Positions 1 to 64,000 of a DNA stretch of 64,000 nucleotides are shown here, one piece after another (within the stretch, counting starts at the first letter, position 1; every line of letters starts with the position of its first letter). The notes beneath the pieces are model-generated. The model saw only the letters and a list, made by a program, of their open reading frames with translations, ran no database searches and was not told the origin of the DNA. Source of the DNA: Hydrolagus colliei (taxonomy: Eukaryota); assembly GCA_035084275.1 (NCBI GenBank), contig CM068778.1, forward strand, positions 1,426,001 through 1,490,000, given 5' to 3'. Both the position numbers and the translations under genes were made by a program.

Positions 1-212
1 CACAGAGAGCCATGTCTAAACTGGTCTTCAATCTCTTTTTCTCTCTGTCTCTTAAACGTCTGTGTTGATGTATTTTGTTTTTTGCAGAGGCTGACGGCAG
101 GTGTTGGTGGTGGGAAAGGCTGGTTTGTGTGTCTGTGAGTGTGGCGAAGATACACGTTGTGTACCCTGTGTGAGGTTTATGTATGAGAGATCTGTCTCTC
201 TCTCACGCTGTG

Positions 213-761
213 CCCTTCTCTTAGCAGCACAGTAATACATCCCCTCCTGGGCTGTGTTGCTGATGGAGATCCTCAGTGAGGATTCCTTGTAGCCTTCAGT
301 CTGTGTAATGGTGTAATTGGCAGCAGCAAATTCCTTCTCATTGTTTGGTGTTGACAATGAGCCATATCCTATCAATGTGAGGCCTCCCTGGTGGAGTTGG
401 AGGTACCAGAGCATCATTTCTAGGGCTGAGGTGTTCTGGTAACATCCCAAGGTCACAGTCTCTCCCTCTTTGGCTGTGACTGTCCCCGGCCACTGAGTCA
501 CCAACTCTGCCAGTGACAGACCTGGAAAGACAACACAGTGAATGTAAACCCACTGACAGGGAATCTGAGCTGAATGTCCTGTAGAAGTTCCCAGGGTTAC
601 ACAAACGCACAATTAAAAATTGGAATCATTTTGCACAGAGTGGAATGTGATACAGAATCCCAGTGGGAATGGTAGCCTGAGGGGGGATTGAGAGATGTGG
701 AGAGATACTCACAGGGCCAGAGGATGGAGACCAGAGAGACAGTGAGAAAGTACAGATACAT
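213..761 (-). CDS. TRBV: TCR beta V segment (left array V1, type A)
   Basis: Leader exon 713-761 (ATG...T|GTGAGT), V exon 213-521 after CAG acceptor, Cys/Trp/YYC intact (QNTSALEM, GSLSTPNNEKEFAAANY). 23-RSS: CACAGCG 206-212, 23-nt spacer, ACATAAACC 174-182. Confidence 0.93.
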
Positions 762-1414
762 TGTTGGCTGAGAGTTGGTTTAACTTTGGGATCTTCACAC
801 CAGTGCCCAGTCTCTCCCCTGTGTTCTATACTCTTTCTGTATCTCTGACAGTCACTCTTTCTGCTTGACTTTCACAATGACACTCCCGTCTCCACCAAAT
901 TCTTTTCTAGCTTGGTATCTCACATACACTCTCTCGCTCTCTCTCACACACACACACTCCCCCTCTGTCTTTCCAGTGAAACTCTGGAAGAGTTCAAGAC
1001 ATCAATCACAACATTAAGTTGGAACACCCAATGGAAGTGATGTTTGACCCCACCCCTCGACCCAATGTGACATTGGTGGGAGGATTGAGGTGTGGGGGAG
1101 GGGTATGTGTCTTGGTGAAGCTAAAGCCTCTACCAGGGTATGCTAGGGTGGGGGTCACAAAATTGGTCACAGGTTCACAGTAAGACACAGAGCACACAGT
1201 GGACAGGCAAGTTCAGATGGAGCCGTGTCTACTTTGAAGCTGAATCTCTTTGATTCTCTGTGTTGATGTGCGTAATGCTTGCAGAGGCAGGGGCCAGGTG
1301 TTGTTTGGGGAACGGCTGATTTGCCTGTGTGTCTGTGTGTGTGTGGTGAACTGAGACGTTGTGTACCCTGTGTGAGGTTTATGTATGAGAGATCTGTCTC
1401 TCTCTCACACTGTG

Positions 1415-1967
1415 CCCTTCTCTAGCAGCACAGTAATACACCCCCTCCTGGGCTGTGTTGGTGATGTTGATCTTCAGTGAGGAATCCTTGTAGTCATCAC
1501 TCTGTGTAATGGTGTAGCCAGATTTAAAATTATTCTCATAATTTGGCCTGGAGTTGCTGCTATATCCTATCAATGTGAGGCCTCCCTGGTGGGGTTGGAT
1601 GTACCAGAGCATTGTACGAAGCAAAGTATTGTCGTGGTGACATGTCAAAGTCACAGTCGCTCCCTCTCTGGCTGTGACTGTCCCCGGCCTCTGAGTCACC
1701 AACTCTGCCAGTGACAGACCTGCAAAGACAATGTAACAATGTGATCCTGTTGTCGGGGAATCTGGGCTCAATGTGATGGGTGGATTCATGAGATGCTTAA
1801 CATACACAAAGAGGGTTCATCTCGGGCACAGGGAGAGGCAGGGGATGGGATAAGCTGAGATAAACGTCTGTTGGATTGAGAGTTGGTGGAGAATAGAGAG
1901 ATGATGAGAGTTACTCACAGGTCCAAAGGATGGAGATCAGAGAGACAGTGAGAATGGACAGACCCAT
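1415..1967 (-). CDS. TRBV: TCR beta V segment (V2, type B)
   Basis: Leader 1919-1967, V exon 1415-1719 (HHDNTLLRT, SSNSRPNY). 23-RSS CACAGTG 1408-1414, nonamer 1376-1384. Confidence 0.93.
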
Positions 1968-2854
1968 TGTTGGTCAGAGACTTGAGACTAACCGTGGGTT
2001 CTTCACAACAAAGCTACGGTTTCTCTCGCCCTCTCACTCTCTCTCTCTCTCCCTTACCCTCTCCCTCTGAAATGCTCTTTATATTTCAATGGTTGACTTC
2101 CTATTTCTTTCTCAAATAGCGCACCCTCTGTCACCCAAGCTTAGTCTCTCTCTCTCACGCTCACGTGATCTGTTTCTCTGTGGACTGAAGCTCTGACGAG
2201 TAAAGGCACCAGTGACCAATGTGTCGGCACCACATGAGATGTGAGTGTCCCGCCTCCAACCCTCCAGTGTGACATTGGACGGAGGTTTGAGATGTGGGGA
2301 AGAGGAGGTGACTTAGTGAAGCTACAGCCTCCCTCAGGGTAAGGGTTGGGAACAGTCGGTCGCAAAATGGGTCAAAGAGTCAGAGACAGAGGGAACAGTG
2401 TGGAGAGAGATGGACCCATGTCTACTCTAGACTTGAGTATCTTTTTTATGTCTGTCCCTCAATCAGCTGAGTTCATGATCCTGTGGGAGGTTTACGTATG
2501 ACTGGGAGTCGGTCGCAAGATTGGTCCCAGCTTCAGGGACAGGAACACAGAGAGGGCAACGTGGAGAGAAGGCCAGATGGATCCCTATCTAATCTGGCCT
2601 TGAATATCTTTTCTCCTTGCTGTCTCCCGTCTTCTCTTCTCTTTCCCCTGAACCCTTTTTTTCTCTCTGTCTTTCAATCATCTGAGTGGATGTGTTTTAT
2701 TTAACGAGATACTGAGGGCAGGTGGTGGTGGGGGAGGGGATGGATTGTGCATCTGCGATGGTGGGGGGCGGAGGGTGGCAGTGTGGTGGAGGGAATCTTT
2801 GTGTTTTCTGTGTGAACTTTATGTATGAGAGATCTGCCTCTCTCTCACACTGTG

Positions 2855-3391
2855 CCCTTCTCTAGCAGCACAGTAATACACCCCCTCCTGGGCTGTGTTG
2901 TTGATGGAGATCTCCAGGGAGGATTCCTTCTTGCCTTCTGACTTTGTGATGTTGTAGCCAGATTTAAAACCAGCCTCATAATAGATTTTTGCATAATAGA
3001 CATATCCAATTAATGTGAGGCCTCCCTGATGGGGTTGGAGGTACCACAGCATTACATCATATTCTGTGTCATTCTGGTAACATCTCAAGGTCACAGTCTC
3101 TCCCTCTCTGGCTGTGACAGTCCCCGGCCACTGAGTCACCAACTCTGCCAGTGACAGACCTGCAAAGACAATGTAAGATCCATCATTCTGCCCACAGGGA
3201 ATGTCCTGGTCTGATTCCCGGGATCACAGACACAAGCACACCCACACATACAGACACACACTCACAGAAAACTGGGATGTTATGAAATCCCAGTGGAATT
3301 GGGAGCCTGGGGGGGAATTGAGAGATGTGGAGAGATACTCACATGGCCAGAGGATGGAGACCAGAGAGACAGTGAGAAAGGACAGACTCAT
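2855..3391 (-). CDS. TRBV: TCR beta V segment (V3, type C)
   Basis: Leader 3343-3391, V exon 2855-3159 (QNDTEYDV, VYYAKIYY). Heptamer CACAGTG 2848-2854; variant nonamer ACATAAAGT 2816-2824. Confidence 0.92.
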
Positions 3392-4093
3392 TGTTGGCAG
3401 AGACTTGGAGTAACCTTGGGACCTTCCCACCAGAGCTAAGCTTATGCTCTTTCTTTGTCTCCCGTACTCTTGTCTTTGCAGTAACTTTCTTAACTACATT
3501 CCCCTCTCAGCAAACCGTTGTCCAGCTGTATCTCTCACTGTCTCTCTCTCTCGCTCTCACACACACACACGGTATCTCTGTATCTCTGAGGAGTGAACCT
3601 CTGGCAAAGTAAAGGCACCAATAGTATTCAGTGTCGGCACCAGATCGGAAGTGGCCAGCCCTTTCCGCACCCCCCTACCCACTCCCCCCCACCCACCACA
3701 CACCACACGCACTCACACTTGGTGTTACATTAGTGGGAGCTGAAGATGCAGGGGAGGGGAGGGGAGATTGTGAAGCTACAGCCTGCCTCAGGCTTTACAA
3801 TAGAAGGTCATAGCATAGGCCTTGGAGTCGGAGACATAGATACAGAAGGAACAGTTTGGAGGGTAGGACAGACAGAGCTGGAACTACTTTGACATCAACG
3901 TCTTTTATTCTCTGTCTCTCAATCGTCTGTGTTGATGTGTTTTATTTTTGCAGAGACAAAGGACAGGTGTTGGTGGGGGGCAGGAGCTGGCTTCTATGTC
4001 TGGCTCTGTGTGTGTGTCTGTGTGGTTGATCGAGTCATTGTGTTTTCTGCGTGAGGTTTATGTATGAGAGATCTGTCTCTCTCTCACGCTGTG

Positions 4094-4478
4094 CCCTTCT
4101 CTAGCAGCACAGTAATACACCCCCTCCTGGGCTGTGTTGCTGATGGAGATCTCCAGGGAGGAATCCTTGTTGCCACCAGTCTTTGTGATGTTGTAGCCAG
4201 ATTTAAAACCCTCCTCATAAGTTGGGTTTAACAGATAAAAATAACCGATCAATGTGAGGCCTCCATGATGGGGTTGGAGGTACCAGAGCATTGTATTCAG
4301 GGCTGATTCATTCTGGTAACATCTCAAGGTCACAGTCTCTCCCTCTCTGGCTGTGACTGTCCCCGGCCACTGAGTCACCAACTCTGCCAGTGACAGACCT
4401 GCAAAGACAATATAACAATGTGATCCTGTTGACAGGGAATCTGGTTGTACTGAGGGTGTTCCTGGGTTAATGTCCCTG

Positions 4479-4517
<39 letters not shown>

Positions 4518-4519
4518 TA

Positions 4520-4556
<37 letters not shown>

Positions 4557-4672
4557 ATAGTGGACCCATCGCAGCCAGACTGGGAGTCTGAGGGAGAACA
4601 GAGAGATTGTGGGAGATACTCACAGGGCCAGAGGATGGAGATCAGAGAGACGGTGAGAAACGACAGACTCAT
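4094..4672 (-). CDS. TRBV: TCR beta V segment (V4, type D)
   Basis: Leader 4624-4672, V exon 4094-4398 (QNESALNT, FYLLNPTY). CACAGCG 4087-4093, nonamer 4055-4063. Confidence 0.93.
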
Positions 4673-5313
4673 TGTTGGTCAGAGACTTGGATCAACTTGA
4701 GGATCTTCACACTAGAGCTCAGTCTCTCTCCCGTCTCTCTCTCACATACGCTCTTTCTGTATCTCTCTCTCTCTGTCTCTCCCTTCTATTCAACTTTCTC
4801 AACAACACTGCACACTGTCTCAAACGTTGTGTAGCTCTATATACCACACACTCTCACCTACATAGACACACAATTTCTGCCTTACCCACACATTCCCTCA
4901 CACTCTCTCTGTCTCTGTGTGTCTGTGGAATGAAGCAAACCAATGCCACCAATGTGTCAGCACCACATCGGAAGTCAGTGTCTCTCCTCCCCTCCCACCA
5001 CCCAACCCTAGAACGGAGGGGTCCAGAAAGCTTACAGTCTCCCCATGGTATGGACTGGGAACATTGGGTCGCAAGATTGGTCTCAGATTCACGGTCAGAA
5101 GCACAGAGAGCCATGTCTAAACTGGTCTTCAATCTCTTTTTCTCTCTGTCTCTCAAACGTCTGTGTTGATGTATTTTGTTTTTTGCAGAGGCTGACGGCA
5201 GGTGTTGGTGGTGGGAAAGGCTGGTTTGTGTGTATGTGAGTGTGGCGAAGATACACATTGTGTACCCTGTGTGAGGTTTATGTATGAGAGATCTGTCTCT
5301 CTCTCACACTGTG

Positions 5314-5862
5314 CCCTTCCCTTAGCAGCACAGTAATACACCCCCTCCTGGGCTGTGTTGCTGATGGAGATCTTCAGTGAGGATTCCTTGTAGCCTTCAG
5401 TCTGTGTAATGGTGTAATTGGCAGCAGCAAATTCCTTCTCATTGCTTGGTGTTGACAATGAGCCATATCCTATCAATGTGAGGCCTCCCTGGTGGAGTTG
5501 GAGGTACCAGAGCATCGTTTGGAGGGCTGAGGTGTTCTGGTAACATCCCAAGGTCACAGCCTCTCCCTCTCTGGCTGTGACTGTCCCCGGCCACTGAGTC
5601 ACCAACTCTGCCAGTGACAGACCTGCAAAGACAACACAGTGAATGTAAACCCACTGACAGGGAATCTGAGCTGAATGTCCTGTAGAAGTTCCCAGGGTTA
5701 CACAAATGCACAATAAAAAATTGGAATCATTTTGCACAGAGTGGAATGTGATACAAAATCCCAGTGGGAATGGGAGCCTGAGGGGGGATTGAGAGATGTG
5801 GAGAGATACTCACAGGGCCAGAGGATGGAGACCAGAGAGACAGTGAGAAAGTACAGATACAT
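5314..5862 (-). CDS. TRBV: TCR beta V segment (V5, type A)
   Basis: Leader 5814-5862, V exon 5314-5622. CACAGTG 5307-5313, nonamer 5275-5283. Confidence 0.93.
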
Positions 5863-6510
5863 TGTTGGCTGAGAGTTGGTTTAACTTTGGGATCTTCACA
5901 CCAGTGCCCAGTCTCTCCCCTGTGTTCTACACTCTTTCTGTATCTCTGACAGTCACTCTTTCTACTTGACTTTCACAATTACACTCCCGTCTCCACCAAA
6001 TTATTTTCTAGCTTGGTATCTCACATACACTCTCTCGCTCTCTCACACACACACACACTCTCCCTCTGTCTTTCTAATGAAGCTCTGGAAAAGTTCAAGA
6101 CATCAATCACAACATTAAGTTGGAACACCCAATGGAAGTGATGTTCAACCCCACCCCTCGACCCAATGTGACATTGGTGGAAGCATTGAGATGTGGGGGA
6201 GGGGTATGTGTCTTGGTGCAGCTACAGCCTCTACCAGGGTATGCTAGGGTGGGGGTCACAAAATTGGTCACAGATTCACAGTAAGACACAGAGCACACAG
6301 TGGACAGGCGAGTTCAGATGGAGCCGTGTCTACTGTGAAGCTGAACCTCTTTGATTCTGTGTGTTGATGTGCGTAATGCTTGCAGAGGCAGGTGTTGTTT
6401 GGGGAACGGCTGGTTTGCCTGTGTGTCTGTGTGTGTGTGTGGTGAACTGAGACGTTGTGTATCCTGTGTGAGGTTTATGTATGAGAGATCTGTCTCTCTC
6501 TCACACTGTG

Positions 6511-7097
6511 CCCTTCTCTAGCAGCACAGTAATACACCCCCTCCTGGGATGTGTTGCTGATGTTGATCTTCAGTGAGGAATCCTTGTAGTCACTAGTCTG
6601 TGTAATGGTGTAGCCAGAATTAAAATTATTCTCATAATTTGGGATGGAGTATCTGCTATATCCGATCAACGTGAGGCCTCCCTGGTGGGGTTGGAGGTAC
6701 CAGAGCATTGTATCAAGAGCTGATTCATTCTGGTAACATCTCAAGGTCACAGTCTCTCCCTCTCTGGCTGTGACTGTCCCCGGCCACTGAGTCACCAACT
6801 CTGCCAGTGACAGACCTGCAAAGACAATGTAACATCCATCATCCTGCCCACAGGGAATGTCCTGGTCTGACTCCCGGGATCACAGACACACACAGACACA
6901 TACAGACACACACACACACATAAATACACTCAACATATACGCAAACACAGGTGAGCATCACCCCAGGCAGAAGGAGTGGAGGATGTTATGAAATCCCAGT
7001 GCAAATGTGAGCCTGAGGGGGAATTGAAAGATGTGGAGAGATACTCACAGGGCCAGAGGATGGAGACCAGAGAGACAGTGAGAAAAGACAGACTCAT
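6511..7097 (-). CDS. TRBV: TCR beta V segment (V6, type E)
   Basis: Leader 7049-7097, V exon 6511-6815 (QNESALDT, SRYSIPNY). CACAGTG 6504-6510, nonamer 6472-6480. Confidence 0.93.
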
Positions 7098-7540
7098 TGT
7101 TGGCGGAGACTTGGATTAACCTTGGGATCTTCACACCATAGCTCCAGTTTGTCTCCCGCCTCTCTCTCTCTCTCTGAAACGGTCTTTCTGAATAACTAAC
7201 CTCTGGCACGCAAACTTAGTCTCCCTCTCTCTATCTCTCTCTCACACACACACAAATATGCTCTGTTTTCTCTGTCACTGTGGACTTAAACTCTGGCAAA
7301 AAATAGGCACCAATGACACCAAAGTGTAATCAGCACATGGAAAGTGGGTGTCCCTCCCCCCAGCCCCCAGTGTGACATTGGTGGGAGGTTTGAAATGTGG
7401 GGGAGGGGAGGCGTTATGGACAGGCATTAAGGACACACACAACAAGTTGGATCACTTAGGACTGGGAGAGGGACGTGCTGTGAGATTTCCGTGGATTTAA
7501 AAAGTTTGTGAGTAACAGGGAGATGTTGAGAATCACTCAC

Positions 7541-7589
7541 AGGGTCAGAGGATGGAGACCAGAGAGATGGTGAGAGAGCACAGACTCAT
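7541..7589 (-). pseudogene. Orphan TRBV leader exon (V exon deleted)
   Basis: 49-nt leader with ATG and GTGAGT donor, partial intron, but no V exon or RSS downstream. Confidence 0.8.
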
Positions 7590-7747
7590 TGTTCAGCAGA
7601 GACTTGGACTAGCTTTGGGATCTTCACACCAATAATCTTTCCATTCTTCTGCGCTGCTTCTGTATCTCTCACAGTCACTCTATTCTATTTAACTTTCCCA
7701 ATGACACTCCAGTCTCTCCCAAATGTGGTCTAGCTCTGTACCTCACC

Positions 7748-7783
<36 letters not shown>

Positions 7784-8290
7784 CTCGCTCTCGCACACAC
7801 ACACACACAGACAATCTCGCTCTGGTTCTGTTTCCTTGGCAGGAACCTCTGGTGAAGTAAAGACACCAATGATGCCAAACTGTTGGAACCCTCCAAAGGA
7901 AGCCTTAACCCCATTCCACTCCATCCCGACTCAGAGCGACGTTGCTGGGTGGTTTGAGTTGTGGGGGAGAGGTATCTGTCTCAGTGAAGCTGCAGCCCCC
8001 ACCAGGATATGGTACGGGAAGGCTTGGGTAGGTCACAAAATTGGTCACAGATTCACAGAACCACACATAGGACACAGTGGACAGGAGAGTCGAGATGGAG
8101 CCGTGTCTACTCTGATGCTGAACCTCTTTTATTCTCTATGTTGATGTGCTTAATGCTTGCAGAGGCTGGGGGCAGGTGTTGGTGGGGGAACGGCTGGTTT
8201 GTCTGTGTGTGTGTGTGTGTAGTGAACTGCGACGTTGTGTATCCTGTGTGAGGTTTATGTATGAGAGATCTGTCTCTCTCTCACGCTGTG

Positions 8291-8847
8291 CCCTTGTCTA
8301 GCAGCACAGTAATACACCCCCTCCTGGGCTGTGTTGCTGATGGAAATCTTCAGTGAGGATTCCTTGTAGTCACTAGTCTGTGTAATGGTGTAATTGGCAG
8401 CAGCAAATTCCTTCTCATTCTTTGGTGTTGATAAGTAGCCATGTCCTATCAATGTGAGGCCTCCCTCATGGGGTTGGAGGTACCAGAGCATTGTATTCAG
8501 GGCTGATTCATTCTGGTAACATCTCAAAGTCACAGTCTCTCCCTCTCTGGCTGTGACTGTCCCCGGCCACTGAGTCACCAACTCTGCCAGTGACAGACCT
8601 GCAAAGACAACAGAACAATGTGATCCCGCCGACAGGGAATCTGGGCTGAATGTCTTATAGAATATAGAAGTTCTCAGTATTACGTACACACAAAAAAACA
8701 AAAGGAGGCATCATCTTGGACACAGAGTGGAATGTGATATAAAATCCCAGTGGGAATGGGAGCCTGATGGGTATTCAAAGATGTGGACAGATACTCACAA
8801 GGCCACAGGGTGGAGACCAGAGAGACAGTGAGAAAGCACAGAAACAT
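8291..8847 (-). CDS. TRBV: TCR beta V segment (V7, type F, mosaic)
   Basis: Leader 8799-8847, V exon 8291-8598. CACAGCG 8284-8290, nonamer 8252-8260. Confidence 0.93.
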
Positions 8848-9405
8848 TGTTGGCGTAAAGTTGGATTAGCCTTGGGATCTTCACACCAGTGCACAGTATC
8901 TCTCCTGCCTTCTACACTCTTTCTCTATCTGTCACAATCACTCTTTCTTTTTAACTTTCCCAATGACACTCCCGTCTCTACCAAATATTTTCTAGCTTGG
9001 TATCTCACAAACACACTCTGTCTCTCGCACATACACATACACTCACACACAAACTAACTCTCCCTCTGTCTTTGACGTGAACCTCTGGCAGAGTTCAAGC
9101 CACGAATGATACCAAAAAGTTCGCCTTGTTGCAAGCGAGCCTTGACCCCACCCCCTCCTCTCGACCCAATGTGACATTGGTGGGAGGATTGAGGTGTGGG
9201 GGAGGGGTATATGTCTTGGTGAAGCTACAGCCTCCGCCAGGGTATGGTAGGGGAGGGGGTCGCAAAATTGGTCACAGATTCACAGTAAGACACAGAGCAC
9301 ACAGTGGACAGGAGAGTCGAGATGGAGCCGTGTCTACTGTGAAGCTGAACCTCTTTGATTCTCTGTGTTGATGTGCGTAATGCTTGCAGAGGCTGGGGGC
9401 AGGTG

Positions 9406-9920
9406 TGTGGAAGTATAATTAAACATATACCCGTGTGATCAAACTATATTATAATTAGAACTAATATTGTGATAATTACTAACCTCATTAAAGTAAAACA
9501 GACACATATACTGATCTAGTTGAACTAAAAGAACTCTCAGTATCTTGGTATTCAAAGAAGGTCTGGTAAACACTCATTTCTCACGGGAACAGACAGGCCT
9601 TGAGCCGGGTGGTACCACTGATGCCAGCAGCTATACCTATCTCCATGTGACTTTGATAAGTAATTACGTGTGTTAAGATAGCATTCATTTCTGTCCATTC
9701 CCTCTGTAATTCAACTAATACATTGTGTATTGTTTTAAGTGTATAAAAGGAGGAGTTGGACTGTTCCAAACTCAGAGGACAAGGGCGACTCCCATTGAGA
9801 GACGCATATTCTCCTCTCCTTTTCTAGTATCGTATTAATAAAGCGCATTCTAATTATCGGTTTGAAGTGTTGTTTTCTAATAGATAGAGAAATAATACTA
9901 CACAAATATCGGATTCAACA
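9406..9920 (+). mobile_element. Solo LTR (515 bp), copy 1
   Basis: Starts TG, ends CA, contains TATAAAA and AATAAA; 4-bp TSD GGTG (9402-9405 and 9921-9924) interrupting the conserved inter-V spacer. Confidence 0.88.
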
Positions 9921-10034
9921 GGTGTTGGTGGGTGAACGGCTGGTTTGTCTGTGTGTGTGTCTGTGGTGAACTGTGACATTGTCTATCCCGTGTGAGGTTT
10001 ATGTATGAGAAATCTGTCTCTCTCTCACGCTGTG

Positions 10035-10574
10035 CCCTTCTCTAGCAGCACAGTAATACACCCCCTCCTGGGCTGTGTTGCTGATGTTGATCTTCAGTGA
10101 GGAAGCCTTGTTGCCATCACTCTGTGTAATGTTGTAGCCAGATTTAAAATTATTCTCATAATTTGGCCTGGAGTAGCTGCTATATCCTATCAATGTGAGG
10201 CCTCCCTGGTGGGGTTGGAGGTACCAGAGCATTGTATCAAGGGCTGCATTATTGTGCTGACATGTCAAAGTCACAGTGTCTCCCTCTCTGGCTGTGACTG
10301 TCCCCGGCCTCTGAGTCACCAACTCTGCCAGTGACAGACCTGCAAAGACAACATAACAATGTGATCCAGTTGTCGGGGAATCTGGGATCAATGTGATGGG
10401 CGGATTCATGAGATGCTTAACATACACAAAGTGGGTTCATCTCGGGCAGAGGGAGGGGATGGGATAAGCAACGTCTGTTGAATTGAGAGTTGTTGGGGAA
10501 TATAGAGATGATGAGAGGTACTCACAGGGCCACAGGATGGAGATCAGACAGACAGTGAGAATCGACAGACCCAT
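10035..10574 (-). CDS. TRBV: TCR beta V segment (V8, type G)
   Basis: Leader 10526-10574, V exon 10035-10339 (QHNNAALDT). CACAGCG 10028-10034, nonamer 9996-10004. Confidence 0.93.
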
Positions 10575-11457
10575 TGCTGGTCAGAGACTTGAGACTAACC
10601 GTGGGTTCTTCACAACAGAGCTACAGTTTATCTCGCCCTCACTCTCTCTCTCCCTTACCCTCTCCCTCTGAAACGCTCTTTATATTCCAATGGTTGACTT
10701 CCTATTTCTTTCTCAAATAGCGCACCCTCTGTCACCCAAGCTTAGTCACTCTCTCTCTCACGCTCACGTGATCTGTTTCTCTGTGGACTGAAGCTCTGAC
10801 GAGTAAAGGCACCAGTGACCAATGTGTCGGCACCACATGAGATGTGAGTGTCCCGCCTCCAACCCTCCAGTGTGACATTGGACGGAGGTTTGAGATGTGG
10901 GGAAGAGGAGGTGACTTAGCCAAGCTACAGCCTCCCTCAGGGTAAGGGTTGGGAACAGTCGGTCGCAAAATGGGTCAAAGAGTCAGAGACAGAGGGAACA
11001 GTGTGGAGAGAGATGGACCCATGTCTACTCTAGACTTGAGTATCTTTTTTATCTCTGTCCCTCAATCAGCTGAGTTCATGATCCTGTGGGAGGTTTACGT
11101 ATGACTGGGAGTCGGTCGCAAGATTGGTCCGAGCATCAGGGACAGGAACACAGAGAGAGCAATGTGGAGAGAAGGCCAGATGGATCCCTATCTAATCTGG
11201 CCTTGAATATCTTTTCTCCTTGCTGTCTCCCGTCTTCTCTTCTCTTTCCCCTGAACCCCTTTTTTCTCTCTGCCTCTCAATCATCTGAGTGGATGTGTTT
11301 TATTCTTCGAGATACTGAGGGCAGGTGGTGTTGGGGGAGGGGATGGATTGTGCATCTGCGATGGTGGGGGGTGGAGGGTGGCAGCGTGGTGGAGATAGTC
11401 TTTGTGTTCCCTGTGTGAGGTTTATGTATGAGAGATCTGTCTCTCTCTCACACTGTG

Positions 11458-11841
11458 CCCTTTTCTAGCAGCACAGTAATACACCCCCTCCTGGGCTGTG
11501 TTGCTGATGGAGATCTCCAGGGACGAATCCTTGTCGTCACGTGTCTTCGTGATGTTGTAGCCAGATTTGAAACCCTCCTCATAAGTTGGGTTTAACAGAT
11601 AAAAATAACCTATCAATGTGAGGCCTCCCTGGTGGGGTTGGATGTACCAGAGCATTGAATCAAGGGCTGATTCATTCTGGTAACATCTCAAAGTCACAGT
11701 CTCTCCCTCTCTGGCTGTGACTGTCCCCGGCCACTGAGTCACCAACTCTGCCAGTGACAGACCTGCAAAGACAATATAACAATGTGATCCTGTTGACAGG
11801 GAATCTGGATGTACTGAGGGTGTTCCTGGGTTCAGTCCCTG

Positions 11842-11874
<33 letters not shown>

Positions 11875-11993
11875 GACACATAGTGGACCCATCGCAGCCA
11901 GACTGAGGCTGCGGGAGAACAGAGAGATTGTGGGAGATACTCACAGGGCCAGAGGATGGAGATCAGAGAGACGGTGAGAAACGACAGACACAT
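11458..11993 (-). CDS. TRBV: TCR beta V segment (V9, type D)
   Basis: Leader 11945-11993, V exon 11458-11762. CACAGTG 11451-11457, nonamer 11419-11427. Confidence 0.93.
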
Positions 11994-12641
11994 TGTTGGT
12001 CAGAGACTTGGATCAACTTGAGGATCTTCACACTAGAGCTCAGTCTCCCTCCCTTCTCTCTCTCTCATATGCTCTTTCTGTATCTCTCTCTCTCTCTGTC
12101 TCTCCCTTCTATTCAACTTTCTCAACAACACTGCACTCTCCCAAATGTTGTGTGGCTCTATATACCACACACTCTCACCTACATAGACACACAATTTCTG
12201 CCTTTCCCACACATTCCCTCACTCTCTCTCTGTGTGTCTGTGGAATGAAGCACACCAATGCCACCAATGTGTCAGCACCACATCGGAAGTCAGTGTCTCT
12301 CCTCCCTCCCCCCCACACCCCCACACCACCCAACCCTAGAAGGGAGGGGTCCAGAGAGCTTACAGTCTCCCCATGGTATGGACTGGGAACATTGGGTCGC
12401 AAGATTGGTCTCAGATTCACGGTCAGAAGCACAGAGAGCCATGTCTAAACTGGTCTTCAATCTCTTTTTCGCTCTGTCTCTCAAACGTCTGTGTTGATGT
12501 ATTTTGTTTTTTGCAGAGGCTGACGGCAGGTGTTGGTGGTGGGAAAGGCTGGTTTGTGTGTCTGTGAGTGTGGCGAAGATGCACGTTGTGTACCCTGTGT
12601 GAGGTTTATGTATGAGAGACCTGTCTCTCTCTCACACTGTG

Positions 12642-13190
12642 CCCTTGTCTAGCAGCACAGTAATACACCCCCTCCTGGGCTGTGTTGCTGATGGAGATCT
12701 TCAGTGAGGATTCCTTGTAGTCTTCAGTCAGTGTAATGGTGTAATTGGCAGCAGCAAATTCCTTCTCATTGTTTGGTTTTGACAAGTAGCCATGTCCTAT
12801 CAATGTGAGGCCTCCCTGGTGGGGTTGGAGGTACCAGAGCATCGTTTGTAGGGCTGAGGTGTTCTGGTAACATCCCAAAGTCACAGTCTCTCCCTCTCTG
12901 GCTGTGACTGTCCCCGGCCACTGAGTCACCAACTCTGCCAGTGACAGACCTGGAAAGACAACACAGTGAATGTAAACCCACTGACAGGGAATCTGAGCTG
13001 AATGTCCTGTAGAAGTTCCTAGGGTTACACAAACGCACAATAAAAAAATTGGAATCACTTTGCACAGAGTGGAATGTGATACAGAATCCCAGTGGGAATG
13101 GGAGCCTGAGGGGGGATTGAGAGATGTGGAGAGATACTCACAGGGCCAGAGGATGGAGACCAGAGAGACAGTGAGAAAGTACAGATACAT
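12642..13190 (-). CDS. TRBV: TCR beta V segment (V10, type A variant)
   Basis: Leader 13142-13190, V exon 12642-12949. CACAGTG 12635-12641, nonamer 12603-12611. Confidence 0.93.
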
Positions 13191-13843
13191 TGTTGGCTGA
13201 GAGTTGGTTTAACTTTGGGATCTTCACACCAGTGCCCAGTCTCTCCCCTGTGTTCTACACTCTTTCTGTATCTCTGACAGTCACTCTTTCTGCTTGACTT
13301 TCACAATGACACTCCCGTCTCCACGAAATTATTTTCCAGCTTGGTATCTCACATACACTCTCTCGCTCTCTCTCACACACACACACTCTCCCTCTGTCTT
13401 TCTAATGAAGCTCTGGAAGAGTTCAAGACATCAATCACAACATTAAGTTGGAACACCCAATGGAAATGATGTTTGACCCCACCCCTCGACCCAATGTGAC
13501 ATTGGTGGGAGGATTGAGGTGTGGGGGAGGGGTATGTGTCTTGGTGAAGCTACAGCCTCTGCCAGGGTATGCTAGGGTGGTGGGTCACAAAATTGGTCAC
13601 AGGTTCACAGTAAGACACAGAGCACACAGTGGACAGGCGAGTTCTGAGATGGAGCCGTGTCTACTCTGAAGCTGAACCTCTTTGATTCTCTGTGTTGATG
13701 TGCGTAATGCTTGCAGAGGCAGGTGTTGTTTGGGGAACGGCTGGTTTGCCTGTGTGTCTGTGTGTGTGTGTGTGGTGAACTGAGACGTTTTGTACCCTGT
13801 GTGAGGTTTATGTATGAGAGATCTGTCTCTCTCTCACGCTGTG

Positions 13844-14440
13844 CCCTTCTCTAGCAGCACAGTAATACACCCCCTCCTGGGATGTGTTGCTGATGTTGAT
13901 CTTCAGTGAGGAATCCTTGTAGTCACTAGTCTGTGTAATGGTGTAGCCAGATTTAAAATTATTCTCGTAATTTGGGATGGAGTATCTGCTATATCCGATC
14001 AATGTGAGGCCTCCCTGGTGGGGTTGGAGGTACCAGAGCATTGTATCAAGGGCTGATTCATTCTGGTAACATCTCAAGGTCACAGTCTCTCCCTCTCTGG
14101 CTGTGACTGTCCCCGGCCACTGAGTCACCAACTCTGCCAGTGACAGACCTGCAAAGACAATGTAACATCCATCATCCTGCCCACTAGGAATGTCCTGGTC
14201 TGACACCCGGGATCACAGACACACATACAGACACACACAGACACATACAGTCACACACACACATAAATACACTCAACATATACGCAAACACAGGTGAGCA
14301 TCACCCCAGGCAGAGGGAGTGGAGGATGTTATGAAATCCCAGTGCAAATGTGAGCCTGAGGGGGAATTGAAAGATGTGGAGAGATACTCACAGGGCCAGA
14401 GGATGGAGACCAGAGAGACAGTGAGAAAAGACAGACTCAT
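13844..14440 (-). CDS. TRBV: TCR beta V segment (V11, type E)
   Basis: Leader 14392-14440, V exon 13844-14148. CACAGCG 13837-13843, nonamer 13805-13813. Confidence 0.93.
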
Positions 14441-14883
14441 TGTTGGCGGAGACTTGGATTAACCTTGGGATCTTCACACCAGAGCTCCGGTTTGTCTCCC
14501 GCCTCTCTCTCTCTCTCTGAAACGGTCTTTCTGAATAACTAACCTCTGGCACGCAAACTTAGTCTCTCTCTCTCTATCTCTCTCTCACACACACACAAAT
14601 ACTCTCTGTTTTCTCTGTCACTGTGGACTTAAGCTCTGGCAAAAAATAGGCACCAATGACACCAAAGTGTAATCAGCACATGGAAAGTGGGTGTCCCTCC
14701 CCCCAGCCACCAGTGTGACATTGGTGGGAGGTTTGAAATGTGGGGGAGGGGAGGCGTTATGGACAGGCATTAAGGACACACACAACAAGTTGGATCACTT
14801 AGGACTGGGAGAGGGACGTGCTGTGAGATTTCCGTGGATTTAAAAAGTTTGTGAGTAACAGGGAGATGTTGAGAATCACTCAC

Positions 14884-14932
14884 AGGGTCAGAGGATGGAG
14901 ACCAGAGAGATGGTGAGAGAGCACAGACTCAT
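14884..14932 (-). pseudogene. Orphan TRBV leader exon (duplicate of 7541-7589)
   Basis: Near-identical to the orphan leader and its flanks about 7.3 kb to the left. Confidence 0.8.
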
Positions 14933-15582
14933 TGTTCAGCAGAGACTTGGACTAGCTTTGGGATCTTCACACCAATAATCTTTCCATTCTTCTGCGCTGC
15001 TTCTGTATCTCTCACAGTCACTCTATTCTATTTAACTTTCCCAATGACACTCCAGTCTCTCCCAAATGTGGTCTAGCTCTGTACCTCACCCTCTCTCTCT
15101 CTCTCTCTCTCTCTCTCGCTCTCGCACACACACACACACAGACAATCTCGCTCTGGTTCTGTTTCCTTGGCAGGAAGCTCTGGTGAAGTAAAGACACCAA
15201 TGATGCCAAACTGTTGGAACCCTCCAAAGGAAGCCTTAACCCCATTCCACTCCATCCCGACCCAGAGCGACGTTGCTGGGTGGTTTGAGTTGTGGGGGAG
15301 AGGTATCTGTCTCAGTGAAGCTGCAGCCTCCACCAGGATATGGTACGGGAAGGCTTGGGTAGGTCACAAAATTGGTCACAGATTCACAGAACCACACATA
15401 GGACACAGTGGACAGGAGAGTCGAGATGGAGCCATGTCTACTCTGATGCTGAGCCTCTTTTATTCTCTATGTTGATGTGCCTAATGCTTGCAGAGGCTGG
15501 GGGCAGGTGTTGGTGGGGGAACGGCTGGTTTGTCTGTGTGTGTGTGTGTGTAGTGAACTGCGACGTTGTGTATCCTGTGTGA

Positions 15583-15621
15583 GGTTTATGTATGAGAGAT
15601 CTGTCTCTCTCTTACGCTGTG
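15583..15621 (-). pseudogene. Orphan V 23-RSS (type F V deleted)
   Basis: Complete nonamer-23-heptamer, but the heptamer abuts CAGGTG directly. Relative to the paralogous block, 8291-9399 (1109 bp) is missing. Confidence 0.88.
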
Positions 15622-15627
15622 CAGGTG

Positions 15628-16142
15628 TGTGGAAGTATAATTAAACATATACCCGTGTGATCAAACTATATTATAATTAGAACTAATATTGTGATAATTA
15701 CTAACCTCATTAAGGTAAAACAGACACATATACTGATCTAGTTGAACTAAAAGAACTCTCAGTATCTTGGTATTCAAAGAAGGTCTGGTCAACACTCATT
15801 TCTCACGGGAACAGACAGGCCTTGAGCCGGGTGGTACCACTGATGCCAGCAGCTATACCTATCTCCATGTGACTTTGATAAGTAATTACGTGTGTTAAGA
15901 TAGCATTCATTTCTGTCCATTCCCTCTGTAATTCAACTAATACATTGTGTATTGTTTTAAGTGTATAAAAGGAGGAGTTGGACTGTTCCAAACTCAGAGG
16001 ACAAGGGCGACTCCCATTGAGAGACACATATTCTCCTCTCCTTTACTAGTATGGTATTAATAAAGCGCATTCTAATTATCGGTTTGAAGTGTTGTTTTCT
16101 AATAGATAGAGAAATAATACTACACAAATATCGGATTCAACA
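15628..16142 (+). mobile_element. Solo LTR (515 bp), copy 2
   Basis: Same LTR and same GGTG TSD/insertion site as 9406-9920, about five substitutions by eye; copied by segmental duplication. Confidence 0.88.
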
Positions 16143-16256
16143 GGTGTTGGTGGGTGAACGGCTGGTTTGTCTGTGTGTGTGTCTGTGGTGAACTGTGACA
16201 TTGTCTATCCCGTGTGAGGTTTATGTATGAGAAATCTGTCTCTCTCTCACGCTGTG

Positions 16257-16806
16257 CCCTTCTCTAGCAGCACAGTAATACACCCCCTCCTGGGCTGTGT
16301 TGCTGATGTTGATCTTCAGTGAGGAAGCCTTGTTGCCATCACTCTGTGTAATGTTGTAGCCAGATTTAAAATTATTCTCATAATTTGGCCTGGAGTAGCT
16401 GCTATATCCTATCAATGTGAGGCCTCCCTGGTGGGGTTGGATGTCCCAGAGCATTGTATCAAGGGCAGCATTATTGTGCTGACATGTCAAAGTCACAATC
16501 TCTCCCTCTCTGGCTGTGACTGTCCCCGGCCTCTGAGTCACCAACTCTGCCAGTGACAGACCTGCAAAGACAACGTAACAATGTGATCCTGTTGTCGGGG
16601 AATCTGGGCTCAAAGTAATGGGCGGATTCATGAGATGCTTAACATACACAAAGTGGGTTCATCTCTGGCACAGGGAGAGAGGGGGAGCGGGGGGGATAAG
16701 AAACGCCTGTTGAATTGAGAGTTGGTGGAGAATAGAGAGATGATGAGAGGTACTCACAGGGCAACAGGATGGAGATCAGAGAGACAGTGAGAATGGACAG
16801 ACCCAT
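16257..16806 (-). CDS. TRBV: TCR beta V segment (V12, type G; WY changed to WD)
   Basis: Leader 16758-16806, V exon 16257-16561. CACAGCG 16250-16256. Conserved Trp-Tyr reads Trp-Asp. Confidence 0.88.
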
Positions 16807-17679
16807 TGTTGGTCAGAGACTTGAGACTAACCGTGGGTTCTTCACAACTCTCGCCCTCTCACTCTCTCTCTCTCTCCCTTACCCTCTCCCTCCGAAAAGC
16901 TCTTGATGTTTCAATGGTTGACTTCCTATTTCTTTCTCGAATAGCGCACCCTCTGTCACCCAAGCTTAGTCTCTCTCTCTCACGCTCACGTGATCTGTTT
17001 CTCTGTGGACTGCAGTTCTGACGAGTAAAGGCACCAGTGACCAATGTGTCGGCACCACATGAGATGTGAGTGTCCCGCCTCCAACCCTCCAGTGGGACAT
17101 TGGACGGAGTTTTGAGATGTGGGGAAGAGGAGGTGACTTAGCCAAGATACAGCCTCCCTCAGGGGAAGGGTTGGGAACAGTCGGTCGCAAAATGTGTCAA
17201 AGAGTCAGAGACAGAGGGAACAGTGTGGAGAGAGATGGACCCATGCCTACTCTAGACTTGAGTATCTTTTTTCTCTCTGTCCCTCAATCAGCTGAGTTCA
17301 TGATCCTGTGGGAGGTTTACGTATGACGGGGAGTCGGTCGCAAGATTGGTCCCAGCTTCAGGGACAGGAACACAGAGAGAGCAATGTGGAGAGAAGGCCA
17401 GATGGATCCCTATGTAATCTGGCCTTGAATATCTTTTCTCCTTGCTGTCTCCCGTCTTCTCTGCTCTTTCCCCTGAACCGCTTTTTTCTCTCTGCCTCTC
17501 AATCATCTGTGTTGATGTGTTTTATTCTTCGAGATACTGAGGGCAGGTGGTGTTGGGGGAGGGGATGGATTGTGCATCTGCGATGGTGGGGGGTGGAGGG
17601 TGGCAGCGTGGTGGAGATAGTCTTTGTGTTCCCTGTGTGAGGTTTATGTATGAGAGATCTGCCTCTCTCTCACGCTGTG

Positions 17680-18219
17680 CCCTTCTCTAGCAGCACAGTA
17701 ATACACCCCCTCCTGGGCTGTGTTGCTGATGGAGATCTCCAGGGACGAATCCTTGTCGTCACGTGTCTTCGTGATGTTGTAGCCAGATTTGAAACCCTCC
17801 TCATAAGTTGGGTTTAACAGATAAAAATAACCTATCAATGTGAGGCCTCCCTGGTGGGGTTGGATGTACCAGAGCATTCTATCAAGGGCTGATTCATTCT
17901 GGTAACATCTCAAAGTCACAGTCTCTCCCTCTCTGGCTGTGACTGCCCCCGGCCACTGAGTCACCAACTCTGCCAGTGACAGACCTGCAAAGACAATTTA
18001 ACAATGTGATCCTGTTGACAGGGAATCTGGATGTACTCAGGGTGTTCCTGGATTCAGTCCCTGTCTCTCTCTCTCTCACACAGACACACACACACACAGA
18101 CACATAGTGGACCCATCGCAGCCAGACTGGGAGTCTGAGGGAGAACAGAGAGATTGTGGGAGATACTCACAGGGCCAGAGGATGGAGATCAGAGAGACGG
18201 TGAGAAACGACAGACACAT
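17680..18219 (-). CDS. TRBV: TCR beta V segment (V13, type D)
   Basis: Leader 18171-18219, V exon 17680-17984. CACAGCG 17673-17679, nonamer 17641-17649. Confidence 0.93.
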
Positions 18220-18876
18220 TGTTGGTCAGAGACTTGGATCAACTTGAGGATCTTCACACTAGAGCTCAGTCTCCCTCCCTTCTCTCTCTGTCATACGCTC
18301 TTTCTGTATCTCTCTCTCTCTCTGTCTCTCCCTTCTATTCAACTTTCTCAACAACACTGCACTCTCTCCCAAATGTTGTGTGGCTCTATATAGCACACAC
18401 TCTCACCTACATAGACACACAATTTCTGCCTTTCCCACACATTCACTCTCTCTCTCTCTGTGTGTCTGTGGAATGAAGCACACCAATGCCACCAATGTGT
18501 CAGCACCACATCGGAAGTCAGTGTCTCTCCTCCCTCCCCCCCACACCCCCCAACCCCCCACCACCCAACCCTAGAAGGGAGGGGTCCAGAGAGCTTACAG
18601 TCTCCCCATGGTATGGACTGGGAACATTGGGTCGCAAGATTGGTCTCAGATTCACGGTCAGAAGCACAGAGAGCCATGTCTAAACTGGTCTTCAATCTCT
18701 TTTTCGCTCTGTCTCTCAAACGTCTGTGTTGATGTATTTTGTTTTTTGCAGAGGCTGACGGCAGGTGTTGGTGGCGGGAAAGGCTGGTTTGTGTGTCTGT
18801 GAGTGTGGCGAAGATACACATTGTGTACCCTGTGTGAGGTTTATGTATGAGAGACCTGTCTCTCTCTCACGCTGTG

Positions 18877-19425
18877 CCCTTCTCTTAGCAGCACAGTAAT
18901 ACATCCCCTCCTGGGCTGTGTTGCTGATGGAGATCTTCAGTGAGGATTCTTTATAGCCTTCAATCTGTGTAATGGTGTAATTGGCAGCAGCAAATTCCTT
19001 CTCATTGTTTGGTGTTGACAATGAGCCATATCCTATCAATGTGAGGCCTCCCTGGTGGGGTTGGAGGTACCAGAGCATCGTTTGTAGGGCTGAGGTGTTC
19101 TGGTAACATCCCAAGGTCACAGTCTCTCCCTCTTTGGCTGTGACTGTCCCCGGCCACTGAGTCACCAACTCTGCCAGTGACAGACCTGCAAAGACAACAC
19201 AGTGAATGTAAACCCACTGACAGGGAATCTGAGCTGAATGTCCTGCAGAATTTCCCAGCGTTTCACATACGCACAATAAAAAATTGGAATCATTTTGCAC
19301 AGAATGGAATGTGATACAGAATCCCAGTGGGAATGGGAGCCTGAGGGGGGATTGAGAGGTGTGGAGAGATACTCACAGGGCCAGAGGATGGAGACCAGAG
19401 AGACAGTGAGAAAGTACAGATACAT
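18877..19425 (-). CDS. TRBV: TCR beta V segment (V14, type A)
   Basis: Leader 19377-19425, V exon 18877-19185. CACAGCG 18870-18876. Confidence 0.93.
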
Positions 19426-20080
19426 TGTTGGCTGAGAGTTGGTTTAACTTTGGGATCTTCACACCAGTGCCCAGTCTCTCCCCTGTGTTCTACACTCTTT
19501 CTGTATCTCTGACAGTCACTCTTTCTACTTGACTTTCACAATGACACTCCCGTCTCCACCAAATTCTTTTCTAGCTTGGTATCTCACGTACACTCTCTCG
19601 CTCTCTCTCTCACACACACACTCTCCCTCTGTCTTTCTAATGAAGCTCTGGAAGAGTTCAAGACATCAATCACAACATTAAGTTGGAACACCCAATGGAA
19701 GTGATGTTCAACCCCACCCCTCGACCCAATGTGACATTGGTGGGAGGATTGAGGTGTGGGGGAGCGGTATGTGTCTTGGTGAAGCTAAAGCCTCTACCAG
19801 GGTATGCTAGGGTGGGGGTCACAAAATTGGTCACAGATTCACAGTAAGACACAGAGCACACAGTGGACAGGCAAGTTCAGATGGAGCCGTGTCTACTTTG
19901 AAGCTGAACCTCTTTGATTCTCTGTGTTGATGTGCGTAATGCTTGCAGAGGCAGGGGCCAGGTGTTGTTTGGGGAACGGCTGATTTGCCTGTGTGTCTGT
20001 GTGTGTGTGTGGTGAACTGAGAAGTTGTGTAACCTGTGTGAGGTTTATGTATGAGAGATCTGTCTCTCTCTCACACTGTG

Positions 20081-20633
20081 CCCTTGTCTAGCAGCACAGT
20101 AATACACCTCCTCCTGGGCTGTGTTGCTGATGTTGATCTTCAGTGAGGAATCCTTGTAGTCATCACTCTGTGTAATGGTGTAGCCAGATTTAAAATTATT
20201 CTCATAATTTGGCCTGGAGTTGCTGCTATATCCGATCAATGTGAGGCCTCCCTGGTGGGGTTGGATGTACCAGAGCATTGTACGAAGCAAAGTATTGTCG
20301 TGGTGACATGTCAAAGTCACAGTCTCTCCCTCTCTGGCTGTGACTGTCCCCGGCCTCTGAGTCACCAACTCTGCCAGTGACAGACCTGCAAAGACAACAT
20401 AACAATGTGATCCTGTTGTCGGGGAATCTGGGCTCAATGTGATGGGCGGATTCATGAGATGTTTAACATACACAAAGAGGGTTCATCTCGGGCACAGGGA
20501 GAGGGAGGGGATGGGATAAGCTGAGATAAACGTCTGTTGGATTGAGAGTTGGTGGAGAATAGAGAGATGATGAGAGGTACTCACAGGGCCACAGGATGGA
20601 GATCAGAGAGATAGTGAGAATGGACAGACCCAT
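20081..20633 (-). CDS. TRBV: TCR beta V segment (V15, type B)
   Basis: Leader 20585-20633, V exon 20081-20385. CACAGTG 20074-20080. Confidence 0.92.
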
Positions 20634-21528
20634 TGTTGGTCAGAGATTTGAGACTAACCGTGGGTTCTTCACAACAAAGCTACGGTTTCTCTCGCCCTCT
20701 CACTCTCTCTCTCTCTCCCTTACCCTCTCCCTCTGAAATGCTCTTTATATTTCAATGGTTGATTTCCTATTTCTTTCTCAAATAGCGCACCCTCTGTCAC
20801 CCAAGCTTAGTCTCTCTCTCTCTCACGCTCACGTGATCTGTTTCTCTGTGGACTGAAGCTCTGACGAGTAAAGGCACCAGTGACCAATGTGTCGGCACCA
20901 CATGAGATGTAAGTGTCCCGCCTCCAACCCTCCAGTGTGACATTGGACGGAGGTTTGAGATGTGGGGAAGAGGAGGTGACTTAGTGAAGCTACAGTCTCC
21001 CTCAGGGTAAGGGTTTGGAACAGTCGGTCGCAAAATGGGTCAAAGATTCAGAGACAGAGACAGAAGGAACAGTGTGGAGAGAAGGCCAGATGGACCCATG
21101 GCTACTCTAGCCTTGAATACCTTTTTTCTCTCTGTCCCTCAATCACCTGAGTTCATGATCCTGTGTGAGATTTACCGATGACTGGGAGTTGGTTGCAAGA
21201 TTGGTCCCAGCATCAGGGACAGGAACACAGAGTGGAGAGAAGGCCAGATGGATCCCTGTCTACTCTGGCCTTGAATATCTTTTCTCCTTGCTGTCTCCCG
21301 CCTTCTCTTCTCTTTCCCTTGAACCCTTTTTTTCTCTCTGTCTCTCAATCATCTGTGTTGATGTGTTTTATTTAACGAGATACTGAGGGCAGGTGTTGGT
21401 GGGGGAGGGGATGGATTGTGCATCTGCGATGGTGGGGGGGGGCGGAGGGTGGCAGTGTGGTGGAGGGAGTCGTTGTGTATCCTGTGTGAGGTTTATGTAT
21501 GAGAGATCTGTCTCTCTCTCACACTGTG

Positions 21529-22065
21529 CCCTTCTCTAGCAGCACAGTAATACACCCCCTCCTGGGCTGTGTTGTTCATGGAGAACTCCAGGGAGGATTC
21601 CTTCTTGTCTTCTGACTTTGTGATGTTGTAGCCAGGTTTAAAACCAGCCTCATAATAGATTTTCGCATAATAGACACATCCAATTAATGTGAGGCCTCCC
21701 TGATGGGGTTGGAGGTACCAGAGCATTACTTCATACTCTGTGTCATTCTGGTAACATCTCAAGGTCACAGTCTCTCCCTCTCTGGCTGTGACTGTCCCCG
21801 GCCACTGAGTCACCAACTCTGCCAGTGACAGACCTGCAAAGACAATGTAAGATCCATCATTCTGCCCACAGGGAATGTCCTTGTCTGATTCCCGGGATCA
21901 CAGACACAAGCACACCCACACATACAGACACACACTCACAGAAAACTGGGATGTTATGAAATCCCAGTGGAATTGGGAGCCTGGGGGGGAATTGAGAGAT
22001 GTGGAGAGATACTCACATGGCCAGAGGATGGAGACCAGAGAGACAGTGAGAAAGGACAGACTCAT
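21529..22065 (-). CDS. TRBV: TCR beta V segment (V16, type C; extra Cys before CDR2)
   Basis: Leader 22017-22065, V exon 21529-21833 (IGCVYY). CACAGTG 21522-21528. Confidence 0.9.
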
Positions 22066-22788
22066 TGTTGGCAGAGACTTGGATTAACCTTGGGATCTTC
22101 CCACCAGAGCTAAGCTTTTCTCTCACTTATGCTCTTTCTTTGTCTCCCGTACTCTTGTCTTTGCAGTAACTTTCTTAACTACATTCCCCTCTCAGCAAAC
22201 CGTTGTCCAGCTGTATCTCTCACTGTCTCTCTCTTTCGCTCTCACACACACACACACACACACACGGTATCTCCGTATCTCTGAGGAGTGAACCTCTGGC
22301 AAAGTAAAGACACCAATAGTATTCAGTGTCGGCACCAGATCGGAATGGCCAGCCCTCTCCGCACCCCCCTTCCCCCCCACCCCACCTCCCCACCCCACCA
22401 CACACACTCGCACTTGGTGTTGCATTAGTGGGAGGTGAAGACGCAGAGTAAGGGAGGGGAGATTGTGAAGCTACAGCCTGCCTCAGGCTTTACAATAGAA
22501 GGCCATAGCATAGGCCTTGGAGTCGGAGATAGAGATACAGAAGGAACAGTTTGGAGGGTAGGACAGACAGAGCTGTGACTACTTTGACATCATCGTCTTT
22601 TATTCTCTGTCTCTCAATCGTCTGTGTTGATGTATTTTATTTTTGCAGAGACAAAGGGCAGGTGTTGGTGGGGGGCAGGAGCTGGCTTCTATGTCTGGCT
22701 CTGTGTGTGTGTCTTTGTGGTTGATCGAGTCATTGTGTTTTCTGTGTGAGGTTTATGTATGAGAGATCTGTCTCTCTCTCACGCTGTG

Positions 22789-23495
22789 CCCTTCTCTAGC
22801 AGCACAGTAATACACCCCCTCCTGGGCTGTGTTGCTGATGGAGATCTTCAGTGAGGATTCCTTGTTGTCATCACTCTGTGTAATGGTGTAGACAGATTTA
22901 AAATCTTTCTCATAAGTTAGCGTTCTCGCATATGCATATGCGATCAATGTGAGGCCTCCCTGATGGGGTTGGAGGTACCAGAGCATTATATTGTGGGTTG
23001 TGTCATTCTGGTAACATCCCAAGGTAACAGTCTCTCCCTCTCTGGCTGTGACTGTCCCCGGCCACTGAGTCACCAACTCTGCCAGTGACAGACCTGCAAA
23101 GACAACGTATCATTTACCAAAACACAAAGTACTGCAGATGCTGGAAACCTGAAACAACAACAGAGAGAGCTGGGAAAACTCAACAGGTCAGGCAGCATCT
23201 GTGGAGAAAGGAAGGTGAGTCAACATTTCAGGTCCACGACCCTGTGTCAGAACCATATCATTTGCCATCCTGCCCACAGGGAAAGTCCTGGTCAGATTTC
23301 TGGGGTCACACACAGTTGCACACAGCTCCACGTTCTCACACGCGGAATTACAAAACAAATGATTATTTCGGACATGATATAAAATCCCATTGGAATTGGA
23401 ATTGGGAGCCAGAGGGGGAAATTGAGAGATGTGACAAGATACTCACAGGGCCAAAGGATGGAGATCAGAGAGACAGTGAGAAAGGAGAGACTCAT
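22789..23495 (-). CDS. TRBV: TCR beta V segment (V17, type H)
   Basis: Leader 23447-23495, V exon 22789-23093 (QNDTTHNI, AYAYARTLTY). CACAGCG 22782-22788. Confidence 0.92.
23116..23255. mobile_element. 140-bp interspersed-repeat insertion in the V17 intron
   Basis: Absent from paralogous introns and flanked by the direct repeat TATCATTT (23108-23115, 23256-23263). It stops just short of the acceptor. Confidence 0.6.
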
Positions 23496-24116
23496 TGTTA
23501 GCCAAGAATTGGATTAACCTTGAGATCTTCACACCAGAGCTCGGGTATCTGTCCCACTCTCTCTCTCTCTCTGACTTACACACTTTATTTCTCACTGGCT
23601 CACTTCCTTCCTGCTTGATAGCACTCCCCCTGCCACCCAACCAATGCCTCTCACTGCGGCATTGGCACAACATCAGCAGTGAGTGTCCCACCTCTCACTC
23701 CACCCCCCCAGTGTGATATTGGTTGGAAGGTTGACATGGGGAGGGAGTGAAGCTACAGTGGCCCCAATGGTATGGACTGGAAACAGCAGGTTGTTAAATT
23801 GGTCACAGATTCAGAGACACAACAACAACAAAAGTATAGCTAGAGAGCGCCTTTGGGAGGACACAGAGAGACACAGCGAGTACAGTGCGGAGAGTAGGCG
23901 AGACGGAGCCATGCCTACGCTAACCTCCACCTCTTTGCACTCTCTGTCTCTCACTCATCTGAGCTGATGTGTGTTATGTTTGCAAAGACAGAGGGCAGGA
24001 GTTGGTGGAGACAAGGCTGGTTTGTGTGTGTGTGTGTGTGTGGTGAAGCGAGTGTTTGTGTATCCTGTCCTGTGTGAGGTTTATGTATGAGAGATCTGTC
24101 TCTCTCTCACGCTGTG

Positions 24117-24635
24117 CCCTTCTTTAGCACCACAGTAATACACCCCTTCCTGGGCTGTGTTCCTGATGGAGATCTCCAGGGAGGAATCCTTGTCGTCTTT
24201 TGTCTTTGTGATGTTGTAGCCAGATTCAAAACGCTCCTCGTATTCAATTGATGTATAATAGCCATATCCAATTAATTTGAGGCCTCCTTGATGAAGTTGG
24301 ATGTACCAGAGCATTGTACTAAGGGCTGATTCATTCTGGTAACATCTCAAGGTCACAGTGTCTCCCTCTCTGGCTGTGACTGTCCCCGGCCACTGAGTCA
24401 CCAACTCTGCCAGTGACAGACCTGCAAAGACAACATAACAATATGATCCCTCCGACAGGGAATCTGGGCTCAATGTTCTTGGGTGGAATTCCTAGGTTGA
24501 TGAGCACACACAAAGGGAAAGAGGGTTTGCTGTGAAATGAAACCCCTCTGTGTTTAAGAGCTTTTGGGATATTGAAAGATACTCACAGGGCCAGAGGATG
24601 GAGACCAGAGAGACAGTGAGAAAGTACAGACTCAT
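24117..24635 (-). CDS. TRBV: TCR beta V segment (V18, type I)
   Basis: Leader 24587-24635, V exon 24117-24421 (ends YYCGAKEG). CACAGCG 24110-24116. Confidence 0.92.
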
Positions 24636-24929
24636 TGTTGGCAGAGAGTTAACCTTGGGATCTTCACACCAGAGCTCAGGTTCCTCTCTCTGTCTATCTG
24701 TGACTCACGTGTAAACTCTTTCTCTATCTGTCACACACCCTCTCTCGCTCCCTGTCTCTGTCATTGTGGACGCTCTGGCTAATTAAAGTCACAAATGACA
24801 CCAAAGTGTGGGCAGCACATCAGATGTGTCACCACCGCACCCTCCTCCCCCTCGCTCCACCCAATACAACATTAATCAGAGGGAATGGGAGATGTCTAAA
24901 TGAAGCTATAGCCAACACAATCCTTCTTA

Positions 24930-25260
24930 GCCTTCCTTCCCAATTCTTCTCTCCACAGATCATCCAGAACCTTGCAGCTTGGGTTCTCTCCCACATTCGT
25001 CTCTGGTACTCCATGACCCCCACTGCTGCCCGGCTCCACTGATCAGAGACTGCTCTGTAGCCCAATATTCACTGATTTAAGACCAAATCCCGGTGCCCTC
25101 GAGATCAGATGGCACAAACTAATCCACAAGTTTCATCACCGTAGGCTCGAAAATGCCTTCCCCTCACTCAAGCCAAACCACATTCGATTGCCAAGCCACC
25201 GTGGAGTTCAAGATCAATCCCAAACTCCTGTTTCACCCAACTATGAACTCCTCAGTTCAT
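24930..25260 (+). mobile_element. Degenerate L2-like LINE fragment
   Basis: Remnants resembling the L2 RT C-terminal region (CAGAACCTTGCAGC...CTCCACTG...GAGTTCAAGATC); by-eye similarity only. Confidence 0.4.
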
Positions 25261-25720
25261 GAACTCAAACACTCTTGCTCCTCGCCCCATGTGAACAATG
25301 TGGGCAAGTTTTCTTCATCTACAATAATAATCCCTCAAGGAAACAAATAATAATAATTTGTTCATTCAATCCACGACTCTTTGTGGGACACTGTTATCGG
25401 CAGAGTTTGCCCACCAATATATAGTCAATTCGCTTTACACTCTTTTGGACCATGCAGTTCCCAGTCAGTCCCCTAGGGGGAGCTGCAGATTCACGGCATC
25501 AAGCTCCCCCGCCCCCTCAGCCCTGATCCATCTTCACATCTCACCAAGTCCCACGAGGTGGGAAGTCTATCAGTAATATGTTGGTGTCATTGGTAGATTA
25601 GCTCGACAGAATTTCATGTCACAGAGACAGTGTGTTGGTTTGCATGTGTGTGAGACAGCGCAAGAGTGAAGTGAGCTCTGATGTGAAGTGCCCAAGGTTA
25701 ATCTCAAGTCTCCGATAACA

Positions 25721-26328
25721 ATGTCCTTCCTCACTGTCTCTCTGATCCCCATCCTCTGGCCCTGTGAGTATCTCTCAACATCTCCCAATATCTCCCCAGG
25801 TTCCCAAATACACTAGGATTTCGTATGTGTCTCTGTTTCTCAATCACGATCTTTGTCTCTTTCTCTATCTGCATACGTGTGTGTGTGAGACTGTGTGTCT
25901 CGCTCCCAGTGTCCACCCCACAGATACAATCACCACGGTTGTTTGGCAGTTATTTTGCTGCCTTCTTGGCCCACAACACACACAGTCACTACACTTTTGT
26001 TTTAACGCTCACGTTCTCTCTCAGGCTGGGTGATGGCCGAGCTGATCTATCAGTGGCCTCCGAGGCTGGTGGTCAGGGAGGGAGACCCTGTGACGTTGGG
26101 TTGCCACCAAAATGGCAGCAGTAAACAGACAATGCTCTGGTACCAGCAGAGAGATGGAGAGGGCCTGAGGCTGATCGGATATGTCTACCATCCAAACTCA
26201 CCAACTATGGAGAAGGACCAGTCGGGTCAATTTGAGATCGTATCACAAAGTAAGGCTACCTCCCAGCTGAACATCTCAATGGTGAGATCACCTCAGGAGG
26301 GGGTCTATTACTGTGCAGCCAAGATGAG
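25721..26328 (+). CDS. TRBV: Inverted TCR beta V segment 3' of C (divergent subgroup)
   Basis: Leader 25721-25763 (T|GTGAGT), V exon 26025-26328 (CHQNGSS...WYQQ...YYCAAKMS). Perfect CACAGTG 26329-26335, 23-nt spacer, ACATAAACC 26359-26367. Confidence 0.93.
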
Positions 26329-26479
26329 CACAGTGAGAGAGATTGACTGAAAGCTCACACATAAACCTCTCTTCTCACATATCCTGCCGTCAACTCCCCT
26401 TCCCCCCCAACCCACTCTCCCCACCCCCCACCCCCCTCCCCCCCCCCACCCGCCAACACCTGTGCTCTCTTAACATATA

Positions 26480-26680
26480 ATAATAATAATCATCCTTGCA
26501 TTTGATACAACCCTTTTCATGTCTTCCAGACATCTTCACAGAATGTACTGTCAAGTGAATTGACTGTATCTTTGTGGGCAAAACGCGGCAGCCAATTGCG
26601 CACGGCAGCGTCCCCCACAAACAGTCGTGGATTAAAAATAACAACTTTTATTATTGTGGGGGGGGGGGGGGGGGGGGTTT
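26480..26680 (-). mobile_element. Deu-domain SINE fragment
   Basis: AAACGCGGCAGCCAATTGCGCAC...CCCCACAAACAG core plus L2-like tail. Similar fragments at about 25330-25460, 30212-30344, 31340-31432, 31655-31840, 36090-36300, 39010-39170 and 58540-58775. Confidence 0.7.
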
Positions 26681-26954
26681 ATGGAGGAATTATGAAAAAA
26701 AAGTGGAGTAACCTAGGAGAGAGAAAGAGAGAGAGAGTAAGAGACGGTGGGAAAAAGGTTCAGGGAGAAGGAATGGGTCATCCAACTCGACAACAGAAGG
26801 CAGATATCTCACTGAGCAGAAGGGAGCGGGATGGGGAAGGGCGGGGAGTTTGGGGGGGGGGGGCATTGGGGAGGAGACACCAGCTTTGACCTAGTTTAGA
26901 GAGCACAGAGTACAACTGATGTTTGAGGTCGACTAAACTAGCAGCAAACTCTCT

Positions 26955-27060
26955 GCCCACGTGAGCTGTGTGTGGTTTGTGTGCAATGTGGCTATGACTG
27001 ATGACATCCTGTTATTGTGTGGCGCTGCGCGGTGCGTCTCTGTGGGTGAGCAGGTGTCAG
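26955..27060. promoter_or_regulatory. Candidate TCR beta 3' enhancer (E-beta-like)
   Basis: CACGTG 26958, TGTGGTTT 26971, TGTGGC 26987, TGATGACA 26999, CATCCTG (ETS-like) 27005, CAGGTG 27051, all within about 100 bp between C and the inverted V. Confidence 0.5.
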
Positions 27061-28614
27061 GCTGGTATCTAGGTCTCCTGGCTCAGGTCTCGGGGTTTCA
27101 GTTCGAGCTCCATGTTATGGGATTTCGGGGTCACAGTCAAGCCTGTTTCTTGCTTTAATCCATCTCCCCATCTACCAATCTGGCTGTGTTGGTCACTCAC
27201 TGTGCCTCTCCCTGTATCTATCTTCTGTTGCCTTTCTCTTTGTGTCTGTCTGCCTCGCGTCTCTCTGTTCCCTTCTCTGTCTTTCTCTATATTTTTCCCT
27301 CTCTATCTTTCTTTATAAATCTCTCTCTCTCTCTCTCTCCCTCCATATAGCGCGACTTCACTTTTGCCCTGTGTGTTTGTCTGTCTGCCTGGCATCATGC
27401 CTGCCTGCTGTCCAGCCTGCCTGCCTCTCTCTTTCTCCTTCACTCTGTCTCAATCTTTAGCTTACTGTATCAGTCGGAGTTTCTAGGTTTTTATCTCAGT
27501 CTCTTCTGTCTCTGTCTCTGTCTGACACACAGACAGAGAGGACAGTAAGTGCAGTATTGGGTTAGGGGTGGATTGAGGATGGATGGGGGAGAGGGAGGGA
27601 GGGAGGGATAGGTTTTTCGTATTAAAAACAAGCACAAAATGCAGACGTTTCCAAAGCTGAACCTCAGCACATCCTCGTGCTCTAATTCTGTCTCCCACGC
27701 ACTGATGCTCGTTCTGTAACATCAGCAGTCTTGGGGATTTGAGTCATAATATTTCCAAGTGTCTTGACGGAGAGCGGTGTGACACAGACAGCAGAGAGTA
27801 AGAGACAAACAAACTCACATACGCACGCAGACAAGAGCCTGCTCAATCTGAGACAAGTACAGAGATTATTATTATATTATTATTATTATAAGAGCCTTCC
27901 TCAGGCCGGCATTTTGACAGGATCCAGACAGCCATTTTCAGACCCACGGTCAAAACAATGAGAGAGAAAAAAATGATTGAGAATTAAATGTGAATAAAAA
28001 TCCAAATTTAGTACACGAAGGAGTTACATCACTACATGAAAGTACTTACTCTGTGCAAGTCAGTAAATTGTGTTACAGTACACCGAAATTTGTCAGGTAA
28101 TAGAGGTCATTCCACACCCATACATTGGAACTCTCAAATCTAACTCCATTCCCCCCTCTTTCTCCTCCATCTTATCCATACTCAAGCTCAATGCTCCATA
28201 TTTAATTTCTCCAACACCATTCCCTGCTCTCACTCTCTCTCTCTCTCTCCCAAGCCCCCACTCCCCCTCCACCCTCCCCCCCACCCTCTCTCCATTGTGT
28301 CTATACTGGTTTCTCCCGTGACACTGAAGCTCTCCACTCTAACCCCAAACCCCCACCTTCTCTCTCTCTCTCTCTCTCTCCATCATGTCCATTCTGGTGC
28401 TCATTCCGCCCCAAACTGAAGTTATCTACTCTAATTTAAACCCCTGTCTCTCTTTCTCACTCTCACCCCCCCCCCCCCCCCCCCCATGTACATGTCGGTG
28501 CTCGCTGCCCTACTCAAGCGTTCTCTGTTCTACCCCATCTCCAGCCAAGAAACTAATTAATTTGCAAGCAGTTTAGATTCGATGATCTCTCTGTGTCTCT
28601 TCACGGTTTCAGAG

Positions 28615-28641
28615 TCAGTCAAGTTGCTTGCTGGAAAGATA
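28615..28641 (-). CDS. TRBC: TRBC exon 5 (cytoplasmic tail YLSSKQLD*)
   Basis: Long polypyrimidine tract then TTAG acceptor, phase 0, TGA at 28615-28617. Confidence 0.85.
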   Translation of the reverse strand, partial: YLSSKQLD

Positions 28642-31306
28642 CTAAGGGGGGAAAAAAAAACAGGAAAATCTAATTTAGTTTTCATGTCATAGAACAACTC
28701 GCGCTCACACAGTACCACTCAAACCACCCTCACATCTCAGAGCTCCACAGCAACTAACACTTATTCAATTCAATAAAATCATTCAATATTTACCTTGCTT
28801 TTCCAGCCAATGAAGGATATCATAACGCCATAGACAACACTTTTACAGACCAGGATTAGATAAGACAATTTTCCGGTCACCATTCTCTCCTGTATTTCAT
28901 CTAAGAAGCAAAATAAATTTCTAAGTTAATGGATGTGTCCTCTGACTCTTTAACTCTCTCTGGATTCTCACATAACTTACTGTACACTATACAAAGCAAA
29001 TTTCTTGTTGTTGTGGATTAGCCTGTGATTTCACTCCATATTTCTCCATCCATCTCCCTCTCCCACCCCAATGTCTATTTACCTCCTTTACCTCAGTCCA
29101 TTTGCATATCGCCCAAGTCTCTACCTAACTTCTACACAAATAGAATTAGTTGCTGTTTATTCGTTGCTCTCCCACATCAATCCATCCCCTGACTCCTTGA
29201 GTCTCTCTACCCATCTCATGTTCTTACCTCAATCCCTTCTCCTAGGTACCTGCAGCAACAACAACTTACACTTATATAGCATGCTCCACAATCTGAGGAA
29301 GGGGGAGGTTTTAGGTGGCATTTGAAAAGGGGGAGAGAGGTTGCAACGCAGAGGGATTGAGAGAGAGTGTTCCAGAGTTTACGGATTTCCTATGCGAAGG
29401 TGCCCGTCGAGCAGTGGTGGTTTGGGGGAATGAGGAGGTCAGGAAGCCAGGGAGATGTCAGGGACTGAGTGGAGTGAGTTACTGTATTTACAACACCACC
29501 AAAATTACATTTCTGGAGCGCCTTTTACGTTGGGAGGACGTCCCAAGGCCGTGAATGGCCTTGAAGCCGAGGACGAGGATCTCGAATTGGACCCTCTGGG
29601 TGACGGGGAGCCAGTGGAGACGGGCGAGGGTGGGAGTGATGTGGTCACGGAGCCCGATGTGGGAGCGAACACGAGCTGCAGAGTTCTGAATGGTCTGCAG
29701 GCCAGTGATGGGAGTGGCTGGGGAGGAGGCAAGGGAGGGAGCAAGGCGAAGGGATTGTGTGATGGAGTTCCAGAGGATGGGGGCAATGAGGCTGAAAGCC
29801 CGGCTGCTGATCTAGAATATATATCCAGTCTTTCTCGCTCACCTTTTGTCATCGACTTACAGAATTCTAGAGGGGAAATAAAGAGGAAAATGTTACTATG
29901 TTTTTCTGCATCACCTCAGACCCGAGTAGCTTTCAAATTAATNNNNNNNNNNNNNNNNNNNNNNNNNNNNNNNNNNNNNNNNNNNNNNNNNNNNNNNNNN
30001 NNNNNNNNNNNNNNNNNNNNNNNNNNNNNNNNNNNNNNNNNNNNNNNNNNNNNNNNNNNNNNNNNNNNNNNNNNNNNNNNNNNNNNNNNNNNNNNNNNNN
30101 NNNNNNNNNNNNNNNNNNNNNNNNNNNNNNNNNNNNNNNNNNNNNNNNNNNNNNNNNNNNNNNNNNNNNNNNNNNNNNNNNNNNNNNNNNNNNNNNNNNN
30201 NNNNNNNNNNNTGGACGTCTCAAAGCGCTTCACTGAATATACCGTAAAGTGAATTGACTGTATGTATGGGGGCAAAACGCGCCAGCCAATTGCGAACAGC
30301 AGCATTCTCCCCCCACCCCCCCACAAACAGTCGTGGATTGAAATAGATTCAGAGATTCATAGAATTTTACGGCACAAAAGGAGGCCATTCGGCCCATCTA
30401 GTCTGTGCCGGCTCTTTGAAAAGAGCGATTCAATCCCACTGCCCTGCCCGCTCCCCATAGCCTAATAGACCCGTTCTCCCTAAATAAAGATCTAATTCCC
30501 TTTTAAAAGTTATTATCGAATCAGCCTCCACCACCTTTTCAGGCAATGCATTCCAGATTCGAACAACTCGCTGAGTGAAAAAAATTCTCCTCAGCTCCCC
30601 TCTACTGCGCCTTGAAACTATTTTAAATCTGTGACCACGAGTCACAGATTCGCCCACGAGTGGAAATGACGAATTTATTATTGTACTATTTTTTTGAAGG
30701 ATTATAATTAGGCCTGTGGAGTAAGGAAACTTGCACAATGTTGTGCTCTGCTAGGAAATGAACCCAGCCATGGGATAGAGACTTCTCTGATCACAGATGT
30801 TAAATTTGTGTGGATCAGATGCCTGGTTGATCTTGACGATGGATTTCTCTGTGGGTCAGACAATGATGCAAACATATCTATATATCTATGTACCGGTATG
30901 TAGATATATATATATTTACCTCCTTTTGGTTCCACCTTCTTCACAAATGTCTCTTTCTTAGTTCCGTACTTGATGTGGGTGACATGACAAGTTATACCCT
31001 TGGCTGATACGAAGTCGGCAGCAGGGAGACGCAGGCGACTGCTCACAGAATACAGGGATCCTGACTTTGTGGATTTCGAATCGGTCTGAACTCTGCCGCT
31101 GTCTTCATTATTAACCTGTCAAAATGGTCCACATTAGGAAATGTCTCCGACCAGTTGCAGGGTTAGGAGGAGACCATTACTCCAACGCCACAACAGTTCA
31201 TGTTGTCCCCTCACTCTGTCTCTGGTGTTTCTGTCTCCAAATCCCTGACCAATTGCACGGCTGACCACAGCTCTATCTCACTCTCTGGTGCCTGACTTGC
31301 GATGAA

Positions 31307-31337
<31 letters not shown>

Positions 31338-34300
31338 AACTTACATTATATAGTGGAGAATTGACTGTATATTTGTGGGTGAAACGCGGCAGCCAAATTG
31401 CGCACAGCAGTGTCCCCCACAAACAGTCACGGAAATGGGGCCGGGGGAGAAAGGGGGAAAAGAGGGTAAGGGGGGAGAGGGAGGGAAAGGTGGGGTGGGA
31501 TAAGGTCAGGGAGGAAGATGGGGGGGGAGAAATCCCATCGATTCCACCCAAAATCAGCGGGTGATTTTGGGTGGAATCGATTTCAGCTCCGAGCTGTCGG
31601 CCACCATCCGGCAGCCTTGCAGAGGTCTCTAGCACCTGCCGCAACTATTAATAATATTAATAAATAATAATAATGTTTGCATTCGGTATGACACATCGTT
31701 GGGATCTCTCAAAGCGCTTTGTAGAACACGTTGCAAATCGGAGTGTCTGCATTTTGTTGGTGAATCACGGCAGCAAGTTGTGCATAATAATGTCTCCCCG
31801 AACACTCGTGGAATTATTTATTTCGGAAGGGAATATTAAACCTCCCATCCCCCCTGTTGGAATGTAGCAGTTTTGTGTGTGACTCTGTAACAACACGTTT
31901 GTGTTTATCTGGCAGTTTAGACTGATTTAGACCAGATAACTATGTATTGTAGAAATATAACAAGTGTGTGTGACCATTGGATCAGATAACTTTGTAGTGT
32001 AGAAAGATAACAAGTGTGTGTGACCATTGGATCAGATAACTTTGTAGTGTAGAAAGATAACAAGTGTGTGTGACCATTGGATCAGATACCTTTGTAGTGT
32101 AGAAAGATAACAAAGTGTGTGTGACCATTGGATAACGCTCCTAATATGGGCATGTTGGTTGGGCAATACTGTCTTAACTGATTGGGTCCTGTAGGACAAA
32201 GAAAGCAAACTGAGTATATATGTGTTGAATCCTCCCAAGATTCAACGGTTCGAACTAACAAGTAACTATTCGAATCACAAGAGGAGTGCCTGTACTATAA
32301 CTGGGATGTAGTACTGAATAAAAAGATCATAAAACTCTGTGATGACTGAAGATCGTTTCTTTGAGAAAACTCCCATTTCTTCTGAATCTAACATTTGGCG
32401 TAGTCGGCAGGATCACAGAAGGTAACAAGGACAGACATTGAACACGGATTGCCTAAGGTGAATCGGTAAAGGTGTACGGCTCGATTGATAAGGGCGGAAC
32501 ACGGTCTACCTCAGTTGAATCGGTAAAGGTGTACGACTTGGTTAACAAGGGCGGAACACGGGCTACCCCAGATAAAGTTACGGAATCTTTGTTAAAATTC
32601 CTCGGCACGTGTGGAGCTGTTTGAACCTTCTCGTGATTCTTAAAGAAAGAACCGGATTTGCAGAAGACAAGAAAACAAAGTGCGGTCAGGCGTAATCTCG
32701 ACGTAAGAAATATCTCTTTTGTTTGAGTTTGGATCCTTAGGAGACGTTATACAAGCGGGTTTTAGGTTTTAGAAAATTACCAAGTTTGAGAAGCCCATTC
32801 AGATCCTCGGGGTGTAATCCTCTATCGGCGTTGAAATTGCCTACGGCCTCAAGAAAAATTGGTAAAAATGGTAGAAAAAAAAAGTGAAAAAAACACTTTA
32901 CACAGAGGGCAGGCACCTCCGGACGTGTCTGAAACCGAAATGTTGAGCGAACTAACACAAATCTTCCAGAAAAATATGAACTTACTTAAGCTCCAGCAGA
33001 CTTTGGAAAATAAATATAACATGGGAACAGGACAGTGGTCTTTACCCAATATACAAAAATTATGGGGAAAAACTACCCGCTCAAAGGGGAACGACCAGAC
33101 AAGGTTGGCGATGATTGTCATGAGTCAGCTACGACAACGGAGTGAAATTATGCGTAATACCCAGTACGATACAGATATGAAGAAAGCAAAGGAACAATTA
33201 AATGCAATGGCAGAACAATTGAGTAAAAAGCAAGCTGAAATTGAAAAGCTTAAAACTGAACTGTTTAAGCAAAAGGAGAAGGGCGTAAAAATATCGAGCG
33301 CTCCATCGGTACCGTATCAATCAGTATATCCATATTTAAATGTGTTACATGCATCTATTCCATCTTTACCTCCTGAGTATGCCAGTGGTTATGAGTGTGA
33401 TCCTTGGGACCCGTCGACTTGTCTACCGGACCCTTGGGGGGGAGATGATAACCGTCCACCGCAATTGAGACCTATGGTCACCCGATATCGTGCCCGGCGC
33501 GGACAGGGACCAGCAGGTCCGCCGGCAGCACGACCCGAAGAAGAGGCGAACGTCGGTCCGGTGGGCGGGGCTCAGGCATTCGGAGCTGTTTGGGTACCTT
33601 TTCATGAACACCAACCTGCCGATCCGGACAGAATCGACAAATGGTCAAAAGCATTGCCAGACCCAAAGAAAGGGTCATTGAAAACATGGGAAGAGCTTAA
33701 CCGAATACGTACCATCTATCGGCTGCATCCTCAAGATGGTGTGCAAGTTTTGTCAGTAATGGCAACCGGTCGAAACACCCAAGAATTGCAACAACAAGTT
33801 TATACCGCATTGGGCGAAAATGGAAATAATTTGAACGCTGGATGGGGAGCGATCAGACAATGGCTGAGAAATCAAGGTCCGGCCCGGGTGGACTGGAAGA
33901 AAATATCAGGCTGTACCCAAGAACCGACCGAAACGGTTGCTCAGTTTGATGAGCGCTTCAGGGCTGTGTGGATTGAACATTCGGGACTGGCTAACGACAT
34001 GCAAAATGCAGACTTAGATGCTAACGAGGAGGGTCCTTTGAAACCAGCTTTCATGGCCGGACTCAAAGGGGAAATATCAAAATTGGTAAAATTAACGTTG
34101 CCCCTGTGGGAAGAACAAGGAGTAACGTTCGGTCAGTTGGTTGCACGCTGTATCCAAGTCGATAGGGACCAAGGGGTACAACTACGAGCATTTCAACGAG
34201 GAGAGAGAACTTCAGCGGGACAGTCATCCTTTGGACATAAACCTGGCAAATGCCGCAGATGTGGTAAAGAAGGTCACTGGGCTAAAACGTGCCGTGTTCG

Positions 34301-36568
34301 AATGAATGGGAGTGGCGGCAACTTTAAAGCGTTTTCAAATAAGCAAAATCAGGATGATGACTGTGATGAGATACATAAACCTCGATCAAATCGGGAGCGT
34401 TTTGAAAGTCTTTCCTCTCGAATGCAGCGAGCCCTGTTGAATGCCGCTGAAGAAATTAACAAATGCTGTAGGTCCTGCTTCTCGACAGGTGTCGACGGCT
34501 TGGGGAGATTCACCAAAGGGAGGACACGATTTGGTCCCGGGAGAACGAGTGTATATCAAGAAGATACATAAAAATCCGTTAGGTGCTAAGTGGGAAGGTC
34601 CCTACATGGTGTTGCTGACAACTCCTGCTGCAGTAAAAGTGGAAGGAAGGAAGGCTTGGATTCACGCGTCACATGTGAAACGCTCCACTGTTTAAGCACT
34701 GTGTGTTTATAATTTTTTAAAAAAAATTTTAGAATACTTTCATTTCTGTCAATATGCATAGGGATGGTAACGGTAACCACGTCCCAACAGGGAGAAGCCC
34801 ACGCTATCGATAAGCACAATGTGGCAGTTAATACCTATTTGTTAATGACACTTAAAACCTCCATTGCCACAAATCGTACAAAATGTTGGGTTTGTAAGAT
34901 TCCCCATAGTACAAAGGAAGGTTTTTCAATAAGGGTTGTTCCTTTTAATGTCACAATGATGTTACAGTGGTTATTGTCTCAAAACAATATTGGTAATGTT
35001 ACTGAATTGGAAATGGACACGAATGGGCCAGTTTTGCCCAAACAGCTGGAATCAGCTGGTTATTCCTCGACTCAGTTTTCGGGATGGTATCACCCGGACT
35101 ATAAGGATACTTCACCAAGCCCTTCCCCCTTTATCTTAACAGTATTATGTTTAGATTGTTGTGACAGAGTCACAAAAGGGGGGATTGTGGGAATGTAGCA
35201 GTTTTGGGTGTGACTCTGTAATAACCTATATCCCCGATGAGTCTGAAAATATTACCAACCTAGTATCTCACATGCATAGAGAAGTAAATAGGCTTAGATA
35301 CGGCGATCCCCTTCCGGCCTGGTGGAAAGCCTGGTTGGAGGGATGGGGAGCCTGGTTCATGCACGTGCTAGTTATTGTGATAGCATTGTTATTAATCTTT
35401 TGTGTAACAATACAATGTATAAAAGTTTGCCTTAATCGTTTGGGCTTCTGTTGCACCAGGTGTTTCGTTGTCGCTTTTACATAAGCAACATCAACAGTAT
35501 TATGTTTAGATTGTTGTGACAGAGTCACAAAAGGGGGGATTGTTGGAATGTAGCAGTTTTGTGTGTGACTCTGTAACAACACGTTTGTGTTTATCTGGCA
35601 GTTTAGACTGATTTAGACCAGATAACTATGTATTGTAGAAATATAACAAGTGTGTGTGACCATTGGATCAGATAACTTTGTAGTGTAGAAAGATAACAAG
35701 TGTGTGTGACCATTGGATCAGATACCTTTGTAGTGTAGAAAGATAACAAAGTGTGTGTGACCATTGGATAACGCTCCTAATATGGGCATGTTGGTTGGGC
35801 AATACTGTCTTAACTGATTGGGTCCTGTAGGACAAAGAAAGCAAACTGAGTATATATGTGTTGAATCCTCCCAAGATTCAACGGTTCGAACTAACAAGTA
35901 ACTATTCGAATCACAAGAGGAGTGCCTGTACTATAACTGGGATGTAGTACTGAATAAAAAGATCATAAAACTCTGTGATGACTGAAGATCGTTTCTTTGA
36001 GAAAACTCCCATTTCTTCTGAATCTAACACCCCCCACCCCCCACACACACACACAATGCAATCTGCCAATTGACTACCTAAGGCATTCCTATTTACTGCT
36101 CAGTGAAATAAGAATAAGAATCGTTGCATTTGATAAAACACTTTTCACATTTTTTGGACGCCTCAAAGCCTTTAAAAAATTTACTGTGAAATAAATTGAC
36201 TATATTTTGTGGGCAAAACACAGCAACCAATTGCGCACAGCAGCCTGCAACAGATATCCATGGATTGAAACAAACAATTTCTTTTTGAGGTTGTATTATC
36301 AGGCATGCGCCGAAATGTGCTAAAATATGGTAAAAATGTAGGGATTGTCCAATTAATTGTCTTGTCAAAACTACATTGTTTTAACACCCCTGAGAGAGAG
36401 AGAGAGAGAGACTTACCAGCACATCATCAATTTTCCACTCTATCTCCACTGTGTCCGGGTAAAACTCTGAGACAAGACACACCACAGTTCCCCAATTCTC
36501 TGTCCTCAGCTCTTCCTGGGATGCATCGTAGAGGAAGACTTTGGGCTCGCGTATCTGCTCATCGTTCC
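28615..36568 (-). CDS. TRBC: TCR beta constant region gene (5 exons)
   Basis: Spliced: xNDEQIREPKVFLYDASQEELRTENWGTVVCLVSEFYPDTVEIEWKIDDVL|VNNEDSGRVQTDSKSTKSGSLYSVSSRLRLPAADFVSAKGITCHVTHIKYGTKKETFVKKVEPKG|EFCKSMTK|DEIQERMVTGKLSYLILVCKSVVYGVMISFIGWKSK|YLSSKQLD*. All junctions GT-AG with compatible phases. Confidence 0.93.
28794..28900 (-). CDS. TRBC: TRBC exon 4 (connecting peptide + TM with conserved Lys)
   Basis: TTCTTAG acceptor, LSYLILVCKSVVY motif typical of C-beta TM, AAG|GTAAAT donor. Confidence 0.92.
29290..29810 (-). mobile_element. Degenerate L2 LINE 3' fragment in TRBC intron
   Basis: Minus-strand translation resembles L2 RT C-terminus (AGLSAS...LQL...SRPFTALG), followed by an L2-like tail. 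Confidence 0.55.
29843..29866 (-). CDS. TRBC: TRBC exon 3 (24-nt hinge with interchain Cys)
   Basis: TTTCCCCTCTAG acceptor, AATTCTGTAAGTCGATGACAAAAG, donor GTGAGC; phase 1-1, encodes EFCKSMTK. Confidence 0.85.
29943..30211. other. Assembly gap (269 N)
   Basis: Run of N inside TRBC intron 2. Confidence 0.99.
30345..30666 (-). mobile_element. CR1 LINE 3' fragment nested in a Deu-SINE
   Basis: Encodes FPLVGESVTRGHRFK...GYGERAGQWD, near-identical to the 3' end of the CR1 at 56.8-58.3 kb, with the (A)TCTATGA-type tail; SINE sequence resumes on both sides. Confidence 0.88.
30920..31115 (-). CDS. TRBC: TRBC exon 2 (second half of Ig C1 domain)
   Basis: TTTTGACAG acceptor, YSVSSRLRL and CHVTH motifs, G|GTAAAT donor; 196 nt. 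Confidence 0.93.
31855..32393 (+). repeat. ERV 5' LTR (539 bp)
   Basis: TGTTGG...CTAACA; four copies of the CAAGTGTGTGTGACCATTGG core of a 50-bp repeat; TATATA-like box and AATAAA. Confidence 0.93.
32396..32413 (+). promoter_or_regulatory. Primer binding site, tRNA-Ser
   Basis: TGGCGTAGTCGGCAGGAT is the exact complement of the vertebrate tRNA-Ser(AGA/UGA) 3' end ...ATCCTGCCGACTACGCCA (recalled sequence). Confidence 0.85.
32459..32570 (+). repeat. Two imperfect 57-bp tandem repeats in the ERV leader
   Basis: TGAATCGGTAAAGGTGTACG...AAGGGCGGAACACGG starts at 32459 and 32516. Confidence 0.75.
32868..34571 (+). CDS. gag: Retroviral Gag (open ORF; C-terminal tail read out-of-frame from IN remnant)
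   Basis: Coiled-coil-like N-terminal region, capsid MHR-like QEPTETVAQFDERF, zinc knuckle CRRCGKEGHWAKTC; no stop over about 568 codons. Confidence 0.88.
   Translation: MVEKKSEKNTLHRGQAPPDVSETEMLSELTQIFQKNMNLLKLQQTLENKYNMGTGQWSLPNIQKLWGKTTRSKGNDQTRLAMIVMSQLRQRSEIMRNTQYDTDMKKAKEQLNAMAEQLSKKQAEIEKLKTELFKQKEKGVKISSAPSVPYQSVYPYLNVLHASIPSLPPEYASGYECDPWDPSTCLPDPWGGDDNRPPQLRPMVTRYRARRGQGPAGPPAARPEEEANVGPVGGAQAFGAVWVPFHEHQPADPDRIDKWSKALPDPKKGSLKTWEELNRIRTIYRLHPQDGVQVLSVMATGRNTQELQQQVYTALGENGNNLNAGWGAIRQWLRNQGPARVDWKKISGCTQEPTETVAQFDERFRAVWIEHSGLANDMQNADLDANEEGPLKPAFMAGLKGEISKLVKLTLPLWEEQGVTFGQLVARCIQVDRDQGVQLRAFQRGERTSAGQSSFGHKPGKCRRCGKEGHWAKTCRVRMNGSGGNFKAFSNKQNQDDDCDEIHKPRSNRERFESLSSRMQRALLNAAEEINKCCRSCFSTGVDGLGRFTKGRTRFGPGRTSVYQEDT
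34466..34695 (+). pseudogene. pol: Integrase C-terminal (GPY/F) remnant; PR/RT/RH/IN core deleted
   Basis: PGERVYIK...KWEGPYMVLLTTPAAVKVEGRKAWIHASHVK, a typical class I retroviral IN tail. Confidence 0.85.
34731..35484 (+). pseudogene. env: env remnants (SU N-terminus and TM C-terminus)
   Basis: Hydrophobic signal-like segment and NRTKCWVC, then TYIPDESENIT...membrane anchor; the two are joined through a PPT/U3 copy and are out of frame. Confidence 0.8.
35529..35540 (+). promoter_or_regulatory. Polypurine tract
   Basis: AAAAGGGGGGAT immediately before the 3' LTR TG. Confidence 0.88.
35541..36029 (+). repeat. ERV 3' LTR (489 bp)
   Basis: Appears identical to the 5' LTR except for one fewer 50-bp unit. 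Confidence 0.93.
36417..36568 (-). CDS. TRBC: TRBC exon 1 (first half of Ig C1 domain)
   Basis: CTCCCTCAG acceptor in phase 1 (matching J), TVVCLVSEFYPDTVEIEW motif, CTG|GTAAGT donor. Confidence 0.93.
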
Positions 36569-36932
36569 CTGAGGGAGCAATGTGGAGAGAAAGAAAGAAG
36601 GAATGAGAGAGAGACAGAGAGAGAGAGAGAGAGAAAGATAGAATAAAAGACAGAAAGGGAGAATGGAAGAAAATAGGGAATGAGAATGGGAAAGACACAG
36701 AGAATGAGAAATTCTGCCCCGATCCCTCTTCCCCTGCTCTTGTCCCTACCTCACTGTTTCTCTATCCCTAACTCTCTGTCCTTCACTCCCTATCTCTGGT
36801 TCTCTCTGTTTCTTTCTCTGCATGTGTCTGTTCGTGTGTTTGTATCTGTGTAGAGATGGAGATTGAGGGAGGGAGGCAGATCGCGTTCTGACAAAATCAA
36901 CATTTGAACAAGAGAAATTGACCGAAACTCAT

Positions 36933-36960
36933 CAAGAACAATTAGCTTTGCTCAGTGGAG
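36933..36960 (-). pseudogene. Pseudo-J beta (FGxG lost, donor GT changed to AT)
   Basis: ...AAAGCTAATTGTTCTTG|ATGAGT; RSS-like CACAGAT-12-GATATAACC at 36961-36988. Confidence 0.6.
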
Positions 36961-37400
36961 CACAGATATAAGCTGGTGTGATATAACCTCAACATATAGT
37001 GAGCAAAGCAGAGAGACAGACAGGGAGAGAGAGACTGAGATACCGAGAAAGAATCTGAGAGAGGCGGAGAGCCTGAGACAAAGCAAGGAAAGAAAGAGAT
37101 GCGGACAGATTGAGAGACAGAGACTAAGAAAAAGATAACCAAGAGAGTAGAACCTGTGACAGAGAGAAAGCCTCGGATACTGAGAGAGAGAGAGAGAGAG
37201 AGACTGAGACACAGCAAGGGTCACAAAGAAAGATGCTTTTAGATTGAGAGACTGAGACATGAAGAGAGCAGAGACTGAGAGACTTACACACAAACAGACA
37301 GCGAGAGGTAAGCGATTAAACAAGCAATTTGGGATGCAATTTGACACATTGAGATGTGTCTGATGCTCATTTTCAACCAGATAAATAAACTCAAACTCAC

Positions 37401-37459
37401 CATTAACAACTAGACAATTAGCTTTGTTCCTTTGGAAGCTTGGTTTACATCAGAAGGAG
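37401..37459 (-). pseudogene. Pseudo-J beta (SKGTKLIV*)
   Basis: Degenerate FGxG, in-frame TAG, GTGAGT donor, heptamer CACAGAG at 37460. Confidence 0.6.
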
Positions 37460-37756
37460 CACAGAGAAAGATAGGTGGCTCTGTCAACAGAGAGAGAGAC
37501 AGACTGACAGGCAGACAGACAAAGCAAGAGACCGATTGACTGATACAGAGAGAGACTGGGTTTAGAGGCTAAAGTCGGTGGGGAGAAGCTTGGTGAGGTG
37601 GGGCTGTGGGGGAGAGGGAGGGAGGCAATGGGATGAGAGTGGAGACCGCGGGGGGAAAGAGAGAGACAACAGACTCGAGGGGGGGGCAGAGAGCAGGGAC
37701 TTGGGGAAGTTAGAGGAGAGAGTTTGGACACAAATGTAAAATATAGTTTAACTCAC

Positions 37757-37805
37757 CGAGAAAAATCAGTTTGGTGCCACCGCCAAAGTATGCTGGATTG
37801 GTGTT
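37757..37805 (-). CDS. TRBJ: J beta segment NTNPAYFGGGTKLIFL
   Basis: FGGG motif, G|GTGAGT donor, heptamer CACAGCC 37806-37812, weak nonamer. Confidence 0.88.
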
Positions 37806-38099
37806 CACAGCCAGTAATGTCTGTCATATATCTCCCAGCTGAGAGACAGTGGGACAGACAGACAGACAGACAGAGAGAAGAGAAAGAGGGTGGTGGACAG
37901 AGAGATTGACTGATACAGAGAGAGACTGGGTTTAGAGGCTAAAGTCGGTGGGGAGAAGCTTGGTGAGGTGGGGCTGTGGGGGAGAGGGAGGGAGGCAATG
38001 GGATGAGAGTGGAGACCACGAGCGGGGGGGAGAGAGCAGGGACTTGGGGAAGTTAGAGGAGAGAGTTTGGACACAAATGTAAAATATAGTTTAACTCAC

Positions 38100-38148
38100 C
38101 GAGAAAAATCAGTTTGGTGCCACCGCCAAAGTATGCTGGATAGTTGTT
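38100..38148 (-). CDS. TRBJ: J beta segment NNYPAYFGGGTKLIFL
   Basis: Tandem duplicate (343-bp offset) of the J at 37757; heptamer CACAGCC 38149-38155. Confidence 0.88.
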
Positions 38149-38312
38149 CACAGCCAGTAATGTCTGTCATATATCTCCCAGCTGAGAGACAGTGGGACAG
38201 GCAGACAGAGGGAGAGACAGAGAGAGGGGAGAAAGAGGGTGGTGGACAGAGAGATAGACATGGACAGAGAGAAAGAGAGAGAGACAGACCCTCACCTCCA
38301 GTCAATACTCAC

Positions 38313-38360
38313 CCAGGACCCTCAGTCTTGTTCCTTCTCCGAAATACGCAATGGTGTTTG
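38313..38360 (-). CDS. TRBJ: J beta segment NTIAYFGEGTRLRVL
   Basis: FGEG motif, G|GTGAGT donor, 12-RSS CACATCA-12-ACGTAAACT at 38361-38388. Confidence 0.9.
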
Positions 38361-38813
38361 CACATCATGTCAATGACTGACGTAAACTCTCCCTCTCTCT
38401 TGTCTCCCCTTCTCTCATTCCCTCTCTGCTCTCTCCATCTTTGACTCTCCCTGTATCCCACTCTGTCTCTGGCTCGCTCACCAGCTCTCTCCCGCTCTCA
38501 CATCTTTCCCGCCTTTGCTATCTTCTTTCTCCCATTCTCTTACTCCTCCATCTCTCTTACTCTCCCCCCCTCCCCCCTTCTCCTGTTGACTCTCTTTTCT
38601 TTTCTCTCCTGTCACTCCCTCTCTTTTAGCCTCTCACAACTTTTCTTCCAGTTCCTACCATCCCTCTCCTCTCCCTCTCCTCCCACACAACTAAAGCTAA
38701 CTGGAAGTTACCCATAAACACCATCAGTCATGGACCTGCTGAGATCCCCCCCACCCCCCCCCCTCCCCACAGCTAGTTTTTGTACAGCTGTCAGTGAGAG
38801 ATGTATCACAGTG

Positions 38814-38828
38814 GCTCCCCCCTGTCCC
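38814..38828 (-). other. TRBD: D beta segment GGGACAGGGGGGAGC
   Basis: 5' 12-RSS (heptamer 38829-38835, nonamer 38848-38856); 3' 23-RSS CACTGTG-23-ACAAAAACT (38775-38813); vertebrate-conserved GGGACAGGGGG core. Confidence 0.95.
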
Positions 38829-39639
38829 CACAATGTGAAATGCTCGTTCAAAAACACCCACCAACAGAGAGAGTGAGGGAGGGGGAGGCAGAGTAGCCAC
38901 AAACCCACAATCCCTCCCCCTTCCCACCCACCTCTCTTGCGGTCCAAAATGGATGTGGGATTTAGGCGTCCAATAGAGGAAATGAACATTGATAATATGG
39001 TCACTCAACCCACGACTGTTCGTGGGGAGGCTGCTGCGTGCAATTAGCTGCTGCGATTCGCCCTCAAAATCTACACTCGGATCTCATTTACGGTGTGTTC
39101 TGTGAGGCGCTTTGAGACGTCCAGAAGACGGTCCAGACGTTCAGTTGTTCCGTGGTACACAAATGCAAGGATTATTATTGTGTAACTCTGCAGCCTGTGC
39201 CCGCCTCTGCACCAGGCTCGGTGACCATATCACCCCCACATCCCCGCCCAACACCACTGTCTCCCCTTCATGCAGAGGATAGAGGTTCATAGAGTTCGAG
39301 ATCGTTTGAAGCCCTCCCATAGATTTCCTCCCTGCTAATTATAACAAATAATAATATAACAATCCTTACATTTATATAGCGCTTTCCACATCTTATCGAC
39401 TTCTCAACCCACTACAATTCTATGATCTGCTAATCCCCAAGCAAACTCCTCCCGCTCCGCGGGCTCTGGCCTGCTTTATGTCTCCCGCCTCTCCCCGCCA
39501 CACCATTGGTGGGCTTCTCTCCAGCCACTCTGCCCCCATCCTCTGGCGATTTTCCTGTCAATTGGATCGTCCTCCCGATGTGAAAGGCAGGACTTGAATG
39601 TAATTGTGTTGTTGGTTCTTGTTGTTGTAGCCGCAGCTA

Positions 39640-39895
39640 AGCCCCCTCCTAGGCTAGGTTCCTGATGGAGATCTCCGGGGAGGAGTTCTTGTGACTGGTC
39701 TGTGTGGTGTTGTAGTCAGGTTGAAAACTTTTCAGATATGTTGGGTTTGAGTAACAGCTGCCAATGTGAGGCTTCCCTGTTGGAGTTACTAGAGCATCAT
39801 ACTAAGGGCAGTATTATCATGGTGACACCTTCAAGTCACACTCTCTCCCTCTCTGGTCCTTGGCCACAGAGTCACCAACTCTTCCAATGACAGAC
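39640..39895 (-). pseudogene. TRBV: TRBV pseudogene nearest D
   Basis: V-homologous with indels and stops; no YYC, RSS or leader found. Confidence 0.8.
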
Positions 39896-40326
39896 CTGCA
39901 AAGTCAACATAACAATTTGATCCAACCAACAGGGAATCTGGGCCTGAATGTCCAAGCAGGGGATTAGTCTCAGACTGAAATTGGGCTAACCTCAGACAGA
40001 GAGTGGTGTAGCATGAAATGACTGTGGATTTGAAGGTTTACATAGATGGAGAGGTGTTCGAGGGGTTGGAGGTAACAGAGAAGTTGAGATGGAGCCAATG
40101 TCTACTCTGGCTCTGGATCAATCTTCTTTTTCTCGGTCTCTCAACCGATCGTCTGCATTCATGTGTTTAGTTTTTACAGAGACTGAGGGTAGGTGTTGGT
40201 GGGGGAGTTGCTTGGTTATCTGCATGTTGTGTGTGTGTGTCTGTGTGTGTGGATATAAAGAAGAGAATCGATGTGTACCCTGTGTGAGGTTTATGTATGA
40301 GACATCTGTCTCTCTCTCACACTGTG

Positions 40327-40830
40327 CCCTTCTCTAGCAGCACAGTAATACACCCCCTCCTGGGCTGTGTTGCTGATGGAGATCTCCAGGGAGGATTCCT
40401 TGTCAGTTGACTTTGTGATGTTGTAGCCAGATTTAAAACCCTCCTCATACCTTGACGGTGGGCTAAGATTATATCCGATCAATGTGAGGCCTCCCTGATG
40501 GGGTTGGAGGTACCAAAGCATCGTTTGATGGGTTGTGTCGTTCTGGTAACATGTCAAAGTCACTTTCTCTCCCACTCTGACTGTGACTGTTCCCGGCCAC
40601 TGAGTCATCAAAGCTCCCACTGACAGACCTGCAAAGGCAATATAACAATGTGATCCCAACGATGAGGAATCTGGGCTCACACACACAAAGCAGGGTTGTT
40701 TTGGACATAGAGAGGGGTGTTATATAAAATCCCAGTGGAATTGGGAGCCTGAGGAGCTTTGGGAGATGTTGAGATACTCACAGGACCAGAGGATGGAGAT
40801 CAGAGAGACAGTGAGAAAGCACAGACTCAT
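40327..40830 (-). CDS. TRBV: TCR beta V segment (right array R1)
   Basis: Leader 40782-40830, V exon 40327-40628. CACAGTG 40320-40326, nonamer 40288-40296. Confidence 0.93.
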
Positions 40831-41524
40831 AATTGGTCAGAGACTTGAGATTAACCTCGGGATTCTCACACTAGTGATCAAGTTCTCTCCCTTCTTCTCC
40901 CTCGCATACACACCCTGTTTTTTTCTCTCACCAGCTATTTTTCCATTCAATCATCCCAATATCACTCCTCTCTTCATCAATCGTTGTCTCACTCTGTCTC
41001 ACACTTACACCCTCTGTCTCTCACACAAACAAACACTATCTCTCTGTCTCTGTGTCTGTGGAATGAAGCTCCAACACAGTAAAAACACCAATGAAACCAA
41101 ACTGTCAGCACTACAACGGAAGTGGGCCTTGCCTCCATCTACCAACACTCCTCCTCTCGACCCATTGTGCCATTGGTGGGATGTATAGACGTAGGGGTGG
41201 CGAGATTGCTCAGTCAAGCTACAGCCTCTCCCAGGGTATGGATTGGGAACAATGGGTCACAAAGTGGGTCGCAGATTCACCGACAGACACAGAGGAGAGT
41301 TGGCGAGATGGAGCCGTGTCTACTCTGGCCCTGAAACTCATTTTCTCCGTGTCTCTCAATCGTCTGTGTTCATGTGTATTATTGTGCAGAGACTGAGTCC
41401 AGGTGCTGATGGGGGAGGGCACTGGTTTGTATGTGTGTTTGTATGTGTGTGTGTGGTAAACTGAGATGTTGTGTATCCTGTGTGAGGTTTATGTATGAGA
41501 GATCTGCCTCTCTCTCACGCTGTG

Positions 41525-42068
41525 CCCTTCTCTAGCAGCACAGTAATACACCCCCTCCTGGGTAGTGTTGCTGATGGAGATCTCCAGTGAGGATTCCTTG
41601 TTGTCCTCAGTCTGTGTAATGGTGTAGCCAGCTTTAAATTCTTCCTCATTTTGTGGGTTTCTCAATCTGCTATATCCGATCAACGTGAGGCCTCCATGGT
41701 GGGGTTGGAGGTACCAGAGCATTGTTTCAAGGGCTGATTCATTCTGGTAACATCCCAAGGTCACAGTCTCTCCCTCTCTGACTGTGACTGTCCTCGGCCA
41801 CTGAGTCACCAACTCGGCCAGTGACAGACCTGCAAAAACAACGTAACAATGTGATTCTGCCGACAGGGAATCTGGGCTGAATGTCCTGGGGGAAGGGAAT
41901 TCCCAGGGAAACTCACACACACAAAGCAAAGAACATCTCGGGCACGAGAGGGATATGATGTGAAATCCCTGTGGGTTTGAGAGCTCCCACGAAATTGCAA
42001 GCTTTTGAGAGACACTCACAAGGCCAGAGGATGGAGACCAGAGAGAGAGTCAGAAAGTACTGGCTCAT
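41525..42068 (-). CDS. TRBV: TCR beta V segment (R2)
   Basis: Leader 42020-42068, V exon 41525-41829. CACAGCG 41518-41524. Confidence 0.93.
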
Positions 42069-42641
42069 TATTAGTAGATACGATCACATAGGCTATTTCT
42101 CAATTTAAGTTTCTCTATACTCCCAATCCCTCTTTCCCAATCGTTGTCTAACTCAGTCACTCACAATCGCTCTCTCACACACACTCTCTCTCTGTCTGTG
42201 TGGAATGAAGCTCTGGCAGAGTTAAGGCACCAATCAAACCAAAGTATCACCACCACATCCGCCGCCACCTCAATGAGACATTGGAAGGAGATGGAAATGC
42301 AGGGGAGGGGACACGCCTTAATGAAGCTACAGATACTCGCAGGAAACATTAGGTCCCAAATTAGTGAAAGATTCAGAGGAAAACACAGATGGAACACTGT
42401 GGAGAGTTGGCGAGATGGGGCCATATCTACTCTGGTCCTCAACCTCTTTGTCTCTCCCATCTCTCAATCATCTGTGTTGATGTGTATTATGTTGCAGAGA
42501 CTGAGTCCAGGTGCTGATGGGGGAAGGCACTGGTATGGCTGTGTGTGTGTGTGTGTGTGTCAGTGTGTTTGTGGTAACTGAGACGTTGTGTATCCTGTGT
42601 GAGGTTTATGTATGAGAGATCTGTCTCTCTCTCACACTGTG

Positions 42642-43202
42642 CCCTTCTCTGGCAGCACAGTAATACACCCCCTCCTGCGTTACGTTCCTGATGGAGATCT
42701 CCAGGGAGTTGTTCTTGTTTTCATTAGTCTGTGTAATGGTGTAGCCAGAACTAAAATCTTTCTCATTTTTGGGGTTTGCGTCGCTGCTGTATCCGATCAA
42801 TGTGAGGCCTCCCTGATGGGGTTGGATGTACCAGAGCATTGTACGAAGCAAAGTATTGTCGTGGTGACATGTCAAAGTCACAGTCTTTCCCTCTCTGGCT
42901 GTGACTGTCCCCGGCCTCTGAGTCACCAACTCTGCCAGTGACAGACCTGCAAAGACAACATAACAATGTGATCTGACCGACAGGGAGGGAATTTGGACTG
43001 AATGTTCTGGGTGGGGGGGGGGGGTGTGAGGGACACTCGGGATGGTGCACACACTGTAAACGGGTTCATCTCGTACAGAGAAAATTGTATTAAATTAAAT
43101 CTCCTTGTATTTCAGTTCTTGCTGGCGATGGGGACATACTGAGAGATACTCACAGGGCCACAGGATGGGGATCAGAGAGATAGTGAGAAAGGACAGACAC
43201 AT
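42642..43202 (-). CDS. TRBV: TCR beta V segment (R3)
   Basis: Leader 43154-43202, V exon 42642-42946. CACAGTG 42635-42641. Confidence 0.93.
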
Positions 43203-43897
43203 TGTTTGCAGACTTGTGATTAACATTGATAACTTCACACCACAGATCAAGTTCTCTCCCTTGTTCACTCTCACGCACGCTTTCTGCTGTTCTCAGACAA
43301 GCAATTTAACTTTCTGAATGTCGCTCCTCTCTTTCCGAATCGTGGTCCACCTCTACCTCACGCACACTCTCTGTCTCTAACGCAAACACACACTACCTCT
43401 CTGTCTCTCTGTCCGTGGAATGAAGCTCCAACAGTGTGAAGATACCAATGAAACCAAACTGTCAGCACTACAACGGAAGTGGGCCTTGCCCCCCATTCCC
43501 CAACCCTCCCCCTCCTGACCCAGTGTGCCATTGGTGGGAGGTGCAGATGTGGGGGTGGGGAGATTGCTCAGTCAACTACAGCCTCTCCCAGGGTATGGAT
43601 TGGGAACAATGGGTCACAAAGTTAGACGCAGATTCACAGACAGACACAACGGGAACAATGTGTAGAGTTGGGGAGATAGAGCCGTGTCTACTGTGGCCCT
43701 GAAGCACTATTTCTCTCTGTCTCTCTATCGTCCGTGTTCACGTGTATTGTTTTGCAGTGACTGAGTCCAGGTGCTGATGGGGGTGGACACTGTTTGTGTG
43801 TGTGTGTGTGTGTCTTTCAGTGTGTGTGGTAAACTGAGACGTTGTGTACCCTGTGTGAGGTTTATGTATGAGAGATCTGTCTCTCTCTCACGCTGTG

Positions 43898-44456
43898 CCC
43901 TTCTCTAGCAGCACAGTAATATACCCCCTCCTGCGTTACGTTCCTGATGGAGATCTCCAGGGAGTTGTTCTTGTTTTCATTAGTCTGTGTAATGGTGTAG
44001 CCAGAACTAAAATCGTTCTCATTATTTGGGTTTGAGTAGCTGCTGTATCCGATCAATGTGAGGCCTCCCTGATGGGGTTGGATGTACCAGAGCATTTTAT
44101 TAAGGGCAGCATTATTGTGCTGACATGTCAAAGTCACAGTCTCTCCCTCTCTGGCTGTGACTGTCCCCGGCCTCTGAGTCACCAACTCTGCCAGTGACAG
44201 ACCTGCAAAGACAACATAACAATGTGATCTGACCGACAGGGAGGAAATTTGGGCCGAATGTTCTGGGTGGGGGGGGGGAGTGAGGGACGCTCGGGATGGT
44301 GCACACACTGTAAACGGGTTCATCTCTTACAGAGAAAATGGTATTACATTAATTCTCCTTGTATTTCAGTTCTTGCTGGCGATGGGGAGATACTGAGAGA
44401 TACTCACAGGGCCAAAGGATGGAGATCAGAGAGATAGTGAGAAAGGACAGACTCAT
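43898..44456 (-). CDS. TRBV: TCR beta V segment (R4)
   Basis: Leader 44408-44456, V exon 43898-44202. CACAGCG 43891-43897. Confidence 0.93.
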
Positions 44457-45097
44457 TGTTTGTAGAGACTTGTGATTAACCTTGATAACTTCACACCACA
44501 GATCAAGTTCTCTCCCTTGTTCACTCTCACGCACGCTTTCTGCTGTTCTCAGACAAGCAATTTAACCTTCTGAATGTCACTCTTCTCTTTCCGAATCGTG
44601 GTCCACCTCTATCTCACGCACACTCTCTGTCTCTAACGCAAACACACACTACCTCTCTATCTCTCTGTCCGTGGAATGAAGCTGCAACAGAATAAAGACA
44701 CCAATGAAACCAAACTATCAGCACTACAACGGAAGTGGGCCTTGCCCCCATTTCCCCCCCGCCACACACCTCGCGACCCAGTGTAACATTGGTGGGAAGT
44801 GTAGACGTGGGTGTGTGGTGATTGCTCTGTCAAGATACAGCCAATCCCAGGGTAAGGATTGGGATCAACGGGTCACAAAATTGGTCGCAGATTCACAGAG
44901 GAAACAGTGTGGAGAGTTGGAGAGACAAAACCAGGTCCACTCTGGCCCTCAAACTTTTTTCTGCCTTTCTCTCAATCGATTGTGTTCATGTGTATTTTTT
45001 TTACTGAGAGTGAGTCCAGGTGTTGATGGGGGAGGGCACTGGTTTGTATGTGTGTGTCTCTGTGTGTGTAAACTGAGCCGTTGTGTATCCTATGTGA

Positions 45098-45185
45098 GGT
45101 TTATGTATGAGAGATCTGTCTCTCTCTCTATATTCTGTTGCCAGAGGATGGAGACCAGAGAGAGAGTCAGAAAGTACTGGCTCAT
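45098..45185 (-). pseudogene. Collapsed V relic: leader fused to RSS spacer/nonamer (copy a)
   Basis: Nonamer plus 22 nt of spacer, 11-nt filler TATATTCTGTT, then leader remnant; heptamer, V exon and intron absent. Confidence 0.85.
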
Positions 45186-45758
45186 TCTTAGTAGATACGA
45201 TCACACAGGCTATTTCTCAATTTAAGTTTCTCTATACTCCCAATACCTCTTTCCCAATCGTTGCCTAACTCAGTCATTCACAATCGCTCTCTCACACACA
45301 CTCTCTCTCTGTCTGTGTGGAATGAAGCTCTGGCAGAGTTAAGGCACCAATCAAACCAAAGTATCACCACCACATCCGCCGCCACCTCAATGAGAAATTG
45401 GTAGGAGATGGAAATGCAGGGGAGGGGACACGCCTTAATGAAGCTACAGATACTCGCAGGAAACATTAGGTCCCAAATTAGTGAAAGATTCAGAGGAAAA
45501 CACAGATGGAACACTGTGGAGAGTTGGCGAGATGGGGCCATATCTACTCTGGTCCTGAACCTCTTTGTCTCTCCCATCTCTCAATCATCTGTGTTGATGT
45601 GTATTATGTTGCAGAGACTGAGTCCAGCTGCTGATGGGGGAAGGCTCTGGTATGTCTCTGTGTGTGTGTGTCTGTGTCAGTGTGTGTGTGGTAACTGAGA
45701 CGTTGTGTATCCTGTGTGAGGTTTATGTATGAGAGATCTGCCTCTCTCTCACGCTGTG

Positions 45759-46323
45759 CCCTTCTCTAGCAGCACAGTAATACACCCCCTCCTGCGTTAC
45801 GTTCCTGATGGAGATCTCCAGGGAGTTGTTCTTGTTGTCATTAATCTGTGTAATGGTGTAGCCAGAACTAAAATCTTTCTCATTATTTGGGTTTGAGAAG
45901 CTGCTATATCCGATCAATGTGAGGCCTCCCTGATGGGGTTGGAGGTACCAGAGCATTGTGTTCAGCAAACTATTGTCGTGGTGACATGTCAAAGTCACAG
46001 ACTCTCCCTCTCTGGCTGTGACTGTCCCCGGCCTCTGAGTCACCAACTCTGCCAGTGACAGACCTGCAAAGACAACGTAACAATGTGATCTGACCGACAG
46101 GGAGGGAATTTGGGCCGAATGTTCTGGGTGGGGGGGGGGGGTGTGTGTGAGGGACACTCGGGATGGTGCACACACTGTAAACGGGTTCATTTCTTACAGA
46201 GAAAATTGTATTACTTTAAATCTCCTTGTATTTTAGTTCTTGCTGGCGATGGGGAGATACTGAGAGATACTCACAGGGCCAAAGGATGGAGATCAGAGAG
46301 ATAGTGAGAAAGGACAGACTCAT
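45759..46323 (-). CDS. TRBV: TCR beta V segment (R5)
   Basis: Leader 46275-46323, V exon 45759-46063. CACAGCG 45752-45758. Confidence 0.93.
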
Positions 46324-46961
46324 TGTTTGCAGACTTGTGATTAACCTTGATAACTTCACACCACAGATCAAGTTCTCTCCTTTCTTCACTCTCACGCACG
46401 CTTTCTGCTGTTCTCAGACAAGCAATTTAACTTTCTGAATGTCGCTCCTCTCTTTCCGAATCGTGGTCCACCTCTACCTCACGCACACTCTCTGTCTCTA
46501 ACGCAAACACACACTACCTCTCTATCTCTCTGTCCGTGGAATGAAGCTGCAACAGAATAAAGGCACCAATGAAACCAAACTGTCAGCACTACAACGGAAG
46601 TTGGCCTTGCCCCCATTCCGCCCCCACCCCCCCACCCCGCGACCCAGTGTAACATTGGTGGGAAGTGTAGACGTGGGTGTGTGGTGATTGCTCTGTCAAG
46701 ATACAGCCAATCCCAGGTTATGGATTGGGATCAACGGGTCAGAAAATTGGTCGCAGATTCACAGAGGAAACAGTGTGGAGAGTTGGAGAGTCAGAACCCG
46801 GTCCTCTCTGGCCCTCAAACTTTTTTCTGCCTGTCTCTCAACCGCTTATGTTCATGTGTATTTTTTTACTGAGAGTGAGTCCAGGTGTTGATGGGAGAGG
46901 GCACTGGTTTGTATGTGTGTGTCTCTGTGTGTGTAAACTGAGCCATTGTGTACCTATGTGA

Positions 46962-47049
46962 GGTTTATGTATGCGAGATCTTTCTCTCTCTATATATTCT
47001 GTTGCCAGAGGATGGAGACCAGAGAGAGAGTCAGAAAGTACTGGCTCAT
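46962..47049 (-). pseudogene. Collapsed V relic (copy b)
   Basis: Same junction as 45098-45185, offset 1864 bp. Confidence 0.85.
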
Positions 47050-47622
47050 TATTAGTAGAAACGATCACACAGGCTATTTCTCAATTTAAGTTTCTCTATA
47101 CTCCCAATACCTCTTTCCCAATCGTTGTCTAACTCAGTAATTCACAATCGCTCTCTCACACACACTCTCTCTCTGTCTGTGTGGAATGAAGCTCTGGCAG
47201 AGTTAAGGCACCAATCAAACCAAAGTATCACCACCACATCCGCCGCCACCTCAATGAGAAATTGGTAGGAGATGGAAATGCAGGGGAGGGGACACGCCTT
47301 AATGAAGCTACAGATACTCGCAGGAAACATTAGGTCCCAAATTAGTGAAAGATTCAGAGGAAAACACAGATGGAACACTGTGGAGAGTTGGCGAGATGGG
47401 GCCATATCTACTCTGGTCCTCAACCTCTTTGTCTCTCCCATCTCTCAATCATCTGTGTTGATGTGTATTATGTTGCAGAGACTGAGTCCAGGTGCTGATG
47501 GGGGAAGGCTCTGGTATGGCTGTGTGTGTGTGAGTCTGTGTCAGTGTGTTTGTGGTAACTGAGACGTTGTGTATCCTGTGTGAGGTTTATGTACGAGAGA
47601 TCTGTCTCTCTCTCACGCTGTG

Positions 47623-48186
47623 CCCTTCTCTAGCAGCACAGTAATACACCCCCTCCTGCGTTACGTTTCTGATGGAGATCTCCAGGGAGTTGTTCTTGTT
47701 TTCATTAGTCTGTGTAATGGTGTAGCCAGAACTAAAATCGTTCTCATTATTTGGGTTTGAGTAGCTGCTATATCCGATCAATGTGAGGCCTCCCTGATGG
47801 GGTTGGATGTACCAGAGCATTGTATTAAGGGCAGCATTATTGTGCTGACATGTCAAAGTCACAGTCTCTCCCTCTCTGGCTGTGACTGTCCCCGGCCTCT
47901 GAGTCACCAACTCTGCCAGTGACAGACCTGCAAAGACAACGTAACAATGTGATCTGACCGACAGGGAGGAAATTTGGGCCGAATGTTCTGGGTGGGGGGG
48001 GGGGGCGGAGTGAGGGACGCTCGGGATGGTGCACACACTGTAAACGGGTTCATCTCTTACAGAGAAAATGGTATTACATTAAATCTCCTTGTATTTCAGT
48101 TCTTGCTGGCGATGGAGAGATACTGAGAGATACTCACAGGGCCAAAGGATGGAGATCAGAGAGATAGTGAGAAAGGACAGACTCAT
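47623..48186 (-). CDS. TRBV: TCR beta V segment (R6)
   Basis: Leader 48138-48186, V exon 47623-47927. CACAGCG 47616-47622. Confidence 0.93.
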
Positions 48187-48826
48187 TGTTTGTAGAGACT
48201 TGTGATTAACCTTGATAACTTCACACCACAGATCAAGTTCTCTCCCTTGTTCACTCTCACGCACGCTTTCTGCTGTTCTCAGACAAGCAATTTAACCTTC
48301 TGAATGTCGCTCCTCTCTTTCCGAATCGTGGTCCACCTCTATCTCACGCACACTCTCTGTCTCTAACGCAAACACACACTACCTCTCTATCTCTCTGTCC
48401 GTGGAATGAAGCTCCAACAGAATAAAGACACCAATGAAACCAAACTATCAGCACTACAACGGAAGTGGGCCTTTCCCCCATTTCCCCCCCCCCACACACC
48501 TCGCGACCCAGTGTAACATTGGTGGGAAGTGTAGACGTGGGTGTGTGGTGATTGCTCTGTCAAGATACAGCCAATCCCAGGGTATCGATTGGGATCAACG
48601 GGTCAGAAAATTGGTCGCAGATTCACAGAGGAAACAGTGTGGAGAGTTGGAGAGTCAGAACCAGGTCCACTCTGGCCCTCAAACTTTTTTCTGCCTGTCT
48701 CTCAATCGATTGTGTTCATGTGAATTTTTTTACTGAGAGTGAGTCCAGGTGTTGATGGGGGAGGGCATTGGTTTGTATGTGTGTGTCTCTGTGTGTGTAA
48801 ACTGAGCCGTTGTGTATCCTATGTGA

Positions 48827-48914
48827 GGTTTATGTATGAGAGATCTGTCTCTCTCTCTATATTCTGTTGCCAGAGGATGGAGACCAGAGAGAGAGTCAGA
48901 AAGTACTGGCTCAT
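48827..48914 (-). pseudogene. Collapsed V relic (copy c)
   Basis: Same junction again, offset 1865 bp. Confidence 0.85.
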
Positions 48915-49493
48915 TATTAGTAGATACGATCACACAGGCTATTTCTCAATTTAAGTTTCTCTATACTCCCAATCCATCTTTCCCAATCGTTGTGTAACTC
49001 AGTCATTCACAATCGCTCTCTCACGCACTCCCTCACTCTCTCTCTCTGTCTGTGTGGAATGAAGCTCTGGCAGAGTTAAGGCACCAATCAAACCAAAGTA
49101 TCACCACCACATCCGCCGCCACCTCAATGAGACATTGGTAGGAGATGGAAATGCAGGGGAGGGGACACGCCTAAATGAAGCTACAGATACTCGCAGGAAA
49201 CATTAGGTCACAAATTAGTGAAAGATTCAGAGGAAAACACAGATGGAACACTGTGGAGAGTTGGCGAGATGGGGCCATATCTACTCTGGTCCTCAACCTC
49301 TTTGTCTCTCCCGTCTCTCAATCATCTGTGTTGATGTGTATTATGTTGCAGTGACTGAGTCCAGCTGCTGATGGGGGAAGGCACTGGTATGTCTGTGTGT
49401 GTGTGTGTGTGTCAGTGTGTGTGTGGTAACTGAGACATTGTGTATCCTGTGTGAGGTTTATGTATGAGAGATCTGCCTCTCTCTCACGCTGTG

Positions 49494-50057
49494 CCCTTCT
49501 CTAGCAGCACAGTAATACACCCCCTCCTGCGTTACGTTCCTGATGGAGATCTCCAGGGAGTTGTTCTTGTTCTCATTAGTCTGTGTAATGGTGTAGCCAG
49601 AATTAAAATCTTTCTCATATTTTGACTTTGTGTAGCTGCTGTATCCGATCAATGTGAGGCCTCCCTGATGGGGTTGGAGGTACCAGAGCATTGTATCAAG
49701 GTTAGTATCTTCGTGGTGACATGTCAAAGTCACCGTCTCTCCCTCACTGGCTGTGACTGTCCCTGGCCTCTGAGTCACCAACTCTGCCAGTGACAGACCT
49801 GCAAAGACAACATAACAATGTGATCTGACCGACAAGGAGGGAATTTGGGCCGAATGTTCTGGGTGGGGGGGGGGGGGGGAGTGAGGGACGCTCGGGATGG
49901 TGCACACACTGTAAACGGGTTAATCTCTTACAGAGAAAATGGTATTACATTAATTCCCCTTGTATTTCAGTTCTTGCTGGCGATGGGGAGATACTGAGAG
50001 ATACTCACAGGGCCAAAGGATGGAGATCAGAGAGATAGTGAGAAAGGACAGACTCAT
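49494..50057 (-). CDS. TRBV: TCR beta V segment (R7)
   Basis: Leader 50009-50057, V exon 49494-49798. CACAGCG 49487-49493. Confidence 0.93.
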
Positions 50058-51230
50058 TGTTTGTAGAGACTTGTGATTAACCTTGATAACTTCACACCAC
50101 AGATCAAGTTCTCTCCCTTGTTCACTCTCACGCACGCTTTCTGTTGTTCTCTCACAAGCTATCCTTGCATTTAACTTTCTGAATGTCATTCCTCTCTATC
50201 CGAATTGTAGTCCACCTCTATCTCATGCACACTCTCTGTCTCTAACGCAAGCACACACTACCTCTCTGTCTCTGTGTCTGTGGAATGAAGCCCCAACAGT
50301 GTAAAGACACCAATGAAACCAAACTGTCAGCACTACAACGGAAGTTGGCCTTGCCCCCATTTCCCAACCCTCCCCCTCCTGACCCAGTGTGCCATTGGTG
50401 GGAGGTGTAGACGTGGGTGTGTGGGGATTGCTCAGTCAAGATACAGCCACTCGCAGGGTATCAATTGGGATCAAAGGGTCACAAAATTGGTCGCAGATTC
50501 ACAGACAGACAGACACAGAGGGAACAGTGTGGAAATTTAGCGAGACACATTCAGGTCTATTCTCACCCTCAAACTTTTTTCTGCCTGTCTCTGAATCGTT
50601 TGTTTTCATGTGTATTATTTTACTGAGACTGAGTCCAGGTTTTGATGGAGGATGGCACTCGTTTGTAAGTGTGTGTCTCTCTGTGTGTGGTAAACTGAGC
50701 CTCCCAATCCCACTCTTCCAATCGTTGTCTAACTAAGTCACTCACAATCGCTCTCTCACACCCACTCTCAATCTCTCTCTCTGTGTGTGGAATGAAGCTG
50801 TGGCAGAGTTAATGCACCATTCTAACCAAACTGTTGCCACCATATCCACCCCCACTTCAATGGGACTTTGGTAGGAGATGGATACCTGGTGCAGTGGACA
50901 TGCCTTATTGAATGGACAGACACTCCCAGTGCATGGACTTGGAATTTTAGGTCATACATTTGGTGAAATCTTCAGAGAGAGACATGGAGGGAACGGCGTG
51001 GAGAGTAGGCGACATGAAATTATGTCTACTCTGGTCATGAACCTCTTTTTCTCTCTTTCTTTCTCTTTCTCTCAATCGTCTATGTTGACATATGTTATCT
51101 TGCAGGCAATGAGTCCAGGTGGTGATGGGGGAAGGCAGTGGTTTCTATGTGTGTGTGTGTGGTAAACTGAGACATTATGTATCCTGTGTGAGGTTTATGT
51201 ACGAGAGATCTGCCTCTCTCTCACGCTGTG

Positions 51231-51755
51231 CCCTTCTCTAGCAGCACAGTAATACACCCCCTCCTGGGTAGTGTTCCTGATGGAGATCTCCAGGGAGGAA
51301 TCCTTGTTGTCATCAGTCTGTGTAATGGTGTAGCCACGTTTAAATTCTTCCTCATTTTGTGGGTTTGCGTATTTGCTATATCCGATCAATGTGAGGCCTC
51401 CCTGATGGGGTTGGATGTACCAGAGCATTGTAGAATGGGTTGTGTCGTTCTGGTAACATCTCAAAGTCACAGTCTCTCCCTCTCTGGCTGTGACTGTCCC
51501 CGGCCACTGAGTCACCAACTCTGTCAGTGACAGACCTGCAAAGACAATGAAACAATGTGATTCCACCGGTGGGGAATCTGGGCTCACACATACACACACA
51601 CACACACACAAAGTGGAATTGTTTTGGACAGAGAAAGTGATGGGATATAAAATCTCACTGGAGTTGGGAGCCTGAGGGGTATTTGAGGCTGTTGCGAGAT
51701 ACTCACAGGGCCAGAGGATGGAGATCAGAGAGACAGTGAGAAAGGACAGAATCAT
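51231..51755 (-). CDS. TRBV: TCR beta V segment (R8)
   Basis: Leader 51707-51755, V exon 51231-51535. CACAGCG 51224-51230. Confidence 0.93.
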
Positions 51756-52456
51756 TGTCGGCACAGACTTGACATTAACATCGGGATCTTCACACCAGAG
51801 ATCAAGTTCTCTCCCTTCTCATCCCTCATATATGTTCTCTATTCTTTTCTCTCACACACTAGTTTTCCATTGAACCTTCTCAGTATCACTCCCCACTATC
51901 TCAGCCGTTGTCGAACCCTATCTCACACACACTCTCTGTCTCTCACACAAACACACTATCTCTTTGTCTCCCTCTACCTCTGTGTCTGTGGAATGAAGCT
52001 CCAACAGTGTAAAGGCACCCAATGAAATCAAACTGTCAGCACTACAACGGAAGTGGGCCTTGCTCCCATCCCCCAACCCTCCCCCTCCTGACCCAGTGTG
52101 ACATTGGTGGGAGGTGTAGACGTAGAGGTGGGGAGATTGCTCAGTCAACTACAGCCTCTCCCAGGGTATGGATTGGGAACAATGGGTCACAAAATTGGTC
52201 GCAGATTCACAGTCAGACACAGAGGGAACGGCGAGGAGAGTTGGAGATACGGAGCCATGTCTACCCTGGCCCTGGATCTCGTTTTCTCTCCGTCTCTCAA
52301 TCATCTGTGTTCATGTGCATTATTTTTCAGAGACTGAGTCCAGGTGCTGATGGTGCAGTCCGCTGGTTTCTATATGTGCATGTCTGTCAATGTGTGATAA
52401 ACCGATACCCTGTGTGAGGTTTATGTATGAGAGATCTGTCTCTCTCTCACACTGTG

Positions 52457-53004
52457 CCCTTGTCTAGCAGCACAGTAATACACCCCCTCCTGGCCTGTGT
52501 TGCTGATGTTGATCTTCAGAGAGGATTCCTTTTTGTCACGAGTCTGTGTGATGGTGTAATTCTCAGTTTGAAAATCCGTTTCATAATTTGCTTTGGACAG
52601 TAAGGCATATCCTATCAACATGAGGCCTCCCTGGTGGGGTTGGAGGTACCAGAGCATCGTTTGAAGGGCTGATTCATTCTGGTAACATCCCAAAGTCACA
52701 GTCTCTCCCTCTTTGGCTGTGACTGTCCTCGGCCACTGAGTCACCAACTCTGCCAGTGACAGGCCTGCAAAGACAACGTAACAATGTGATTCTGCCGACA
52801 GGGAATCTGAGCTGAATCTCCCGGGGGAAGGGAATTCCCAGGGAAACTCACACACACAAAGCAAAGAACATCTCAGACACAGGGAGGGATATGATGTGAA
52901 ATCCCTGTGGGTTTGAGAGCTCCCGGGATATTGAATCATTTTGAGAGACACTCACAGGGCCAGAGGATGGAGACCAGAGAGAGAGTTAGAAACCACACAT
53001 TCAT
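52457..53004 (-). CDS. TRBV: TCR beta V segment (R9)
   Basis: Leader 52956-53004, V exon 52457-52764. CACAGTG 52450-52456. Confidence 0.93.
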
Positions 53005-53113
53005 TGTCAGTAGAGACGATCACACAGGCTATTTCTCCATTGAAGCTTCTCAATAATACTCCCAATCCCTCTCTCCAAATCGTTGTCTTACTCAGTCACT
53101 CACAATCGCTCTA

Positions 53114-53145
<32 letters not shown>

Positions 53146-53622
53146 TCTCTCTGTTGGTGTGGAATGAAGCTCTGGCAGAGTAAAAGCACCAATCAAACCA
53201 AACTGTCACCACCACATCCGCTCCCACATTAATGGGACATTGGTTGGAGGTGGAAACATGGGGGAAGGGACATGCCTTAGTGAAGCTACAGACACTCCCA
53301 GACCCACTGTTCATAGTTCATGGACTATGAACATTAGGTCACAAACTTGGTGAAGGATTCAGAGAGGGACATGGACAGAACAGCGTGGAGAGTAGGCCAC
53401 ATGAAACCATGTCTACTCTGGCCCTGAACCTCTTTTTCTCTCTTTCTGTCTGTGTCACGTCTGTGTTGACGTGTATTAATTTGCGAACACTGAGCCCAGG
53501 TGCTTATGTGGAACGCACTGGTTTGTTTGTGTGTCTGTGTGTGTGTGTGTGTGGTAAACTGAGACGTTGTATATCCTGTGTGAGGTTTATGTATGAGAGA
53601 TCTGCCTCTCTCTCACGCTGTG

Positions 53623-54113
53623 CCCTTCTCTAGCAGCACAGTAATACACCCCCTCCTGGGTAGTGTTTCTGATGGAGATCTCCAGGGAGGAATCCTTGTT
53701 GCCACCAATCTGTGTGATGGTGTGGCCAGTTTTAAATTCTTTCTCGTAACTTGGTGTTCCGTAATTGCTATATCCGATCAATGTGAGGCCTCCCTGATGG
53801 GGTTGGATGTACCAGAGCATCGTTTGATGCGTTGTCTCATTCTGGTAACATCTCAATGTCACAGTCTCTCCCTCTCTGGCTGTGACTGTCCCCGGCCACT
53901 GAGTCACCAACTCTGCCAGTGACAGACCTGCAAAGACAACATAACAATATGATCCCGCCGACAGGGCACACACAGGAAATGGGATTATCCTCTACAAACA
54001 AATTGGTATTGTATTCAATCTCGTTGTTTTTGAGTTCTTGCCGGCGATGTTCTGAGATACTCACAGGGCCAGAGGATGGAGATCAGAGAGACAGTGAGGA
54101 AGGACAGACGCAT
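53623..54113 (-). CDS. TRBV: TCR beta V segment (R10)
   Basis: Leader 54065-54113, V exon 53623-53927. CACAGCG 53616-53622. Confidence 0.93.
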
Positions 54114-54482
54114 TGTTCATCAGAGATCTGGATTAACATTGAGAACTTCACAGCTCAGTTCTGTTTCAATCTCTCTTGCTTTATCCTCGCACACATGCAC
54201 ACACTCTACCTCACACTCTTTTATTCATCTCTCACATGAATTTGTTCTCACTCCGACTCTCTCTTTCTCTTTGTGGATTGAAGCTTTGACACATGAATGA
54301 CACCAAACTATTTGAACTACATCACAAGCCCCACCCCCTCCCCACCCACCCTCGGGGGACAGTAGAATGAATCAACGAAGGCTCCCCTAGGGACCGTCTG
54401 GTAACTTACATGTGGCAAAATTGGTCCATTGCCCCAGGTTGGCTATTTACTTCTGGTTTCTAGTTTCTCATTTCCTGTTAGC

Positions 54483-55101
54483 ACTATTTCCAAGTTTGCA
54501 GATGATACAAAGTTAGGTAGGGTAGTAAATAGTGAGGAGGACTGTAACCAACTGCAAGCAGACACACACAGATTGGTGGAATGGGCTGACATGTGGCAGA
54601 TGTATTTTAATGTGGATATGTGTGAGGTGATACACTTAGATAGGAAAAATGATAGCCTGCTAGCGTTCATTTCGAAAGGTTTAGAGTCTAAGAGTGGGGA
54701 AGTCTTGCTGCAACTGTATAGGGCTTTGGTGAGACCGCACCTAGAGTATTGTGTGCAGGTTTGTTCTCCTTATTTAATAAAGGACATACTTGCCTTAGAG
54801 GGGATGCAGTGTACATTCACTAGGTTAGTTCCTGGGATGAGGGGACTGACCTATGAGGATAGGTTGAATAAACTAGGCCTGTATTCGCTAGAGTACAGAA
54901 GAATTAGGGGTTATTTTATTGAAACATATAAGATTCTTAAAGGGATGGATAAAGTAGACACTGAGGGACTGTTTCCCCTGGAAGGAGAATCTATAACCAG
55001 GGGTCACAGTGTTAAAATTAAGGATCAGCCTTTTAGAACAGAGTTGAGGAAACATTTCTTCACTCAGAGGGTAGTGAATTTATAATTCTTATGTTCTTAT
55101 G
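54483..55101 (+). mobile_element. CR1 LINE ORF2 3' fragment (internally deleted)
   Basis: ISKFADDTKLG...LVRPHLEYCVQ...FFTQRVVNL; TTCTTATG tail. Confidence 0.88.
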
Positions 55102-55880
55102 ATAGGAGGCAATATAGACTTGGTAGCTCAAACTTAAGGGGGGTGAATGTACAGAGAGATCTGGGTGTTCAAGTAAGCAAATCATTAAAGGTAGCAGAGC
55201 AAGTAGATAAGGCAGTAAAAAAGGCATTTGGTGTACTGAGCTTCATTAGTTGGGGCAAAGAGTATAAGAGTAGGGAGGTTATGGTTAATCTATACAAAAC
55301 ACTGGTTAGGCCTCAACTGGAGTACTGCGTCCAGTTCTGGGCACCTTACTTCAGGAAGGACATTAAGGCACTGGAAAGGGTGCAGAGGAGATTCACGAGA
55401 ATGTTACCAGGAATGGGGAACCTTAGCTATGAGGACAGACTGGAGACGTTAGGACTTTTCCCATTAAAACAGAGAAGGTTACGCGGGGACCTGATGGAGG
55501 TCTTCAAGATCATGAAAGGTTTCGACAGGCTAGATAGGGAAAAGCTGTTTCTGCTGGTAGGTGTGTCTGTGACCCGTGGTCACAGTATTAAGATATCTAC
55601 CAAAAGAAGCAGAGGGGAGGTTAGAAGAATTTTTTTTACTCAGCGAGTTGTTCGAATTTGGAATGATCTGCCTGAAAGGGTAGTGAGGTCCGATTCAATA
55701 GCAGCTTTTAAGAGAGAACTAGATAGGTATCTGGGGAAGACGGGTTTGCAGGGTTATGGGGAGAAAGCTGGTGATTGGGGTTAACGAAAGTGACTTGCTC
55801 AGTCAAAGAACCAGCACAGACTCGATGGGCCGAATGGCCTCCTTCTGTGCCGTAACATTCTATGCTTCTATGATTCTAAG
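55102..55880 (+). mobile_element. CR1 LINE 3' fragment
   Basis: QRDLGVQV...LVRPQLEYCVQFW...FFTQRVVRIWN plus 3' UTR and TTCTATG repeats. Confidence 0.88.
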
Positions 55881-56222
55881 TGACAGGTAGCCAACCAGTG
55901 ATCTTGTTGTATTTTATTGTCACGCTGTGTGTTATGTCATCGTGCAAATTGGCCGCTGTGCTTCATTGGAAAACACACATTGCAGTGAATCCCGTCAAGC
56001 GCTTTTAGATGTCCTCCCAAAGCGGGAGGTGCTTTGTTGAAGACGATGAGGTGCTGCAGTTCGATCAGTTGAGAGGAGACAAATTCCTCAAGGTGACAAT
56101 TGTTTGTTCAGCCGCTTGTGAGTAATAACCAGTGACTGAGCAGGTGGACTGTCTCCCTGGTGGGGGATGTTTGTGGCTTGAAATAGCGCGACAGCCTTCA
56201 GTGCTGATCTCTCTGCTTCACC

Positions 56223-59200
56223 ATGGAGAGGTTTCACAGTTTCTCGGAGAAGAGTTTTCGGAAAGAAGCCATTTTCCAGATAATGTACATCATCTACCCT
56301 GCCCTCGCCCTGGTCGGCGTGCTTGGTGAGTTGGTGGAGATGCTTTGCTTTGTGATTGACTGTAAATTTGCCTTGATTGGTGAGAACCCTGACAACATTG
56401 TTCCAATTAAACTGGATTCATTTTACAGCAATTGTGAGTGTTGTCTGTGTAATACAATTGGCATTTAGACAGTGCTCGGCTCAACATTAATTCAAACATG
56501 CAATAAATATTCTTAGCTTTGTCTCCCGTCAGCTCCTTCTCCCTTTGAGGCTACTGACAGCATCAACCTTCATTGGATGTGCAATGCATCTCTCCCAGCA
56601 GATGTGGGCATTGAAACCTCACTCGATCAGATGGCCCCCACCATCACCTCCGCCACATCAGGTCACTGAGATCCTCATCGGTGCCCTCACCAGGACTAGG
56701 CTCGGTTACTCTAACTATTTCCTGGTTCAACTCCCCAACCTTTCCCTCCACAATCTGCAGGTTAATGGCCACGATCTTTCAATCTTCCTTGGACACAGGG
56801 GTCGTGCCAGAGGACTGGAGGATAGCTAATATTACTCCCTTGTATAAAAAGGGGCAGAAGAACAAGCCTGGTAACTACAGACCAGTCAGTCTAACGTCGG
56901 TAGTGGGCAAACTTCTAGAGTCCATAATCAGGGACAAGGTAGATCTTCACTTAGAAAGATATAGGCTAATAAAGGACAGTCAACATGGATTTGTTAAAGG
57001 CAAATCTTGCCTTACAAATCTGATATAAGTTTTTTGATGAGGTAACGGAATGGGTGGATAATGGTAGCGCAGTTGATGTAGTTTACATGGACTTTCAAAA
57101 GGCATTTGACAAAGTGCCACATGAGAGACTTATTATGAAATTAAAGGCCCATGGCGTAAAAGGGACAGTGGCTGCGTGGATCCACAACTGGCTGCGAGAC
57201 AGAAAGCAGAGAGTTGTAGTGAGCGGCTGTTTTTCAGATTGGAGGGAAGTGAGCAGTGGTGTGCCACAGGGATCGGTTTTGGGACCATTGCTGTTTGTAA
57301 TCTACATCAATGATCTGGACTTGGGTGTATGGAGTACAGTTTCCAAGTTTGCAGATGACACTAAGTTAGGGAGAATAGTAAATAGTGAGGAGGATAGTAG
57401 CCATCTGCAAGAGGATATAGACAAATTGGTAAAGTGGGCAGACACATGGCAGATGAAGTTTAATGCAGAGAAGTGTGAGGTGATGCATTTTGGGAGAAGA
57501 AATGAAGGGAGGCAATATAGGCTAGATAGTACAATTTTAAATGGTGTGAAGGAACAGAGAGACCTGGGGATTTGTGTTAGTGACTCGTTGAAGGTGGCAG
57601 GACAGGTAGACAAGGCTGTTAAGAAGGCATATGGGATACTAGGCTTTATAAATAGGGGTATAGAGTACAAAAGTCAGGAAGTGCTGACTAACCTCTATAA
57701 CACTTTGGTGAGGCCTCAGCTGGAATACTGTGTTCAATTCTGGTCACCACACTACAGAAAGGATGTGAAGACATTGGAAAGGGTACAACGAAGATTTACT
57801 AGGATGGTGCCACGATTGAGGGACTTCAGCTATGAGGAGAGGCTAGATAGGCTAGGGTTATTCTCTCTGGAGCAGAGAAGATTGAGGGGAGACCTAATAG
57901 AGGTTTATAAGATCATTAAGGGTTTCGACAGGGCAAATAGAGAAAAACTATTTCCACTCGTGGGCGAATCTGTGACTCGTGGTCACAGATTTAAAATAGT
58001 TTCAAGGCGAAGTAGAGGGGAGCTGAGGAGAAATTTTTTCACTCAGCGAGTTGTTCGAATCTGGAATGCATTGCCTGAAAAGGTGGTGGAGGCTGATTCG
58101 ACAACAACTTTTAAAAGGGAATTAGATCTTTATTTCGGGAGAACAGGTCTATTAGGCTATGGGGAGCGGGCAGGGCAGTGGGATTGAATCGCTCTTTTCA
58201 AAGAGCCGGCACAGACTAGATGGGCCGAATGGCCTCCTTTTGTGCCGTAAACTTCTATGAATCTATGAATCTGTGAAACACTGAATATCGTGTCCCCTCC
58301 CGTACTAAACTCTTGACCCGACCGCTCCCACCCTCGCCTGGCTTCACTGTGTCTCCATCCCCCAGAACATTGAATTCAAGATCCTCCTCCTAGCCTACTT
58401 GGCTTTAAAAGTCTTCCGTGGGGACCACTCTGTGAGTTCATCATGCCCTGTCCCCATCTCCCCCACGACAGTGCCTATCACTCAACTAATACATCACTTC
58501 TCGACGTCCCAACTCCCTCTGTCCTGCCATCACCAGTGACGCTTTCAGCCATGAGGTGTACACTCTCTAGACCTCGATTCCTTCAATCGATAATCAATAA
58601 TAATGACATTTTTATAACACCTTTCACGTCGGGAGGACATCCGAAGGCACTGAACAGTCAGGTAGGGATCAGAGTGGTGGAGGGGGAGGGGTCGGAGAGT
58701 AGGAAAATTGACTGTATATATGTTTGTGGGCGAAACGCGGCAGCCAGATTGCCCCCAGCAGTGTCCCACAAACAGTCAGGGAAGTGGGGTTAGGGGAGGA
58801 AGGGTGGTGGGGGGGAATGGCAAGGTGAGGGTAGGGAGAAGAAGAGCAGGAAAACCGACTGTATACTTGTGGGCGAAATGTCTGTCTGTTTCTAGAAGGA
58901 TTTCCTCAATAATCTCTGCCTCGCTGCTTCCATCCCCTCTTTACAGAAACTCCTCAAAACCATCTCAGTCATCTTTCCCTCGCCTCCAGCCCTTGGCTCA
59001 GTTGACCAGTCAGAACTCTCAGGTTCTTTGGGGTGTCCTGCAACTGTGAAAGGTGCTCAATAATGTATAATGTGTAAATTGTGTTGCATTTGATTTACAA
59101 TCCAGCTTCCCAGGATTTAGTGTGAACCTTCCTCTCTTTTCACCTAGATCTTGCAAGTCTTATATTAATAATTCTTGCATTTGATATAGCACTTTTTTCA

Positions 59201-61470
59201 CATCTTATCGATGTCCCAAAGCGCTTCACAGAATATACTGTAAAGTGAATTGACGGTATATATATTTGTGGGTGAATCGCGGCAGCCAATTGCGCACAGC
59301 AGCGTCCCCCCACCCACACAGTCGTGGATTGAAATGAACAATTTTATTATCGTGTTTTTTTTTTGAGGGATTATTATTAGGCGTGTGGAGTAAGGAAACT
59401 TGCCCGAGGTTTCGCCCTGACCTGCCTGGATTTGAACACAGGTCGGTCTCCCCAGCTTGGTCCTCAGCCTGGTCTCCCCAGCTTGCTAGACAAGTGCTCT
59501 AACCACTGAGCCACAGGAGCTGAAGACCTGCACACAAGTCCTGTAGTTCAGTGGTTACAGCACTCAACTCGCAAGTGAGAGACCTGGATTCGGCAAACTT
59601 CCTTACTCCACACACACTCCTGGTAATAATCCCTTGGAAAAAATAATAATAATTTGGCCACTCAACCTACCACTGTTTGTGGGACGCTGCTGTGTGAAAT
59701 TGGCTGCCATGTTTTGCCCACAAATATACAGTCAATTTACTGTATAGTACATTCTGCAAAGGGCTTTGCGACTTCTGCAAGACGTGAATAGCATTAAATT
59801 AAATGCAAGGATTATTATTATTAGATCTTTAGCATCCACCTGAGCTGCCAATCAGGGGCTTAGCTGAAGGGCACTGTTCTGGAGCATCAGCTGAGACCAA
59901 GTGATTGCAAGTCGCGAACCCACAACCTTCTAACTCTGGGATGAGAGCGCGAGGATACGCGATGTCACCCCAAACCTAAGTTGTCTTTCTGGAACCAAAA
60001 CAGACACGTTTAAACCAGAGATCTTTCCTTCCAGTCAAAAATTAGCCAGTTCCTTCACTCAGAGGGTAGTGAATTTATGGAATTCTTCACTCAGAGGGTA
60101 GTGAATTTATGCAATTCTTCACTCAGACGGTAGTGAATTTATGGAATTCACTACCCCAGAAGGCTGTAGATGCTCAGTCCTTGAACATTTTCAAGGCTGA
60201 GACTGATAGATTTTTGAAAAATAGAGTGATTAGGGGATATGGGGATAGGGCAGGTAATCAGAGTTTAGGTGAGAAGATCACCCATGATCTTACTGAATGG
60301 CGGGGCAGGCTCGAAGGGCTGAATGGCCTACTCCTGCTCCTAATTCTTATGTTCTTAACCTTCTAACTCTGGGATGAGAGTGCAAGGATATGCGATGTCA
60401 CCCCAAACCTAAGTTATCCTTCTGGAACCAAAACAGACACGTTTAAACCAGATATTTTTCCTTCCAGTCAAAAATTAGCCAGTTCCTCTCTCTCTCTCTC
60501 CCCCCCCACTCTCTTGCACACACTCATATACAATCTCTCTCCCGCTCTCGGCATGTGTGCTACAGGTAACTTGTTGACGATTGTGATCCTGTCGCGAGGA
60601 AACTGCGGCCTGTCCAAGCGCATCACTCACTATCTCGTCGCCATGGCGGCAGCCGACCTGTTGGTGGTGCTCTCCGACGTCGTGTTGACGCGAATGAACT
60701 TCCTTTTCTACCCCGTCTGCTTCCTGGACCTGACCGTGGCCTGCTCTCTGCTGACCGCAGCGCTGTGCGTGGCCGCCGACAGCTCGGCCTGGCTGACCGC
60801 GGCCTTCACCTTCGACCGTTTCCTGGCCATCTGCCGGCCTGGGGCGGGCAGCCTCGCGAGGCCCGAGAGGACAACGGGGGCAGTGATCGGCGCCATCTGG
60901 GTGCTGAGCTGCGCCAGCAACGTTCCCTGGTACCTGACGTACGAGCCGTGGTTCACGGTCGGAGGCACATCGTGGTTCTGCAGGACCAAGGACAGCGTCT
61001 ACACTTCTCGGGCCTGGGCGGCCTTCCATTGGGTGGACATCACGCTGACCCCATTCGCTCCGTTCGTTTTGATTGTGACCCTCAACTTCCTGACAGTCCG
61101 GCACATATTAGTCGCCAACCGGATCCGCAGGAACCTGGTGAGCCGAAGCCAGGGCCAGGGCAGCGTCCCAGACCCCGAGACCGAGAACAGGAGAAAGTGC
61201 GTGGTTTTACTCTTCGCCATTTCCGGAAGCTTCATGCTGCTCTGGGCCACCTACGTTGTCTATGTGATTTACGGCCAAATCGTCAACTACTACTACAGAG
61301 GTTACAACCACCCAGTCTACGTGCTGTACCACTCGTCCATTATGCTGCAGCTGTTGAACAGTGTAACTAACACGTGCGTTTACGCCATCACGCAGACGAA
61401 ATTCAGAGAGGAGGTGAAGAAGGCAGCGAAATACCCTTTCATTTTAATGATTAAAGTGTGTAAACAGTGA
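56223..61470 (+). CDS. Class A orphan GPCR, GPR139/GPR142-like (2 exons)
   Basis: Exon 1 56223-56325 (...IYPALALVGVL G|GTGAGT), exon 2 60566-61470 (CTACAG|GT AAC); seven hydrophobic helices, GN in TM1, AxADL in TM2, FDRF in TM3, NxxxY-like TM7. Confidence 0.88.
56540..58420 (+). mobile_element. Old L2-like fragment interrupted by a CR1
   Basis: L2-like remnants at about 56540-56756 and 58280-58420 (...ATTGAATTCAAGATCCTCCTC) flank the CR1. Confidence 0.5.
56757..58272 (+). mobile_element. 5'-truncated CR1 LINE (RT domain) in GPCR intron
   Basis: NYRPVSLTS, VVYMDFQKAFDKVPH, GVPQGSVLGP, FADD; one frameshift/stop near 57025; TCTATGAA tail. Confidence 0.93.
59172..59822. mobile_element. Head-to-head pair of tRNA-derived Deu-SINEs
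   Basis: Minus copy about 59172-59520 and plus copy about 59533-59822, each with tRNA-like head, Deu core and L2-like tail. Confidence 0.7.
60055..60356 (+). mobile_element. Short CR1 3' fragment flanked by 131-bp direct repeats
   Basis: FFTQTVVNLWNSLP..., TTCTTATG tail; flanking repeats 59924-60054 and 60357-60487. Confidence 0.85.
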
Positions 61471-61557
61471 AGCACTGCTTGGTTGGTGTCTAAAAGGCTG
61501 AATATTGGTGTTTTGTACAAGCCAAAGAATGTATATTTGTATAATGTATTCTTTACG

Positions 61558-61675
61558 GAGTCCTGTAGCTCATTGGTTGGAGCGCTCATCCGCCTTACAA
61601 GCACGAGAGACCTGGGTTCAAATGCAGGCAGGTCAGGGCAAAACCTTGGGCAAGTTTCCTTACTCCACACACACA

Positions 61676-61713
<38 letters not shown>

Positions 61714-61905
61714 CCTTATAATAATCCCTCCAAAAAAAAACACAATAATTGGTCATTTCAATCCATGACTATTTGTGGGGACGCTGCTGTGCGCAATTGG
61801 TTGCCGCGATTCACCCAACAAATATACAGTCAATTCACTTTGCAGTATATTCCATGAAGCACTTTGAGACGTCTAGAAGATGGGAAACGCGCTAAATAAA
61901 AAATC
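61558..61905 (+). mobile_element. Near full-length tRNA-derived Deu-SINE
   Basis: A-box TAGCTCATTGG, B-box GGTTCAAAT, Deu core, L2-like 3' tail. Confidence 0.75.
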
Positions 61906-62550
61906 CAAGAATCCATAGCTATTGTACATTATTTAGTCACCGCAAACATATACACACTCACACACATACACACACACACACACACATAAACCAGCCTCTC
62001 CCCTGCCAACACCTGCCTCAGTCTCTGCCAAAATTAAGCACATCAACACAGTCGATCGAGAGATAGAGCAAAAGAGTTTCAGAGCCAGAGTGGTCACGGT
62101 TCTGTCTCGTCTGCTCTCCACACTTTTCCCTCTGTGTCTCTGTCTCTGAATCTGGAATCAATTTTGGAAGCTTCTGTCCATACCCTAGGGGAGGCTGCAG
62201 CTTGACTAAGACAACTCCGCTCCACCCCACATCTCCATCTCCCACCAATGTCCAAATCTGCGTGTGTGAGGGTGGGGGGGGGGGTGGGGGAGGGGAACGA
62301 AACAGTCACTTCCTATGTGGTGCCGACACTTTGATGTGATTGGTGCATTTACTCTGCCAGACCTTCACTCCACAGAGACAGAGAGTGAGAGACAACCATA
62401 GCGAACTATGGGTTCGTGAGAGAGTGGATTGCTTTTGAGGACGTTAAATAGGTAAAGGTTGTGCGACTAATAAACAAAGATCGTGTGTGAGAGAGACGAC
62501 AGGAGAGATACCTGAACTCAGGTGTGAAAATCCCAAGGTTAATCTCAAAT

Positions 62551-62940
62551 CTCTGTCCTTTCTCACTGTCTCTCTCATCTTGACCCTCTGGCCCTGTGAG
62601 TATCTCTCCACATCTTTCAATTTCACTCAGGCTCCCATTCCCATTCGGATTCTACATTACCACCATTGCTTGTCCAAAATAATCCCGCTCATGTGTATAT
62701 GTGTGTGCAGGTGTTTGTGTTTGAAGGTGTATAATCCTTCAAATCCAACCAAGACATTCCCTGGTGGCAGGATGGTGAATAATATGTTGTCTTTGCAGGT
62801 CTGTCACAGGGCAGAGTTGGTGACTCAGTGGCCGGGGATAGTCACAGCCAGAGGGGGAGACAATGTGACTCTGAGATGTTACCAAAAGCAGAAAACCCAT
62901 CCAATAATGCTCTGGTACCTCCAACCCCATCAGGGAGGCT
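62551..62940 (+). pseudogene. TRBV: Plus-strand TRBV pseudogene
   Basis: Leader lacks ATG, +1 frameshift at the start of the V exon (62799), truncated after HQGG. Confidence 0.85.
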
Positions 62941-63196
62941 GTCTACTCCAAACACATAGAGGTTAGAGTAGACATGGCTGCGTCTCGCCTTACTGGGACT
63001 AAATGAAGACGAGGGGAGTGTCCGTGTGAGACAGTGAGAGGCAACGTTTGGGTGACAGGGGGAGTGCTATCAAGTAGGAAATAGGAAGTGAGCCAGTAAG
63101 ATATAAAGTGTGTATGTGAGAGAGAGGGAGATAGTGGCAGAGGTACCTGAGCTATGGTGTGAAGATCCTCAGGTGAATCTCAAATCTCTGCCAACA

Positions 63197-63764
63197 ATGA
63201 GTCTGTCGTTTCTCACTGTCTCTCTGATCTCTATCCTCTGGCCCTGTGAGTATCTCTCCACGTCTCTCAATTCCCCTCAGGCTCCCATTCCCATCATGAT
63301 TCTACATTAACACCACTGCCTGTCCGAAATAATCCCGTTGTATATGTGTATAAGTGTGAGAGTGTGGAAGTCTGTGTGTGTTTCTATGTGTATAATCCTT
63401 GAAATCCGACCAGGACTTTCACTGTGGGCAGGATGGTGAATGATGTGTTGTCGTTTCAGGCCTGTCACTGGCAGAGTTGGTGACTCAGTGGCCGAGGACA
63501 GTCACAGCCAGAGAGGGAGAGACTGTGACCTTGAGATGTTACCAGATTGAATCAGCCCTGAATACAATGCTCTGGTACCTCCAACCCCACCAGGGAGGCC
63601 TCACATTGATCGGATATAACCGTTTACCACCATCAAATTATGAGGAGGGTTTTAAATCTGGCTACAACATCACAAAGATAAGTGACAACAAGGATTCCTC
63701 CCTGGAGATCTCCATCAGCAACACAGCCCAGGAGGGGGTGTATTACTGTGCTGCTAGAGAAGGG
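63197..63764 (+). CDS. TRBV: Plus-strand TRBV with open frame but mutated heptamer
   Basis: Leader 63197-63245, V exon 63460-63764; heptamer CGCAGCG 63765-63771, nonamer ACATAAACC 63795-63803. Confidence 0.88.
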
Positions 63765-64000
63765 CGCAGCGTGAGAGAGAGACAGATCTCTCATACATAA
63801 ACCTCACAAAGGATACACAACCACTCTCTTCACCACACACACAGACAGACGCACACACACAGAGACAGACACACACACACAAACCAGCCTTTCCTACACC
63901 AACACCTGTCCTCAGTCTCTGCAAAACATTACACACATCAATACAGCCGACAGTGAGACAGAGAGTGAAAAGATGAAGAGTTTAAAGTAGACACGGCTCC

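Follow-up and report, generated by a model that had tools for sequence, protein, structure and literature searches.

The TRB of Atlantic cod consists of three consecutive translocons with cross-translocon joins (PMC13149839), and in pike and salmonids paired V-D-J-C loci are arranged head-to-head (PMC10464911). Cartilaginous fishes serve as the point of reference for the most ancient antigen-receptor loci, and their TCR loci have simply been termed translocons in a review (PMC6795676). Our search of the literature found no description of a tandem TRB for cartilaginous fish and no paper on chimaera TRB organisation. Here, a window of 64,000 nucleotides from the chimaera Hydrolagus colliei (contig CM068778.1) was analysed, and compared with the corresponding locus in Callorhinchus milii, the elephant shark. 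As in the cod type of tandem, the window holds a complete V-D-J-C unit which is followed on the same strand by what would be the V array of the next unit. An earlier, sequence-only reading had considered a tandem TRB unusual for a cartilaginous fish; no such layout was found described for these fishes, but as such it is not without precedent, because it has been published in cod. By this analogy, the locus described here adds a new lineage to a known layout.

Segments of the window and the direction of V rearrangement

The positions of the segments, from left to right, are as follows.

213..24635, minus strand: left V array, 18 intact TRBV, defined by RSS scan and splice-aware annotation; V-exon 3' ends of Vs 1-9 at 213, 1415, 2855, 4094, 5314, 6511, 8291, 10035 and 11458, and of Vs 10-18 at 12642, 13844, 16257, 17680, 18877, 20081, 21529, 22789 and 24117
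15583..15621, minus strand: 23-RSS without a V gene, where no V or leader was found
25721..26367, plus strand: single divergent inverted V, with the leader at 25721-25763 and the V exon at 26025-26328
26740..27170, minus strand: conserved non-coding block, candidate enhancer, between C and the inverted V
28615..28641, minus strand: C-beta exon 4, YLSSKQLD then stop, assigned by position and by alignment to C. milii exon 4 (SPSGKRFD)
28794..28900, minus strand: C-beta exon 3, 107 nt, transmembrane segment (..GKLSYLILVCKSVVYGVMISFIGWKSK) with a single conserved Lys
29843..29866, minus strand: C-beta exon 2, 24 nt, EFCKSMTK, with the interchain Cys, aligned to C. milii ELCAFITK
29943..30211, no strand: assembly gap, the sole N run, in the C-beta intron from exon 1b to exon 2
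30920..31115, minus strand: C-beta exon 1b, second C1-set half, Pfam positions 42-84 (VNNEDSGRVQTD...ITCHVTH...VEPKG)
31855..35912, plus strand: internally deleted LTR element in the intron splitting C exon 1
36417..36568, minus strand: C-beta exon 1a, first C1-set half, Pfam profile positions 1-38 (..EPKVFLYDASQEELRTENWGTVVCLVSEFYPDTVEIEWKIDDVL)
37757..38388, minus strand: J region, three usable J, each with a 12-RSS
37805-37757, minus strand: J3 (..PAYFGGGTKLIFLG)
38148-38100, minus strand: J2
38360-38313, minus strand: J1 (NTIAYFGEGTRLRVLG)
38814-38828, minus strand: D (GGGACAGGGGGGAGC), flanked by a 12-RSS on the 5' side (38829-38856) and by a 23-RSS on the 3' side (38775-38813); C. milii counterpart present
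40327..54113, minus strand: right V array, 10 intact TRBV upstream of D, the Vs of the in-window cassette itself

The V segments carry 23-RSSs, the D segment a 12-RSS on its 5' side and a 23-RSS on its 3' side, and the J segments 12-RSSs together with the FGxG motif, which is the pattern of a TRB locus, while the RSS pattern alone cannot tell beta from delta. The C gene was found to be orthologous to a recognised C-beta: in tblastn its exons 1a, 1b and 3 showed identities of 77%, 49% and 67% with C. milii XP_042201712.1, for which 'T cell receptor beta chain-like' is the name given by NCBI automatic naming, and the region from D through J and C to the inverted V was colinear with the C. milii locus. 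The J region was colinear with J1/J2 of C. milii, with J2 and J3 of the chimaera being a duplication. Two degenerate J-like remnants were also seen near 37440 and 36950. The best matches in PDB sequence searches were generic Ig C1-set domains, and these searches did not separate C-beta from other C1-set domains. With the elephant-shark beta chain as tblastn query only one C was detected in the window, which also contains only one D.

In both chimaeras an intron interrupts the Ig exon of C-beta, which is unsplit in a shark. The LTR element in this intron contains a gag ORF that includes a zinc knuckle, together with the C-terminal fragment of an integrase of MLV type, and its LTRs are 98-100% identical. 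The possibility that this element broke C exon 1 was rejected, because C. milii has the same phase-0 GT-AG split without the element.

The inverted V resembles TRBV30: it is a single V, lies 3' of C on the other strand and turns its 23-RSS (26329-26367) towards the C gene. It matched the Pfam V-set profile with an E value of 5.5e-12 and was 81% identical to its orthologue, the inverted V of the C. milii locus, and a homologue search returned one 75%-identical MetaClust protein. Its leader is placed head-to-head with the leader of the first left V at a distance of 1.1 kb, and an inverted repeat is found at 24557-24628 / 25722-25793. The non-coding block between this V and the C gene contains AACAGGATGT, an ETS-like site conserved in C. 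milii, and AACCACA, a RUNX-like site not conserved there; its function as an enhancer is predicted from sequence.

The RSS scan of the left array identified 19 minus-strand 23-RSSs, with heptamer positions from 212 to 24116, and 18 of the 19 are located behind an intact V. In every one of these Vs an ATG leader 49 nt long is followed by a GT/AG intron of 165-353 nt and by a V exon of 305-309 nt, in which Cys23, Trp41 and Cys104 are present in a stop-free frame (18/18). The 23-RSS lies directly left of each V exon and consists of the heptamer CACAGYG, a near-invariant spacer and the nonamer ACATAAACC. These data bear out the claim of the sequence-only reading that an intact V array is located downstream of C-beta in the same orientation, as 18 intact Vs and one RSS-only stub on the minus strand. 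The RSS scan and tblastn also agree with its statement that the only D-J-C in the window is to the right of these Vs and likewise on the minus strand. Its view of the RAG geometry was correct as well, as the 23-RSS of a left V points away from the 5' 12-RSS of D. When a V which is 3' of D and in the same orientation is cut together with D, both coding ends go with the excised DNA, and the chromosome keeps a signal joint. Given the RSS orientation and these established rules, the left Vs have no chromosome-retained join to the in-window D or J; such a join would sit on an excised circle. The left array was also searched by tblastn and RSS scan for a hidden D, J or C, and none was found. The extra CACAATG heptamers, 51 nt past some of the V RSSs, were rejected as signs of such segments, because they are part of the repeat unit.

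Relationship of the left and right V arrays

The left array was made by block duplications of 5-7 kb, which are 95-96% identical, with order and copy number as given by the assembly. The alignments of 4538-8291 to 11861-15622 and of 9399-14167 to 15621-20404 meet at the RSS-only stub, where about 1.1 kb with a V gene is missing, the break being at the border between heptamer and coding sequence.

The comparison of the two arrays showed that all 10 right Vs are intact, as are the 18 left ones, in leader, splice sites, Cys/Trp/Cys and 23-RSS, and that a promoter-proximal block is common to both arrays. The mix of CACAGCG and CACAGTG heptamers is alike in the two, and dN, dS and the FR/CDR contrast are similar. 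The framework dN/dS was about 0.8, a value which is in itself no proof that the left Vs are under selection, as a good number of these Vs were copied recently and could be intact by youth. The closest left-right pair of V exons was 89% identical, and the arrays have no megablast block of at least 1.5 kb in common. In the V tree the terminal clades are array-specific, while the subfamilies are common to both arrays. Hence, as judged by sequence comparison, the left and right arrays are separate evolutionary units.

The right array stops at 54.1 kb, and V genes on the plus strand start at 62.8 kb, both of which were absent from the earlier reading. The features of this end of the window are as follows.

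54429..61470, plus strand: non-TRB island closing the minus-strand V array
54429-58187: LINE reverse-transcriptase fragments within the island
60553-61470: intronless rhodopsin-type GPCR ORF within the island
62800..63803, plus strand: V genes
62800-62945, plus strand: truncated V exon
63197 (leader) and 63460-63764 (V exon), plus strand: full V with the heptamer CGCAGCG

The proposed D-J-C of the left V array

That the left Vs serve a further D-J-C, which would be located to the left of the window, was preferred in the sequence-only reading and is also the best reading of the present evidence; the left Vs most likely belong to a next V-D-J-C cassette. With a probability of about 0.78, this TRB is composed of repeated self-contained cassettes, in which the 18 left Vs are the array of cassette 2. 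This reading is supported by the intactness of the left Vs, whose promoter-proximal block and RSS are those of the right Vs too, and by the observation that the arrays are distinct and the in-window unit is self-contained. Proteins of C. milii contain two types of J plus C exon 1a, one of them from a rearranged V-D-J-C protein, which supports a second D-J-C; the homologue search with the C. milii C region returned two proteins only. The arrangement in cassettes is also supported by the C. milii locus, which is built in the same way, from Vs, a D, 2 J, a C with a split exon and an inverted V. On the other hand, no V was found within 4.4 kb after the inverted V of this one C. milii cassette, and the succession of a unit and same-strand Vs is thus seen in the chimaera alone.

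In the proposed arrangement cassette 1, complete and in minus order, would consist of the 10 Vs, the D, the three usable Js, the five-exon C, the candidate enhancer and the inverted V, while cassette 2 would consist of the 18 left Vs with a D, J, C and inverted V beyond the left end of the window. The left Vs would reach the cassette 2 D-J by ordinary deletion, and the Vs of cassette 1 would join their own D-J-C, although a longer deletion could also bring them to cassette 2, as in cod. Each inverted V would join its own D by inversion. An older duplication of a whole cassette would have come first, followed by the growth of arrays by 5-7 kb blocks.

An artefact of the assembly could have produced the same picture, if the left stretch were misplaced, chimeric or an uncollapsed second haplotype and no real Vs were present downstream of C-beta. 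The gap between the two parts and the repetitive nature of the V arrays could point in this direction, and a layout of a similar kind in pink salmon has been ascribed to assembly (PMC10464911). However, C exons 2-4, the inverted V, all left Vs and the 19 RSSs are on one N-free stretch (1-29942) which needs no scaffolding, so the layout is independent of the gap content. Exon 2 is 77 nt left of the gap, no reading frame spans it, both of its flanks align to one C. milii intron, and the C gene is complete, with correct exon order and strand on both sides. The possibility that the two arrays are haplotype copies of each other was rejected, because their Vs differ by at least 11%. An artefact is thus quite improbable.

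The left Vs could alternatively be a recent duplicate without its own D-J-C, unused or rarely used and intact through youth, which would be consistent with the 95-96% identity of the duplicated blocks, with the framework dN/dS given above and with the placing of the proposed second D-J-C outside the window. This explanation is improbable in view of the conservation of ATG, splice sites, frame and RSS in 18/18 Vs, even though their subfamilies are >10% apart in frameworks and about 50% apart in CDRs. A left V could also join the in-window D, with the receptor expressed from the excised V-DJ-C circle, and the geometry permits a circle on which the V promoter would be present together with C and the candidate enhancer. 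Evidence in support of such expression was not found in this analysis; excised circles are not known to replicate or segregate and would become diluted as thymocytes proliferate, which makes this use of the left Vs very hard to credit.

If the left Vs indeed belong to a second cassette, then whole-translocon duplication, so far documented in teleosts, would also be present in the sister lineage of bony vertebrates. There would be more than one independent chance per chromosome of obtaining a productive beta chain, which raises the question of how a cell is held to one beta chain, and chimaera repertoire studies must assign every V to a cassette. A more extended proposal, which we consider doubtful, is that three or more semi-autonomous cassettes of the type V(n)-D-J-C-inverted-V make up the chimaera TRB, with one cassette facing a tandem of two, an enhancer in each, and an origin early enough for the elephant shark to share the organisation. 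If that were true, the organisation would be between the Ig mini-clusters of cartilaginous fishes and a single translocon, and T cells might choose cassettes as shark B cells choose IgH clusters.

Comparison with described antigen-receptor loci

The chimaera locus is similar to cod TRB in its tandem units of the same orientation, about 30 kb in size, in the presence of Vs downstream of C-beta on the same strand, and in V subgroups that are common to units. In cod each unit contains 10-14 V and several J, with a single D and a single C (PMC13149839). The cod units are reported as all-forward, with 7-8 J each and no inverted V per unit, while the chimaera has an inverted V at the unit end and 2-3 J. 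The chimaera units are also unequal in size, with 10 V versus 18 or more; a plus-strand V set is present from 62.8 kb, and the second D-J-C is proposed rather than seen. As in pike and salmonids, a chromosome would contain several complete V-D-J-C units, if the second D-J-C of the chimaera is accepted, and the orientation of the plus-strand Vs at the right end, towards the minus-strand array, is that of a head-to-head pair. On the other hand, the succession considered here in the chimaera is tandem and on the same strand, which in pink salmon is treated as a probable assembly error (PMC10464911).

The likeness to mammalian TRB (Vn-(D-J-C)x2-TRBV30) includes the 23-RSS of V, the 12/23 arrangement of D, the 12-RSS of J, the 107-nt exon 3, the inverted V after C and, between these two, the candidate enhancer. 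The D core GGGACAGGGGG is also that of mammalian TRBD1. The mammalian locus differs in having no Vs between its two D-J-C clusters, one inverted V per whole locus, and the Ig domain of C in one exon. The Ig clusters (V-D-D-J-C) and TRG V-J-C cassettes of cartilaginous fishes are also repeated, self-contained rearranging units. The Ig clusters have one V each, in contrast to the 10 Vs of the in-window unit and the 18 or more of the next; with 10 to about 30 Vs, a chimaera TRB unit would be a small translocon, and not a mini-cluster.

Gene content and identity of the locus

Read along the minus strand, the window contains ten V genes, D, J, C, an inverted V and 18 further V genes, so that the D, the J segments and the one constant gene, all on the minus strand, are placed between two V arrays. 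No second C was found in the window, as tblastn with the elephant-shark (Callorhinchus milii) beta chain matched this one C only.

Features of the TRB locus, in window positions
213-24635, minus: left array, 18 intact V genes (splice-aware annotation)
15583-15622, minus: stub consisting of a recombination signal sequence (RSS) without a V, the nineteenth RSS of the left array (RSS scan, block alignments)
25721-26367, plus: divergent inverted V just past C, RSS toward C (RSS scan, annotation)
26740-27170: conserved non-coding block between C and inverted V (28210-28620 in the C. milii locus), contains AACAGGATGT
28641-28615, minus: C exon 4, short tail then stop
28900-28794, minus: C exon 3, 107 nt, transmembrane segment with conserved Lys
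29866-29843, minus: C exon 2, EFCKSMTK, carries the interchain Cys
31115-30920, minus: C exon 1b, second half of C1-set domain
31855-35912, plus (opposite to C-beta): internally deleted LTR element in the exon 1a-1b intron; gag ORF with zinc knuckle, MLV-type integrase C-terminal fragment
36568-36417, minus: C exon 1a, first half of C1-set domain
38360-38313, 38148-38100, 37805-37757, minus: three usable J, besides two dead J
38814-38828, minus: single D, GGGACAGGGGGGAGC, 12-RSS at 5′, 23-RSS at 3′
40327-54113, minus: right array, 10 intact V genes (splice-aware annotation)
60553-61470, plus: intact intronless rhodopsin-family GPCR ORF (Pfam 7tm_1, E 8e-25), between opposite-strand V sets and beside LINE fragments
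62800-63803, plus: two V genes from 62.8 kb, one cut off after FR2, one complete

The gamma and alpha chains were excluded by the presence of a D with 12/23 RSSs, and the single Lys of the membrane segment together with orthology points to beta over delta, which PDB sequence searches did not separate. The proteins closest to C exon 1b in a 1.84-billion-protein library, in a search that reaches only proteins of similar length, include a C. milii protein, whose cluster contains XP_042201712.1, named T-cell receptor beta chain-like by NCBI. The locus of this protein is colinear with the window in its last V, D, J1, J2, C exons, conserved non-coding blocks and inverted V, and is about 70-80% identical to it, which marks the window as DNA of another chimaera-type species.

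All C-beta exons have GT-AG borders, and the C1-set domain is split over two exons (36417-36568 and 30920-31115) by a phase-0 GT-AG intron of 5301 nt, compared with ~1.2 kb in C. milii (exons 21500-21647 and about 22815-23014). In the sevengill shark Heptranchias perlo this domain is a single exon (38905-39252 of its locus), and the intron appears to have been acquired within an Ig-domain exon in the lineage of the chimaeras, a rare kind of event. The LTRs of the element within this intron are 98-100% identical, and it looks like a recent insertion. The conserved block past C contains AACAGGATGT, the ETS-type core of the TCR-beta enhancer in mammals, whereas the elephant shark lacks the RUNX-like AACCACA that is close by in the window.

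On the right, the minus-strand V array ends at 54.1 kb and is followed by LINE fragments and the GPCR ORF, which had no exact match in the gene-position collection. This stop and the non-TRB DNA make the in-window unit, from the right array to the inverted V, a bounded and compact cassette ~28 kb in length. The plus-strand V genes show that the locus has a further, opposite-facing part. The complete one of these two probably cannot rearrange, as its RSS heptamer, CGCAGCG, has lost the CAC.

Recombination geometry of the left array

The RSS scan, annotation and tblastn bore out the sequence-only reading that an 18-V array lies downstream of the window's only D-J-C in the same orientation. The RAG geometry described there is also correct. 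The 23-RSS of each left V is on its 3′ side, directed away from the 5′ 12-RSS of D, and under RAG rules cutting at these two signals frees a piece carrying both coding ends. Hence, the V-D-J-C coding joint would be on a circle while the signal joint stays in the chromosome, and the same is true of a direct left V-to-J join. Because an excised circle is not inheritable through thymocyte divisions, the left Vs have no usable partner in the in-window D-J-C. The best supported reading is that of tandem TRB cassettes, in which the left Vs would serve a predicted D-J-C further left (probability of roughly 0.8).

This arrangement does not depend on a scaffold join. The sole N run (29943-30211) is within C-beta, in the intron that separates exons 1b and 2, and thus interrupts no reading frame. 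Its right flank aligns to the start of the matching C. milii intron, and its left flank to the intron's end and exon 2, which is the order and strand that one gene requires. Moreover, C exons 2-4, the inverted V and all left Vs form one stretch without N, and the same-strand Vs past the C-beta 3′ end are therefore independent of the join.

Relation between the two V arrays

The intactness of the arrays is equal (18/18 left, 10/10 right). All 28 Vs have an ATG, a 49-nt leader, GT/AG splice sites and a V exon of 302-309 nt with Cys23, Trp41 and Cys104 and without a stop codon; they also share a conserved block before the ATG. The RSS scan with flank translation detected 29 minus-strand 23-RSSs, whose spacer is near-constant and whose nonamer is ACATAAACC. 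Heptamers of two types, CACAGCG and CACAGTG, occur in the same mix in both arrays and in C. milii. The substitution pattern is alike as well: divergence is about 9-10% in frameworks and around 50% in CDRs, and dN/dS is <1. However, the framework dN/dS is about 0.8 and many V copies are young (5-7 kb blocks, 95-96% identical), so that the intactness of the left Vs is suggestive of a working set rather than proof of it. Across all window Vs, divergence in CDR1/CDR2 codons is ~5-fold that in frameworks, at synonymous as well as non-synonymous sites (dS 0.7-0.9 versus 0.11), which suggests that gene conversion may homogenise frameworks while CDRs stay apart.

A haplotype or duplicate-assembly artefact was ruled out, because block alignments found no block of at least 1.5 kb common to both arrays, the nearest left-right V-exon pair is 89% identical, and in the V tree subfamilies occur in both arrays while terminal clades are specific to one. 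These relationships are consistent with an old duplication of a unit carrying several Vs and later local block duplication.

The RSS stub was separately flagged in the sequence-only reading as a possible germline RAG footprint. Relative to its sister block (4538-11457), ~1.1 kb with the whole V gene is gone, with the breakpoint at the heptamer/coding border.

Comparison with the elephant shark and known TRB layouts

The distance from D to inverted V is 13 kb in the window and 16 kb in C. milii, where no V was found within 4.4 kb beyond the inverted V of the one cassette examined. Two C. milii proteins, P0020 and P0022, carry two types of J and C exon 1a. Exon 1a differs between them at 14 of its 50 residues, but the remainder of C at only one. 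Either the C genes have had their 3′ exons homogenised, or a pair of alternative exons 1a shares one downstream set. P0022 is a rearranged V-D-J-C, and from the two types the elephant shark has at least two D-J-C sets. These two types lend independent, if indirect, support to tandem cassettes.

Cartilaginous-fish TCR genes have been reviewed as having a translocon arrangement (PMC6795676), and no description of a chimaera or shark TRB germline layout was found in the literature searched. In Atlantic cod, TRB consists of three consecutive forward translocons of 30-40 kb, each with 10-14 V, one D, 7-8 J and one C, and joins across translocons were seen (PMC13149839), while in pike and salmonids TRB is found in head-to-head pairs (PMC10464911). 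Features particular to the window are the inverted V closing each unit and its unequal V arrays. Given the cod and pike/salmonid precedents, it would add a new lineage to a type of layout already described.
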